From positions 19,123,302-19,187,301 of the forward strand of contig JAHRHZ010000283.1 in assembly GCA_024137785.1 (NCBI GenBank): a DNA stretch of 64,000 bases, read 5' to 3'. The position numbers were made by a program, and so were the translations under genes. Each line of letters opens with the position of its first letter. Position 1 is the first letter of the stretch. Origin of the DNA: Ginglymostoma cirratum (taxonomy: Eukaryota). Positions 1 through 64,000 of this stretch are shown here, piece after piece. Below the pieces are notes generated by a model. The model searched no databases and was not told where the DNA came from. It worked only from the letters and a program-made list of their open reading frames with translations.

Positions 1-362
1 TGGTGGTGGGGTCTGATTGCAGATGGCGGAAGTGTCGGAGGATGATGTGTTGGATCCAGAGGTTGGTGGGGTGGTATGTGAGGATGAGGGGGATTCTTTT
101 TTGGTTATTATTGCAGGGACGGGGCGTGAGGGATGTGTTCCGGGAAATGCGGGAGACACGGTCGAGGGCGTTCTCGACCACTGTGGGGGGCAAGTTGCGG
201 TCCTTGAAGAATGAGGACTTTTGAGATGTATGGGAGTGGAATGTCTCATCCTGGGAGCAGATGCGGCGGAGGCGAAGGAATTGGGAATAGGGGATGGCAT
301 TTCTGCAGGAGGGTGGGTGGGAGGAGGTGTATTCCAGTGCAGGAGGGTGGGTGGGAGGAGGT
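1..362 (-). mobile_element. Penelope-like retroelement (PLE), 5'-truncated copy; RT thumb/linker coding region running off the window start
   Basis: Minus-strand frame is open over 1-337 and reads LEYTSSHPPSCRNAIPYSQFLRLRRICSQDETFHSHTSQKSSFFKDRNLPPTVVENALDRV...RIPLILTYHPTNLWIQHIILRHFRHLQSDPTT. The 'Y.S.HP...IPYSQFLRLRRIC' and 'P.LTYHP' motifs are typical of PLE RT C-termini. CpGs are retained, so the copy is young. Confidence 0.88.
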
Positions 363-772
363 CACCTGCCCCCACCCCAGGGCTGCCAGACCAAAGAGTT
401 GTGAACACTGGTTGGCTGGCAGTTTTTGGAAGATGTGCAGTTTTTGAAAGGGATGGCAGCTCACTACAAGATGGCTGAAATATCCAACCAGGAATCCGTT
501 TCCAAAATGTCTAATTAAGTTTTTTAGCTTGTTATGGAGCTCTAATCAAAATCCAATTCCATAATGATTTCAAAGACAGGACTCATGCACCAAATATCAT
601 GCACCAAAGAGGTAGTAGTGTACAGGAACAGCTTCCAATTAAATGGTTCCTTTGTTTCTTTGCTTGTTTTGTCTTTGGCTGTGGAAACCTAGTGTTTCTG
701 TCATCCTGTCGTTCTGTCACCCTATCACAGGGTCTTCTTTTCCTACCCAATCCTTGCTCAAGAAATGTTACC

Positions 773-912
773 CAGTTCTGATGAAAGGTCACAGTCCTGA
801 AACATTAACTTTGCGTCTCTCTTGAAAAAAATGCTGCCTAATCTGTTGGATTTTCCCAGCATTTTCCATTTTGATCTGATGATTTCCGGCATCCAGAAAG
901 CTTTGTTTTTCA
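773..912 (+). mobile_element. Old PLE pLTR 3' fragment (family B-like) beginning at a degenerate hammerhead motif
   Basis: cagttCTGATGAaaggtcacagtcctGAAACATTaact followed by atgctgcc...ttttcccagcat, similar to the family B copies at 38081-38164 and 62766-62897. Confidence 0.6.
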
Positions 913-2499
913 TTTTTATGGTGTATTTTGAATGACAAAGGATCACAAAGGGCATAGCCAGCTAGAGGATTAATAAACAGGCAATGTTTATTTCAGTTGT
1001 TCTAATTGCCTTTTCTTTGGAAAAGACAGGAGGCTGATGTTTCAATACTTACACCTTCTTAGCTTAGTGAGTAACTCAGGACAGGGGAAGTAATGTATGC
1101 ATATATTTTAAATGATGAATTAGTAACAAAGTGCTGTTTATTATTAACTGGTTAAAAAGGCATTGCATAATCAGACTTCAAGGAAGTCAGTAATAATGTG
1201 TTCCACAGCTTTAGTTAGCAGCTGCTTGCCTTTAATCACCAATTTCCTCGTTTTTTTCAAGTTTATGTAAAAATCAAACTGATCTGTTGATTATCAAGAA
1301 CAATTTATCCATCATGTAGGAGGTTTGACTTCAATTATTCCATCATTTCAAAAATTGCTTCTAAACCTTGAATTAGAAATAGTAGGGAGAGTGGAGTGAA
1401 GAAAAACACTTGGATTTAACCAATGGAAAAATATCCATTTTATAGACAGGGCAATCCTCTCAATTTGGCTGCTATGTTGCAACTGATTTGGAGAGATGGC
1501 TGTTTCTCTGCAAGGTCACTTTGCTCTGTATTTTTATGAAGTAATGAGCTAATAATGTTGTTATTTAAATATCACTGAATGGTTTTGCATGAGTCAAAAC
1601 TAGAATGGTTGATTCAAGTTCTTTTTCAGTGAGGGAATTTGAGTTGGAAGTATGCTTATCTTTTGAGGGATCTAAGAGACTATAAGTGATGATTTGGCAT
1701 AACTTTATACTTGTGAATGGATCAGTGCTTAATGGATATGACGTGCTTTCTTCTAAGCCCTCGTACATTTTTTTAAACTCTCATTTTCCTGGAGATGGAC
1801 AATGAAATCTTTTCTTTCTCTTTGCAAAATGCCTCCATGCCCAATCCTTACAACATTTCTGGGGCATAGATCCAGACGCTGTATTTTCCATTCCATAACC
1901 CATCTATAACTCAGATATGAGTCTTCAACATGAGTGACAACAGATTCTCCACCATAGGCTGGGTGAAGCTTGGTCTTTCTAAAGCTGACGCAGAAGAATT
2001 TTCCATAAAGATTAATGACAGGCATCAGATATAGGGGATACGATTGACTTTTCACTCCCTTTAATTCAAGGCCATGCTTGCAAGGAAGTCATCTGAGCAT
2101 AGTGTTTAGGCCTGGGAGAGAGGTTGGACAATATTATATGCATCTTTTGTTGTAGGGCCAAACATGATATTTTTCTTTAAATATAGCAAACATGAATTAT
2201 AAACAGGACCTTACCTCTACTGTGAGGCTACTGGAGAGAACTATCTCCTCACGTCCCAGTGTTGGAAATCTGAAATGAATGTTACTCAAGAGGTCCTCAG
2301 GCCATGCCTGTGGAGAGGGAAACAATTCGTCTCCCAGGTCATTGGAATCTCTAATGTCAGAAATGGAAGGTAACAATCCTTGATTGCACTTAAAATTGGT
2401 TAGGAAATGAAAAGTAGGGGAAAAACAATTCTTTGTGTTTCCTTCAGATTGAATCATGATCCTTACATAAGGTTGGGCCATAAGATTCCCAGCCCCTAA

Positions 2500-2865
2500 G
2501 GGGAGGCAATGGCCTGGTGGTATTATCGCTGGATTGTTAATCCAGAGACCCAGATAACATTCTGTGGACCCGGGTTTGAATCCCGCCACGGCAGATGGTG
2601 GAATTTGAATTCAGTAAAATATCTGGAATTAAGAATCTAATATGATCGTGAACTCATTGTCAGAAAGACAAGTTGTCAGGAAAGACCCATCTGGTGCACT
2701 AATGTCATTTAGAGAAGGAAATTACCATCCCTACTTGGTCTGGCCTACATGTGACTCCATACCCACAGTAATGTGGTTGACTCTGAACTGCCCTCTAGGC
2801 AATTACAGATGGGCAATAAATGCTGTCTGGTCAGCGATACCCTCATCGTGTGAATGAAAAAAAAA
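2500..2865 (+). mobile_element. tRNA-derived SINE (second shark SINE family) with CR1-clade LINE-derived tail
   Basis: Head ggggaggcaatggcctggtggt (A box) and gggtttgaatcccgcc (B box); tail gggcaataaatgctg...gaatgaaaaaaaaa; near-identical copies at 14922 and 17634. Confidence 0.85.
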
Positions 2866-3250
2866 GTTGTTCCAAAAGTGTGACAAAGTTCCCATTGAAC
2901 ATAGATTTCTATGCATCTAACATTCCTGTATCTTATGCACAGAGCATACCCATATCCAGTGAGGAAGGATATCATGCAAGTCTACAGATAATTGTGGAGC
3001 CTGGAGCTCCACCTGCACAACAATGATTCATCATGATCACAAAACCAGAGCTGAGTGTCAATCCGAATTCAAGAGTTCGAGGTTAGATTGCCAGTAACTA
3101 AACATTATGTTTGGTATCCCTTTCACGCTTTGAGGGACGCTGTAAATTGCATTGAACAAGTTTGACTTTTTTTATTATATTGCTTAACTAAATTGGTGAT
3201 TGCAAAGAATTTATCAGTTGATTCTATGTAAGGTTACCCTTCATGAATGC

Positions 3251-4119
3251 TGTTATGACCCAAGTCAGGAGGGGGATGTCAGCTCCCCACTTTTTAACCT
3301 CCTCTCAGTTGAGGGCAACAAATATTTTTACTTCGTTTTAGAATGCAGTTATCATAGGTCAGTTGAAATGTAACTTGCTTGAAAATGAAGGAGCCAGTTA
3401 TCAAGTTTTGTTTGAATGGAAGAGGAATTTTATTACCCGCTAACTCCACGGAAAAAGATGAAAAATTTTACATTGAAGGCACGTGCACGCGCACGCGCAC
3501 GCACACACACACACATGGAAGGGATAATAAAAGTTGCACAGTTTAAAAGGCCTTTGGAATTCTCAAGGTCTTATAACCTTATTTAGTGTTGACTGGGATC
3601 TGCAGCAGTGGTGACATTCATAAATATCTTTTTGAATTCTTGCTTTCTCACTGGCTGCTGTTTTCAGGATGATGAAAGACACATGGACAGAAATTCTTTC
3701 AATCCTTGCTGTTACCAATCTGTGTTCTTTCTCTCAGCTTTCCTGCGCAAAATCTTCTGATAAAATGTAGTTCAGTGCATATTGATGAGCCTGTCTCCAA
3801 AATCTTTCCAAGCAGGCTAATGGGCAGGCAACTCGTTCATTCCTAATATCTGAAATTATCATGTGAATGTGAAGTAAAGCAGGAAATCCCAATTTCTTGA
3901 TGCTGACTCAAATGCCTGATGTCAATCTTTTTGATAAAGTGGTAAATTCGATGCCGATGTCTTTGTTTATTACACAAGTTTCACAAAAGGGGACCTCAGT
4001 CTTAGGTAAAGCGACCACTGCAGCCATTTTAGGCCCATTTTCCTTTTTTACAAACTCCATGAAAGGTCACTGGTCTAACAATGAGCTGATGAGAATTAAC
4101 ATTTGATAGTTCATAACTG
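3251..4119. mobile_element. Putative solo LTR
   Basis: Begins TGTTATGA and ends TCATAAC(t), an inverted terminal pair of the TG...CA type; internal (GCAC/CA)n tract; no coding capacity; no clear TSD. Confidence 0.45.
3479..3517. repeat. Alternating purine-pyrimidine microsatellite (GCAC/GC/CA)n
   Basis: gcacgtgcacgcgcacgcgcacgcacacacacacacatg, 39 nt of strict R/Y alternation. Confidence 0.9.
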
Positions 4120-4605
4120 CTGCAGTCATAAGAACTCATATCTATGACTTTAGGTTCACAAACTAAATTCTGTTTGTTTTCCAATCTTGTTTCAATTGCA
4201 AGAATATCACCTGACTGTGTCTCTTCTCAACAATATGCTGGGTAAAAAGATAAGATCACTTTAAGCTGGTCTGATGTTGGTGTGTTTCAGTTCACTTAGA
4301 GTTGCTGAGATGACATGCACTTTTACATGCATGTCGTAGTCTGGACCATTGAGTAGTGACGATAGAGGCTCTGATGCTCTTTCCACCACCTGGCTGACCG
4401 GAAATCACTCCTGCTCTGACAACCCCTACTGTTGTGTGCTTGAAGGATTTCTACATTGATATTCAACCTGTTCAGCCATGTCATGAGTATATCTTCCTTT
4501 GCCATCAAGTTCTGGACTGGCATTGTAACCTACAGCTTCTGGATCAGACCATTGGTCCACAAAGTCTCCTTCAAGTGTTACAACCTAGCTTTCCTCCAAT
4601 AGCAG

Positions 4606-4690
4606 AGATAAAAGGTACTGCAGATGCTGGAGAATCCGAGATAACAAGCATGGGGCTGGATGAACACAGCAGGTCAAGCAGCATCATAGG
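4606..4690 (-). mobile_element. PLE family A 3'-end insertion (85 bp) with 14 bp TSD
   Basis: agataaaaggtactgcagatgctggagaatcc...gcatcatagg; flanked by tcctccaatagcag at 4592-4605 and 4691-4704. Confidence 0.9.
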
Positions 4691-5224
4691 TCCTCCAATA
4701 GCAGGTTGGTGAATAATCCCAGAAGAATCTGCCTCAATAATTGTAACGTTGATGAAGTATTCCATTAAAGATAAAGCATACATGATGCATTGAGAGTAAG
4801 AAGAGTTTTCTGTGAGTGGACACAGAAGGCAGCAGTTATGAAAAAATGCCGCCAAGTGAATGTTCAAAGCTTAGTTTAAGTGAAGAAATTAAGGTTATGT
4901 CAAATTAGTGATGATTTGATTAAACCTTTTGTCAAACAAAGGCCTCCAAATGGGAATTTATGAATAAATTATTTGCAGATCATGCACTTGTCAGAGATAC
5001 AATTCTTAATGAGTCTGAAGTGGCACTTGGCCCAGGCGATTAGTTTCTATTGTTCCATCACCCTGTGCTACAGACTGTCCCAATGTTGGGGGTGTATTTT
5101 TATGTATTTGATATCGAGGGAACTTTTGTGGAGTTGACTGATACCTTAAGAATTTAAAATAGCTTTTAAAATGTTTGTCCGCTTTCTGAGGGATTGCTTA
5201 GTCTGTGATTAATGTAAATACCAG

Positions 5225-5430
5225 AGCTTGAACTGTTGTTTCAATAGTAGAGCTCTCACCTTTGAATCAATAGTTTGTGGGTTCCCCACCCCCACACCCA
5301 CACACAGGCTGTAGCACAAAATCTGAATGCTGTTGTGCTGGAGGTGTCATTTCTCAGGTGATACATGAAATTAACATTGATGTAAAAAATTCCATATTTT
5401 GAAAATGAACTGATTAGTTGTACCTGGTGG
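5225..5430 (+). mobile_element. Degenerate head of a Deu-domain SINE (SacSINE1-like)
   Basis: ctctcacctttgaatca...gtgggttcc...gctgttgtgctggaggtgtcatttctcagg; resembles the copy at 20260-20520. Confidence 0.45.
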
Positions 5431-6100
5431 TGTAGGAATGAGCAAAAATCCCAGTCATTTAGAATACTGGACCAAAACCCCTGGATTTTTAACAGAACTT
5501 TTTAAAACAAAAAGAAAGGCAGCTGGGCTATGGTCTGGAATACACAATCATGGGGATAGCTGTCTGGAGCCATGGTTCAGTTAGAAATCCTACTCACGCC
5601 TCAGCACTAAAGGAACAAAGAACCAGACCTAAGGCAACAACTTCAGACATTTTGGACTCTTAAGAGGTATCAAGGCATTCAACTTCAATTAGTATTCATT
5701 CACAGAAATACTGGACATTCCACTTAATCAAAACACATTTACACCTACTCTAAATGATCAGGAAGCAAATTCACCACAAAAGGGACAACAGAAACACAAT
5801 GGATAACACAGATTTGAGAGGTGATAATGGAGCACACAGTCTGCATAACTGCTAGCCCTGATCTTAGAGAGAGAGCCATCTCTGCAGCTACCTTCAGAAA
5901 AGGGATCCCAAACAGCTACTCTCCCTGAGAACTATCTGCACAGTTATCTCCCTGAAACCTCCCGACACAGGGCTGTCCCGTACCAGGGGAACCAACGGCA
6001 AACGACCTCCGAAAACCACCAACCTGACTGACAAGGCCTCAGACACATCTTGAGGTGAACACCAGCTCATAAAACCACCACAAAGTAAGAAAATTGTTAC

Positions 6101-6439
6101 AGAGATAATAGGAACTGCTGATGCTGGAGAATCTGAGATAACAAGGTGTAGAGCTGGATGTACACTGCAGGCCAAGCAGCATCAGAGGAGCAGGAAAGCT
6201 GACGTTTCGGGCCTAGACCCTTCTTCAGAAATGGGGGAGGGGAAGGGAATTCTGAAATAAATGGGAGAGAGGGAGAGGCGGATAGAAGATGGATAAAGGA
6301 TCCTGCTCCCTTGACCTGTCTGTCCTCCCTGGATCGACCTATCCCCTCCCTAACTCCCCACCTACACTCACCTTTATTGGCTCCATCCCCGCCTCTTTGA
6401 CCTGTCTGTCTCCTCTCCACCTATCTTCTCCTTTATCCA
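6101..6439 (-). mobile_element. PLE family A insertion with 5' inversion (twin-priming-like)
   Basis: 6101-6300 is the 3' end on the minus strand. 6301-6439 is the adjacent upstream segment in opposite orientation and overlaps it by tcctttatcca. Both match the 3' UTR at 38460-38740. Confidence 0.88.
6201..6228 (-). ncRNA. Minimal hammerhead ribozyme motif (PLE family A)
   Basis: Reverse complement CUGAAGA-A-GGGUCUAGGCCC-GAAACGUC: intact core, GGG/CCC stem II, palindromic ACGU stem III, GUC cleavage triplet. Confidence 0.7.
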
Positions 6440-7024
6440 CAAAGTATTGTCACAACGTAAGAAAACCCAAGTTCTCAAACCAGACTGAACACCATCTGAA
6501 GTCTTAAGTGAAGCATTGGCTACAGCAAAGTGGGAACTGCCAGCTGTATTTCAAAGTCATGTTTATCTCCAGTGGTGATCCTATTTCCTCGGGACCCAAA
6601 GTATCCAACCTAGCTGGCAGGGAGGGGAAGGTGGGTTGGTGACAGGGTAGGGTACCTCAAGGCCAGGAAATCTGATTAAAATGTCTGTGTTTTGAAACTA
6701 CTGTTTAGTTTCTAATGGTAATTAGCCCGTGTTAAGTTAATGACTGATTAGTGTCAGTTTCACTGTGATGAATTTGACTTGTTAACTCTTGTAGTTTTAT
6801 TCACCCTTGTTTTATTTCCCTTTTTATTACTTTTGACTTTTCTTGTGATATACTCACCTTTGCATTTAATAAATGCAGAAATTCTTTGCCTTGAAACACC
6901 TGCCTACTGCCTTCTTCACTTCACATTCCTAAATTACGTCCAGTGACAGAACCAGGGATCTGGGGTGATCTGAACCGCCTAAAAATCAGCCGATCACTGA
7001 TCGCAAACCAGAATCCCTACAATG

Positions 7025-7240
7025 CAAAAACAGAAATTGCTGGAAAAGCTCAGCAGGTCTGGTAGCATCTGTAAAGAGAAATCAGGGTTAACGTTTCCAT
7101 TTGAGTTCTGAGGAAGGCTCACTCAATCCAAAACACTTGCTCTGGTTTCACTCCACAGATGCTGCCAGACCTGCTGAGCTTTTCCAGCAATTTCTGTTTT
7201 TATTTCTGATTTACAACATCTGCAGTTCTTTCGGTTTTTA
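7025..7240 (+). mobile_element. PLE family B fold-back (hairpin) insertion
   Basis: aaaaacagaaattgctggaaaagctcagcaggtctgg... is inverted against ...ccagacctgctgagcttttccagcaatttctgttttt; degenerate ctgagga...aaaac hammerhead at the centre; ~35 nt extra 3' tail. Confidence 0.85.
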
Positions 7241-7469
7241 CTTTTTTTGTACGGGGACATTACACTTTTCCTTATTCCTAGGCTAACTGTGCAGTGTGTG
7301 ATGCATCAAAATGAACTCTAGTCATAATTGTTCTGTTCAAATATGTAGAATAGATTGGACCAGAATAGTAACAAAACAAGGGTATTCTATGTAGAAAGAA
7401 GAGTTTTCATTTTAAAGCTTCTGTTTATCACATCAGAACATCTTAAAGGTTTGACAGCCAATGATTTTC

Positions 7470-7620
7470 ATTTAGTTGTCCCTGGTGTCCTGGCAAATAT
7501 TTATTCCTCAACCAGTATCACTGAAACTATTTACCTAGTCATTATCACATTGCTATTCATTGGATCTTGCTGTGCAAATACTGGCTGCTGTGTTTTCTTC
7601 TTCACAGCAGTGACTATACA
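7470..7620 (+). mobile_element. Deu-domain SINE core (SacSINE1/AmnSINE1-like)
   Basis: ctggtgtcctggcaaatatttattcctcaaccagtatcact...gtcattatcacattgct...cttgctgtgcaaatactggctgc matches the Deu core as I recall it. Confidence 0.7.
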
Positions 7621-7890
7621 TTTTTTTTTTATTTATTCACAGGATGTGAATGTCACTGGCCAGACTGACATTTATTGCCCATTCCTAATTGCCCAGCAGT
7701 CAACCACATTGCCCTGGGTCTGGAATTACGTTTAGGCCACCAGACCAGGTAAGGATGGCATTTTACTTTCCCTAAAAGACAAAGTGAACCAGATGGGTTC
7801 AACTATTCAGCATTGGTTTTATGGTCATCATTAGATACTTAATTCCAGAATTTTATTGAATTCAAATTCCACCAATTGCCATGATAAAAT
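7621..7890 (-). mobile_element. tRNA-derived SINE (same family as 2500-2865), partial
   Basis: Poly-T, then atttattgcccattcctaattgccc...cagaccaggtaaggatggca...ttgaattcaaattccacca; reverse complement of the family. Confidence 0.8.
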
Positions 7891-7899
7891 GGTCTCGGC

Positions 7900-8520
7900 G
7901 CCAACGTTTTTTGGATATCTTTTCCTTCCACAATGCCCTATGCTGCTACATCTCCTGCTTCCAATGTTGCTGCTTGTTTTCGAAATGTCATCTAACATGA
8001 GTTCACCATCTCTTCCTAGCAGCATTCACCTCAACCTCTCTGACACTTTGGATCAATTGATCCATTGTCCGCTTATTCAAATTTGTAACAACATAATCAC
8101 AACTATCAGAAGCTTGCCTCAAGCAAATTGCAAATTGAGCTCCTGCTTCGCGCTCTTTCTGTTTCATCTGATAAAGCACATGCCTTTGGAATGGGGAATT
8201 TGATGTCATAACTGAATGGTATTTCAGATATCTCACTGCACATTCATAACCTGCCAGATATCCTGTGTGAGGTCATTGTCTTGAAAGTATCACTTACCAA
8301 AGCACCTACATTGAACAGTAATAAGGCTCGTTGCTTTCTGTGCTGTGTTAATCCAATCCAAAATCAAGCCATGACTATCAATAAATGCTTCATACTCCTC
8401 GAACCACACTTTACAATTCATAATGATGATACTGCCATCACTGATGAGAGAGGGAAAGGTTTAATTGCCCTCATCTCAGACAAATCAGCTCCAGCAAATT
8501 TCAGGCCACAATCCAAAATG
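7900..8520 (-). mobile_element. Decayed Gypsy/Ty3 LTR-retrotransposon gag fragment
   Basis: Minus translation with frameshifts: KVWFEEYEAFIDSHGLI...RALLLFNVGALVSDTFKTM...FQRHVLYQMKQKEREAGAQFAICLRQASDSCDY...TMDQLI; resembles metazoan Gypsy gag. Confidence 0.6.
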
Positions 8521-8840
8521 TTTCCGTATTTACCTTTATAAATGTATTTTTCTTTCTTTGCTGACAATCTCATAGCTGAGGTGGAAAGCATTCAATTGAA
8601 GACCCAATTTAACATAGATTGAAAGATTTAATGAATGTTGCTTCCTAACTCATTGCTTTTCCTTGTGCTTTTTGACTATGTATAATACCCAGAGAACTTA
8701 GTTTCTGTTTCAAGTAATGTGTATCATCTAATGTTCAAACCGTTGTCATGGACACTGTTGTGCCTAACTGTTTTTCTTGTGCCTCCTTTAATTGTGTTGT
8801 ATCTTGTATAAGTGGGCAGGATGTCAAAATTATGACAATG

Positions 8841-10275
8841 ACCACAGAAAGGGTAGGGCCGATCAAGGATTGTAAAGGGAGTTTGTGCATGGACCCTAAA
8901 GAGATAGGAGAGGTCCTTAATGAATACTTTTCTTCGATATTCACAACTGAGAGGGACCTAATTGTAGAGGAGGACAGTGTGAAACAGACTGGTAGACTAG
9001 AGGAGGTCGAAGTTAGTAAGGAAGATATACTTGGAATTTTGAGGAATTTGAAGATAGGTAAGTCCCCCGGGCCTGATGGGATTTATCCAAGGATTCTATG
9101 GGAAGCGAGGGAAGAGATCATAGGGCCTTTGGCGATGATCTTTTCATCCTCGCTGTCCACGGGTATAGTGGCAGAAGATTAGAGAGAGGCAAATGTCATT
9201 CCCTTGTTCAAAAAAGGGAATAGGGATAACCCCAGAAATTACAGACCAGTTAGTCTTATGTCAGCGATGAGCAAATTATTGGAAAGGGCTATGAGAGATA
9301 GGATTTATGACCACTTGGATAGGAACAGTTTGATTCGTGATAGTCAGCATGGATTTGTGAGGGGTAGATCATGCCTCATAAACCTTACTGAATTCTTTGA
9401 AGAGGTGACCAAACATGTGGATGAAGGTAGAGCAGTGGATGTGGTTTACATGGATTTAAGTAAGGCGTTTGATAAGGTTCCCCATGGTAGGATCATGCAG
9501 AAGGTAAGGAGGCAAGGGATGGGGGGAATGTGGCAGATTGGATTCAGAATTGGCTGCCCCTTAGAAGAGAAAGGGTGGTAGTGGACGGAAAATAATCAAC
9601 ATTGAGCTCAGTTACGAGTGGTGTACCACAAGGATCAGTTCTGGGTCCTCTCCTGTTTGTGAGATCTTTTTAAATGATTTGGATGTAGGAGTGGAAGGGT
9701 GGATTAGTAAGTTTGCGGATGATACAAAGGTGGGTCGAGTTGTGGATAGTGCGGAGGGCTGTTCTAGGTTACAAAGGGACATTGATACGATGCAGAGCTG
9801 GGATGAGAAGTAGCAGATGGAGTTTAACCCTGAAAAGCGTGAGGTGATTCATTTGGAAGGACAAATTTGAAAGCAGAATACAGGGTTAACGGACAGATTC
9901 TTGGCAGTGTGGAGGAGCAGAGGGACCTTGGGGTTCATGTCCACAGTTCCCTGAAAGCTGCCACCCAGGTGGATAGAGTTGTTAAGAAGGCATATGGTGT
10001 GTTAGCTTTGATTAATAGAGGGATTGAGTTCAAAAGCTGTGAAGTTATGCCCCAGCTATACAAAAGCCTGGTTCACCTGGAGTATTGTGTCCAGTTCTGG
10101 TTGCGTCATTGCAGGGAAGATGTGGAAGCGTTGGAAAAGGTGCAGAGGAGATTTACCAGGATGTTGCCTGGAATGGAGGGAAGGTTGAGACAGCTAGGGC
10201 TTTTCTCTTTAGAACGACGTAGGATGAGAAGGGCCTGTTCTGTGTGCTGCGTGCTCTGTGCTGTGTTCTATTGTG
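8841..10275 (+). mobile_element. CR1-clade LINE (HER1-like) ORF2 reverse transcriptase, 5'-truncated and disrupted
   Basis: ORF track and sequence show KSPGPDGIYPRIL, NYRPVSL, QHGFVRGRSCL, VDVVYMDLSKAFDKVPH, SGVPQGSVLGP, FADDTK, HLEYCVQFW, with stops and frameshifts. Confidence 0.95.
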
Positions 10276-10489
10276 TAGCTCCATGGTTCAGTGATGTGTC
10301 GGTCATTGCTAAATAGTTGGACATATGTGGATGCAGTGAAGGAGTGATTGTCAAGCTAGCAACAATGGAAAGGTGTGTGAGGGTGCGGTGAAGTCAGAAT
10401 CCTGACTGTTCGGGACTGCTCATGTGTGAGTGATGAGGTTGCAGTTATGTTGAACAGTGTTGGTGGTAGCTGGTGTGGTTATGAGATTT

Positions 10490-10715
10490 CTTTTTAGGAT
10501 GCATTAACTGCCTGTGTGAGGTCATTAAATCCTGCTCCCAAAGTCTTGATGCCAGACTCCCATTGCAGTGCCCTCTGATTCCCAGTCCCTTTAGAGGCTT
10601 TCATTGGTGACCACCCTGTCTCCATGGAAACATGGTCTCTCTCCTGTCAACCTCCATGGCCAAGGTCCCTATAGCAGTGTCTGAGAATCTCCTCCCTCTG
10701 TCCTAGTGTTCCATT
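10490..10715 (-). mobile_element. Decayed PIF/Harbinger Myb/SANT-like gene fragment
   Basis: Minus translation MEH*DRGRRFSDTAIGTLAMEVDRRETMFP...FNDLTQAV resembles the 'RFSD..LE.LV.EV..R...LFP...FNDL' Myb/SANT domain of Harbinger transposons. Confidence 0.5.
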
Positions 10716-11959
10716 TTCTTTTTTCCAGCAATAACTTCAGCCAGAACTTCTTTTCACCAATGCACTTTACTTCTCCAGGTCAGAATTGCTAGAACACTTG
10801 TTAACTTGGCACACTGACTGTCCTCTTTATTGAGATTATAGCCAACCAGCAGTGTGGGTCAGACTTGGCTGCACCTTACAATAACTTTTCTAATGGGTAG
10901 TCAACAAGAGGGATTGCATGCTTCCTGTCTCAACAAGACTAGGCCTGGACGGATCATAACTCACCACCACTTTGTGCAAAAATGGGTAGTTACCAAGTTT
11001 TACTTGCTTATGAAGCATTTTAACAGATGTCTGTTTCTATCAACAATATGTTTTTGATCTAAATTCAAAAAAGTATGTTCTGTGATTTTTTTTTGTTTTT
11101 CATACAATCTATCCTTTGCAGAATCTCTCATTGAGGCTGATGATGGTGTTAGAATGGGGGCATTTTTACTTGTATGCTCAAGTACATGATGGACCCCACA
11201 TTGAGGCTACTTAAGATTTATTTCAGATGGCGAAGATGGGAGAATTTCATTCCATTCCTCTGGGCTGCAGTGTTTGCTTAGCCCATTGGACCACCTAATG
11301 TCCAACGTGATAATTTGCAAATTTTCTTTACTCCTTATTACTCGTTCGGAATGTGTAATTCATCCTCAGAGCGGCATTTCATTGTCTGTTTGTTTATTTT
11401 TCTGATGGACTGTTGATTCAGAATTGGTTTCTAACCTAAATAAATTTTTCATTAAGGAATGCTGATTAGGCATTTGGCATACTCGAGTTGAAGACGTTAC
11501 ATATTAACGTGGAGAATATGATGACGTAAAGAGGCATTTTCATGTAATACCTGCCAATAAAATCGAATGTTTTTCAAAGAATTCCTGACCACACAGTCTT
11601 ATTACAATGTTGCTACCCGTACATTCAATGGAACAGTGGGCACTTTCATTATCTTGAAGAGGGCAATGCAGAGAATGTTTTGGTGTTTCACCATTGTGAA
11701 GAATGTTATATTTTGATGATTTTCTAATCCAGATAAAGCAGCCGTTACCGTGTGCAAGTACATCCATGGACAACAATCAAGAGTAAGTATGGTAACTTGA
11801 TATAATTGGATGATCCACCAAAGTATAATGGGGCAGAAGCTTGTCCAATAGTTAAGGTGCAGAGCTCAGTGGTTGTAGGTATTGAAGGTTCTGTATTTAA
11901 CCGGAGTGGATGGCTAGTCATCTTTGCAGTCATGATTGAGAACCATGAAAGGTGAGTTG

Positions 11960-13060
11960 ACTATACAGTGCTGGGTTAAAGAACATCTCAGTGGCTGGAA
12001 AAGAATCTAGAAAGGGAATTGGGTTGAACTAGTTGGTGCTCCATGTCAGAAGCAACAACATGGGAGAAATTGAGTAAGAAGGCCTGCTGAAGGATGCTTC
12101 ACGAGTTGCAAGCTCAATCGAAAAAGCAGGGTCTCATCGGTCATCGTCTTGGGATTAGGAAAATCAACATGTGACTAAGGAAGTGTATGCAAGGAAACAG
12201 TTCCATTTTGTGTGACATTGACCCCCATAGTGGGATTAAAATGAACCATAACTTTGAGATGAGCTACTCCCAACTTGGGCTGAGAACCCAGTTCTAGTGG
12301 ATAAGATAACTAGGCGCTGTAAATAAAACTTTAAACTAATAACATAGGGGCGTGCGGGTAAACTGCAAGAACTCCGTTATTAAACAAAGCAGAGAAATAA
12401 TAAAAAAGCGAAAATGGATAACACAAATCGTCAGATATTGGACACAATCATACAGCTGGAAGATAAAATAACTAATTACAATGCTGGAAAAGTAAAACAA
12501 TTAAAAACATTGACACGGCAATATATGTTATATTGAAAACAAAATGATAAACAGGAGTATTGTGGAGAGATATACGTGGAGAGAATCCTGATTTAGTTCT
12601 GATTAGTGAAACATGGTTATGAAGAGAAGAGGATTGGTAACTAAATATTGTACTTATGAAATATAGGAACAGAAGAAAAGAAATGTAGACTATTAGTTAA
12701 ATGAAGCCGGGTCATGGTGGGGAAAAAAATGGTGGAGACAAAATCCATATTGATTGAGTTTAAGTGATTTATCACCCTAATAGGGGTATACCATCTTATA
12801 CATGACCACAAAGACGACGGGGCCATCCACTCCAATTAAATACAGAACCTCCAGTAGGGGTGCACTATAGACCAACAAATAGTGGAATAGAATTGGAGAT
12901 ATAAATGCATTGGCAAGCTTGCGATTCGAGTCGTGGATATAGGGGAGATTTCAACCAATCCTAAGTACCTTGGCAAGAAGATGTGAGAGGAGGAAAGGGA
13001 ATCCATTTTGTGTGGTGTATGCACACGCCTTTATCACTCAGTGGGAGGTGACCTGCCACT
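11960..13060 (+). mobile_element. Ancient CR1 remnant (end of ORF1 and start of the ORF2 endonuclease); continues at ~13980-14400 and ~14590-14920
   Basis: Degenerate CR1-like tracts (gctgtaaataaaactttaaactaat, ataggggtatac, ataggggagatttcaacc, gatcacaaaatagtaaggttcaagatt, ggattggacagggtggat). Confidence 0.5.
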
Positions 13061-14051
13061 GGGATTTGCCTTCAGCAGGGTATTTGTACCTGATATGGCA
13101 AAGTTTACGTTAGTTTCTGTAACATAAGAGTTAAACATGGGTAACATGGTATTGAAAGATTCAGCAGACATTTATTACAGCTCCTGTTATATACTTATAT
13201 TAGGGTTTTGGGCACTTTAGTGTCAAGGCTAATATTAAGCAATTCAGTTAGATGAAGTAGCACACTTGCTTCATGCCTAAAATGTCCCCAGTTTGGATGG
13301 AGCCTAAGACCTTTATACCCTCATGTCACATGCAATGATACAGTGATAGTATTGTGACCATGTCTGTTAAACTGCATATGAACTGTAAGACAGATGATAT
13401 ATAATCAAGTTGATGGATGTCTTACCATGCAGTCTAGCACCACGTGCTTTAAGGAAGGCCCAACATATTAAGCACCAAATAGGTGCTTGTGGCCAGAAGT
13501 GAGTCTTCACCAGGATCACATTCTACAGCTGCCATTCAACCAGAAGTTGGTAGCTGTGTAATACAAGCAGTGCCACTGGGGAATCAATGATCACTGCTGA
13601 CAATGCTCCCGGGTATTCCAAGGAGGCTGAGGGACCACACGTGAGTGTGGTGGCATGTTAAGGGTCAGAGGAAGGATCGAGGATGATAAAGTTGGCAGAA
13701 AAGGCAGGTGACAGGCTCTCAGCAAGGCTCCCTCCCCATCTTCCTGATGCTGGGATACTAAATCAGGCATCAAGTGCCTTTGAAAAGTGACTCCACACCC
13801 CCCTTAGACCACAAGCAAAGCCAAAATGTTTTAATCTGTGGATTTAAAAAGAGAATTATTCATGCAATGTGGGCTAGAATTTATTGCCTAGTCCTTCTAG
13901 ATGGTAGTGTTTGCTGTGCCCACTGCTGTTTGAAAATCAGTCATGGCATCAATACAAATTTGAGATGTCAGTAAGAGAGCGCATTTAATAATAGTGATCA
14001 CAAAATAGTAAGGTTCAAGATTAGGATCGCATAACAGACGTATGATAAATA

Positions 14052-14262
14052 CAGTCGGTTCTGATATAACACGGTAGTTCTGTTCTCATGTGATCTTAAG
14101 TTATAAGAAAATAGCCATGCCATTTAAACTAATGGGGCTGGAAACGTGTTATAGCCAATACAGATAAGGAAAGTTTGCATTCTACGTATAATGTTCTAGA
14201 TTCTTCAATTGCATTAAAGCCAATTCACATTGAAGAAACATGTGTTATAGCAGAACTGACTG
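14052..14262. mobile_element. Tc1/mariner (pogo/Tigger-like) MITE, 211 bp
   Basis: 21 bp TIRs CAGTCGGTTCTGATATAACAC / GTGTTATAGCAGAACTGACTG (2 mismatches); TA on the left, TG on the right. Confidence 0.8.
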
Positions 14263-14921
14263 TGATTTGGAAAAGAGCAAATTATCATCAAATGAGGATG
14301 GGACCAAAGTTTGCAAACAGATAGTCTTGCAAAGCAAAAACAACATAACATGGGTCCTCTTTAAAAAGTAATTATAGAGATCAGAAGAAATGTAATCCAC
14401 TAAAAGGTAACAGAAATTGCGCAAACTGGAAAATACATGTTGATACCAAAGGTCCTGTTGTTTCCAAGAACAGAGTATAGCAAGTCATTCAGGTCAAGAT
14501 GAAATTAGAGATTGAAAACACTTGTTGATCTTGCCAGCGATGTCCTCCATTTCGTGAAAGAAGGAAAAAAGTAATTTCTATTTGGCCTGGTCAGGCTGCA
14601 CTTAAAGTGCCTGCATACTTTTCTTCCCCGTGGAGGGGAACTAAAAAGAGGGAAGCATTGGACATGGTGCAACAGAGATTTATGGGGCTGCTACGAGAAC
14701 TGAGAGAGATTACAGCTGGCAAGAATGATTGACCAGGTCAGAACTACTTTATTCAGAAAAGAGCATTGCAGGTAGTCTGCCAGACATCTCTAATATCATA
14801 AATGGATTGGACAGGGTGGATAGGAGAGAATATTTCCATGGTGGCAAATCCGTATTGAGGGTAATAATGTGAGGTCGTTGTTAAGAAATCTGATAGTGAA
14901 AATAAGGAAACATTTCTTTAT

Positions 14922-15262
14922 GGGGGAGATGATGGCATAATAGTATTATTGCTGGACTGTTAATCCAGATACTCAGGTAATGTTCTTGGGGACCTGAGTT
15001 CAAATCCCAAAGTGGCAGATGGAATTTGAATTCAACAAAAATCTGGAAATAAGAGTCTAAAGATGACCATTATCGATTGTCAGAAAAAACCCATCTGGTT
15101 TACTGCCTTCTTTAGGGAAGGAAACTGGCATCCTTACGTGGTCTGGTCTACACGTGACTCTAGACCCACAGCAATGTGGTTGACTCTTAACTGCTCTCTG
15201 GGAAATGCAATAAATGCTGGTTTAGCCATTTACACTCTTATCCCTAGAATGAATAGAAAAAA
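14922..15262 (+). mobile_element. tRNA-derived SINE (family of 2500-2865)
   Basis: gggggagatgatggcataatagtattattgctggactgttaatccaga...gagttcaaatccc...gcaataaatgctgg...gaatgaatagaaaaaa. Confidence 0.85.
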
Positions 15263-15391
15263 TGAATATTCAGAGAATGGTCAGTTTTTGAAACTTGCTA
15301 CCACACATTTTATTGAAACAAGCAGCTTAGATTGTTTAAAGGGGAAAACAATGATTATATTAGAGAAAGTAGTATAGAAAAATATACAGAG

Positions 15392-15680
15392 AGATGATAC
15401 GGTAGCATAGTGGTTCGCATTGCTGCCTCACAGCACCCAGGGACCGGGGTTCGATACCAACCTAAGGTGACTGTGCGCAGTTTGCAAGTTCTCCCCGTGT
15501 CTGTGTGGGTTTCTGCCATCCTCTGGTACCCTCTGAGAGTCCAAAGACATGCAGGTTAAGTGGATTGGCCATACTAAAAACTGTCCCATATGGCCAGGAA
15601 CGTGCAGGTTAGGTGGGTTAGCCATGAGTTAGTTATGGTGATGGATTGGTCTGGGTGGGATGATCTTTGGTGGCCTCTTT
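15392..15680 (+). mobile_element. HE1-type V-SINE (diverged)
   Basis: acggtagcatagtggttcgcattgctgcctcacagc...ggggttcgatacc; V-domain tract ccaaagacatgcaggttaagtggattggccat. Confidence 0.8.
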
Positions 15681-15769
15681 CTTTGAAGGGTTTCTATAAT
15701 TCTATGAGACAGATGAGGTCAATGATGGAAGGTGACACATTTGCAGTATAACCATTCACATGGTTATGA

Positions 15770-16098
15770 GGGCGGCACGGTGGCACAGTGGTTGGCACTG
15801 CTGCCTCACAGCGCCAAGGACCCGGGTTCGATTCCACTCTCGGGTAACTGTCTGTGTGGAGTTTGCACATTCTCCCCATGTCTGCATGGGTATCCTCCGG
15901 GTACTCCGGTTTCCTCCCACAGTCCAAAGATGTGCAGGTTAGGTGGATTGGCCATGCTAAATTGCCTGTAGTGTCCAGGGATGTGTAGATTAAGCAGGTT
16001 GTAGGGTAATGAGTCTGGATGGGATGCTCCGAGGTTCGGTGTGGACTTGTTGGGCCGAAGGGCCTGTTTCCACACTGTAGGGATTCTATCTATTCTAT
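15770..16098 (+). mobile_element. HE1-type V-SINE, full length
   Basis: A box tggcacagtgg, B box gggttcgattcc, V-domain gtgtggagtttgcacattctcccc...cccacagtccaaagatgtgcaggttagg, CR1-type tail gggccgaagggcctgtttccacactgtagggattcta. Confidence 0.92.
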
Positions 16099-16580
16099 CA
16101 TGGTCTTTTCTGTGCTGCATATTCTCTGTAATTCTAATTCAAGTAATAAGTGAGAAATTTCAGACAATAAGAATGTAGGAAACATCAAGGATGAGGAAAA
16201 AAACAATTTTGCCAATCAAAGCTTGTTCCTCCAGTATCAAAATTCCATCAACTATTTGTCAGAAGGCATCTTAAGCATCTGCAAAGTTTTTGTTTTTACA
16301 ATCCCATTTAAGGAATTGTTTTAAATAACTATCATTTTTAAGAGTAGAAGCTTTTGAGAAAATCTCTCTCAAAACAGTTTCCCAGTAGTCTAAATAATGC
16401 ACCAGTGGTGGGATTTTGGCATAGAAACAGTGGGAGGAGTGGTGGGATAGTATAAACAGATGACATGGGAAGAATGGAATGTGATAAGATCCAAATAAGT
16501 ATCATTGCAATAACGATGTTAATTGCACCACAAATATTTTGTGAGTCTCTGATAGTTTAAAACAAAATAATTAGAAATGC

Positions 16581-16735
16581 GGTAATACAGAGTAGAGCTG
16601 AAGGAAAATTTCTGAAGAAGAGTCTAGGCCCGAAACGTCAGCTTTCCTGCTCCTCTGCTGCTGCCTGGCCTGCTGTGTTCCTACAGCTCCACACTGTGTT
16701 ATCTCAGACTCCAGTGTCGGCAGTTCTTACTATCC
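16581..16735 (+). mobile_element. PLE family A-like insertion with short 5' inverted arm, hammerhead motif (16612-16639) and 14 bp TSD
   Basis: TSD ataattagaaatgc at 16567-16580 and 16736-16749; ctgaagaagagtctaggcccgaaacgtc. Confidence 0.88.
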
Positions 16736-16940
16736 ATAATTAGAAATGCCCTCTGTTAAAGATCTCCTCTGCTAATTGAAACTTATGTGCCACAAAAGTA
16801 GTCTAACACTTGAAGGGTTTAAATGTATCCCTTTGAATCACAATGGAATTTTTAGTTGATCTGCAGCACAATAGTTGCTCAGTAAATGTGTTGTTGACAG
16901 GAGTAAATTAGCTAGCTGCCTAAAACTGGCAGTCATCACT

Positions 16941-17595
16941 AGAACAAAGAAGAACAAAGAAAATTACAGCACAGGAACAGGCCCTTCAGCCCTCCAAGCC
17001 TGTGCCGATCCAGATCCTCTATCTAAACCTGTCACCTATTTTCCAAGGATCTGTATCCCTCTGCTCCCTGCCCATTCATGTATCTGTCTAGATACATCTT
17101 AAATGACGATATCATGCCCACCTCTACCACCTCTGTTGGCAATGCGTTCCAGGCACCACCACCCTCTGCGTAAAGAACTTTCCACGCATATCTCCCTTAA
17201 ACTTTTCCCCTCTCACCTTGAAATCATGACCCCTGGTAATTGAGTCCCCCACTCTGGGAAAAAGCTCCTTGCTATCCACCCTGTCTATACCTCTCATGAT
17301 TTTGTAGACCTCAATCAGGTCCCCCCTCAACCTCCGTCTTTCTAATGTAAATAATTCTAATCTACTCAACCTCTCTTCATAGCTAGCACCCTTCATACCA
17401 GGCAACATCCTGGTGAACCTCCTCAAAAGGTTCACCCTCTCCAAAGCATCCACATCCTTTTGGTAATGTGGCGACCAGAACTGTACGCAGTATTCCAAAT
17501 GTGGTCGAACCAAAGTCCTATACAACTGTAACATGATCTGCCAAATCTTGTACTCAATACCCCGTCCGATGAATGAAAGCATGCCGTATGCCTTC
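16941..17595 (-). mobile_element. CR1-clade LINE 3' end
   Basis: ORF 17124-17597(-) AYGMLSFIGRGIEYK...LVRPHLEYCVQFWSP...RRRLRGDLIEVYKIM; (ttctttg)-type tail. Confidence 0.93.
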
Positions 17596-17633
17596 ATAAT
17601 AACACTAACACTAGATAACCCTGATTCTGATTA

Positions 17634-17990
17634 GGGGGAGGCAATGGCCTAGTGGTATTATCACTGTACTGTTAATCCAGAGACCAGATAATGTACTGGG
17701 GACCTGGGTTTGAATTCTGCCATGGCAGATGGAGGAATTTGAATTCAATAAAGTATCTGGAATTAAAAGTCTAATGATGACCATGAATCCATTGCCAATT
17801 GTTGGAAAAATCCACCTCATGTCCTTTAGGGAAAGAAACTACCATCCTTACCTGGTCTGGTCAACATGTGACTCCAGACCCACAGCAATGTGGTTGACTC
17901 TTATCTGCCCTATGGGCAATTAGGGATGGGCAATAAATGCTGCCCGGCCAGTGACGCTTTCATCCTGTGAATGAATAAAGAATAAAAAAA
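17634..17990 (+). mobile_element. tRNA-derived SINE (family of 2500-2865), full length
   Basis: ggggaggcaatggcctagtggtattatc...gggtttgaattctgcc...gggcaattagggatgggcaataaatgc...aataaaaaaa. Confidence 0.88.
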
Positions 17991-20259
17991 TTATCCCATC
18001 TACCTGACAGGAACACAGCAGCCAAGTAGCGAAAATAACGCTGGTCTACTTGTCACTGCATTCAAAACATGGCTGTTGGCATTTTAAATGACACAGTTTG
18101 GGGCAGGCGGGGGCGGCCCGCAGTTACCTTCATGTATGTTTTCAATTCTGAGTCCTTTGTTGCCATTCAGAACAATAAACTATTTTAATTTAAAATTGCA
18201 GATATCCTACCCAGTGTGTGAACCAGCAGCAATACACAGTGGGATTAATCTGTCAGAAATATTTGGTTCTGAAGATTTTGTAATGGTGGAAAGCAGACTT
18301 TTAATGGCAGCAACACTGAGCATGTCGATCAATGTTGTGACTGTTCGAAGTCTATGTTCAATGCTTTTACAATGTGATTCCCTCAAGTTGCTATTTTTAC
18401 TCCAGTGTTTACACTGTCACTGGAGAAAAAATGACAGGAATATTCCTTCTGATGTGAATTTCCAACTTGGAAAAATGATCCAAGTGGCTGCTCACATACA
18501 CCAACTTATCTACTGATAAACTAAACTTAGCCCACTCAGTATCATTCAGGAAGTTCTGCTATTTAGCCAAAAACAGACCAACATGCAGTCACTGGATAAG
18601 AATATAGTTTCCTCAGTGTTAGCTACAAAGTCCAATTAAATGGCAAGATGGTGACACTATGTCCTCATTTTCATCTTTTACAAATTTAATTCTCGGAACT
18701 CTATACCACAGTGTCATATTGACACTGCTAAACCTATCTTTCTTCACATGGAACCATTTGCCTTTTCTGAGAAAGGTAGCTAATTCCAGCTAATGTCAAA
18801 CTTAGATAAGAGTCCTGCACCATAATGATATATTCAAAAGCAGACTGTACAGAGATCTTCCAGCTTCACTGTTAATGTTACATGAATAACTACATACCAT
18901 ATAGTCAGGACCAAAAGCAATACGCATTTTTGAAATTATACCCTTCCAACTGGGTCAATGAAAAATCGCAATTATAGAAAATGCCAGTTGTCTTCTCTCA
19001 TTTTTGGCAAACCTTTTCCTATTGATCATCTCTTCATAACCCTGTGCTAATAATTTCTCTTACTTTTAAGGATAACTTAATGTCTCTCATTAATTGGCAA
19101 TAAGATGCTGGTCAGTGGGATTGCCTTCCTGTCCCATGAGTCTCTCTGTGATATGTGAAGACACCCATTCCCATGTCTTTCCTAGCTGCAACATTGAGCC
19201 CTCCTCCATGAAGCTGGCAGCCTTGCCAAGTGTCAGAGCACCAGCCCCACACCATCTTTATGCTACGGTTGTATTTAATAGTCTCAATATGGTCTTTTAG
19301 TGTGCATATTGTTTGCCACCGTGGATCAGTCAGCACCCTACTCACCACCTAACCACTGTGTCTGGAATGGCATTGGGGAACCACATTGCTATGACTCTCT
19401 GTGATTTTGCCAGGCGATTCTGACTTCTCTTACTGACTCTGTGGACTCGCAAAACACAGTGGATGCAACTTTCATTTCCTTTGCTTGGATGATAAACTAC
19501 TGCAAGGGATCATGGCCAGTATAGAACCTACCTGATTATTAAATCCCTTGCTTGAAATTAAAGTTGTGAGAAATGGTACATTGACAAAAGGAAAAATAAA
19601 AATCATGGTCCAAGTAGTTCACCATTTAGTACACTGGGATTCTACAATAATAACAAGAGTTGCTGACCAATTGTAACCTGCAATCTGTATATTAATTAGT
19701 CCACAACAGACCCAGACACTGGATAAGGAAGAAGACCAGAGGTGAAGAAATTTAGGAATCATACATTCAAAGTTAACAGATGGGTAATCTGCTCTGCAAA
19801 TTTACCAGTGGTAAAGGTGTAAATGAATCCAGTTGAGATTGCTCCTTGTTTGAACTTTGCGTTGCATGACAAAAAAGTATTGGGAGTTTCCAAACCACTG
19901 CACTATTTTTCGTATTTATGATGTGCATTATTTCAATAGTGCTTTCATGTATTTGTGAATTCTAATTTGCGTGTTTGGCATTGGTCTACACTGAAACTTT
20001 CTGTCAATGGACAGATACAATTAGCCAGAGTTGACAGCAGATACTTTGTTGTAGATCTCTCATTTTTGTATAAAATTGGAGCACATGATGGATTTTAGCC
20101 ACAGATAAAAGTGGAAAATAATTCCTATATGTAGTCCAAAACAGCTGCACAAATGTATGGCCATTCACTGGCTAACTTAGAATAGTTTAATTCTTTCAAA
20201 TCCTACACAACTGTACATAATTGTTGCAGCATTTTGTTTCATAAAGAATGTTTTGCTGT

Positions 20260-20520
20260 TCATTGGTAGTACACTTTCATTTGAATCAGATGATAATAGG
20301 CTTGAGCCCTATCCCAAAGGCTTTCAGACAGAACTTAAACTGATACTGCAATACAGAGGCAGATCTCCATTCAGTAATGTTCATTTGAGTCCCACTCTGC
20401 CTGCTAAGTGGATGTACAAGATCCCATGGGACTATTTTGAAGGGGAGCAGGGGAAGTTATCCTAATATCCTCAGTCAATATTTATGCCTCAGTAAAAATA
20501 TCAGATTATCTGTTCGTGAT
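20260..20520 (+). mobile_element. Deu-domain SINE, degenerate
   Basis: ggatgtacaagatcccatgggactattttgaaggggagcaggggaagttatcctaatatcctcagtcaatatttatgcctcag...cagattatctg. Confidence 0.65.
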
Positions 20521-20524
20521 CTCA

Positions 20525-21514
20525 GTTTTTTAATTCATTCATGGGATATGTGTGTCACTGACTGGACTAGCATTTATTGGCCATTCCTAATTGCCCATAG
20601 GGCAGTTAAGCATCAAATACATTGCTGTTGGTCTGAAGTCACGTATAGGCTAGTTTAGCTAAAGATGGCAGTTTCCTTCCCTAAACAAAGAAACCTAGAA
20701 GGTAGGAGCAAACGTAGAAAGTAGGCGCAGGAGGAGGCCATTTGGCCCTTTGAGCCTGCTCCACCATTCTTCATGATCATGGCTGATTGCCCAACTCAAT
20801 AGCCTAATCCTGCTTTCTCCCCATTACCTTTGACCTCATTCACCCCATGTGCTACATCTCGCTGCTTCTTGAATACATTCAAATGTTTTGGCATCAGCTA
20901 CTTCCTGTGGTAATGAATTCCACAGGCTCACCTCTCTGGGTGAAGAAATGTCTCTTCATCTCTGTCCTAAATGGTCTACCGTGTTTCCTTGGACTATAAC
21001 CTCTGGTCCTGGGCACACCCAACATTGGGAACATTCTCCCTGCATCCGCCCTGTCTAGTCCAGTTTAAAATTTTATAAGTCTCTATGAGAATCCCCCTCA
21101 ATTGTCTAAACTCCAGTGAAAAATAGTCAATCTGTACTCATACATCAGTCCCGCCATCCCCGGAATCAGCCCGGTAAACCTTCGTTGCACTCTCGAGAGA
21201 GCAAGTGCATCCTTCCTCAGAAAAGGAGACCGAAACTGCACACTGTATTCTAGGTATGGCCTCACCAAGGCCCTGTATAACTGCAACAACACATCCCTGT
21301 TCCTTTACTCAAAACCTCTCGCAATGGAGGCCAACGTACTATTTGCTTTTATTTACGACCTAAGGACATTAGTGAGCCAGATGGGTCTTTTTCCCTGACA
21401 ATGGATTATCGTTAGACTCTCGATTTTTATTGAATTCAAATTCTATGACAGGATTTGAACCCAGGTCTCTGAATTAATTGTCCAGCCATAATACCACTAG
21501 GCCATTGCCTCCCC
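20525..21514 (-). mobile_element. tRNA-derived SINE (20525-20684 plus 21359-21514) split by a CR1 insertion
   Basis: SINE sequence stops at gtttccttccctaa and resumes at cctaaggacattagtg; head ataccactaggccattgcctcccc ends at 21514. Confidence 0.8.
20690..21355 (-). mobile_element. CR1-clade LINE 3' end nested in the SINE
   Basis: ORF 21098-21292(-) LLQLYRALVRPYLEYSVQFRSP...RVQRRFTGLIPG. Confidence 0.9.
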
Positions 21515-22313
21515 GTTCCAGTCTATGTAGAACTTCACTTTGCCAAAGAGTTTAGCAATGATGCTCATCTACCTATCTGGGTGGGCCACAGAACACAAGG
21601 AATTTTCACCAGCTGCAGGAGCAGTTCGTACAAGAGTTAAATAATTCAAAGCCCATACAAAATTAAATCAAGCTACCTTTATAGTTTTAGGCAATAAATT
21701 GGCTCAGGAGTTGAACTTTGAACTTTTCCGATGTTGGATAGCCTCTAACGTCTTTTTGTCATTGATGTGATTCTGTGGAATGAGTACAGCTTGAATGATG
21801 TCTTGCCAGTTTGACGTCTTATTCATTCTGTAACATAAGTCACAGTACTGGAATACTTTTCTTACATTGAGTGTTTTGAAGACAATTGTTAGCCTCTTAT
21901 ATAAGTAATTCCGGATGTCGGTTTGGGCATGCCTGGCAATAGAAAGCTGCTACACAGGAAGTGCAAATTGCATTTCTGCACATGAGATAAATTACACGAA
22001 AATGTGTTGCTATGAAATTCAATAATGATGATGAATCTGCAAGTCAGCATTACTTGAAGGGACAAAATGGAGCGAGAAAATTGAATTCCTTTATAACACT
22101 GGGGTGTTGATGTCATTGAGAATTGGACTGGACCTGACTGGTGATCTGGAATCTATTAACTGTCTCTGATTTTCATGCTTGCTAAGCTTCACTGAAGTTC
22201 ATTCACAGGACAGTTTTGTCTGTGATTTTTAAATCTGTGTCCTCTGTCCAGCTCAAAATGTGGAATTTTACCAAAGTTAGGTCTCGTAAGGATCTTACAT
22301 GGAATTATCTCAT

Positions 22314-22612
22314 TGTGCAGCTTCATGTGTTAGTGACTAATGAGCATCGGTGTATTAATATCAGCAAAAATACATATTACTATAATGCTACAGTTTAGCT
22401 GGTTGAATCTGAAAGATTTGAGAAATAATCTGCTATTCTGGGTGACCTGTTAAGTCTCAATAAATGTTGACCTCTGAGACAGGAGACATCATTCCCTTGA
22501 AAAAGTTCATAGACTTAAAGAAAATACCTTCGGACACCCCAAAGTACTTTACAGCCAATTAAACAGTTTTGAAAAGGAAACACTGTTGCCGTGCAAGAAA
22601 CATAGGAATTTT
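22314..22612 (+). repeat. Copy 1 of an old ~300 bp local duplication (copy 2 at 23606-23916)
   Basis: Colinear blocks shared with copy 2: cttcatgtgtta, tttagctggttg, tgctattctgggtga, ctcaataaa, cccaaag.actttacag, ggaaaca.tgttg, aggaatttt. Confidence 0.85.
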
Positions 22613-23605
22613 CTGCTGCCTTGAATGGCATGAGTAATGGTGAGAAAGTCCGGAAAATACATCACAAAAATGAAAAAAATTGGAATCTCAAAATTGTGAA
22701 ATAAAATTGGATGTTCACTTTAAGGTTTAAATGGTGAGGTCAAAGTCTTGCTAATAAGCAGCTACTATGCGAATTCCATGCATCTGCATCTCATTTATAG
22801 TCAGGCCAGCCTCGTTTCTGTGCAACATCCGATTATTCTCACTTTCCGTAGAAACTGGATGTTGCCAACTCCCTACGTGAAACTCACAGCAATTACTTGA
22901 CAGCAGCTGCTTGCTGCTTACTTCTCCAGGCTTTCATCTAATTCCGTCTTCACCGCAATGTCACTGTTTGCCCCATGGACATCAAACTCCTTCATCTTGT
23001 CCACGCAGGTTAGTAATGAAACCACTAGCCCCACCACATCATCATGTCTGCTCTCAGACCAATCCGCACACCACTTCAGCCCTTCAACATTTGGAAAATT
23101 ATAATCTAATAAAACAGTGTCAGCATGGCTTCATGAAATGGAAATAGTGTCTGACAAATTTATTAAAGTTTTTCAAGGAATTTTTAACCAGGGTGGATGG
23201 AGGGGGTGGATATATTGTATTTGGCCTTCCATTAGATGTTTGACAAAGTATCTCATGAAAGGTAAGATAAGAGCCCATAAGATAAGAGCCCACGGGTGTT
23301 GGAGGTAATATATTGGCATGGAAAGAGACTTGTGTAATGGGCAAGAAACAACGAGTGGGAATAAAGGGTTCTTTTCCAGGTTGCCAACCTGTAATCAAGT
23401 GGGGTTCCACGGGGATCAGTGCTGGAACAGTTACAATATATATTAATGATTTGGAGGAAGGAAGTGAATGTACTGTATCCAAATTTGTAGATTACACAAA
23501 AATAGGTGGACAGTCAGGTTGTGAGAGGGATACAAACAATTTACAGGGAGAGAATGGTAGGTTACGTAAGTTAGCGAATGGAGTATAATTTGGGAAAATG
23601 GGAAG

Positions 23606-23916
23606 TGTGCATCTTCATGTGTTAATTATTAATGGTCGGTATATTAAGATCAAACAAAAACACTTGTTGCTGTAATGCTGTAGTTTAGCTGGTTGGATGT
23701 GAACGAATTGAGGAATGATTTGCTATTCTGGGTGATTTGTTCAGTAGGCTTCTCAATAAACTGTGCACTTTGAAAGAGGAGATATCATTCTCTATTGAAA
23801 AACCGTAGATTTATATTGCACCCGCCAAAACATCCAGACATCCCAAAGCACTTTACAGTTAATTAAGTAGTTTTGAAGAGGAAACATTGTTGTCATGTAA
23901 GAAACTTAGGAATTTT
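23606..23916 (+). repeat. Copy 2 of the local duplication, inserted inside the CR1
   Basis: Colinear with 22314-22612; CR1 sequence stops at gaagtgtgca and resumes at ttttggaatacagaat. Confidence 0.85.
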
Positions 23917-24025
23917 GGAATACAGAATAAAAGAACAGAATTGTATCTTAATAGAGAAAAACTGCAGGAAGCTGCAATACAAGGGGACTTGAGAGTATTT
24001 GTATAAGAAAACACAGAAAGCTAGT

Positions 24026-24136
24026 AAGCGTGGGGCTGGATGAACACAGCAGGTCAAGCAGCATCATCGGAGCAGGAAAACTTGACGTTTCGGGCCTAGA
24101 CCCTTCATCAGAAGGGTCTAGGCCTGAAACGTCAAG
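24026..24136. mobile_element. PLE family A hairpin abutting an assembly gap; intact hammerhead motif on the minus strand (24084-24111)
   Basis: cttgacgtttcgggcctagacccttc-atca-gaagggtctaggcctgaaacgtcaag near-perfect palindrome; reverse complement CUGAUGAAGGGUCUAGGCCCGAAACGUC. Confidence 0.88.
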
Positions 24137-24536
24137 NNNNNNNNNNNNNNNNNNNNNNNNNNNNNNNNNNNNNNNNNNNNNNNNNNNNNNNNNNNNNNNN
24201 NNNNNNNNNNNNNNNNNNNNNNNNNNNNNNNNNNNNNNNNNNNNNNNNNNNNNNNNNNNNNNNNNNNNNNNNNNNNNNNNNNNNNNNNNNNNNNNNNNNN
24301 NNNNNNNNNNNNNNNNNNNNNNNNNNNNNNNNNNNNNNNNNNNNNNNNNNNNNNNNNNNNNNNNNNNNNNNNNNNNNNNNNNNNNNNNNNNNNNNNNNNN
24401 NNNNNNNNNNNNNNNNNNNNNNNNNNNNNNNNNNNNNNNNNNNNNNNNNNNNNNNNNNNNNNNNNNNNNNNNNNNNNNNNNNNNNNNNNNNNNNNNNNNN
24501 NNNNNNNNNNNNNNNNNNNNNNNNNNNNNNNNNNNN
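24137..24536. other. Assembly gap (400 N)
   Basis: Run of N. Confidence 1.
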
Positions 24537-25423
24537 GGTGCTTATTTCAAAGGGTGTGGGGCTAGGAGTTGGAGTGTAAGAGTAGGGACGACTTACTGCA
24601 ACTGTGGGGTGGGGCTAAGACCACATCTGGAATATTGTGAGCAGTTTTGGTTCCCTTTATTTAGGGAGAGGTGTCATTTCATTGGAGGCAGTTCAGAGAA
24701 GCTTCACTAGGATGGTCCCTCATATGAAAGGATTGGCTGATAAGCAGGTTGAGTCTCTCCTCACTGGAATTTAGAAGAATGAGAGGTGATCTCATTGTAA
24801 TATATAGGATTCTTAAGGGGCTTGACAGGGTAAATGCTGGGAGGATGTTTCCCCTCATAGGAGAGTTTAGGATCAGAGGGCATAGTTTCAGAATAAAGGG
24901 GCACCAAGTTAAGACTGAGATGAACAGGAATTTCTTCTCTTAAAGGGTTGAGAGTCTTTGGAACTCCTTGTCACAGAAAGCTTTGGGGTCAGATTTCTTG
25001 TGTATATCTAAGGCTGACTTAGATTCTTGATTGGGAGAATTCAAGGGTTATGGGGAAAGGGCAGGAAAGTGTAAGTGAGGAATGTCAGATCAGCCATGAT
25101 CCCATTGAATGGTGCAGCAGGCTTGAAGGGCTGAATGGCCTACTCCTGTTCTTATTTCTTATGGTCTTACTTCGGAGCTCATTGACACCTACAATTTGCA
25201 CACTTCTTCCAGGTTGCTTTAGGTCAAGGGACACATTGCCTGACGTGGTACAGGTGGGGTTTGAATATGGCACTAATGATTGCAACACCTTGGCTGCAGT
25301 GAGCACTTCTGCTTTTTCTGCCACATGATTCCATGGGACAGACTGCAAAGAGGCTGGTATACAATGAATGAGAGGTAGAACGGAAGTTTACCCAAGAAAA
25401 GTCAGCATGGGTTGTTAAGGTGG

Positions 25424-25657
25424 TACCTACACTCATCTTTACTGGCTCCATCCCCGCCTCTTCGACTTGTCTGCCTCCTCTCCACCTATCCTCTCCTCTA
25501 TCCATCCTCTATCCGCCTTCCCCTCTCTCCCTATTTATTTCAGAACCCTCTTCCCCTCCCCCATTTCTGATGAAGGGTTTAGGCCCAAAACGTCAAGTTT
25601 TCCTGCTCCTATGATGCTGCTTGACCTGCTGTGTTCATCCAGCCCCATGCTTGTTAT
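25424..25657 (+). mobile_element. PLE family A 3' UTR/pLTR insertion with 13 bp TSD; hammerhead motif with GAAA>AAAA change (25567-25594)
   Basis: TSD catgggttgttaa at 25406-25418 and 25658-25670; ctgatgaagggtttaggcccaaaacgtc. Confidence 0.9.
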
Positions 25658-26469
25658 CATGGGTTGTTAAAGATTGGGCACTATGGAATTTATTCGAAAA
25701 AATATTTTGCCCAAAAAAATGAGAAAACGCAGCTTGTAACAACTGGGCTGCAGTAATGCCCCACAAACATGACACTGTGCAAATAATCTGCTTGTTCATG
25801 CCATAGAATCTTTCATGCCAATCACAGAGACTACAAGAGGCTTGACTTAACAGTTCATTTGAATGGTGGAACTTCTTTTCAAAAAAAAAAGCATTTTGTA
25901 CTGGACTAGACTTTCTGATTAGATGTTATGCTCTAGCCTGTGTGGTGGATTGAATTAGTAAACTTCTAATTCCGAAATGAGAGCATTATTAACTGAGCCA
26001 CAGTTGTACAATTAAGTTCATCATCATTCCGTCACTCTTGTAACAATGGTTACTTGCAAATGTTTCTTATTTTCTTTGTGGCTGATATTTACCCAGCTGT
26101 AAAGTTTCTGCATCCAGTGTTCAGTTTATGGTTGTCTGCGATTTTGAAGGAGCAACTATTTATATAAGACTATGGAGGAAGGACACAGAGTTCTGGGGAC
26201 AGCTGTGCCTTTAGAAATGTGTCTTTTTTTCCAAAAAAGACCACTGTCCTCTCGCATCACCCTCAGTGTTTAGTAAATTGTACAAATCTACACCCGTTAT
26301 TCAATTTATGCTTTTCTGGTGCTTTCTTCCTTTTTCAAGAGTGCAAACTTGTTGCCCAATAGCAAATTATTCTTGACCTGGATCAGTGAAAAGAAATATT
26401 AACTTCAACATTTAAACAGCTTAAATTTGATTTATCAACGGCAGTGGTTCAAAGACTGACGTGGTAGAA

Positions 26470-28455
26470 GTGAGTTCTGGCTTGTAAGCTGTGGCAACTG
26501 TACGAGGGAAAATGGGATTGGTCTCGACCTGAATCATGCTGTGGCTGGTCATCTTGCCAATTACATAATTATGGACATACAGAGGATTTTGAACTGAATA
26601 GTGGGGGAAAGGGATTGAATATAGGAAGATGTAGTAAATCAAATAGTACAGTCAAGGCCAAAGAGAAAAGTATTAATATAGGAAAAGATACAGACCATGA
26701 CAGGAAGTGATGGAGAGTACGAATCTAAGAGTCAACTCGCAGAATGTGGATAGGAACCTAAATCTCAAAGGGTACAGTATATTAAGGTATGACTGGAAAA
26801 TCAGAAGAGGTGGAGGGCTAGCTGTGTTTGCTAATGATGGTATTAGTACGGTAGAGAGGAATTACCTAAGTTGAAGAAGTCAGCGGTGGCAATATTCTAA
26901 TTAGAAATCAGAAATCATAGAGGTAAGGAGTCACATATGGGACTGCTGTACAGGCCCCCTAACAGGAAATACACTTTAGTGTGGGGCGTAAAGGAAGAAT
27001 TAATGAGAGTTATTAGAAAGGAATTTAAATAATCATGGGAGATTTTAATCTACATGTTGACTGGAAAGGTCAGATGGGCAACGGGAGCCTAGATGATTGA
27101 TAGGGTTGTTTTGATAAGGTTCTACATCAAAGGTTATTGGGGAAAATAAAAGCTCATGGTATAGGAAAGCCAGCATATTGGCATGGATAGAGAATTGACT
27201 GGCTAATAGGAAGTAGAAAGTGGGTGTAAATGTATATCTTTCAAGGTGGCAAGATGTACCAAATGGCGTAATACAAGCATTGGTGCTGGGAACTCAACTG
27301 TTAACAATTTATGTAAGTGACTTAGCTGAAAGAACAAAAGATATGCTTGCTAATTTTGCTGATAACCCATGAATAGGCAAGTAAAATGTGAAGAGGAGGC
27401 AAGGAGATTGGTAAAGCATATTTATAGATTAACTGAGTTTGCGAAGATGTGGCAAATGGAGTATAGTTTGGGAAAATGTAAATTGTCAATTAAGCCAGGA
27501 AGAATGTAAAAGAAGCATATTATCAGAATGATGAGAGATTACAGAGATCTGAGATGCAAAAGAATGTGTAGGGTTTTTTTAAAGGGGAATCACAAAGGAT
27601 TAGTAAAGGGGCCCCAGTGAGCTGATCAGGAAAGCTAATAGAATGTTGCTGTTTATTGTGAGGGGAATTGATGACACAAATGGGGAAGTTATGCTTCAGT
27701 TATACCTGGCACAGGTGAGACCACATCTGAAGTAAGGAAAGATGTAAATGTGTTGGACGCCATTCAGAGAAGACTTACTAGACTAATACCGGGAATAATG
27801 CCTTATGTTGTGAGGTTGGCCAGGCTCGGCTTGTATCCACTGGGGAAAAGGAGAGCAAGAGGCGGTTTAATTGAAATGTATAAAATCTTGAGGAGCCTTG
27901 TCAGGGTGGAGGTAGAGAGGATGTTTCCATTTGTGGCAGAATCTACAAGTAAGGGTCACTGTATGAAAATCAAGGGTCATCCATTTAAAACAGAGTAGGC
28001 AAAAAAAAATCTCTGAATGTCATGGGTATTAGAACTCTTCCTGAAAAAGTGATAAAAACTGAGCCTTTGAATATTTTTAAGGCAGAGTTTGAGGTAGAAG
28101 TAACTCCACAGAGGCTGGTATACTGTCACGAAGTCGCCCTTTATTTATGCATGCACAGGTCTTGACACTGGTCTGGCTTCCTCAGAGCCAACTCTGAGTG
28201 AACAGAACCTCTGACACTCCTGTTTATATCTGTCAGCCAGGGCTCTCTGATTGGAGCAGATGAACAGCCCAATCAGGGAACTCATATTCTGTAAGGCCCA
28301 CTTGGTTGACCTCTTTACAGTCACTGCAGAGGTTATCAGGGGTAGGCAGGAATGTGGATTTGAATTAATAATCAGATCAGCCATAAGCTTAATGAATGGC
28401 GGAACAGACCTGAGGGATTGAATGGTGCACTCCTGCTTCTGCTTTGTATGTTCTG
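26470..28455 (+). mobile_element. Old CR1-clade LINE (endonuclease + RT, internally deleted), interrupted near its 3' end
   Basis: gtacaggccccctaac (YRPP), atcatgggagattttaat (IMGDFN), tttgataaggtt (FDKV), tttgctgataac, ORF LDAIQRRLTRLIPG...RARGGLIEMYKIL; tail at 28335-28455. Confidence 0.85.
28090..28328 (-). mobile_element. Putative short solo LTR (Gypsy-like) inserted in CR1
   Basis: TG...CA ends; on the minus strand CCAAT-like boxes, ATATAAA and AATAAA appear in LTR order; interrupts the CR1 3' region. Confidence 0.6.
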
Positions 28456-29189
28456 GTGTAAAAATTAAATTTTAGCAAGGAAATACTTCGGTTATAGTTT
28501 TCTTCCTTTTACATTGTTTAACTTCTGTGTGTGGTCATGTTGATAACTCAGGGAAGTTGAGTTGCTGTGGCAATATATGCTGTCCTCCTTCAGCTGCATT
28601 GATTTTGTCACTCTCAAACACCTTCAGGAAATTCAAGCCTGTTCATTCCATGATGTTATAACTCCATTTGGTCTTCTGCCTACCTAGTCCCTTTACCATT
28701 CATTGTAACATTCTCTTTGCTACACCATTGCTGCTCCTTCTGTGTTTGTTTTGTCTATTGCATGCACACACTGCTTGTCAATTCTGCTGCCTGATAATTT
28801 TCTATATTTATCCTCCATTATTATACTGTATTACTTTTGTCAGACAATATGTTGTTTTTGGTCCTTTTACATGATAGTTTCTTCGCTTTGCTCCTTTGTT
28901 TCTCCTTGCACTGATCTTTAACATTATCATTAGGCTAGCTTGAGGTTTAGAAGAGTCTGTCCAGTATTTTTACAGCCTCTGAAGAACATGAGTGTGATAG
29001 TTGGAAATATCATGGGATTGGCTGTGAGGAACTTCTTGATATTGAAAGCAAAGCATCCCATTTTCCCCCCAGTGTATGGAGACATGATTCTCACTAATGA
29101 GATACAAGAGGCCTATTTGCATCTATTAGTATGCAGTAACATGATATTATCACAACTTGCCTCTCTGATACACAGTTCACCTTTCTCCC

Positions 29190-29398
29190 ACAAAAACAGA
29201 AGTTGTTGGAAAAGCTCAGCAGTTCTGGCAGCATCTGTGAAGAAAAAAGTCAGAGTTAACGTTCGAACTCTGATGAAGGACCCGAAACATTAACTCTGAC
29301 TTTTTCTTCACAGGTGCTGCCAGACCTGTTGAGCTTTTTCAGCAACTTGTGTTTTTGTTCCTGATTTACAGCATCTGCAGTTCTTTCAGTTTTTATTT
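29190..29398 (+). mobile_element. PLE family B hairpin insertion
   Basis: Inverted arms acaaaaacagaagttg...gtcagagttaa / ttaactctgac...caacttgtgtttttgt around ctgatgaaggacccgaaac; cctttctccc on both flanks (29180-29189, 29407-29416). Confidence 0.88.
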
Positions 29399-30359
29399 GG
29401 TATTTCCCTTTCTCCCTACTGCCAGACAGAAACTAGGTGCCGACAGTTCCTGACATGATAGCCAGAACAGTAACCTGGCAACTCCAGCTCACTGCTTGCT
29501 CCTCCGGACCTCCATGCTCTAACATCTCAGGCATACTCCATGGCAGCAACTACATGCGTTCCCACCATCCCATCATAGGCACCAGACATGTACCAACTCG
29601 ACTGCACTTTCATGGCACCACTCCAATCCACTTACAATATGGCTCTGTACTTCAAAGCTGCACTTTGGAGCACATTGGTATCTTTAATTGGAGTACTGCT
29701 GAGAGGGCACTTTGTGCACAGGTTTGGGCACCCAGCTCATGGATTCAACCAGGGTGCACCCCAGGCATTCCTCCTTGATGTCTCACCGCTCACTCTTTTT
29801 TGAGTTTACTTCAATGCTCAGGGCATCCCTGACTTGCCTAACTTTGCCTTTTTGCATGTTGCCCCCGAGCTAGACCTTAAATCCTTACTGTACTTCTGTC
29901 TTGACTTGCCCTTCAGCAAACACACAAAGGTTAACCTTGTCATGTTTGTTAGCAGTCAAGATCATTACTGTGCTATGTCAGTCTCACCTGGGTATGGTCA
30001 TAGTCAAGGTTTTAGCATGTCAATACCAATTGATGACAGTTTTCATGATCACTACTATTGAGACAAATGTTCAATTCCAGATTTTTTAAATTAAATTTAA
30101 ATTCCATCCACTGTTATGATAGAATTTGAACACGTGCCCCCAGAGCCTGGGCCTTAGGATTGCCGACGTTCTCACCACACTGTTGTCTCCCTATTGCTGC
30201 GTACAACAGATATATGGGATGTTAGGCAACACGTGGTTGTGGTCATTCTTATCTTCCATAACAGAATGTGTTTGAAGGTTAACTGCATTTTTTTGACTAG
30301 TAATTGTCTGATATCAATTGGAACTATGTTTAAGGAGAGGTCTTGGGGGTGTGGAAGGG

Positions 30360-30545
30360 CTGGCACGGGGCTCAGTGCTTAGTCTTGCTGCCTCAAAGTG
30401 CCAGGGCCCAAGGTTAGATTAGCCATGGGAAATACAGGGATGGTGTAGGTGAGTAGGTCTGGGTGGAATGCTATTTGGAGGGTCAGTGTGGACTCGATGG
30501 GTCAAATGTCACCGCTTCCACCCTGTCGGGATTCTATGATCCTAT
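30360..30545 (+). mobile_element. HE1-type SINE, internally deleted
   Basis: ggcacggggctcagtgcttag...gctgcctca...ggagggtcagtgtggactcgatggg...gggattctatgat. Confidence 0.7.
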
Positions 30546-30999
30546 CATTTTTAAATAGCTAGTGCTCTGCATCTGAGGTTTCATGATCAAGTCCTAACCA
30601 ATCAAAGTGATGCCCATCAAATGTAAGCACTTGTTTCTCTCAAACAGAGAGACAGGCAAATAACTATTTACAGATGGATGAAGTGTAGTTAAGAAAGGAG
30701 CTCTTCGGTGCTGAATGAGTAATTTTCAGCTTTGCTGTCTTTTTCTTGAATTTGCTGAAATTTTTTCCCCATCTCTCGAGAGGCTGAATAGCTGCTATTG
30801 AATGGGAAATATTTGAGGGAGTTGAATGCCTTGTTTGGATGAAATGTGGCCAAACGATCAGCATGATGTAGGATTGAACTGTGTCAAGTCAAGTCTTCTG
30901 GGTTCCTGTCTAGTTAGGACAAGGTGAAAATTGGTGAGGAGAAATCTAAAACGGACAGAGAAGATCTCTTATAACATACTTGGAATAGTGCCACTGATG

Positions 31000-32010
31000 C
31001 TCAAAACCCGTGGGGTCATTGCAAAAGCTAAAGATTTAATTAAAAGTCAGAGACACAAAGTCCTTAATTTGCCCGTTTAATTGACTCAGGTCAATAAAAC
31101 AAAAATATTGATCTGTACTTAACAGGAACTACAGTGCATCAAATATAATTCAACTCTATCAACAGATATCAAAGTGCAAAGTGGCAACATATAGCTCTAA
31201 TGATTAAAACTGTAATCTGTGTTAAAATCCCTAAACAGACAGACAGATAGACAGACACATACACACATACACATGCACAGAGATCAAAATAAATGGGTGT
31301 TATGGGTGGAGTGAAAGGTGCCGGGGTATAAGCACGAGTCCACATGCTTTGATGAGGTCTGTGCATTTTCCTTCCTGAGATCTGTTGTTTTCTGATCTCC
31401 TTCCTTCCATGTTCTTTCAGATCTTTGCTGTAAACACAGGGGATTTACAAATTTTCAGTTCAGTTTGCAGTCACTGGATGGAGTTAACAGCTTCCAAAAA
31501 ATGGTGAGAATGTCTCCAGGCTCGATTTACTTTGCCACAGAGAGACAGAGAGAGACTTTGCTTCTTCTAGTCTGAAGACTTTCAGCCTCTGTGTATCTTC
31601 TTAAAATTTTTTTATGTAATGTATCCTTTACACACAACAACTGTTCAGCTCGCCAGGAACCAACCAGAGAGCTGTCATCAGGCTTGTGACCTCTGGCATG
31701 CACAACTGGTCTCAACTGCATAAATCATTCAACAATCTTGCTGGCTGAGTCTCATTCTGCCCACACACTCTCGAGCCGCGATGTCTTATCCTTCTGCATC
31801 CCTACTGCTTGCAAAGCAACATTATAGACACAACTTAGTTCCTGTAGCTTGTGTTTTTTTAAAAGTTCAGCAATTCCTTCTTCAGCCTTTTGATTTAAAA
31901 ACAATCTTTTTACCATTTCAGCCCACAATCGCAATGAAGAAAATAAAAAGATGCAATCTTTAGAAATGAAAAATCTTCTGTTTGGAAAAAAAAAGATCGT
32001 TTCATGTTTC
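31000..32010. mobile_element. Putative solo LTR with (CAGA/CA)n tract
   Basis: Layout like 3251-4119 (ttaattaa, microsatellite at ~31236-31280, ccaa.cagagagctgtcatcagg...tgtgacc); ends poorly defined. Confidence 0.35.
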
Positions 32011-32175
32011 AGAGATCTGCCAGTTTAAAACATGAATCAGTTATGTGATCAGGAGTGGGTAGAATGAAATATATTGAAATAAAATTGCATTCAGTTTGTG
32101 CGTATAATGGTTGTAAAATAAACAGGCTTGTTGGCTTCACCTTCCTGAGTGTTTGCGGGCATACCAGAAAATCAC

Positions 32176-32502
32176 ATCATCATAGAAGCCCTGCAGTGTG
32201 GAAGAGTCCACACCAACCTTCCTAAGAATATCCCACCCAGATCCACTCCCCACTCCCACCCTATAATCCTGCATCTTTTCCTTGGCTAACCCATCCCTGG
32301 ACTCTACAGGGCAATTTAGCATAGCTAACCCACCTAACCTGCACATCTGGATACTGGATTACCCAGAGTAAACCCACGCAGACACGAGGAGAATGTGCAG
32401 ACTCCACACAGACAATTGCCTGAGGCGTCAAGCCCAGGAATCAAGCCTGGGTCTTTGGTGCTATGAGGCAGCAGTGCTAACCACTGCGCTACCGTGCCAC
32501 CC
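32176..32502 (-). mobile_element. HE1-type V-SINE
   Basis: Reverse complement of the head (gggtggcacggtagcgcagtggttagcactgctgcctc), the V-domain and the tail. Confidence 0.9.
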
Positions 32503-33361
32503 ATGATGTTGCAGGCATGATTGCTGTATCCAGTTTATACAAACAGAACACTTCATCGTGAAATAATGTGTTATTCGTCCAATCAAGAGGTTGACATCAC
32601 ATGGTGAGAGATTAGAAGCTCAGTACGGAATATAACTGATCGGGGACCTGGTTCTTGGAGAGACTGGTTATGCTGAACCAAAGTGAATAAATAGCGTGGA
32701 AATATTTATAACAGTGCTTATCAGAACTAGTCCTATATTCCTCAGAAGTGTAGCACTCAAGAATGGCAGCTTTGATGTCCCAGAACAGAAACATAGGTGT
32801 GACCAACCTGCCTATTCACTCTCGATTCTCACAGATAACTAATTGTCAGAAATGTGTTGAGTGAATGGAATGAATGGCTCAGCTCTGAGACACTAGGATT
32901 TACTGTTGAAGATCTATGCCGTACATATTCTTTGTATAAACCAAAGTTTAGCCTTTGTTTAATGTTAATCTAATGTATAAACTAGTAAAGAAACTGAAAC
33001 ATTCCTTCCAGGCAAATTTTCAGAGATACGTGCAGTTTTTCTTTTAACATCTGGTTTGAATAGTTTAATGTGGTAAATTTATCGACATTATGAACATCAT
33101 AATTACCTGTATGTTCATATACATCAGATTTGTTTAAATAATTGTGCTTTTTTTCTGCTTATCTAAATTGAAAACACAAAGTGTAAGATTACGTTGCAGT
33201 TTTCTGCTCCTTTAATCAATTCCTCATCCTGCATTCACTTTTGAATAAAGCTTGTAACATCACTGTACTTATCAAATCTTGTTACATTTCAGCTCCATTG
33301 ACTTTATAACTTAAGTAGGGTTTGATGTTTCTGTTCATATAGGCAGTTTCACTGGTATGTA

Positions 33362-33560
33362 TCAAAAAGAAAGAATTTGCATTTATACAGTACCTATTAT
33401 GAAATCAGAACTTGAAATACTTTGCAGCCAGTGAGAAATATTTCTGAATTGTAGACACTTTTATAATGTAGGGCACAACAATAAATTTTGCACAGTGAGA
33501 TCACAATAATGACAATGAAATAAAGGACCCAATAATCTATTTTAGTGATATTGGTAGATA
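33362..33560 (-). mobile_element. Deu-domain SINE 3' part
   Basis: aagaatttgcatttatacagtacc...tttgcagccagtga...aattttgcacagtgagatcacaataatgacaatgaaataa...aataatctattttt. Confidence 0.6.
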
Positions 33561-36000
33561 AACAAAACAGTCTATTTGGTATTCATTGATTTTAAGCTCG
33601 TAGTAAGATTCATTCTATTAATGCGCAGAATATTGATGAAGATAATTTGTTTTGCGGAGACACTTGCTTTATTTTAGCACTTTTACAAATTCAAATTGTG
33701 ACTTTCCATTGTGACCACCTAGAGCTGTTGGCAAAGGGACTAATTGCTGCGTAGTTCTTCATGCAGCAATATTAAATCAACACTCATGCTTCAAGCATCA
33801 AAAGTTTTTTTCTCGCACTGTTTTATGAGAGACAATTTTGGTATTATTAATTATTATTACATTAAGATCAAACCAGTTGCCTTAGGAGATTCGAAATAAT
33901 TTGAGGAAGCAATGCTGTAACTGTATCATCAGAAATTTGATGTTAGCAACTTGGTGGGTTAACATGTTTTAAAGCTGCTTTCGTTTGTAGCTTTATGTAT
34001 CGGTGCACTGTGCGCTCTATATATGCAAATAATGATCCAAACAAGATTGGTGTTCTCTGATGCATTGCTCTGAGTTGGTGCTAACTGCACTCTAGGAAAC
34101 CACATTTCGTCTAACTGACATTCCCAAAGGGATATTCTGTTAGCACAGCCAGTGAATGAAAGAGTTAAAATGTGCTTACCTCAGTATAGAACCAGCAGGT
34201 TCAGGACTACTACTTTGGAACGTATTCAAAACAAATGTGCTATTATCCCACCTCAAATCATCCGCCCTCTCCCAGCCCTGACCACTGCTGCCTTCTGGTG
34301 CAAATGCTTTCTCGCTGGTTAGCCACTAACTTTCACTTCCCCTTTAGCCTCCTCCAACCACTGAGGGTGCAGCTATTACAACAGCTTAATAGTGTGTTAC
34401 AGTTTAAAGGTGTTGGCTGCCTCTTGACCTACAAATGTCTTACTGGTGTGGCCAAAGAAGCAACTGCTTTTAAACAATGCCTGTCAGGTCACGTGCACCT
34501 TAATTTCCCAACAGTAAGAATTTTGACTGACACGTCAGTCCAAAGGCAGGTACCCAAGCTGCGAAATGCTAAAATGTCATTTTGTCTCCACGATTATCAT
34601 GTGCTATTTATTATATTTGTTGTGGACCGTGTTGTCCACAAAAATTTATTTAAGTCGTGAAATTAAGGAGCTACCAACAATGGTTTGACTCTGCTCTGAA
34701 ACAATGTATGATATCCTATAGCATGCTGTGGGCTATGATGAGGTTTGTGGTGAGGCCCATCTTGATATCTGAGGTATTTCTCTTCACCTCTTGTGGTTTA
34801 GCTTAGTGTCCGGGTAAATATTTTATCATTAGGCAATGGAAAGTTGCCAATTAAAGGGGATTATTGCTTATTAAATTGCCTAATTTAACAGAATTGCCTC
34901 ATTAATACTCAGCTTGCTATCTTATTAAATGTGCCAAACAAGCTCAACGTTGCAGATCCTTGATGTGGATGTAAGAGTGGGGAACTGATGGTTACACTGG
35001 AAAATGATGCTCAGCACCAAAAAGCATCTCAGGGCACAATCCATCCATGGGCACCAGGACACGCAACTCTCATCCATTAACATTGCTATCTGACATCTAC
35101 CAACCCTTATGACCATTATAGCACTTCTCTGAATCACTTGCAGGATGCTCAGGGAGTACCTATATTGTAGGTTGCACTAGCAACTAGCAATGAAAGGCTG
35201 CGGCAAGAATATTTTGCATATAGGAACAGCAACCCAGCTCGGAGCTTGGACCAGGCTGCATCGTGGAGTCTGCTCACGTGCTGTATTGGCACTTCACTCA
35301 CTTAGGACCTACCTGCATGCTTGCAGCATCCATGCCTTGCCTTGCTGTGCCATTTAACTCAGTCATCAGTCAGTGGGACAGTGCTGGGCAAGGGAAGACA
35401 TCTTGCTTTTCATCAGTGTGCAACATCAGTCTCACACTGGTACCATATCTCGGCAGTTTACATGGCAAACACACTGTATGCACAGCAAGCAAGCATCCAA
35501 TTGTCAAAGTATAAAGGGAGGCCAGACCTCGCTGAATCCATGGAGACATTGTTCAGTCGGGAGGGAGGGGGGGCTCCTGTCACAGGAGTTACAGGGGCTG
35601 GGAGTGGGGTGGGGTGTGAGGAGGAGCCATTGTCCTTTATACAACTTGTTCTTCATGCTTCTATATGCTGCAGCAGGCTTTAAATATGGATATCAATCCA
35701 TGGCACATCCTGAGTGGATAAGGACTTAGACATCATGTTGCAAAAGTTACATACAAGGGCTAAAGAGAGGCTCAAGCACTTGGATGTAAAGACAAAGCAG
35801 TGAAAATTTTACAATGGAAAGAATTCATGTCCAGTGAATTGTCAACATGTCACTAAAGTGACCTTGATATATTTCCTTCTTTTTCTCGCTCCCATTATAT
35901 CTCTGTGTAGTTCCTGTTTCCACAGCGCGGGGTTGGAGTGACCCTGTTCACTAGTGGATCCTGTTGGCCCTGGACGTTTGGTTGAGTAACCTTAGTGATG

Positions 36001-36133
36001 GGATAAAAGGTACTGCAGATGCTGGAGAATCCGAGATAACAAGCATGGGGCTGGATGAGCACAGCAGGTCAAGCAGCATCATAGGAGCAGGAAAACTGCT
36101 TGACCTGCTGTGCTCATCCAGCCCCATGCTTGT
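36001..36133 (-). mobile_element. PLE family A hairpin insertion with 14 bp TSD
   Basis: TSD taaccttagtgatg at 35987-36000 and 36134-36147; arms aacaagcatggggctggatgagcacagcaggtcaagca / tgcttgacctgctgtgctcatccagccccatgcttgtt. Confidence 0.92.
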
Positions 36134-36458
36134 TAACCTTAGTGATGTTTGTGTTTGTACATCAGTGAAAGGCTGAGAAGCTTCTTGACAGAGGTAAGTG
36201 AACCCTCCTCAGCTACACCTTTCAAAGTCTGAAAGGGGACAAGCAGGGTGGAAATGGAGGGCCCAGCCACCTCTGGAGTGTCTTGGGAGGAGACGCCTGA
36301 GGGGCCTCTGTGTTTCTTCCCACAGCTGGGAGCCTCCTGGCACCGCCCTGTTTCCTTGTGTGGATGGAGCACCTGGAGTGCATGCCAGGTTCCTGTATCC
36401 ATTTGCCATTCTGAGGACCAGTGGCTGGTGATGCACTGGGGATGTGTGCCCCCATCCA

Positions 36459-36468
36459 NNNNNNNNNN
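36459..36468. other. Assembly gap (10 N)
   Basis: Run of N. Confidence 1.
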
Positions 36469-38080
36469 GGGTACTGGATCCCCGTGGCAGCTGCTGACCT
36501 TTCCATTGATGCACCCGGACAGAGGGGTTACTGTGAGATTTGAGGTAAAATGAAGACGAATACTCACGGTGTTGATGGAACATAGATATCTCAGCATCCT
36601 TGCTTGGAGTGATTCTGGTCTTCTCCTGCGGGATACAGGGATCCCATCTTGTGAGGGCTGAGGTGTCTAATGTTGAGCACTGTTCCACCTATCTGGGTCC
36701 TTTCTACCAGTTTGTGGGTTCTTTGCCCCTATGATCAGAGAAGGGGAGGGATTGAGTGAGATGGAAGTGGGTAGTCCATCTGTTGGTGTAAGTGGTTAAA
36801 AGGTTGTGAGGTATTTCAAGGGAGTGAGGACGCAGTGCAGAGACCAGGCAGGACTGTGGTGTAGGAGGTTGGGGTGGATGAGAGTGAGTGAGGGAAGATG
36901 TTGCATGCAATAGTAAGTTGATAGAACATGAGCCTTGCTGAGATGTGGGTCAGCTAGCAGAGAGATTGAGTAGAGACTTATTCCTACATTTCTGGTTGTT
37001 TCTCTGCAATCTGGAGCTTGCACTGACCCAACTGATGGCCTGGGCACAGCATCCTCTAGTAGTCTTCTGGGAAGAGGACAATCCTGCTTTGCACCAGCTA
37101 CTTTATTAGGACCTCCAGATCCACATCAGAGAATTGTGACGCCATCTTACTCTTCTCTGACACATTCAGTTCCCGTCCTTGACTAAGCAGGTTAGCTTCA
37201 GAATGCCACGCACATTTGAGTGCACAGCAGCCTTTTAAATATGGTGTGGGTGCCAGGGATTTTGGACTTTTACTGGATATCTAGTAATTGGTGGGTTGTT
37301 TTGGGAATAGTAAGAAAATAATAAGATCAGATAAAAAAGGATGATATGGGGTGAGGTAGGTAAGTAATAAGACAAGTCTGGCAAGAAATCCCACTAAACC
37401 TCATAGCAAAACCCATCCAAAAAACTCAACACAACTTGCACTCAGCCAAAAAAATGTAAGATACAGCACACAAAAACAAAGTTGCTGGAATAGCTCAGCA
37501 GGTCTGGCAGCATCTGTGAAGGAAAAAACAGAGTTAACATTTCAGGTGCAGTGACCCTTCCTCAGAACTGATGGTGGTTGGGAAAACGCCAGTCTATATG
37601 CAGAAAAAAAGGGAAGGGGATGGGGTAGGAAGTCAGCGATAGGGATACAGCCTAAAGAGAGAGAAAGACAGTTGGACAGACAAAGAGTTGATAATGATCA
37701 GGCTGGGACGGTGAATTGTTGTTAATGGGAACTATTAGTCACTAATAACAGGTAGTGTGTAATGGCAGGCTATGTGGTAACAAGGCCTGGTGAGTGGGGC
37801 AGGGGGCTGGGACATGGGAGAGTTTAGGCCTCAAAATTATTGAATTGATATTGAGTCCAGAGGTCTGCAGGGTCCCCAAGTGGTCCACATAGCCTGCCAT
37901 TACACATTACCTGTTATTAGTCCCCATTAACAACTATTCACCTTCCCAGCCTGATCATTATCAACTCTTTGTCTATCCAACTGCTCTTCTCTCTCTTTAG
38001 GCTCTAACGTATCATTTACTCCCAACCCAATCCCCTCTCCTTTTTTCTGCATATAAACTGACATTTTCCCAACTATCATC

Positions 38081-38118
38081 AGTTCTGAGGAAGGGTCGCT
38101 GGACCCGAAATGTTAACT
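38081..38118 (+). ncRNA. Minimal hammerhead ribozyme motif (PLE family B), CpG-decayed stem III
   Basis: AGUU-CUGAGGA-A-GGGUC-gcug-GACCC-GAAAUGUU-AACU: stem I AGUU/AACU, 5 bp stem II; family consensus GAAACGUU inferred from aacgtttc at 7090. Confidence 0.62.
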
Positions 38119-38164
38119 CTGTTTTTTCCTTCACAGATGCTGCCAGACCTGCTGAACTTTTCCA

Positions 38165-38777
38165 TTTCAACTCCCCCTCCCATTCCTTAGATGACATGTC
38201 CATCCTGGGCCTCCTGCAGTGCCACAACGATGCCACCTGAAGGTAGCAGGAACAGCACCTCATATTTCGCTTGGGAACCCTGCAGCCCAAATGGTATCAA
38301 TGTGGACTTCACAAGCTTCAAAATCTCCCCTTCCCCAAACGCATCCCAAAACCAGCCCAACTCGTCCCCGCCTCCCTAACCTGTCCTTCCTCCCACCTAT
38401 CCCCTGCTCCCATCTCAAGCCCCACCCCCATCTCCTACCTACCAGCCTCATCCCACCCCCTTGACCTGTCCATCCTCCCTGGACTGACCTATCCACTCCC
38501 TAACTCCCCACCTACACTCACCTTTACTGGCTCCGTCCCAGCCTCTTTGACCTGTCTGTCTCCTCTCCATCTATCTTCTCTTTTATCCATCTTCTATCCG
38601 CTTCCCCTTCTCTCCCTATTTATTTCAGAATCCCCTTCCCCTCCCCCATTTCTGAAGAAGGGTCTAGGCCAGAAACGTCAGCTTTCCTGCACCTGTGATG
38701 CTGCTTGGCCTGTTGTGTTCATCCAGCTCTACATTTTGTTATCTCAGGAACTGCAGATGCTGGAGAATCTACTATCT
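38165..38777 (+). mobile_element. PLE family A 3' fragment (GIY-YIG C-terminus + 3' UTR + pLTR) nested in the family B element, 13 bp TSD
   Basis: HFNSPSHSLDDMSILGLLQCHNDAT*R*QEQHLIFRLGTLQP/NGINVDF; hammerhead motif 38652-38679; TSD ctgaacttttcca at 38152-38164 and 38778-38790. Confidence 0.92.
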
Positions 38778-39344
38778 CTGAACTTTTCCAGCAACTTTGT
38801 TTTGATTCCTGATTTACAGCATCCATAGTTCTTTCGGTTTTTATTAAGATACAGCCCAATGTGATTATAAATGAGCATTGTGCACTTTTGAGTATTTCTA
38901 GCTATGGCAGGAGTCTAATTGGTTTACGTACATATTTGGAATGAAGCAGCATTTGATTATTTTGATTTTGTATTGTTGCTATGATTCAAGATGCATGCTT
39001 TGACGAGTTGAATATAAATAAGATGCAGGTCAATTAGATCATGTTGGAGAAGACTCAACATCCAATAGATTGGACTGTGGGTGAACCTTATCTTATAAGC
39101 TAAAAGAAAAATTCATTCTCACGCAGTCTGATGACTAATTGCATTCTTTATCCCTTGAGACAATGAAAATTCCAATGCAGAAGTTGTATAATGTTCATGT
39201 TTAACTCATGCATAAGGCGTTTTTGGAATGGAAATAATTTATCATGTCTTGAACTGTTGGGCGAAGGGATTGGCATTTAACATACAGTGGCAAGAGGCTT
39301 GGGTGCAGTGTTTTGTTATCGGTAGATTATTAAGTAGAATAATA

Positions 39345-39690
39345 TAAATTTTGTAGCATAGGACCAAGTTATTTAGCCAACTAACCAGTGTTTACAGTTC
39401 ATGTGAGCCTCATTCCATTCCTTTGCCTCACGCGAATAGCAGTCTGGTTCATGATCATAACACCTATCAACATTCTTTTTCTCCTTTATCTATCTAGCTT
39501 CAACTTGAATACATCTATCATCTTTTGCCTCCATTCTTGTTTGTGGTAATGTAGTGCTTACAAACTCTGGATTTTGTGTAAAGAAATGGGAATACCATTT
39601 CTCTTAAATTTTCTATTAAGGTAATTAGTCACTACCTTGAATTTATAGACCCTTTGTCCCCAGGTGTACAAACCCAGAAATCTGCAGCAC
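39345..39690 (-). mobile_element. Old CR1-like LINE 3' remnant
   Basis: tatctagcttcaacttgaatacatcta...tgtggtaatgtagtg...actctggattttgtgtaaagaa resembles the other minus-strand CR1 tails. Confidence 0.45.
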
Positions 39691-39899
39691 CTTATCACAA
39701 ATTCCAGGAGAGTGTCACTGTCTATGGGATTTGTCGACATGCTGTCTCCTGGACAGGTTGGAATGTGGATATACAATGACGTAAGGTAGTGTCAGCCATC
39801 TTGATGATGAAATCATTTTAATCTGCATCTACAAAGATATATATTTCAAAAATTCCAGTCATGTTAACAGCTGGTAGAAATAGGGAGGGAATAAATTTT

Positions 39900-41053
39900 T
39901 TAATTTAGACATTTTGTGGGATGTGGGTGTCGCTGGTTGGCCAGCTCTTATTGCCCATCCCTAGTTGCCCTTGAGAAGTTGGTGGTGAGTTGCCTTCTTG
40001 AACTGCTGCAGTTCACCTCGTGTGGGTTGACCCACAATGCCATTAGGGGCAGAATTCCGGGATTTGGATCCAGCAATGGTGAAGGAACAGATGGTGAGTG
40101 GCTTGGAGGGAACTTGGAGGTGGTAGTGTTCCCAGATGTTTTCTGCCCTTGTCCTTCTTGATGGAAGTGGTCATAGTTTGGAAGGAACTGTGTGAGGATC
40201 TTTGGTGAATTTCTGCAGTGCGCCATGTCGATAGTACACGCTGCTGCTACCAAGCGTTGGTGGTAGAAGGAGTAGGTGCTTATGGTTACAGTGCCAGTCA
40301 AGCGGGCTGCTTTGTCCTGGATAGTGTTAAACTTCTTCAGTGTTGCTGGGGCTACACTCATCCAGGCAAGTGGGGAGTATTCCATCACACTCCTGACTTG
40401 TGCCTTGTAGATGGTGGACAGGCTTTGAGGAGTCAAGACATGAGTCACTCGCTGCACTATTCCTAGTCTCTGACCTGATCTTGTAACCATTGTGTTTATG
40501 TGATGAGTCCAGTTGAGTTTCTGATCAATGATAACTCCAAGGATGTTGATAGTGGGGGATTCAGTGATGGTAACACCATTGAATGCCAAGGGGTGATGGA
40601 TAGATTGTCACTTATTGTGATGGTCATAGCCTGGCATTTCTGTGGACGAATGTTACTTGCTACTTGTCAACCCAAGTCTGGATATTGTCCAGATCTTGTT
40701 GCATTTGTACACAGATTGCTTCAGTGTCTGAGGAGTCGTGAATGGTGCTGAACATTGTGCAATCATTGGCAAACATCCCCATTTTTGACCTTATGATGGA
40801 GGGAAGGTCATTGATGAAGCAGTTGAAGATGGTTGGGCCTAGGATGCTACCCTGAGGAACTCCTGCAGAGATGTCCTGGAGCTGAGATGGCTGAGCTCCA
40901 ACAACTAGGACCATCTTCCTATGTGGCAGGTTGACTGTAACCACTGTCGAGTTTGTACCAATATCCATTGATTTCAGTTTTGCGAGGGCTTCTTCATGCC
41001 ACACTCAGTTGAATGCGGCCTTGATGTCAAGGGCTGTCACTCTCACCTCACCT
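39900..41053 (-). mobile_element. Second CR1-clade LINE family (RT + 3' UTR), partner of the tRNA SINE
   Basis: AGVPQGSILGPTIFNCFINDLPS, MFANDCT (FADD motif), ILGVIIDQKLNWTHHI, YKAQVRSVMEYSPLAW. Confidence 0.92.
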
Positions 41054-41205
41054 GAGTAATCTGTGAGCAACATCTGTTTTCACAAATGACCCTGAGAACC
41101 TGATCTCCAGGATGCAAATTTGCACAACAGGTCTCTCAATCGCTCACTGCACCATTAGCAGAAGATTCACAGACACCCTGGAAAAACACATTTACATCTT
41201 TATTT

Positions 41206-41300
41206 CCTGAAGAAGGGTCTAGGCCCGAAATGTCAGCCTTCCTGCTCCTCCGATGCTTCTTGGCCTGCTGTGTTCATCCAGCTCTACACCTTGTTATCTC
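41206..41300 (+). mobile_element. PLE family A pLTR insertion starting at the hammerhead (41207-41234), 13 bp TSD
   Basis: TSD tacatctttattt at 41193-41205 and 41301-41313; ctgaagaagggtctaggcccgaaatgtc. Confidence 0.9.
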
Positions 41301-42399
41301 TACATCTTTATTTGTACTGTTTTCACAGATCTTCAACTGAGTTTCTGGGGTGCATGAGATCCAAAGTACCAAAATCCAGGAAGTCAAAAAAAACCAGAGT
41401 AATTTCCTGCGTTTGAGTGGATGTATTTTAAATGACTGGAGACACGCACAACATAGCAGCCAAAGGTACCTATAGGCAAGGAGAAGGACTTGATAGAAGA
41501 ATCACAATGGGAACTGAGAAGCAGATTTAGAAATAAGCTGAATTCTTGCCTCCTTCAGGAATATGGATCAGTTGACTGAATAATTTCCAATTTCAGATGA
41601 GCACAAAACATGATCTCCAATCAGTTCACCTGGAATGATTTGTAGCCTTGGAGAATATTGAACTTGAAGGAGAGATGATTTTTAACAGGGGAAAGCATGG
41701 AGTGTAAATTTGTTGCATTCTGCAATGTTACTACGTTTATGATGGTATAGGGATGGTTTGGTTAAGCTTGAGTATTTTTTAATTACAGGAATAGTATGAT
41801 TTAAAAGAGCTACAATGTGTGCCAGAATAAATGTAACATGTATAATTTAGATTGCAAAGTAGATTGGAAAAGCTGAAATTGGAAGAGGAAGCTGACCGAA
41901 ATATGGAATTTGGATTCCAGAGGAAGTAAAAGATGTCTGAAGATAGAAATGGCAAGAATAAATAAATATAAAAATGTGAAGCAACTTTATGAATGTTGGT
42001 TGCATAGACATAGCTTAAAGAAAGGGGTAGAATTAGGAGGCACAGTGAATGTGCTCTGAGTTACTGATGCCATGGTCCATTTTGAATCTTTATATTGTAC
42101 TTTCCTATTTACGATAACAGTGAGAACAGTGAAAGGAAAGGAGGGATTGTCACTGCTGGTTTATGACGTTTTGTGACTTACCTTGGGTGTCTCCTGCTTG
42201 CATAGAGTAAAGGACCTAAAGTTTCAATTGGGTTGCATGTATTTTTCAATGCAACTTTGTTGAAATAAAGCCAAACAGTGCAATTGATTGAATAACATCA
42301 GCATAATTCATTTGCAGTGATTGACAAAATATTGTTATGGAAGTCAACATCACCTGCAAAACTCATCATGCTCCGTACTGAAGTCCTTTGCAGCCACTG

Positions 42400-42770
42400 A
42401 AGTACTATTTTGATGAAATGTAGTCTTTGCTGTACGATTGAAATGTACATCTCATTCACACTCAGCAAACTCCAACAAACAGCAATGTGAAAATGATCAG
42501 ATAATCTGTTTTCTGTGATTAAAGGGCTAAGCATTGCCCAGGATATGGGGATGATTTCTTCAAAAGCATTCCACAAGGCACTTTACATCCAGCCAAGCAG
42601 ATAGTTTGGGGTCTTGGTTCAAGGCCTGACCCAAAAGAAACTATGGCCAAAGTTGCAGTGCTCCCTTATTACTGTGCCACTATTGGATTTAATTTTTATG
42701 CTCAAGCCCAGAGTTGAGACTGAAACTTGGATCTTTGTGGTTCAGAGATGAGTGTGATACCAATTGAAAC
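42400..42770 (-). mobile_element. Deu-domain SINE
   Basis: caaactccaacaaacagcaatgtgaaaatgatcagataatctgttt...cattgcccaggata...ttacatcca...ggttcagagatgagtgtgataccaattga. Confidence 0.7.
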
Positions 42771-43449
42771 AATATCATTTGATTTAATTAACATTTCCTG
42801 TAACTGCAAGGCCTTGAGAATTTAAAAAGTAAGCCTCCTTTGAGACTCAAAGAACTGAAATTTCCCAGGCCGTGAATAATGTTGGCAATAGTACATCAGC
42901 AGAGAAAATATGGCGAGGACAGAAAAATTAGATTGTCAACTTCGAGAAAATGTCCAATTTTCCATTTGAGGTTTTAATGAGTAGGTGACAATCTCAGTAG
43001 TGAGTCACGAAGGGACTATTTGCGTGCACTAATATGTCGTTATTACTTAATCTCTCTTCATTTATATGCAGCTTGCTATGTTCCCAGGCTGTTGAAAGAA
43101 ACCAGATGACGACAATTCCTCACATGAAAGTTAGGCTGGTTACCTGACCATTGCAGCTCATCACTCACCCATCTTGGCCAGAATTCTCTAACATCTCAGG
43201 GTATGCTTCATGGGCAGTGACTGGTACACCCTCCATCCACTGAGATTGGTTTCAGCAAAGCACCGGCTTCACCACATTATCATGGCATATCTGCGATTTG
43301 CAGTTCAGCACTTCAATGCTGCAATTTGGAGCTCACTGACACCCTATGCTGCATTGCTGTTGTCAGTCTGTTTCGTTCGCAGTGACAGGCACCCATCTCA
43401 TGCATCAAAGCAGGGTTCCTCTTGGGGTTTTTAGCTTGCTTTCTTTGTG

Positions 43450-43900
43450 ATCACTCACTTTGTGTTGACTTTGTTGTTCACAGCATTTCTGCCTTGCCTT
43501 TTTAACACAGACAGATAGCTAAGCAGCTTGCAATGCTTGGCAGCAACAAACAGTCAAGAGAAACTATGGCCAGTCAGGGGGTGGGGTGGCAGTCAGGAAA
43601 CGTGGTGAGGCATCCCGTGTAGGTGGGCACAAAGCACAGGTGGCTTAAGGGTTGCTAGGTTGGGGGATAATATGTGAGAGGAGATGCCACATGCAATATT
43701 AAGTGTGTTACACTTTAAGCCTTGGTAGGAGGTGAGTGCAAGGTAACAGAAGGAAGATGGTGGCATTTACTCTCGCAGAGTGTTGAATGCAATGAACCTT
43801 TTTGTGGTATTGCTGCACATTCCTTTGGACCTGGGTGGCTTCTTCAGACCAGGCTGGCAACGTTTGAGATAGTGGGCCTCAGGCTTGAACATCAGAAGGC
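43450..43900 (-). mobile_element. Possible Harbinger Myb/SANT remnant
   Basis: Minus strand cagcaataccacaaaaaggttcattgc resembles the 'QQC.K...DL' end of the Myb domain; layout similar to 36700-37145. Confidence 0.3.
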
Positions 43901-44932
43901 CCACAAACTACTGAGCATGTTACAGCACAAGATAGCATGAGAAGAGCACTGTCATGTATACTTAAGAAGGTAAGCAGCATGCACTTACTTGAGAAAAGTT
44001 AAGAGCTCATGGAAGGAAATAATTCACGAAAGTCTCTGAAATTGACATTTATAGGTTGTTAGGAAAAGTCAGCCCAAAGTCTCTAATAGGCATTTTAAAT
44101 AACTTTTAAATGTGGAAAACTACTTAATTTAAAAGTGACTGCTGAATAAATTATTCTGCGTAGTTCAGCATTCTGCATAATGCCATGTTCAGGTAATTAA
44201 AATTCAGTACTCAGGGATAGCAAACTAAATGCTCTCTTATTGATCAATTTTCGTGAGCCCATTTTCAAATGTATTAATAAAATAATTCCGAGCTTAAACA
44301 TAACAAGGAATATATTTTAATGCAAGAAATCAAAATCAGTTGCATGCTAAAATGCTTTCCAATTATATTGGCTCATGACTGATTTTGTATTTGATGATAT
44401 ACATATGAGTTTGAATGGAGGGTTTTGGGAAAAAAAACAACTCCAAAAACTAGAGCAATTTGGAGAGTAAATTGTGTCCGGTTTTCTAATTGTACCCAAA
44501 GTGGAAACTGTATCCCAAGGTATAGAAATCTACCCAGTTGCAAACTGAAAGTAATTTACTGAGCAGCAACCTGAAACATAACCAATATAGACAAGTTCCT
44601 CATGATCAGAACACTGCCTTGGAGCCAGGTTTAATATTGGTAACAGCAGTGGTGAAAATAGACGAATGATTGAGCAACCAAACAGGAAAAGTGGAAGGAA
44701 GGTTAAAATTCAAGAATGCAAGAGAATGAAAGTGAAGTCCTAGACTAGAAATAGGTCCACAATCAATCAAACAGCACATATCAGTTTAGGCAGAGTTCGC
44801 TTATTTTCCCATTTGATGCATGATCTTTTGCTCGCAGCTTGGAATTTCTTCACCATAAACCTTTCCTATTGGCATGACATATCATTAGGAACAGGAGGTG
44901 ACCATTCAGCCCAACCAGACAATAACTCTCAA

Positions 44933-45029
44933 ATAAAAATCTGAAATTGCTGGAAAAGCTCAGCAGCTCCAGCAGCATCGGTGGAGAGAAATCAGAGTTG
45001 ACGTTTTGGGTCCAGTGACACTTTATCAT
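44933..45029 (-). mobile_element. PLE family B single-arm fragment ending at the hammerhead
   Basis: aaattgctggaaaagctcagcag...gagaaatcagagttgacgttttgggtccagtgacactttatca. Confidence 0.8.
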
Positions 45030-45841
45030 AATCATAAGCGACCGAAAGAACCAAACCAGACTGTAACTTAACCTGATTTACTTTAATATCCATTGATTTC
45101 AGTACCCACCAATATTTAAGCAAAGAGAATGGATGCACAAGAGGCTAGAGTCATAAGAACGTTGTGTTTTGGGGGGGGTTTCTGTGTAAAAACAGATGCA
45201 GTCTCATCTGTACAACTCACGGTGAAGAAATCTGTCACTTATTGAGGTACCATATAGCTTTTATAGTTTAATAACACGTATCGAAGCAATAATTATGACG
45301 TTTACAAAAGTAAACATATTTAATAGAAAAAATAAAAGGAGTCTTATTTCAGTAGACTTTACAAAAAGTTTGAAGAAAAATGTTTTGTTATGGGCTACTG
45401 CACTGTTTGTACTATGCTCACAATTTTGGCTCAATTGAAATAATATCACCATGTACTATGTATAAAGATAACCAAAACAGAAGGGTTTTTATGTATCTTG
45501 GTTGTTTCTGACATTCTGTTCATCCTTGAAGCTATCTCCAAATCTTAAACATTTTCATATTTTTAATTTTTGTCATAAAAGCCAAGTAAAATAATTTATA
45601 TTGAATTTTTGCTCAGGCCTGTATTACAATTCTTTGGATCTCCCCATACCTAACCTATCGTAAACAATTCTGGTATCAAAAGACTGACTAAACAGCTTTT
45701 CCTCAGGTAAGAAGCAATTTGAACATCGGTTTACAGCAGAATTTTTGAGTTATGTTCATTCAATTTTTCCTGGTCTTCAATCTCTCTTAGATACAAGGTA
45801 CATGTGCAAAAGAGACCTCGCGTATAAATTAGACCTTGTAT

Positions 45842-46010
45842 ATTTAGATTTAGATTTTCTTGTCATGTGTGCTCAAGTACAAAAGTACAGGAGTACAGTG
45901 AAAAGTGTGTAATGTCACCACACAAGCTGCCATCTTAGGCACAAATACCTAGGTACAGAGTCATAAGAACAAGATAGAAATAAAGAACAAAGTTAATAGT
46001 TAAACATTAC
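45842..46010 (-). mobile_element. Non-LTR retrotransposon 3' end (Rex1/Babar-like), short
   Basis: atttagatttagattttcttgtcatgtgt...tacagtgaaaag, the reverse complement of a short-tandem-repeat LINE tail. Confidence 0.45.
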
Positions 46011-47149
46011 AGTAATTCGTGGTATTAGGTAGAAAAATTTTAAAAAACCTGCTATAATAAAGGGAACTTGTTTTAATAAAGGGAAGGTTCATGAAGTTAT
46101 TTAAGCTAAAGGTGTACAAGGCACTGGGACTTGATGTGAGATATCCAAAGAACTTAAGGAAGTTAACAATGGATATCTTTGTACCAAAATGTAGGGGTCT
46201 GAAAGAGTATGACTGAGCAGTGCCTAAAGCACTTTGCAATATAGCGATGTCATATGAACTTGAGGGGAGAACAGCTTAGGATGTTGGAAGAGTATTATCT
46301 ACCAACTGGGTCTTCCTCATAATCCCTGCAATTGTATAATTTCTGCTGTCAGGCAATAAATTACACTTTTTCTTAAGATAAGCCCATCATCTTGTTTGAC
46401 TGCCAAGTAGTTTTCCTCTACCACACAAGTCCAAGCAGGCCGTGTAGACTCCTACTGAGAAAGAGGATTATATCAGCAAATCTGCTAGTTAGATGATGCA
46501 TCATGATGAGCAGTGGTGAGGATCTATCATAGAACATGGTCGCAAGCAATGCAGACACCATTTAGCTGCCTCCTACATATTGCTAATGGCAGAGGTCTGA
46601 AGATTTCCTCAAGGATCCTTTTGGAAAGGCTGCATATGCAGTTGGAAGAGTTGAATATTTGAGAATCCTACAAGAGGAACTCATGATAATATTCCAACAT
46701 AGAGAACCTGCAGTTGATGGTACAAAGCTTTTCTGCTCAAATATGAGGTGTACAGCAGGAAGAGTGAGCCAGGACCTCTAAGGGGCTGGAGTACTTATCA
46801 CACCAGATGCAGATACCATTGGACAACAATGATCTAGACGAGCACTCTTAAGTCAAAGTTCACCTGGAGAAAAAATATACATCAAAGTTTCTGTGAGTTA
46901 AGTTTAAATCTTGCAAAGGAAAATCTTTTAACATGTTGCAGCTTACAGGTTTGGATTGCTGGAAGTGGGTGAAGCACTTAATCAGGTTAAATGTGGACAT
47001 CACAAGGTACAGCGAGAGAAATCAGTGGTGAGAAAAGCAATTTAAAACAATGTTGTTGGACCAGGAATGTTACAAAGGCAGAATTAAAGCAGTAAAGGAG
47101 CCGACAGATTTTAATGGAAGAAAAACAGGACATTATTAAGGCCCCTGAT

Positions 47150-47950
47150 AAAGCAAGAAATCCATTGCTAAAAGCATGGTAGAGGAAAGAAGTATTAAAC
47201 TGCACACAGCAGAACTCAGCAGGGGGAAAAAAATGATCAGTGAAAGCAACAGGGATTATCATTTAGAGACAGTGGAAATCATCCCAGATGAGATGTAAAT
47301 CAGAAGTTTATGAAGTAACTACACTATGCTATACAATTAGAAGTGTGGCTGATGTTATAGCTCGATAAGATGTAAAAGAAGCAGATACTTTTGATGAAAT
47401 GCGAAAGCTTTATTACTTTAACTGAGTAAAATTCTTGAAAAGGCAAAATATAGTTGAAAAGTTCAGCATAAAGAAGAATTCATGGATAATTTCATTAACA
47501 ATCTTTTTAGATTAGTGCAAAAGTGTACCTATAGTAATGGACTGTCAGAATTTATAAGAGGGAGAATTGTTGTTGGAATTGATGAGGTTTTGTCAGATGT
47601 ATTACAGTTGAAAGAAACTTTTACACAAGAGAAATCCATTCAGATGGTGAGTGAAGCAAAAGTCCGGAAGCAAAAGAGCTCAATTCCGAGATGCGAAAAT
47701 CAACCTTGTCACAGGAGATCAGCAGAGTGCATGTAATTCTTAAGTAATAAAACCCCTAAGGCACATATGAGACATTCAGTGAGTAAAACAGACACCTGAT
47801 ATTAACAGACATTGTCAGTGCTGTGGAGCAAAGAGACCTCCCCTGCACTCAGTTACTAAAAAGGGTTTTTTTTTCTGTAAAACACTAAATCGCGTTGAGA
47901 AAATGTACTAAAATAGGAACTGCAAGAAGTCAAACAGCCATTCACACAAG
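47150..47950 (+). mobile_element. Decayed Gypsy/Ty3 gag fragment (possible LTR remnant at ~46190-46425)
   Basis: ORF 47482-47736 MDNFINNLFRLVQKCTYSNGLSEFIRGRIVVGIDEVLSDVLQLKETFTQEKSIQMVSEAKVRKQ matches the Gypsy gag pattern D.FI..L..L...C.Y......IRDRIVVGI...LS..LQ....LTLEKAI. Confidence 0.7.
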
Positions 47951-48049
47951 GAAGTTCATAAGAATAAAAAAAAGTTTGCAAGAGGAAAAGTCAAAGGTTA
48001 ACCTAAGACAAATGGGTGTTCCAGATCTATTTTGTTGTCAAGAGGACAA

Positions 48050-50370
48050 ATGAATATAAGAATTAGGAATAGGAAAAGACTGCTTGAACCCACTGCAGCA
48101 TTTGATGAGGTAATAGCTGATCTGATTGCTCCACATTGCTGCCTACTCTCTCAATCTCTCAACCCTTGCTTATCAAAAAACCTATCAACGTCTGCACTAA
48201 AAATATTGAAAGACTCTGTTGCCAACACTTTTTGAAGAAGAGTTCCAAAGACACATGGTCCTTATTAAAAAAAAAATTCTCCTTAGCTCTGTTTTAAATG
48301 GGTGACCTCTTATTTTTAAACCATGATCCTAAGTTCTAGTTCTACTCTTTTCTGTACTCACCCCATAAACACACGCGAGTGTCCTGTTTCAATCAAGTCA
48401 CCTCATATCCTTCTAAACTTCAAGAGATGCAAATCTAGCCTGCCCAACCTTTCTTCATATGATAACCCACTTATTCTAGGTATTATTCAAGTAAACCTTC
48501 TGTGAACTGCTCCATACATACTTACAGCCTTCCTTAATTAAGGAGACCAGCGCTTTTTGCCAATATCCTATGTAATTGAAGCCTAATTATGTATTAAATT
48601 TCACAATAAATAATGACATTATGTTAGCTTTCCTATTTACTTGCTGTACATGCGTTTTGCCAATCATGCACAAGGACACAAGTCACTGTGTATCTCCGAG
48701 TTCTCACCATTTAGAGAATATGCTGCTTCATTATTCTTCCTGCCAAAATGGACAATTTTACATTTTCTCATATTATACACCGTCTACCAGACCTTGCCCA
48801 CCTACTTCACCTTTTCACTTTCCTCTGTAGCCTCGTTATGTTCTCTTCATAAATTACTTTCTTATCTATCTTTGTGTCATCTAGAAATTTAGCAACAATG
48901 AATTCAATCCCTTCATCCAAGTCAATTAAATAAATTGTAAAATGTTGAGATTTCAGCACTGATCCCTTTGGCATACTATTCATTACACCCTGCAACCAGA
49001 AATTGCCCCTTAAATCCCTACCATTTCCTATTATCTTCTACCCATGCTAATACATTACTTCCCCACCACACACACCCTGAGTTTTATTATTTTTATTATT
49101 TCATTTTATTAATATTTTTATTATTTTATTATTTTACATTGTAACCTTTGATGTGGTACCATATCAAATGCCTTCTAGAAATCCAAGTACAGTCCATTGA
49201 GCAGTTTGCCTTTCTTCACATGATAAATTACTTTGCCAAAGTAGTCCAATAAATTGGTTCAATATGATTTCATTTTCATAAAACCATGTTAACTTTGCCT
49301 GATTAATTTGACTTTTTAAGTGCCCATAAAAATGTCTTTAATAGCTTATAAAATCTTCTCTACAACAGATATGAAACTAACTCGCCTAAAGTGTCCTGCG
49401 TTCTGCCTCCCCCTTCAGTTTTTAATAAAAGAGTTACATTTGCAATTCTTCAAAACCTAGTGTCTTTTGAAGTTAAAAGCAATGCATCAGCTATCTCACT
49501 AGCCACACCTTTTAAAATCCTAGGATGAAGTCTGACCTGGGGACTATTCAGCCACATAAACAATTTGCCCATTACCACTGCCTTCATGATTGAATTTTTG
49601 AGTTCCTACACTTTCCATTTCCTGATTTGGAACTATTTCTGGGATATTCACTTTTATCCTTTATAATGAAGATTGATGCGGATGCCTCCTTGATTCATCT
49701 GCCATCACTTATTTTTCATTGTTAATTCCCAAGAGTCACTTTCTATAGGAATAACATTCACTTTAACTGTAAATACCAGTAGGAACTCTTGTTATCTGTT
49801 TTCATGTTTCTAGCTTTCTTTCTCTAATACATTATTTTTTCCCTTAAAATTTTAGTCAAACTCTACCTTTCCTAAATACTCTGTCCAGCCTTCAGACCAG
49901 CTATTTTTTGTAAGTTCTAGAGGCTATAGATTTGAGAGGAGAGGGGAAAGATTTAAAAGGGACCTAAGGGGCAACTTTTTCCACGCAGTGTGGTGCATGA
50001 ATGGAATGAACTGATAGAGGAAGTAGTGGTAGCTGATATAATTACAACATTTAAAGGGCATCTGGATGGGTACAAGGGTTTAGAGGGATATGGGCCAAAT
50101 GCTGGCAAATGGGAATAGATTAATTTAGGATGTTCGGTTGGCATGGACGAGCTGGTCTGAAATGTCTTTTTCCAATGCTGTACAACTCCGACTTTATTTT
50201 GATATTATCTTTAACTATTTCAGTTCATCACAGATGGCGTGTCCTCCCTTAACAATTTTTCTTTCTGATTGGTATATACTTATTCTGCGCATCCTGAAAT
50301 ATTCCCTTAAATGTCTACCATCACATCTCTATTGACCAATCCCTCAAACTAATTTGCCACTTCGCTTTAC
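48050..50370 (-). mobile_element. Old CR1-clade LINE (RT to 3' end), interrupted by a younger CR1 tail
   Basis: ORF 48807-48995(-) SMPKGSVL...IYLIDLDEGIEFIVAKFLDDTKI; ggtaccatatcaaatgccttc (KAFDMVP) and aaaccatgtt (QHGF) on the minus strand. Confidence 0.8.
49925..50185 (+). mobile_element. CR1 (HER1-like) 3' tail
   Basis: gagaggggaaagatttaaaagggacctaaggggcaactttttccacgcag...gggatatgggccaaatgctggcaaatggga. Confidence 0.88.
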
Positions 50371-50699
50371 TTAATTAAGTTTGATAAAGGGTGGATTGTT
50401 GCTGTGTTATCAGATAATGTATCATGGTTGAAGAAACACTGTTGACAGCCTATGGTAGCACAACTAAACAGTGCAGGACATATAACACTGAAAATTAAAG
50501 GTTTTCTGCAAGCAACTGTACAACACCGAGGTTGACAGATAAGGGTAATTGTATTTGTGCTTCATAATCGTGAATTCTCACTCTTGAGCATAAATGTGTG
50601 TTTTGACCCAAATTATCTTCAAATGGCTGAAAGAGCCAAATTTGTTAAAGGTCAGGGAACAGTCAGTGATGGAATGAACTGACAAAGAACATTTGTTTT

Positions 50700-51358
50700 C
50701 TGACAGCCATAGAAGCATAATGGATAATCCTGAATACCAAAGGAATCTGCAAGTAGATATTGATAAGGTAGTGAATAAGGCAGAATTGTGGAAGGTGGTA
50801 TTCATCAGTGAGTGTGAGGTGCTATATCTATGCAACAGAAAATTATAAATTTTATAATATTAATTATAAAGGAGAGAAAGGTGGATGATGCAAAATAGAG
50901 GTATTTATGGGTTCAAGTTCCTAAGACTTTTGTGCTGCATAAAAGGATACAGCTGTTATTAAAAAAAAACTAATGGAATGCAGGGCACTATGTTACAGGA
51001 AGCAGTTTATAAAAACCAAGCAATAATTATAATTTTCCATAAAATCCTAGCGAGACCACACAGTTGGAGTACTGTGTATAGTCTCGGGATGCACATTCAA
51101 GGAAAGATATTAAGGCAACTGTAAGGCTACAGTGCAGATTCACTCTGATGCAGTTTAGTGTGAAGGCCACAACTGTGAAGCAATGGGGAGATTTTTGGTG
51201 ACTAGAGGATTAAGCCATGATATGATGAGGATGTTTAAAAGTATTATGAAGGGATAGGACAATATAGATAGAAACAGATCTTATCCAGTGACTGAGAAAC
51301 TTAAATAAATGTAAGATATTTGGGCTGAAAGCAGGAGAAACATTTTGACACAAGATTT
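50700..51358 (+). mobile_element. Ancient CR1-like RT C-terminal remnant
   Basis: ctagcgagaccacacagttggagtactgtgtatag (RP.LEYCV), gtgcagattcact, gaggatgtttaaaagtattatgaagggataggac. Confidence 0.6.
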
Positions 51359-53180
51359 TGCTTTTATTCATTCACAGGTTGAGGGCATCACTGGCCGAAC
51401 CAGCAATTCTTTACCATTCCTGGTTACTTTTGAGAAGGTGAACTACCTTGAACCACTACAGTCCAATTGGTGTAAGTTTACACAAAATGTCAATAGGGGA
51501 GGAATTCTAGGACTTTGACCCAGCGACTGTGAAGGTACGACAATACATTTCCAAGTCAGGATGGTGAATGGCTTGGAGGGGAAGTTGCAGGTGATATTGT
51601 TTCCATGTGTCTGCTGTGTTTGCCATTCTAGATGGTAGTGCTTGTGTGTTTGGAAAGTGCTGTCTAAGGAGTCTTGGTGAATTTCTGCAGTGTGCCTTGT
51701 AGACAGTACACATTGCCGCTACTGAGCGTCACTGGTGGAGTGACTGAATATTAATGGATTTATGTGAATCAAGCAGCTGATTTATCTTGGATGGTGTCAA
51801 GCTTCTTGAGTGCTGTTGGAGCTGCAGCCATCCAGGCAAGTGGGGAGTACTCCATCACACTCCTGACGTGTGCCTTTTAGATGGTGGACATATGCTGGGG
51901 GGGTTAGGCGGTGAGTTACTCGCTGCAAGATTCTGAGCTTTAGCCCTGCTCTTGTAGCCACAGAGCTTATGTGGTGAGTCCAGTTGAGTTTCTGGCTAAT
52001 AGTAACTCCCAGGATGTTGATAGTGGGGGATCGTGTGATGGTAAAGCCATTGAATGTCAACAGTTAGATTGTCTGTTATTGGAGATGGTCATTGCCTGGC
52101 ACTTGTGTTGAGCAAATGTCACTTGCCACTTAACACTTGCCCAAACCTGGATATTATCTGAGGAACTGTAAATGGTGCCAAACCTTGTGCCATCATTTGG
52201 GAAACATCCCCAGCTGAAATTGGGCCGAGGACACTACCCTGAGGACCTCCTGCAGCGTTGTCTTGGAGCTGAGATCATTGACCTCCAGCAACCACAACCA
52301 TCTTCCTATGTGACAGATATGACTGCAACCAGCAGAGTGTTTTCCCCTTTAATCCAATTGACCCCAGGTTTAGTTGAGCTCCTTGATGCCATATTCAATC
52401 GAATTCAGCCTTGATGTCAAGGGTTGTCACTCTCACCTCACTTCTAGAATTCAGCACTTTTGTCCATGCTTAAACTAAGGCTGTAATGAGGTCAGGGGCT
52501 GAGAGGCCCTGGCGGCTCCTAAACTGAGCATTAGTGAGCAGGTTATTGCCAAGCAAATGCTTCTTGACATCCCCATTGAAGACAGCTTTGATCACTTTAC
52601 TGATGATCAAGTGTAGACTGATGGGAGGATTGTTGTAGATTTGCTAGGTCGGAATGTCCTGCTTTTAGCATACAGGACATTCATGGAAAATTTTTCACAT
52701 TGTTGGCAAATGCCAGTGTTGTAGCTGTAGTGGAACAGCTTGGCTAGGGATATGGTAAGCTCTGGAGCAAACGCCTTCTATTCAGTACGGAGTTGTGGGA
52801 AGAGTCCTTGCAGACTCAGAACATTTCTCTATCTACAAATGCTGCCAGACCTGTGTTTATCCAGCATTCTATGTTTGTTTCAGGTTTCCAGCATTCAAAG
52901 TATTTTGTCTTTACTCAGTACTATTACAGGAATGTTGCCAGACCCCATATTCTTTGCAGTATTCAATGCCTCCAACCATTTCTCGATATTATGTGGAATG
53001 AATCAAGTGGTCTGAAGATTGGCAACTGTGATACTAGAAACCTCTGAAGGAGGCTGAGATGGATCATCATCCCAGTACTTCTGGCTGAAGATTGCTGTGA
53101 ATAATTTTTTCTCTATTTTGCACGGATGTGCTGGTCTGTCCCATTATTAAGGATCAAGATATTTGTAGAGCATCCTACAT
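51359..53180 (-). mobile_element. Second CR1-clade LINE family (as 39900-41053), longer degenerate copy
   Basis: TFNGFTITRSPTINILGVTISQKLNWTHHI; gccttgatgtcaag (LDIKA); tgatgatcaagtgtagactgatgggaggat (PISL.LII). Confidence 0.88.
52825..52915 (+). mobile_element. Old PLE 3' tail fragment inserted in the LINE
   Basis: aaatgctgccagacctgtgtttatccagcattctatgtttgtttcaggtttccagcattcaaagtattttg. Confidence 0.55.
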
Positions 53181-53324
53181 GTTGAGAGGCTATGATAGCT
53201 TGCCAGAGTTTATCAACGTTGAAAGTAAATTGGGTAATTGAAAGAAAGGAAAATAAAGGGCAGTGGAATCAAAGAAGGCACGTTGGATGAAGTCATATGG
53301 AAGACAGGGTAATTGGACCAAGCA

Positions 53325-53491
53325 ACATCATAGGAGCAGGAAATCTTGACGTTTCGGGCCTAGACCCTTCATCGGTCTAGGCCCGAAACGTCAAGTTTTC
53401 CTGCTCCTATGATGCTGCTTGACCTGCTGTGTTCATCCAGCCCTATGCTTGTTATCTCGGATTCTCCAGCATCTGCAGTACCCTTTATCTC
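53325..53491 (+). mobile_element. PLE family A hairpin insertion, 15 bp TSD
   Basis: TSD taattggaccaagca at 53310-53324 and 53492-53506; palindrome gacgtttcgggcctagacc-cttcatc-ggtctaggcccgaaacgtc. Confidence 0.92.
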
Positions 53492-53995
53492 TAATTGGAC
53501 CAAGCAGCCAATTTCCATGAACTCAAGAAGCACCCATAGTTCCTTTTGAAATATATTGATACACCATACCACTCTTGAAACAGCAGTGTAAAAAATAATT
53601 GTCACTGTGAATTATTCATCTTTTGAAATAGTTACTTTGGTTTAATTTTTGGTAGTCCTGTCAATTGAAGCAACGGAAAATTTCTTGAAGAGTTGACTGA
53701 ATTCTGGCGAATCCTAAACTGGTTTTTCATGTTCAAGGTTTTCCAACTGATGGGATGTTGCAAAATAACTGCGTCAACCTGTGTGTCAACTGAATGGAGG
53801 AGGGCAGCCTTTTCATACCCCGCACACTTCATGCAAAAACTTTCCAATACATTTTCGTCCCTCTAAAAGCACAGGTGCTCAGTTGATAAGAACCATTTTT
53901 ATTTTAAATTCTTTTCAAATTGCAATAGGGAGCATTCCATCCAGAATTTCAGCAATCAACAGTTCCACAGTTGCGGAGCTTAACTTTATTGAGCT

Positions 53996-54185
53996 CAAGA
54001 TGTGCAGGCTAGGTGATTGGTCTTGCTCAAATTGCCCGTAGTGTCCAGGGATGTTTGGGTTAGACATGGGGAAATACAGGTGTAGGGGAATGAGTCAGGG
54101 TGGGATGCTCTTCGGAGAGGCGGTGTGGACCTGTTGGGCCGAATGGCCTGTTTTCACACTGTAGGGTTTCTATGATTCTATGATT
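53996..54185 (+). mobile_element. HE1-type SINE 3' half
   Basis: caagatgtgcaggctaggtgattgg...ttgggccgaatggcctgttttcacactgtagggtttctatgattctatgatt. Confidence 0.85.
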
Positions 54186-55464
54186 AAAGATTTTCAATGG
54201 ACTGAGAATATGTCCTCAGCTGACATAACTAGTTACTTAGTTACATTCCTGCTACCACTTCAGAAGTTTCCCTGAAAACATTCCTGATTTTCCTTTTTGT
54301 CTATTTTATTTCATTTTCCACTTTATTTTTCAATAAAACACAGCAATTTTTCAACCAAAATATACACAGTACTACAGTATTTAAGTCAGTGTATTAGGAG
54401 AGGTTCCAAGGTGTCAATCAAATTGGTTTTAATTGGAACATACCCCTGGAATTTATCCACTAATATACAAATTCCATGACTCTTGCATACTGAAAAAAAA
54501 CTAGCTCAACATTTTGGGAACTTTCACTTCTGTTCAGTATTCTTCTTTTGATGAATATAGTTTGGATAGCGTAGTTGTTTTTGCTTTGCTAAATACATGT
54601 CGATGATACCTTAGGTAATGCTTTATTCAAAGAAGGAAGTCTTATTGTGCTAATTTGTGAAGAAAGGAACAGAAAAAGCTATTTTTACAACAAGTCTGTT
54701 TCTCAATTACGTAAGTGAGGACTGTAACATGATCCAAACAGGTAATGTGGACATGAATAAAGAAATAACATTACTTCTTCAGTACATATTGTCTGACTGA
54801 CTTAGTTATTATAAATACTTATTCCGGATTCTGAAGGCAGATATGTCAGTTCTGGCTACAGTAGAGATTCACAGCTGGCATAAATCTGGTTTGAGGGATT
54901 AACAGAATTGATGAGACTTCAAGGGGAAGAAATTTATTTGAGTAGCATTCCTGCAATTGATTCTCCATTGACTGACAGCTTCAGTTGTTATCTACATAGC
55001 TTATGCAGGGTTCTTCAATGACCATTGTAGCATGTCAAATGGACTGTGATAGCAACAGTCCATAGAATTGCTTCTACCTGGGAAGTCAGTGTAAACAAAT
55101 TTCTCATACCTTAGAACTTTGTAAGGTCTAGAAAGTCAAGCTGGAAGTGTGCATTATGCATATTGCAATACAAGCATATATCTGAAGAATAATGAGTAGT
55201 CAGTGAATTGGAGTTACACAATAGGCTGTGCGCCAATGTAGTTGCTATTCTGTCAACCAGAAAGGGGGTTTTGGACATATGTTCCCCAGTTGACTAGATA
55301 GTGGGACCATCTTTCACAGAAAGATGGAACATAAAGTTTTACATGTTTCAAGGCAATTCCCCATACACCATGGCCAATTTTACACTGAGACTGGTGTTTT
55401 GACCAGGTGGATCAAAACCCCTATTTTCACAATCCTGAGTTGCCAGCAATAAAGATTTTATATA

Positions 55465-55975
55465 GAAACAGGAAGGATATTATTAAATTGGAGAGGGTTC
55501 CTAAAAGATTTACCAGGATGTTGCGGGACTGGAGGGTTTGAGTTATAAAGAGAGGCTAAAGAGGCTGGAGAGACTGGGACTTTTTTCATGGACTGTAGGA
55601 GGTTGAAGGGTGACTTTGTAGATGTTTATAAAATCATGAGGGGCATAGGTAAGATGAATAGCAAAAGTCTTTTCCCTAGGGATGGGGAGTTCAAAACTCG
55701 GGGCATATTTTTAAGGTGAGAGGAGAGAGATTTAAAAGGGACCTTTTTTAACTTTTTCACATAGAGGGCAATTTGTACGTGGAATGAACTACCAGAGGAA
55801 GTGATAGATGCAGGTTCAGTTACAACATTTAACAGACATCTGGACAAATATATGAATAGGAAATGGGATATGGGACAGATGCAGGCATGTGGGATTAGTT
55901 TAGTTTGGAAAACTTTGTTGGCATGAATGAGTTAGACCAAAGGGTCTGTTTCCATCTTGTATGATGCTATGACTT
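55465..55975 (+). mobile_element. CR1 (HER1-like) 3' end
   Basis: aggaaggatattattaaattggagagggttc...agatttaccaggatgttg...ggttgaagggtgac...gggtctgtttccatcttgtatgatgctatgac. Confidence 0.9.
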
Positions 55976-56315
55976 GATAAACTCAGCTGGATTTCTCCAG
56001 CACTTTCAATTCTTATTTCAAATCTCTAGCATCTGCAGCTCTTTGCCTTTATCAACATTTTATGTTCTATTTAGTAATGAAGCCATACCCTTCTCCAAAT
56101 AAAATGTACTTAAACAGTTTGCTAGAAAAAATAGGCAACCAATCATAAGTTTTCCATGATTTGAAAGAAGGGACAATTTTATTATCTGCAAACCCTGAGT
56201 GAAAAAAAGAATCAAGTTGCGCTGTCTAGCATTCATGCACACAGGTGCAAATTTGAAAAGCATGGGGCTGGATGAACACAGCAGGTCAAGCAGCATCATA
56301 GGAGCAGGAAAACTT

Positions 56316-56343
56316 GACGTTTCGGGCCTAAACCCTTCATCAG
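56316..56343 (-). ncRNA. Minimal hammerhead ribozyme motif, left arm
   Basis: Reverse complement CUGAUGA-A-GGGUUUAGGCCC-GAAACGUC, core intact. Confidence 0.7.
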
Positions 56344-56363
56344 AAAAATGATGAAGGGTTTTT

Positions 56364-56391
56364 CTGATGAAGGGTTTAGGCCCGAAACGTC
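56364..56391 (+). ncRNA. Minimal hammerhead ribozyme motif, right arm
   Basis: uuu-CUGAUGA-A-GGGUUUAGGCCC-GAAACGUC^aag; short stem I UUU/AAG. Confidence 0.7.
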
Positions 56392-57479
56392 AAGTTTTCC
56401 TGCTCCTATGATGCTGCTTGACCTGCTGTGTTCATCCAGCCCCATGCTTGTTATCTCAGATTCTCCAGCATCTGCAGTACCTTTTATCTCTGATGCAAAT
56501 TTGAAAAGGATAGTTCCAGTTCAAAAGGAAGATGAAAGGAATATATAGTTTAAAGTCTTTAGGGTGTCCTTAGTGGTGTTAAAGGTGTTAGCCCGAGGTC
56601 ATGGTTTTTCTCCGGTTCCCTTTGGCTTGAGTCTAAAATTCGTCTCCTCCAAACTTCCATTTACAGCTGCCTGAAACTTGGCAGGTTTGTACATTCAATT
56701 GTTTAAATTCCTCATTTCCAAGTTTAACAATTGTAGGCAATGTCTTTCATCTACAATATGGAAACTTATCATGCAGGTGTAAATCGAAATAGGAGATAAG
56801 AGTTTCTTCGCATTCGACTTTGTGGATAAATTTTCAATATTTTTTGACAAGAAAGTTCATTTCAGTTCAGACAATTTCATGCCTTACCTTTTGACATTAT
56901 GAAGCACAGATAACTGATTTGCTGTGATCATTTTCAATCGGTGAGTTCCCTTTTTAAAACCATTTTATTCTTAAAATCAGATAATGGAATTTGCATATCA
57001 ATTGTTTTTAAAATTCATGATCATACTATTGTGCTCAAGTCATATTGTACCCAATGTCAGCTGGAACTGATGGTTGCACTACTCGGAGTTACTACATCAG
57101 AACAAATTCTGCTGTATTAGAACAAATTATACCGTTGCTTTTGCATGGATGTGGACAGATTTTTGGGTGTAGCCTTAGTAAGGTTGAGTGAGATGATATA
57201 ATTTCTCTGAAATTGATTTGAAGTTTGATTTTTGGAGTGAGAGGTATGAGGGTGTTGGTGGAGGGAGAGGAAAGGGTTTATTCTTCTATTGCTTAATTCC
57301 TGTCCTTTTAAATCCTGTTTGAGTTTGGGCAATGCCAAGGCATAATTATGCAGTCATATATAAAATCTGGGTGTTGATGTTAAAATAGATTTAAGACTAT
57401 ATTAAATTTAAACAAAAAGACTCCTGGACATCAATAGTGACCTGAATTCGTAACAATGTAGAAAATGACCAGACCTAAT

Positions 57480-57922
57480 TCACTTGAGAAGTAACACGCA
57501 GATGGGAAGAGAAAGATTAAGAAGTGAGCAGAAAGCCTACTTTGGGGTTTAAGGTTATGTGAAAGTGAAAGGAAGGAAAGGACAAGCAAGGAACTTGAGA
57601 GGAAAAGTTCCAGACTGCTGCACCAGTGCAACCCAAGACTCTACTGCTAATGCCATAGCAAAGGGAAGAGGAGATGAAGAGAGAGAATCCAAGTGTCAGA
57701 GCTACACAGATGGTGAGTGAGAGCAAGAGATAGGGAATTATAGGAGGATAAAGATTTTAAATTTAATATGTTGAGGTTCAAGAAACCAGTGGAGGCCTGT
57801 GAGGGGCAGGTGATGGATGAATAGACTTGGTGCAAGTCAAAATATGAGCAATAGGGACTTGGATATGTCGGAATTAATGAAGATCACGTAGAAGAGGCAA
57901 TGGAGGAGATCATTGGAGAAGT
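57480..57922 (-). mobile_element. Degenerate L2-like LINE fragment
   Basis: Purine-rich tract aagttccagactg...ggaggataaagattttaaatttaa...gaaaccagtggagg...gtgatggatgaatagacttggtgcaag, typical of antisense L2 3' regions. Confidence 0.5.
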
Positions 57923-58050
57923 TGGCTAGGTGGGTTAGCCATAGGTTACAGGGGTAGGGTGTGGCTGGGTCTGGGTGAGATGTTCTTCGGAGGGTCAGTG
58001 TAGACTGGGTGGGCTGAATGGCCTGCTTCCACAGTACAAGGATTCTATGA
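57923..58050 (+). mobile_element. HE1-type SINE 3' fragment
   Basis: aggtgggttagccat...gggtctgggtgagatgttcttcggagggtcagtgtagac...gggctgaatggcctgcttccacagtacaaggattctatg. Confidence 0.8.
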
Positions 58051-58739
58051 AAAAAGCATGAATGGCTTCTATGAAAAGTCCGATCTTTTAAGTGATAAGA
58101 GATTCTAGTGGTGGAGGATGAAGGTTAACAACATGTATCAATACTTTAAAAAATGTAAGGCTCAAAGTTCAACTCCAAAAAAAAAAGTTTGAAAATTAAG
58201 AATAATTTGGTTAAGGCTGAGAGAACAAACAGAGAGGTGATGGGAGCACCATCATAAAATTGCACACAAAGGTCCTGGATTCGCTGAGCTTGATAATGAC
58301 TCACCTAGACTTTCCATCAGAAACAAACAGTATGGTACTTAACAATTAAAGGAAGAAGAAACAAGGGAGGCAAAGAGAAACTCCTCGGGAGCTGGAAAGT
58401 CTCTTGCTGTGCAGTTTTCCAATTGTTACACATGGTCACCTGACTAATTATGGACTGCACAATGAAAGTGAAAAGTAACGCAAGTTTGCTTTCCTTCAGC
58501 CGATTTCCAGATGAAATATTTTGACCTTGATCTTGTCACCAGTGATTCATCGGAGAGATTTTCTCCTTATTTGGAAAAGTATGACTGAGGCAATGAAATT
58601 CGACGGAGGAAGCTGACAATTTGTGCCACTACCTTCAGCATAGAATGGATTATGAACTGCTTCCAGGGAACATGTCATTAATGAAGTTGGTGGGATTGCT
58701 TGCTCACAAAAGAGTTTTGCATCTTGGCCCTGGGAAATG

Positions 58740-59428
58740 TTGTAGAACAGAGACACCCAAGGTGCAGGCACATAATTCCTTGAAAGTGGCGTCACATGTA
58801 GACAGGGTGTTGAAGAAGGCATTTGGCACATTTACCTTCCTTCAGTCAAAGCATTGAGAACCGAAATTGGGATGTCATATTAGACCTGTACAAAACATTG
58901 GTAAAACCACATTTGGAGTACTGCATACAATTCTGGTTGCCCTGCTATAGGAAGGTTATTATTAAACTGGAAAAGGTGCAAAAAAAGATTTACAAGGATG
59001 TTAACAAGACTGGAAGTTTTCGGTTATAAGGAGAGACTGGATAGGCTGGGAGTTTTTTTCCCTGGAGCGTTGAAGACTGAGGGGTAGCCCATTGAGGGGC
59101 ATAGATAAGATAAATTGCTAAGGTCTTTTCCCCAACAGTAGGGGAGTCCAAAACTAGAGTGCATATGTTTAAAGTAAGAGGGGAGAGAGAGAGGGAAAAA
59201 CATTTTCACACAGACGGTGATGCATATATGGAATGAGCTGTCAGAAAAAGCGGTAGAGATGGGTACAATTACAACATCTAACAGACATTTGGAGAGGTAC
59301 ACAAATAGGAAAGGTTTAGAGGGACATGGGCCAAACGCAAGCAAATAGGACTAGTTCAGTTTAGGAAACCTGGCGAACATGGAAGAGTTGGGCCGAAGGG
59401 TTTGTTTCCACACTGTATGACTCTATTA
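58740..59428 (+). mobile_element. CR1 (HER1-like) 3' end
   Basis: HNSLKVASHVDRVLKKAFG, LYKTLVKPHLEYCIQFW; tail gagttgggccgaagggtttgtttccacactgtatgactcta. Confidence 0.92.
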
Positions 59429-60099
59429 CTGTATTAACTGATTTACCTGTAGATATAAGATTTCGAAGAACAGAAGTGTTGATAAGATGCTAATTTGAAA
59501 CTTAGAGATTTTCCTCCAAGTAAGTGGACACCAGCAATTCAGGTTCTTGTGCAGTGGCAGTATCCGTCTCATTGAAGCTGGAGACCAGCTCCAGAGGTGT
59601 GTGGTAACATCTCTATATAGGTTTCTTGGAAAAAATCTAAACATCAGCGTTCAATTTAACCTACTTGAGTTAGCCATCAATGTGAAGTCTGTGAGTATGG
59701 AAGATTAATGCAAAACTATATCCACTTGCCCAGGAGAACATTTTAAGAATGTCCTGGTGTTGTGAAAATTGCTGTGCAAATCCAGGTCCAATCATTGTTT
59801 CCTGCAGTCGAAATATTCTCGTGTTATCTAAATGTAACACAAATGAGATATAGATTCCTTTTACTTAAAAATGTTTGGCCTTACTTACAATTAAACTAAT
59901 ATAGACAGGACAGAGCAGTTTCCAGACACAGCATGTGCCTCAGCTGCTAGAGAGCAGAGAGCCTGTGGTCATGTAATAAACATCCAGGGAGTTAGCTCAT
60001 TTGTATGTTGTGCTCTTAAAGAGAGATCACTTCTAATACAATTGTACAATACTTTATTTCATGAAAGTGGTCCTTTAGGATAATTTGCAAGTTATCTAT

Positions 60100-60365
60100 T
60101 GAGAGAGGAGAGAGATTTGTAAAAAGACATGAGGGGCAAGTTTTTAACACAGTGGGTGGTTCGTATGTGGAATGAACCTCCTGAGGAAGTGGTAGATGTG
60201 AGTACGATTGCAATGTTTAAAAGATATTTGGATAAGTTACATACATAGGAAAGGTTTGGATGGATATGGGCCAGGAGCAGGCAGGTGGGGCTAGTTCAAT
60301 TTGGGATTATGTTCGGCATTGACTGGTTGGACCAAAGGGTCTGATTCCATGCTCCATGACTCTGT
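60100..60365 (+). mobile_element. CR1 (HER1-like) 3' tail
   Basis: gagaggagagagatttgtaaaaagacatgaggggcaagtttttaacacag...gatatgggccaggagcaggcaggtggg...ggaccaaagggtctg. Confidence 0.88.
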
Positions 60366-61456
60366 CTATCTCCAGAAATAAACTTTTTATTTGTGATTAT
60401 ACCAAACCCTATTGAAGTCAGGGAATAAACTCTAAAGCTTTATGGGTTAAATCATTAGTATTAATTATGCCAGTTACAGTATATTTGAATGCAAATTATA
60501 CAATGTTCATTCTTCTTTAAGTAGAAATTTTGTTGTTGAATGTAAATAACAGTAATAGCAAATAATATGTATATCCTAGGGTGCTTCAGAAGTGCATTAT
60601 CAAACAAAATTTGACACTCTACCAAATATTAGTGACTAATAGTTCGCTGAAAGAGAGGTTTCAAAGTGCATCCTAAAGGAAACAGCACTGCAGAAGTTTA
60701 GGGGTTGAATTCCAGACCTCAAGATACAAGCCCGATTGTGCAGGCACCATGCTATGGCAATCTCACACATTCACCATGGATCACAGCTAGTGCAGCAAAC
60801 ATACTGCATGTACATCAACCGAATGGGCATGTCTCAAATCTTCAGTCGACTGAAGGAATACCACCTTCAGTCTGGGAGTTCCAGTATAGGATGTCAAGGA
60901 CCTTAGCTGCAATCAGTCCAGGGTTTGGACATGGTCAATAGGCTGCTTGGGGCAGTCATTGCCAGGGAGAACATATCACTATAGTCCAGGCAGTGGGCCA
61001 TGATCATTACACCAGTCAACAAGGCAGGGAGTCGTGTTACGTCAATCAGGGATCTGCACACACATCAGTCAGGAGTCTGGTCTGTGATCAGACAGGGCTG
61101 CCTATCCAAGATGGTCAAGAGATCGGACCATAGTCAGTCCTGGGAGTCAGCTCAATTAAAGTCAAGTTGAATCTCCAGGGGCCATCTCTGTGATAGGGAA
61201 GTTGGGAAGTCAATTCTGTGGATTGGAAACAGCATGTAAGGATGCAAAGGAGACAATAAAGGAGGAAATTCACCATATATGGGGGGACAGGGGAGATAAT
61301 GCATCGGAGGAAGGGGATACTGTAGGAGAGGGGGTTATTGACAGCCACATCCACCCTGGCCTCTAAGGTGGGGGAAGGGGGAGAGAGTAATGTAGCACAA
61401 TGTTTGACTTGACTAGGCTGACTAGTCTGCATTCTACACTGGGTATTAGGGGTAGG

Positions 61457-61656
61457 ATTGATTTGATTTAATTTGATTTATTATTGTCACACGTGCCAAA
61501 AGTATTGGTTTGCACGCTAACCCATCAAATCACACCTTACAAAGTCCACCATGGTAATAGAACAGAATGTAGAATGTACTGTTACAATAACAGAGAAGGT
61601 GCAGAGAAATATCAACTCTAATATAACTCTAAACTCCATTCATAAGTCTGATAACC
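61457..61656 (-). mobile_element. Rex1/Babar-like LINE 3' end
   Basis: (gattt)n tail then attattgtcacacgt...tacaataacagagaaggtgcag...ccattcataagtctgataac. Confidence 0.55.
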
Positions 61657-62662
61657 TGCACAGCTTGGTTCATAAATAATAATAGAATTACAAATGTGCT
61701 CTTCTATTTGCAATGGACTGCCAGCAGTGCCACCCATGTGCCGTCCCACTACTTGCCTGGTGTAAGGCTAACTCCTGCCTGGCAGTATTTCTCCAGGGAT
61801 GGGGATGGGTCAGGAGGGATGCTCTTTGGAGGGTTGATATGGGCTGAATGTCCTGTTTCCATAAAGCCAGGCTTTAAAAATGGTGCTGGTGGTGCAAATC
61901 CCTGCTGGCTAGTACTTCTGCCTCTAGCAAGAGGGAATAATAGACAGGCCGGGTCCCACAGATGCATGATGTGTAGGCAATAAGAAATGCTTCAGAGTAT
62001 AGCATGAGAAAACCAGCTAGGACTCCCGAAGAAACCTTCCATAAAACTTGCTGAAGTTGACACTTAACTGATTTCTGGTAAAATTGAGCCCACCCATTAG
62101 AATAATTTAATGTGACTTTTTCAAATTCCTTTTCTTTTAACGCATTATTGAAGTCATGATTTCTAGCAGCCATCAGTTAGCAACTCTTTGCCAACAACAT
62201 GTAAATATAAATGACTCCACGTTGGAGCCAAGTGGGAGCTCTGACTCAATCTGAGACTCTGGTATTTCTTAGTGTTGAGTCAGGCCTGGCTCAGATTTCC
62301 CTTTAGTTGCAACAGGTTCAACGTGTGACCTAAGTTTAGCTTTACTGTCGATGATGACACACAAACACTGGGGGAATGATGAAGAAATCAGTTATTGTAT
62401 CAATTTCCTGATAATCAACAACGACAGATGTTCTGCAGTTAACAGGTGTCACATTTTAAATTGTCTTTTTGTTGGGGGATTTTTCATTATGAACAATTCA
62501 TGAAGCTACATGGCTGACAACTGTCAGAACTCCACAGATGTCGAGGCGACATGTGCTCTCGTTGCTTCAAGTCCTGTGAAGGAATACCGATTACTTAGAA
62601 AGCTGCCAATATTTAAAGACATAGTCTTTGAAACATATTTGTCAAACACTATGCATTCTGAC

Positions 62663-62897
62663 ATAAACAGAAATTGTTGGAAAAGCTCATCAGGTCTGGC
62701 AGCATCTGTGAAGAAAAGTCAGAGTTCACATTTCAGGTCCAGTGACCCTTCCTCAGAACCTTCCTAAGGATCACTGGACCCGAATTGTTAACTCAGATTT
62801 TTTTTCAAAGATGCTGCCAGACCTGCTGAGCTTTTCCAGCAACTTCTGCTTTTGTTCCTGATTTACAGCATCTGCAGTTCTTATCATGTTTTTATTT
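62663..62897 (+). mobile_element. PLE family B hairpin insertion, 11 bp TSD
   Basis: TSD tgcattctgac at 62652-62662 and 62898-62908; arms meet at gacccttcctcagaac / aaggatcactggacccgaa. Confidence 0.9.
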
Positions 62898-63469
62898 TGC
62901 ATTCTGACGTGACTTGTCTGTGGATGCTACCAATTTGAGAAATTTATAAAATGTTTACAACATTTTCATGAATGTGAAATTTAATTGACATTCAATCCTT
63001 CAATTAACATTATTGAACATTCAGTCTGCCTAGTTACCAACTATACTCATCATTTGTCAGTATAATCTCACTATCCTTGTCATTATCACAATCTCTATGT
63101 ACCATGAGGTTGCTTTGATTTAATTCAGCTGTTTTCCAATATATTGATCAGATAAGCTACACTCCATTCAAGGTCAGTTACATCAGGGAAATGAAATCTT
63201 TCTTGGCATTTTCTGAAGCGCTGAACCCTGACTCTCCATTTCTCTTCTTAGCCAACTGACTGGGAGGCAAATTTGGAGCGCAGCATCTATCAACTAGGCA
63301 GAGAATTAACTGAATTACATTCAACCCAGTCGGTGCACACACAAACTTTAAGTCCAGTCCTGTTTAAAACAAGAGTTCACAATCCTTAAGCTGCAAGTGA
63401 GTAGAATGTAGCACTGCCTGGTTCAAATATCGGGCACAAAACCAGGCTGCTTTCCTGAATGAATGTAAG

Positions 63470-63582
63470 GATTACAGGGATAGTGTGAGTAAATGGCATT
63501 GAAGTGTTCGATCAGCCATGATCATATTAAATGGCAGAGCGAGCTTGAAGGGGTGAATTGCCTACTTGTGTTCCTATGTTAG
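63470..63582 (+). mobile_element. CR1 3' tail fragment
   Basis: gatcagccatgatcatattaaatggcagagcgagcttgaaggggtgaattgcctacttgtgttcctatg. Confidence 0.75.
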
Positions 63583-64000
63583 GCCAAAGCAACTAACAAT
63601 TGCTTACACCTGTGTCAGAGTGTAGTTAGAAAATGGTGGTGAACAAATGAAAGATGCTCTAAATGAGAAGATAGATTTGAAAAAAAAAACAGAATTTGTA
63701 CATGGAAATGGTGGATGATGACAATAAATTGCATATTTTGCATATCATCTTCATAAACAAAAGCTTTTGCTTTCGTTTCTCAAATTCTTTTGCACTAATT
63801 GCTCAGAACAGTTGAAACCTAATAACCCATAATAATTTATTTTATCCTGAGACATTGGGAAGTTCTGTGTTTAACTTGTTCTGAATGTCTGTTGTTAGAA
63901 CATCGTTGAAGCAATTAATTCCTGTGGGCAAGAGGTGATTTGAAATCTCATTCTGAGCAGTGTAGTGGCTGTCGATAGTGCACTCCTGATCTTTATCTTT

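Follow-up and report, generated by a model that had tools for sequence, protein, structure and literature searches.

Insertions in the window

Short copies of two repeat families, A and B, recur through the window, the whole 64,000-nt stretch of Ginglymostoma cirratum DNA analysed here (GCA_024137785.1, JAHRHZ010000283.1, positions 19,123,302 to 19,187,301, forward strand), and they raise the question why so many of them begin at nearly the same point beside a hammerhead ribozyme motif. Element coordinates are counted from the C of CUGANGA, which is 0; the predicted scissile bond lies at +28 in family A and +30 in family B. For palindromic insertions in the window the longest arm was scored for the 5′ end. 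The insertions are as follows.

773..900, plus strand: old copy resembling family B, 5′ end at -5, hammerhead core beginning at 778; approximate 3′ end, read by eye as too diverged for the pipeline
4603..4690, minus strand: family A tailed copy, 5′ end at +40 and not at the motif, 14-bp TSD
6100..6300, minus strand: family A tailed copy, -73..+129, passing through the hammerhead
7025..7240: family B palindrome, tail-less arm (minus) to +22, tailed arm (plus) from -4 at 7104
16608..16734, plus strand: tailed copy of family A, 5′ end at -4
24026..24136: family A2 palindrome, minus arm to -2 (24113), plus arm interrupted by an assembly gap (400 N at 24137-24536)
25425..25658, plus strand: family A tail-less copy, -142..+92
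29190..29397: family B palindrome, arm ends +24 and +16 (29263/29278), 14-nt filler
36002..36128: family A2 palindrome, arm ends +27 (close to the scissile bond) and +49, at 36097; absent from the earlier list
37455..38164: long family B palindrome (-318/-211) reaching up to the ORF end, hammerheads at 37565 (minus) and 38085 (plus), breakpoint 37884
38162..38780, plus strand: family A copy, -489..+129, with ORF C-terminus, 3′ UTR, hammerhead (38652) and tail
41204..41300, plus strand: tail-less solo copy of family A1, 5′ end at -3, 13-bp TSD
44944..45031, minus strand: solo family B copy starting at -2
52835..52894, plus strand: old family B fragment from +48
53318..53492: family A2 palindrome, arm ends +2 and +9 (53373/53374)
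56258..56492: family A2 palindrome, arm ends -3/-3 (56346/56361), 14-nt filler derived from the element
62661..62896: family B palindrome, tail-less arm to -3 (62759), tailed arm from +6 (62766)

The family A copy at 38162..38780 is nested inside the long family B copy, which resumes at 38778-38845.

A sequence-only reading of this DNA had listed ten sites where copies start, or arms meet, in or next to the motif; eight of these break at -5..-2 and two within the motif. Seven insertions absent from that list have 5′ ends at +40, -73, -142, +27/+49, -318/-211, -489 and +48. Over the whole window 10 of 17 insertions break at the motif, or 11 of 17 if 36097 is included.

Element architecture and the hammerhead motif

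Judged from their sequence, the repeats are the 3′ ends of two Penelope/Poseidon-type retroelement families, a known kind of element, the label Poseidon-type being suggested by the architecture. The earlier assignment of the copies to PLEs was borne out by an ORF with RT and GIY-YIG, a pLTR (pseudo-LTR), a tail and TSDs. The single ORF of locus L052 encodes an RT followed by a C-terminal GIY-YIG domain, with YIDD and LYIGET motifs visible, although the matches to RVT_1 (E=3e-4) and GIY-YIG (E=0.019) are both below the Pfam cut-offs. In family A the 3′ terminal segment recurs upstream of the ORF as a pLTR/partial tandem (L204, L307, L309, L312); 209 exact leader-linked A2 copies were counted genome-wide, and one young subfamily gave 31,939 exact matches. 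The 3′ ends form two classes, near +94/+129 in family A and at +97-101/+135 in family B, and TSDs measure 9-17 bp. Among 82 palindromes, 53 have a TSD and 70 have both ends classifiable; all 70 of these combine one tailed with one tail-less arm. A non-LTR retrozyme was rejected, as no adjacent same-strand tandem copies occurred among 137 A and 103 B hits of the random set.

The motif has the layout of a minimal type I hammerhead (CUGANGA-N-helix II-GAAA-palindromic pair-UH, plus helix I). Five pairs make up helix II, where the subfamilies exchange U-G, U-A and C-G. Helix I has exactly 4 pairs and ends at -4 in all of A1, A2, old A and B; A1 and old A carry a mismatch in it, and family B has the strongest pairing. 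Folding of the region is not better than that of shuffled sequence (z -0.9 to +2.1), and a search with Rfam models did not call the hammerhead, the palindromes matching only hairpin (miRNA) models.

Distribution of 5′ ends in the genome

Breakpoints were mapped in 160 stretches taken at round coordinates, with 898,804 readable of 1.6 million bases (0.90 Mb), and each insertion was counted as one event; 30 of 104 random family A events were censored by gaps, stretch edges or the end of the reference. Results showed clearly that the 5′ ends of both families cluster sharply just upstream of the hammerhead. In family A, 18 breaks per 557 nt at risk fell at -10..-1 vs. 15 per 11,084 nt upstream (24-fold, p=9e-16), and in family B 35 per 264 nt vs. 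5 per 1,539 nt (41-fold, p=2e-24). The rate at -10..-1 was also 9 times that at +10..+39 in each family (10 breaks/2,853 nt in A; 29/1,995 nt in B). The proposed excess over a smooth truncation model is thus confirmed, and it is sharper than had been claimed.

The mode of the peak is -3/-4, the base of helix I, so that the peak lies at the 5′ edge of this helix and outside the catalytic core. The earlier view that the breakpoints do not lie at the scissile bond holds, since no significant peak was seen there (+25..+34 vs. flanks: ratio 2.9, p=0.08 in A; 0.7 in B), but the CUGANGA/stem II side named earlier gives way to the helix I edge. Family A has a second shoulder of 16 breaks at 0..+9. Of 48 family B palindromes, 32 have their longer arm ending at -10..-1 and only 2 have it passing -13; the shorter arms are scattered downstream. 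The peak recurred when loci were chosen by their 3′ segment alone (34-fold in A, 54-fold in B) and in copies at least 88% identical, and the stop coordinate is common to every subfamily. A preferred insert size of about 100-130 nt had also been suggested; most copies are indeed short (85-145 nt in 36/74 of family A and 56/74 of family B), but no ruler sets this length, because tailed and tail-less arms differing by 34 nt stop at one coordinate.

Several sources of artefact were rejected. Simulated copies with uniform breakpoints (400 per family; 5-95% calling error about -5..+4) gave flat calls, with 22 and 22 at -10..-1. Twelve old family A copies yielded false breaks at -36..-65 until they were given a reference of their own, as in the final calls. 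Post-insertion decay does not account for the ends: 28 of 99 solo copies at the peak carry a TSD, compared with 3 of 99 controls at shifted positions, which confirms the junctions as insertion ends. Collapse of longer palindromes in the assembly was not borne out either, as the peak is present in solo copies taken separately and the same edge appears in raw RNA-seq reads of run X22 (1,719 loose ends at -3, flanks mixed, agreement 0.34). Flanks of peak junctions share no common sequence except in a few pairs. The second run, X23, gave only 207 aligned reads, and the alignment reference (L145) is poor at the hammerhead motif.

Proposed origins of the 5′-end peak

The sequence-only reading proposed that the folded ribozyme, or a protein bound to it, stalls reverse transcription or triggers second-strand priming or template switching. 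Stalling is not supported as stated: for an RT arriving from the 3′ side, a monomeric fold predicts a stop at about +31 or inside the core. By -3/-4 the RT has gone through the entire ribozyme, and a stall at the fold therefore gives no simple explanation.

The explanation that we favour, at somewhat under even confidence, is internal cDNA priming some 95 and 130 nt downstream (+94/+129 in A), followed by run-off at an RNA 5′ end at about -4, probably a transcription start. According to PMC11167929, priming is internal and uses two neighbouring sites, both target strands are nicked and extended, and the main substrate is RNA that has not been cleaved. In our model the two ends of a staggered cut would take one priming site each; the two cDNAs would extend to the RNA end and be trimmed and joined head-to-head, or one would be lost to leave a solo copy; longer copies may derive from tandem, circular or upstream-started RNAs. 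Run-off is favoured by the hard upstream edge with breakpoints trailing into the motif (family B arms), and by the common stop of tailed and tail-less arms and of all subfamilies. Families A and B and the old A copies all have CA at -5/-4, in contexts that we take to be initiator-like; since the terminal pair of helix I involves this A(-4), the match is not independent. According to PMC11167929, anole RNA requires ORF sequence past the priming sites, and in nurse shark copies the ORF leader adjoins the tail directly, so priming is to be expected close to the 5′ end of the RNA. Among the leader-bearing copies, L312 and L214 begin at -2 and -3, and Penelope of D. virilis has an internal promoter in its pLTR (PMC2377424). 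T-runs of at least 4 precede CTGA in 11 of 42 family A peak copies vs. 0 of 62 long copies, which weakly points to end-of-template slippage, although host T could do the same.

Other observations count against a transcription start. A cap-type G before the junction is not enriched (solo copies: 14 observed, 12.1 expected; palindromes: 9 observed, 14.8 expected). The D. virilis start also speaks against one at -4: it lies 46+75 nt ahead of an intron end, and this intron end maps to helix I (PMC2377424, PMC4209133). The RNA-seq data contain no pile of molecule starts at the site, in a library (fragmented polyA, apparently unstranded) that shows starts poorly. Leader-bearing copies also often read past the site: L307 reaches -785 and L309 -95, and among the leader-bearing 5′-pLTR copies listed 31 of 91 keep the exact upstream motif (matched by eye), about 40% after correction for motif retention of 11/13. 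Therefore -4 cannot be the sole RNA end. The motif is kept in 44 of 100 of all copies, no different from the leader-bearing ones (Fisher p=0.18), and one local barrier would explain both rates.

Such a roadblock, on an RNA continuing upstream, is possible but on the whole unlikely; it moves the stalling idea to the 5′ edge. The RT would terminate about half the time where the 5′ strand of helix I is the last to be unwound, either because the protein of the element holds it or because it pairs in trans with the second RNA of a hammerhead dimer. It would account for the exact coincidence of the stop with the end of helix I in all four groups, for the similar read-through and for the missing cap-G; minimal hammerheads have been proposed to act as dimers (PMC4209133), and the anole protein is a predicted dimer that assists the ribozyme (PMC11167929). 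Family B combines the strongest helix I with the highest stop rate (86/112), yet A1 stops in 21 of 34 despite its mismatch and the fuller helix of A2 in 7 of 38, a count lowered by assembly gaps, so stop rate does not track helix strength. A 4-bp AU-rich helix in a region folding no better than shuffles is also a weak obstacle, and the portions of PMC11167929 covered describe shortened product upon 5′ truncation of the template and mention no ribozyme stop. We consider quite improbable that a 5′-to-3′ exonuclease trims element RNAs back to a protein-bound hammerhead, which would serve as a protective cap while the RT runs off the uncapped end: the edge at the base of helix I, the lack of cap-G and partial read-through (a sub-population of trimmed RNAs) agree with it, but the fold is weak and no pile of molecule ends appears in the RNA-seq library, which is uninformative for ends.

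A cause at the DNA level is very improbable. The GIY-YIG nuclease might cut the new cDNA duplex just upstream, joining might prefer the short T-run, or the cDNA might snap back. The anole nuclease prefers ATT (PMC11167929), family A has ATT at -4..-2 and many junctions carry short microhomologies; against this, family B lacks ATT there and stops most, and around the T-rich ATT tract of family A (about -36..-27) there were 0 breaks at -50..-21 among 46 at risk. If priming occurred by snap-back through helix I, the short arm should stop at the scissile bond, a geometry found in only 3 of 47 palindromes. We give equally little weight to splicing, with the site acting as a 3′ acceptor like that of D. 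virilis, or to a separate SINE-like master element producing the short copies. The D. virilis intron end does map to the 5′ end of helix I (PMC4209133), family B has AG at -4/-3, and the +5/+6 shoulder of family A follows the first AG after a pyrimidine tract; but no common exon sequence lies upstream of peak junctions, and no GT..AG joint occurs among the 15 joints listed from either RNA-seq alignment (223 and 236 more exist beyond those). In family B, short and long copies are not split by any diagnostic site (92 positions, best uncorrected p=0.017), and the differences within family A are subfamily differences.

Implications

We found no paper reporting such a peak; the supplementary figures of the Anolis carolinensis Poseidon (PAc) study, Fig. 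S2 above all, may show relevant genomic coverage. How PLEs finish insertion and regenerate the pLTR, and what weak hammerheads do, is left open in the papers covered, and the peak gives a testable lead on the replication of these elements, about which little is understood. It is somewhat doubtful, but conceivable, that the PLE hammerhead is mainly an uncleaved pairing and boundary device: a dimeric protein would hold two RNAs via their hammerheads, each end of the target cut would prime at a different site, and the resulting cDNAs would both end at the helix I base. If true, this rule alone would explain solo inserts of about 100/135 nt, one-tailed palindromes and minimal pLTR regeneration. 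Tens of thousands of genomic copies set three constraints on any PLE model, each testable in the anole in vitro system: cDNAs end at the base of helix I and not at the scissile bond, the arms of a palindrome divide the two priming sites between them, and about half of the cDNAs pass the site.

Comparison with known systems

In LTR retroelements, internal priming near the RNA 5′ end and run-off give a fixed short cDNA, the minus-strand strong-stop DNA, and in L1 twin priming the second nick also primes. On the favoured reading the nurse shark elements share these features, and they differ from both in that the short cDNA itself is integrated and both arms copy the same RNA segment.

With the minimal hammerheads of metazoan PLEs (PMC4209133) they share the core boxes, an extra base after A9, G10.1-C11.1, the palindromic 15.2-16.2, a short helix I, and mostly single motifs in truncated copies with opposite-strand pairs; that paper proposes cleavage and circularisation, whereas nurse shark copies have no breakpoint excess at the scissile bond. 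Insertions of EN+ PLEs, in the portions of PMC3846280 and PMC8557442 covered, likewise show 5′ truncation, partial tandems, inverted head-to-head pLTRs, a 30-40 bp tail at one end and short TSDs, but truncation is described there as variable, with no hammerhead-linked hot spot. Self-priming on an antisense template is proposed in PMC3846280; the two distinct 3′ ends and outer TSDs would fit priming from both target strands better.

A close parallel is PAc (PMC11167929), which has RT followed by C-terminal GIY-YIG, a hammerhead in the pLTR, two 3′ ends one tail-length apart about 95-135 nt downstream of the core, and no sign of cleaved RNA as template. The paper maps the start of reverse transcription, and the portions covered report neither a 5′ breakpoint distribution nor a difference in start site between strands, whereas the arms of nurse shark palindromes use the two sites strictly one each.

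Two PLE families carry a hammerhead-like motif

In the window, whose source assembly spans 4.36 Gb, the CUGANGA...GAAAC motif is borne by two repeat families of the Penelope/Poseidon type, A (with subfamilies A1 and A2) and B. Judged from its sequence, this motif has the features of a minimal PLE hammerhead, with a helix II of five pairs showing exchanges between subfamilies, one extra base past A9, the CG palindrome, and a helix I of four pairs, the last at −4 (coordinates count from the C of CUGANGA as 0, and the predicted scissile bond lies at +28 in A and +30 in B). Long copies contain a C-rich 3′ UTR, ~330 nt long in A and ~260 nt in B, and beyond it, upstream, lies an ORF showing reverse transcriptase (RT) and GIY-YIG motifs with weak Pfam matches. 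What follows the family A tail continues into the N-terminal part of the ORF, the partial-tandem pseudo-LTR (pLTR) layout of PLEs. In the family A ORF (loci L188, L204), a repetitive Ala/Thr/Pro-rich linker of variable length separates this N-terminal part from the RT. At least one more hammerhead-bearing family, with a longer helix II, was seen in other stretches of the genome (L070, L148, L089, L025), as was another B-like family (L154, L128). Other repeats in the window were:

8718-10316, 17124-17630, 39948-41004: decayed LINE-type RT fragments, presumably CR1/L2-like
2500-2865, 14923-15268, 17635-17982: second dispersed repeat family, SINE-like in appearance (D2, D16)

Insertions often break at the 5′ edge of the hammerhead

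A sequence-only reading had placed the breakpoints of 10 window copies in or within a few nt of the hammerhead; in 8/10 the longer arm ends at −5..−2, and 2/10 end inside the motif. The window holds 7 more insertions. For an unbiased sample, 160 stretches were taken at round coordinates (66 all N; 898,804 readable bases). Detection of copies relied only on sequence downstream of +32, and an anchored alignment then followed each copy upstream. Rates are breaks per nt at risk, each insertion being counted once; they omit copies with a detected 5′ end at +40 or beyond, and copies that run into a gap, a stretch edge or the reference end were censored (30/104 A, 2/79 B).

The break rate at −10..−1 was 24-fold over upstream in family A (18/557 vs 15/11,084) and 41-fold in family B (35/264 vs 5/1,539), and exceeded the downstream rate 9-fold in A and B alike. 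This interval was picked after seeing the first data, and the p-values assume independent insertions; a second set fetched after that, of loci chosen by their 3′ segment, again gave a peak over upstream (34-fold in A, 54-fold in B). The commonest breakpoint was −3/−4, and A1 had a second shoulder at +3..+9; this one, at +5/+6, falls just past the first AG downstream of a pyrimidine tract, and none was seen in B. Around the scissile bond breaks were not significantly above those in the flanks.

Simulated uniform breakpoints gave no peak. Target-site duplications were found in 28/99 solo (one-armed) peak copies vs 3/99 shifted controls, and in 53/82 palindromes, the head-to-head insertions with two inverted arms. 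When raw RNA-seq reads, from a run labelled as the same species, were aligned to a long copy of B, 1,719 of them exited the element at −3 into flanks that were mixed, and coverage climbed about tenfold across that site; the −3 edge is thus not an assembly product. Young A2 copies often adjoin assembly gaps (window 24137-24536; L095, L315), and therefore our count of young palindromes is probably too low. The peak is real and strong, in a class of elements already known, and our search of titles, abstract beginnings and passages of open-access papers found no report of it.

Possible causes: RNA end or local barrier

The sequence-only reading had proposed that the folded ribozyme, or a protein on it, stalls RT. 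An enzyme travelling 3′ to 5′ reaches the 3′ strand of helix I and the core first and stops only once both, and with them the whole motif, are copied, which makes it unlikely that the fold of the monomer simply stalls it; the hammerhead region showed no unusual fold stability. The main template is not cleaved RNA, in agreement with the in vitro result. A hammerhead is not required for short inserts: in Chlamys the median insertion length is 128 bp (PMC9977147), and most Chlamys are devoid of canonical hammerheads (PMC8557442).

We tentatively favor, at somewhat under an even chance, run-off from an RNA whose 5′ end is a start site: RT would run off that end, with trimming afterwards, and the sharp upstream edge and downstream tail of the profile fit this. 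In its favor, too, positions −5/−4 are CA, initiator-like. The case is incomplete: A(−4) is also needed by helix I, and no cap-G was found at the junctions. Copies with a 5′ pLTR and the leader before the ORF often read past the site: among the matches listed and compared by eye, 31/91 such copies in contigs C1-C53 did so, vs 44/100 of copies in general (p=0.18); corrected by the 11/13 motif retention, these become about 40% and 52%. Two readings fit, a mixed RNA pool (linear from −4 plus tandem or circular) and a local barrier that lets RT through half the time. Such a barrier, a roadblock at the hammerhead 5′ edge, is in agreement with the read-through rates and we consider it rather unlikely; exonuclease trimming seems improbable, and DNA-level causes more so, as do splicing and a SINE master taken together.

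Palindrome arms pair the two 3′ end classes

The 3′ ends fall into two classes 34–38 nt apart, tailed and tail-less. Both ends could be classified in 70/82 palindromes, and a tailed arm was paired with a tail-less one in 70/70, two alike in 0 (p about 1e-21 under independence); in the remaining 12 at least one of the arms is shortened. Tailed and tail-less forms are about equally common among solo copies, and the longer palindrome arm may be of either class. A nested and a composite insertion were also observed:

window 38162-38845: family A copy nested in one arm of a family B palindrome, in its 3′ part, then a short inverted tail piece (38746-38770)
L125:2650-3001: A2 insertion in which pLTR +16..+129 and an ORF leader segment of ~75 nt are followed by 3′ UTR sequence resuming at −75, as a template switch would leave

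That one of the inverted arms bears a tail was already known qualitatively (PMC3846280, PMC8557442). For the anole element, PMC11167929 describes nicking and extension of both strands and RT starts at two sites, which bound the tail; here, each of the two target ends may have been primed at a different one of the two sites.
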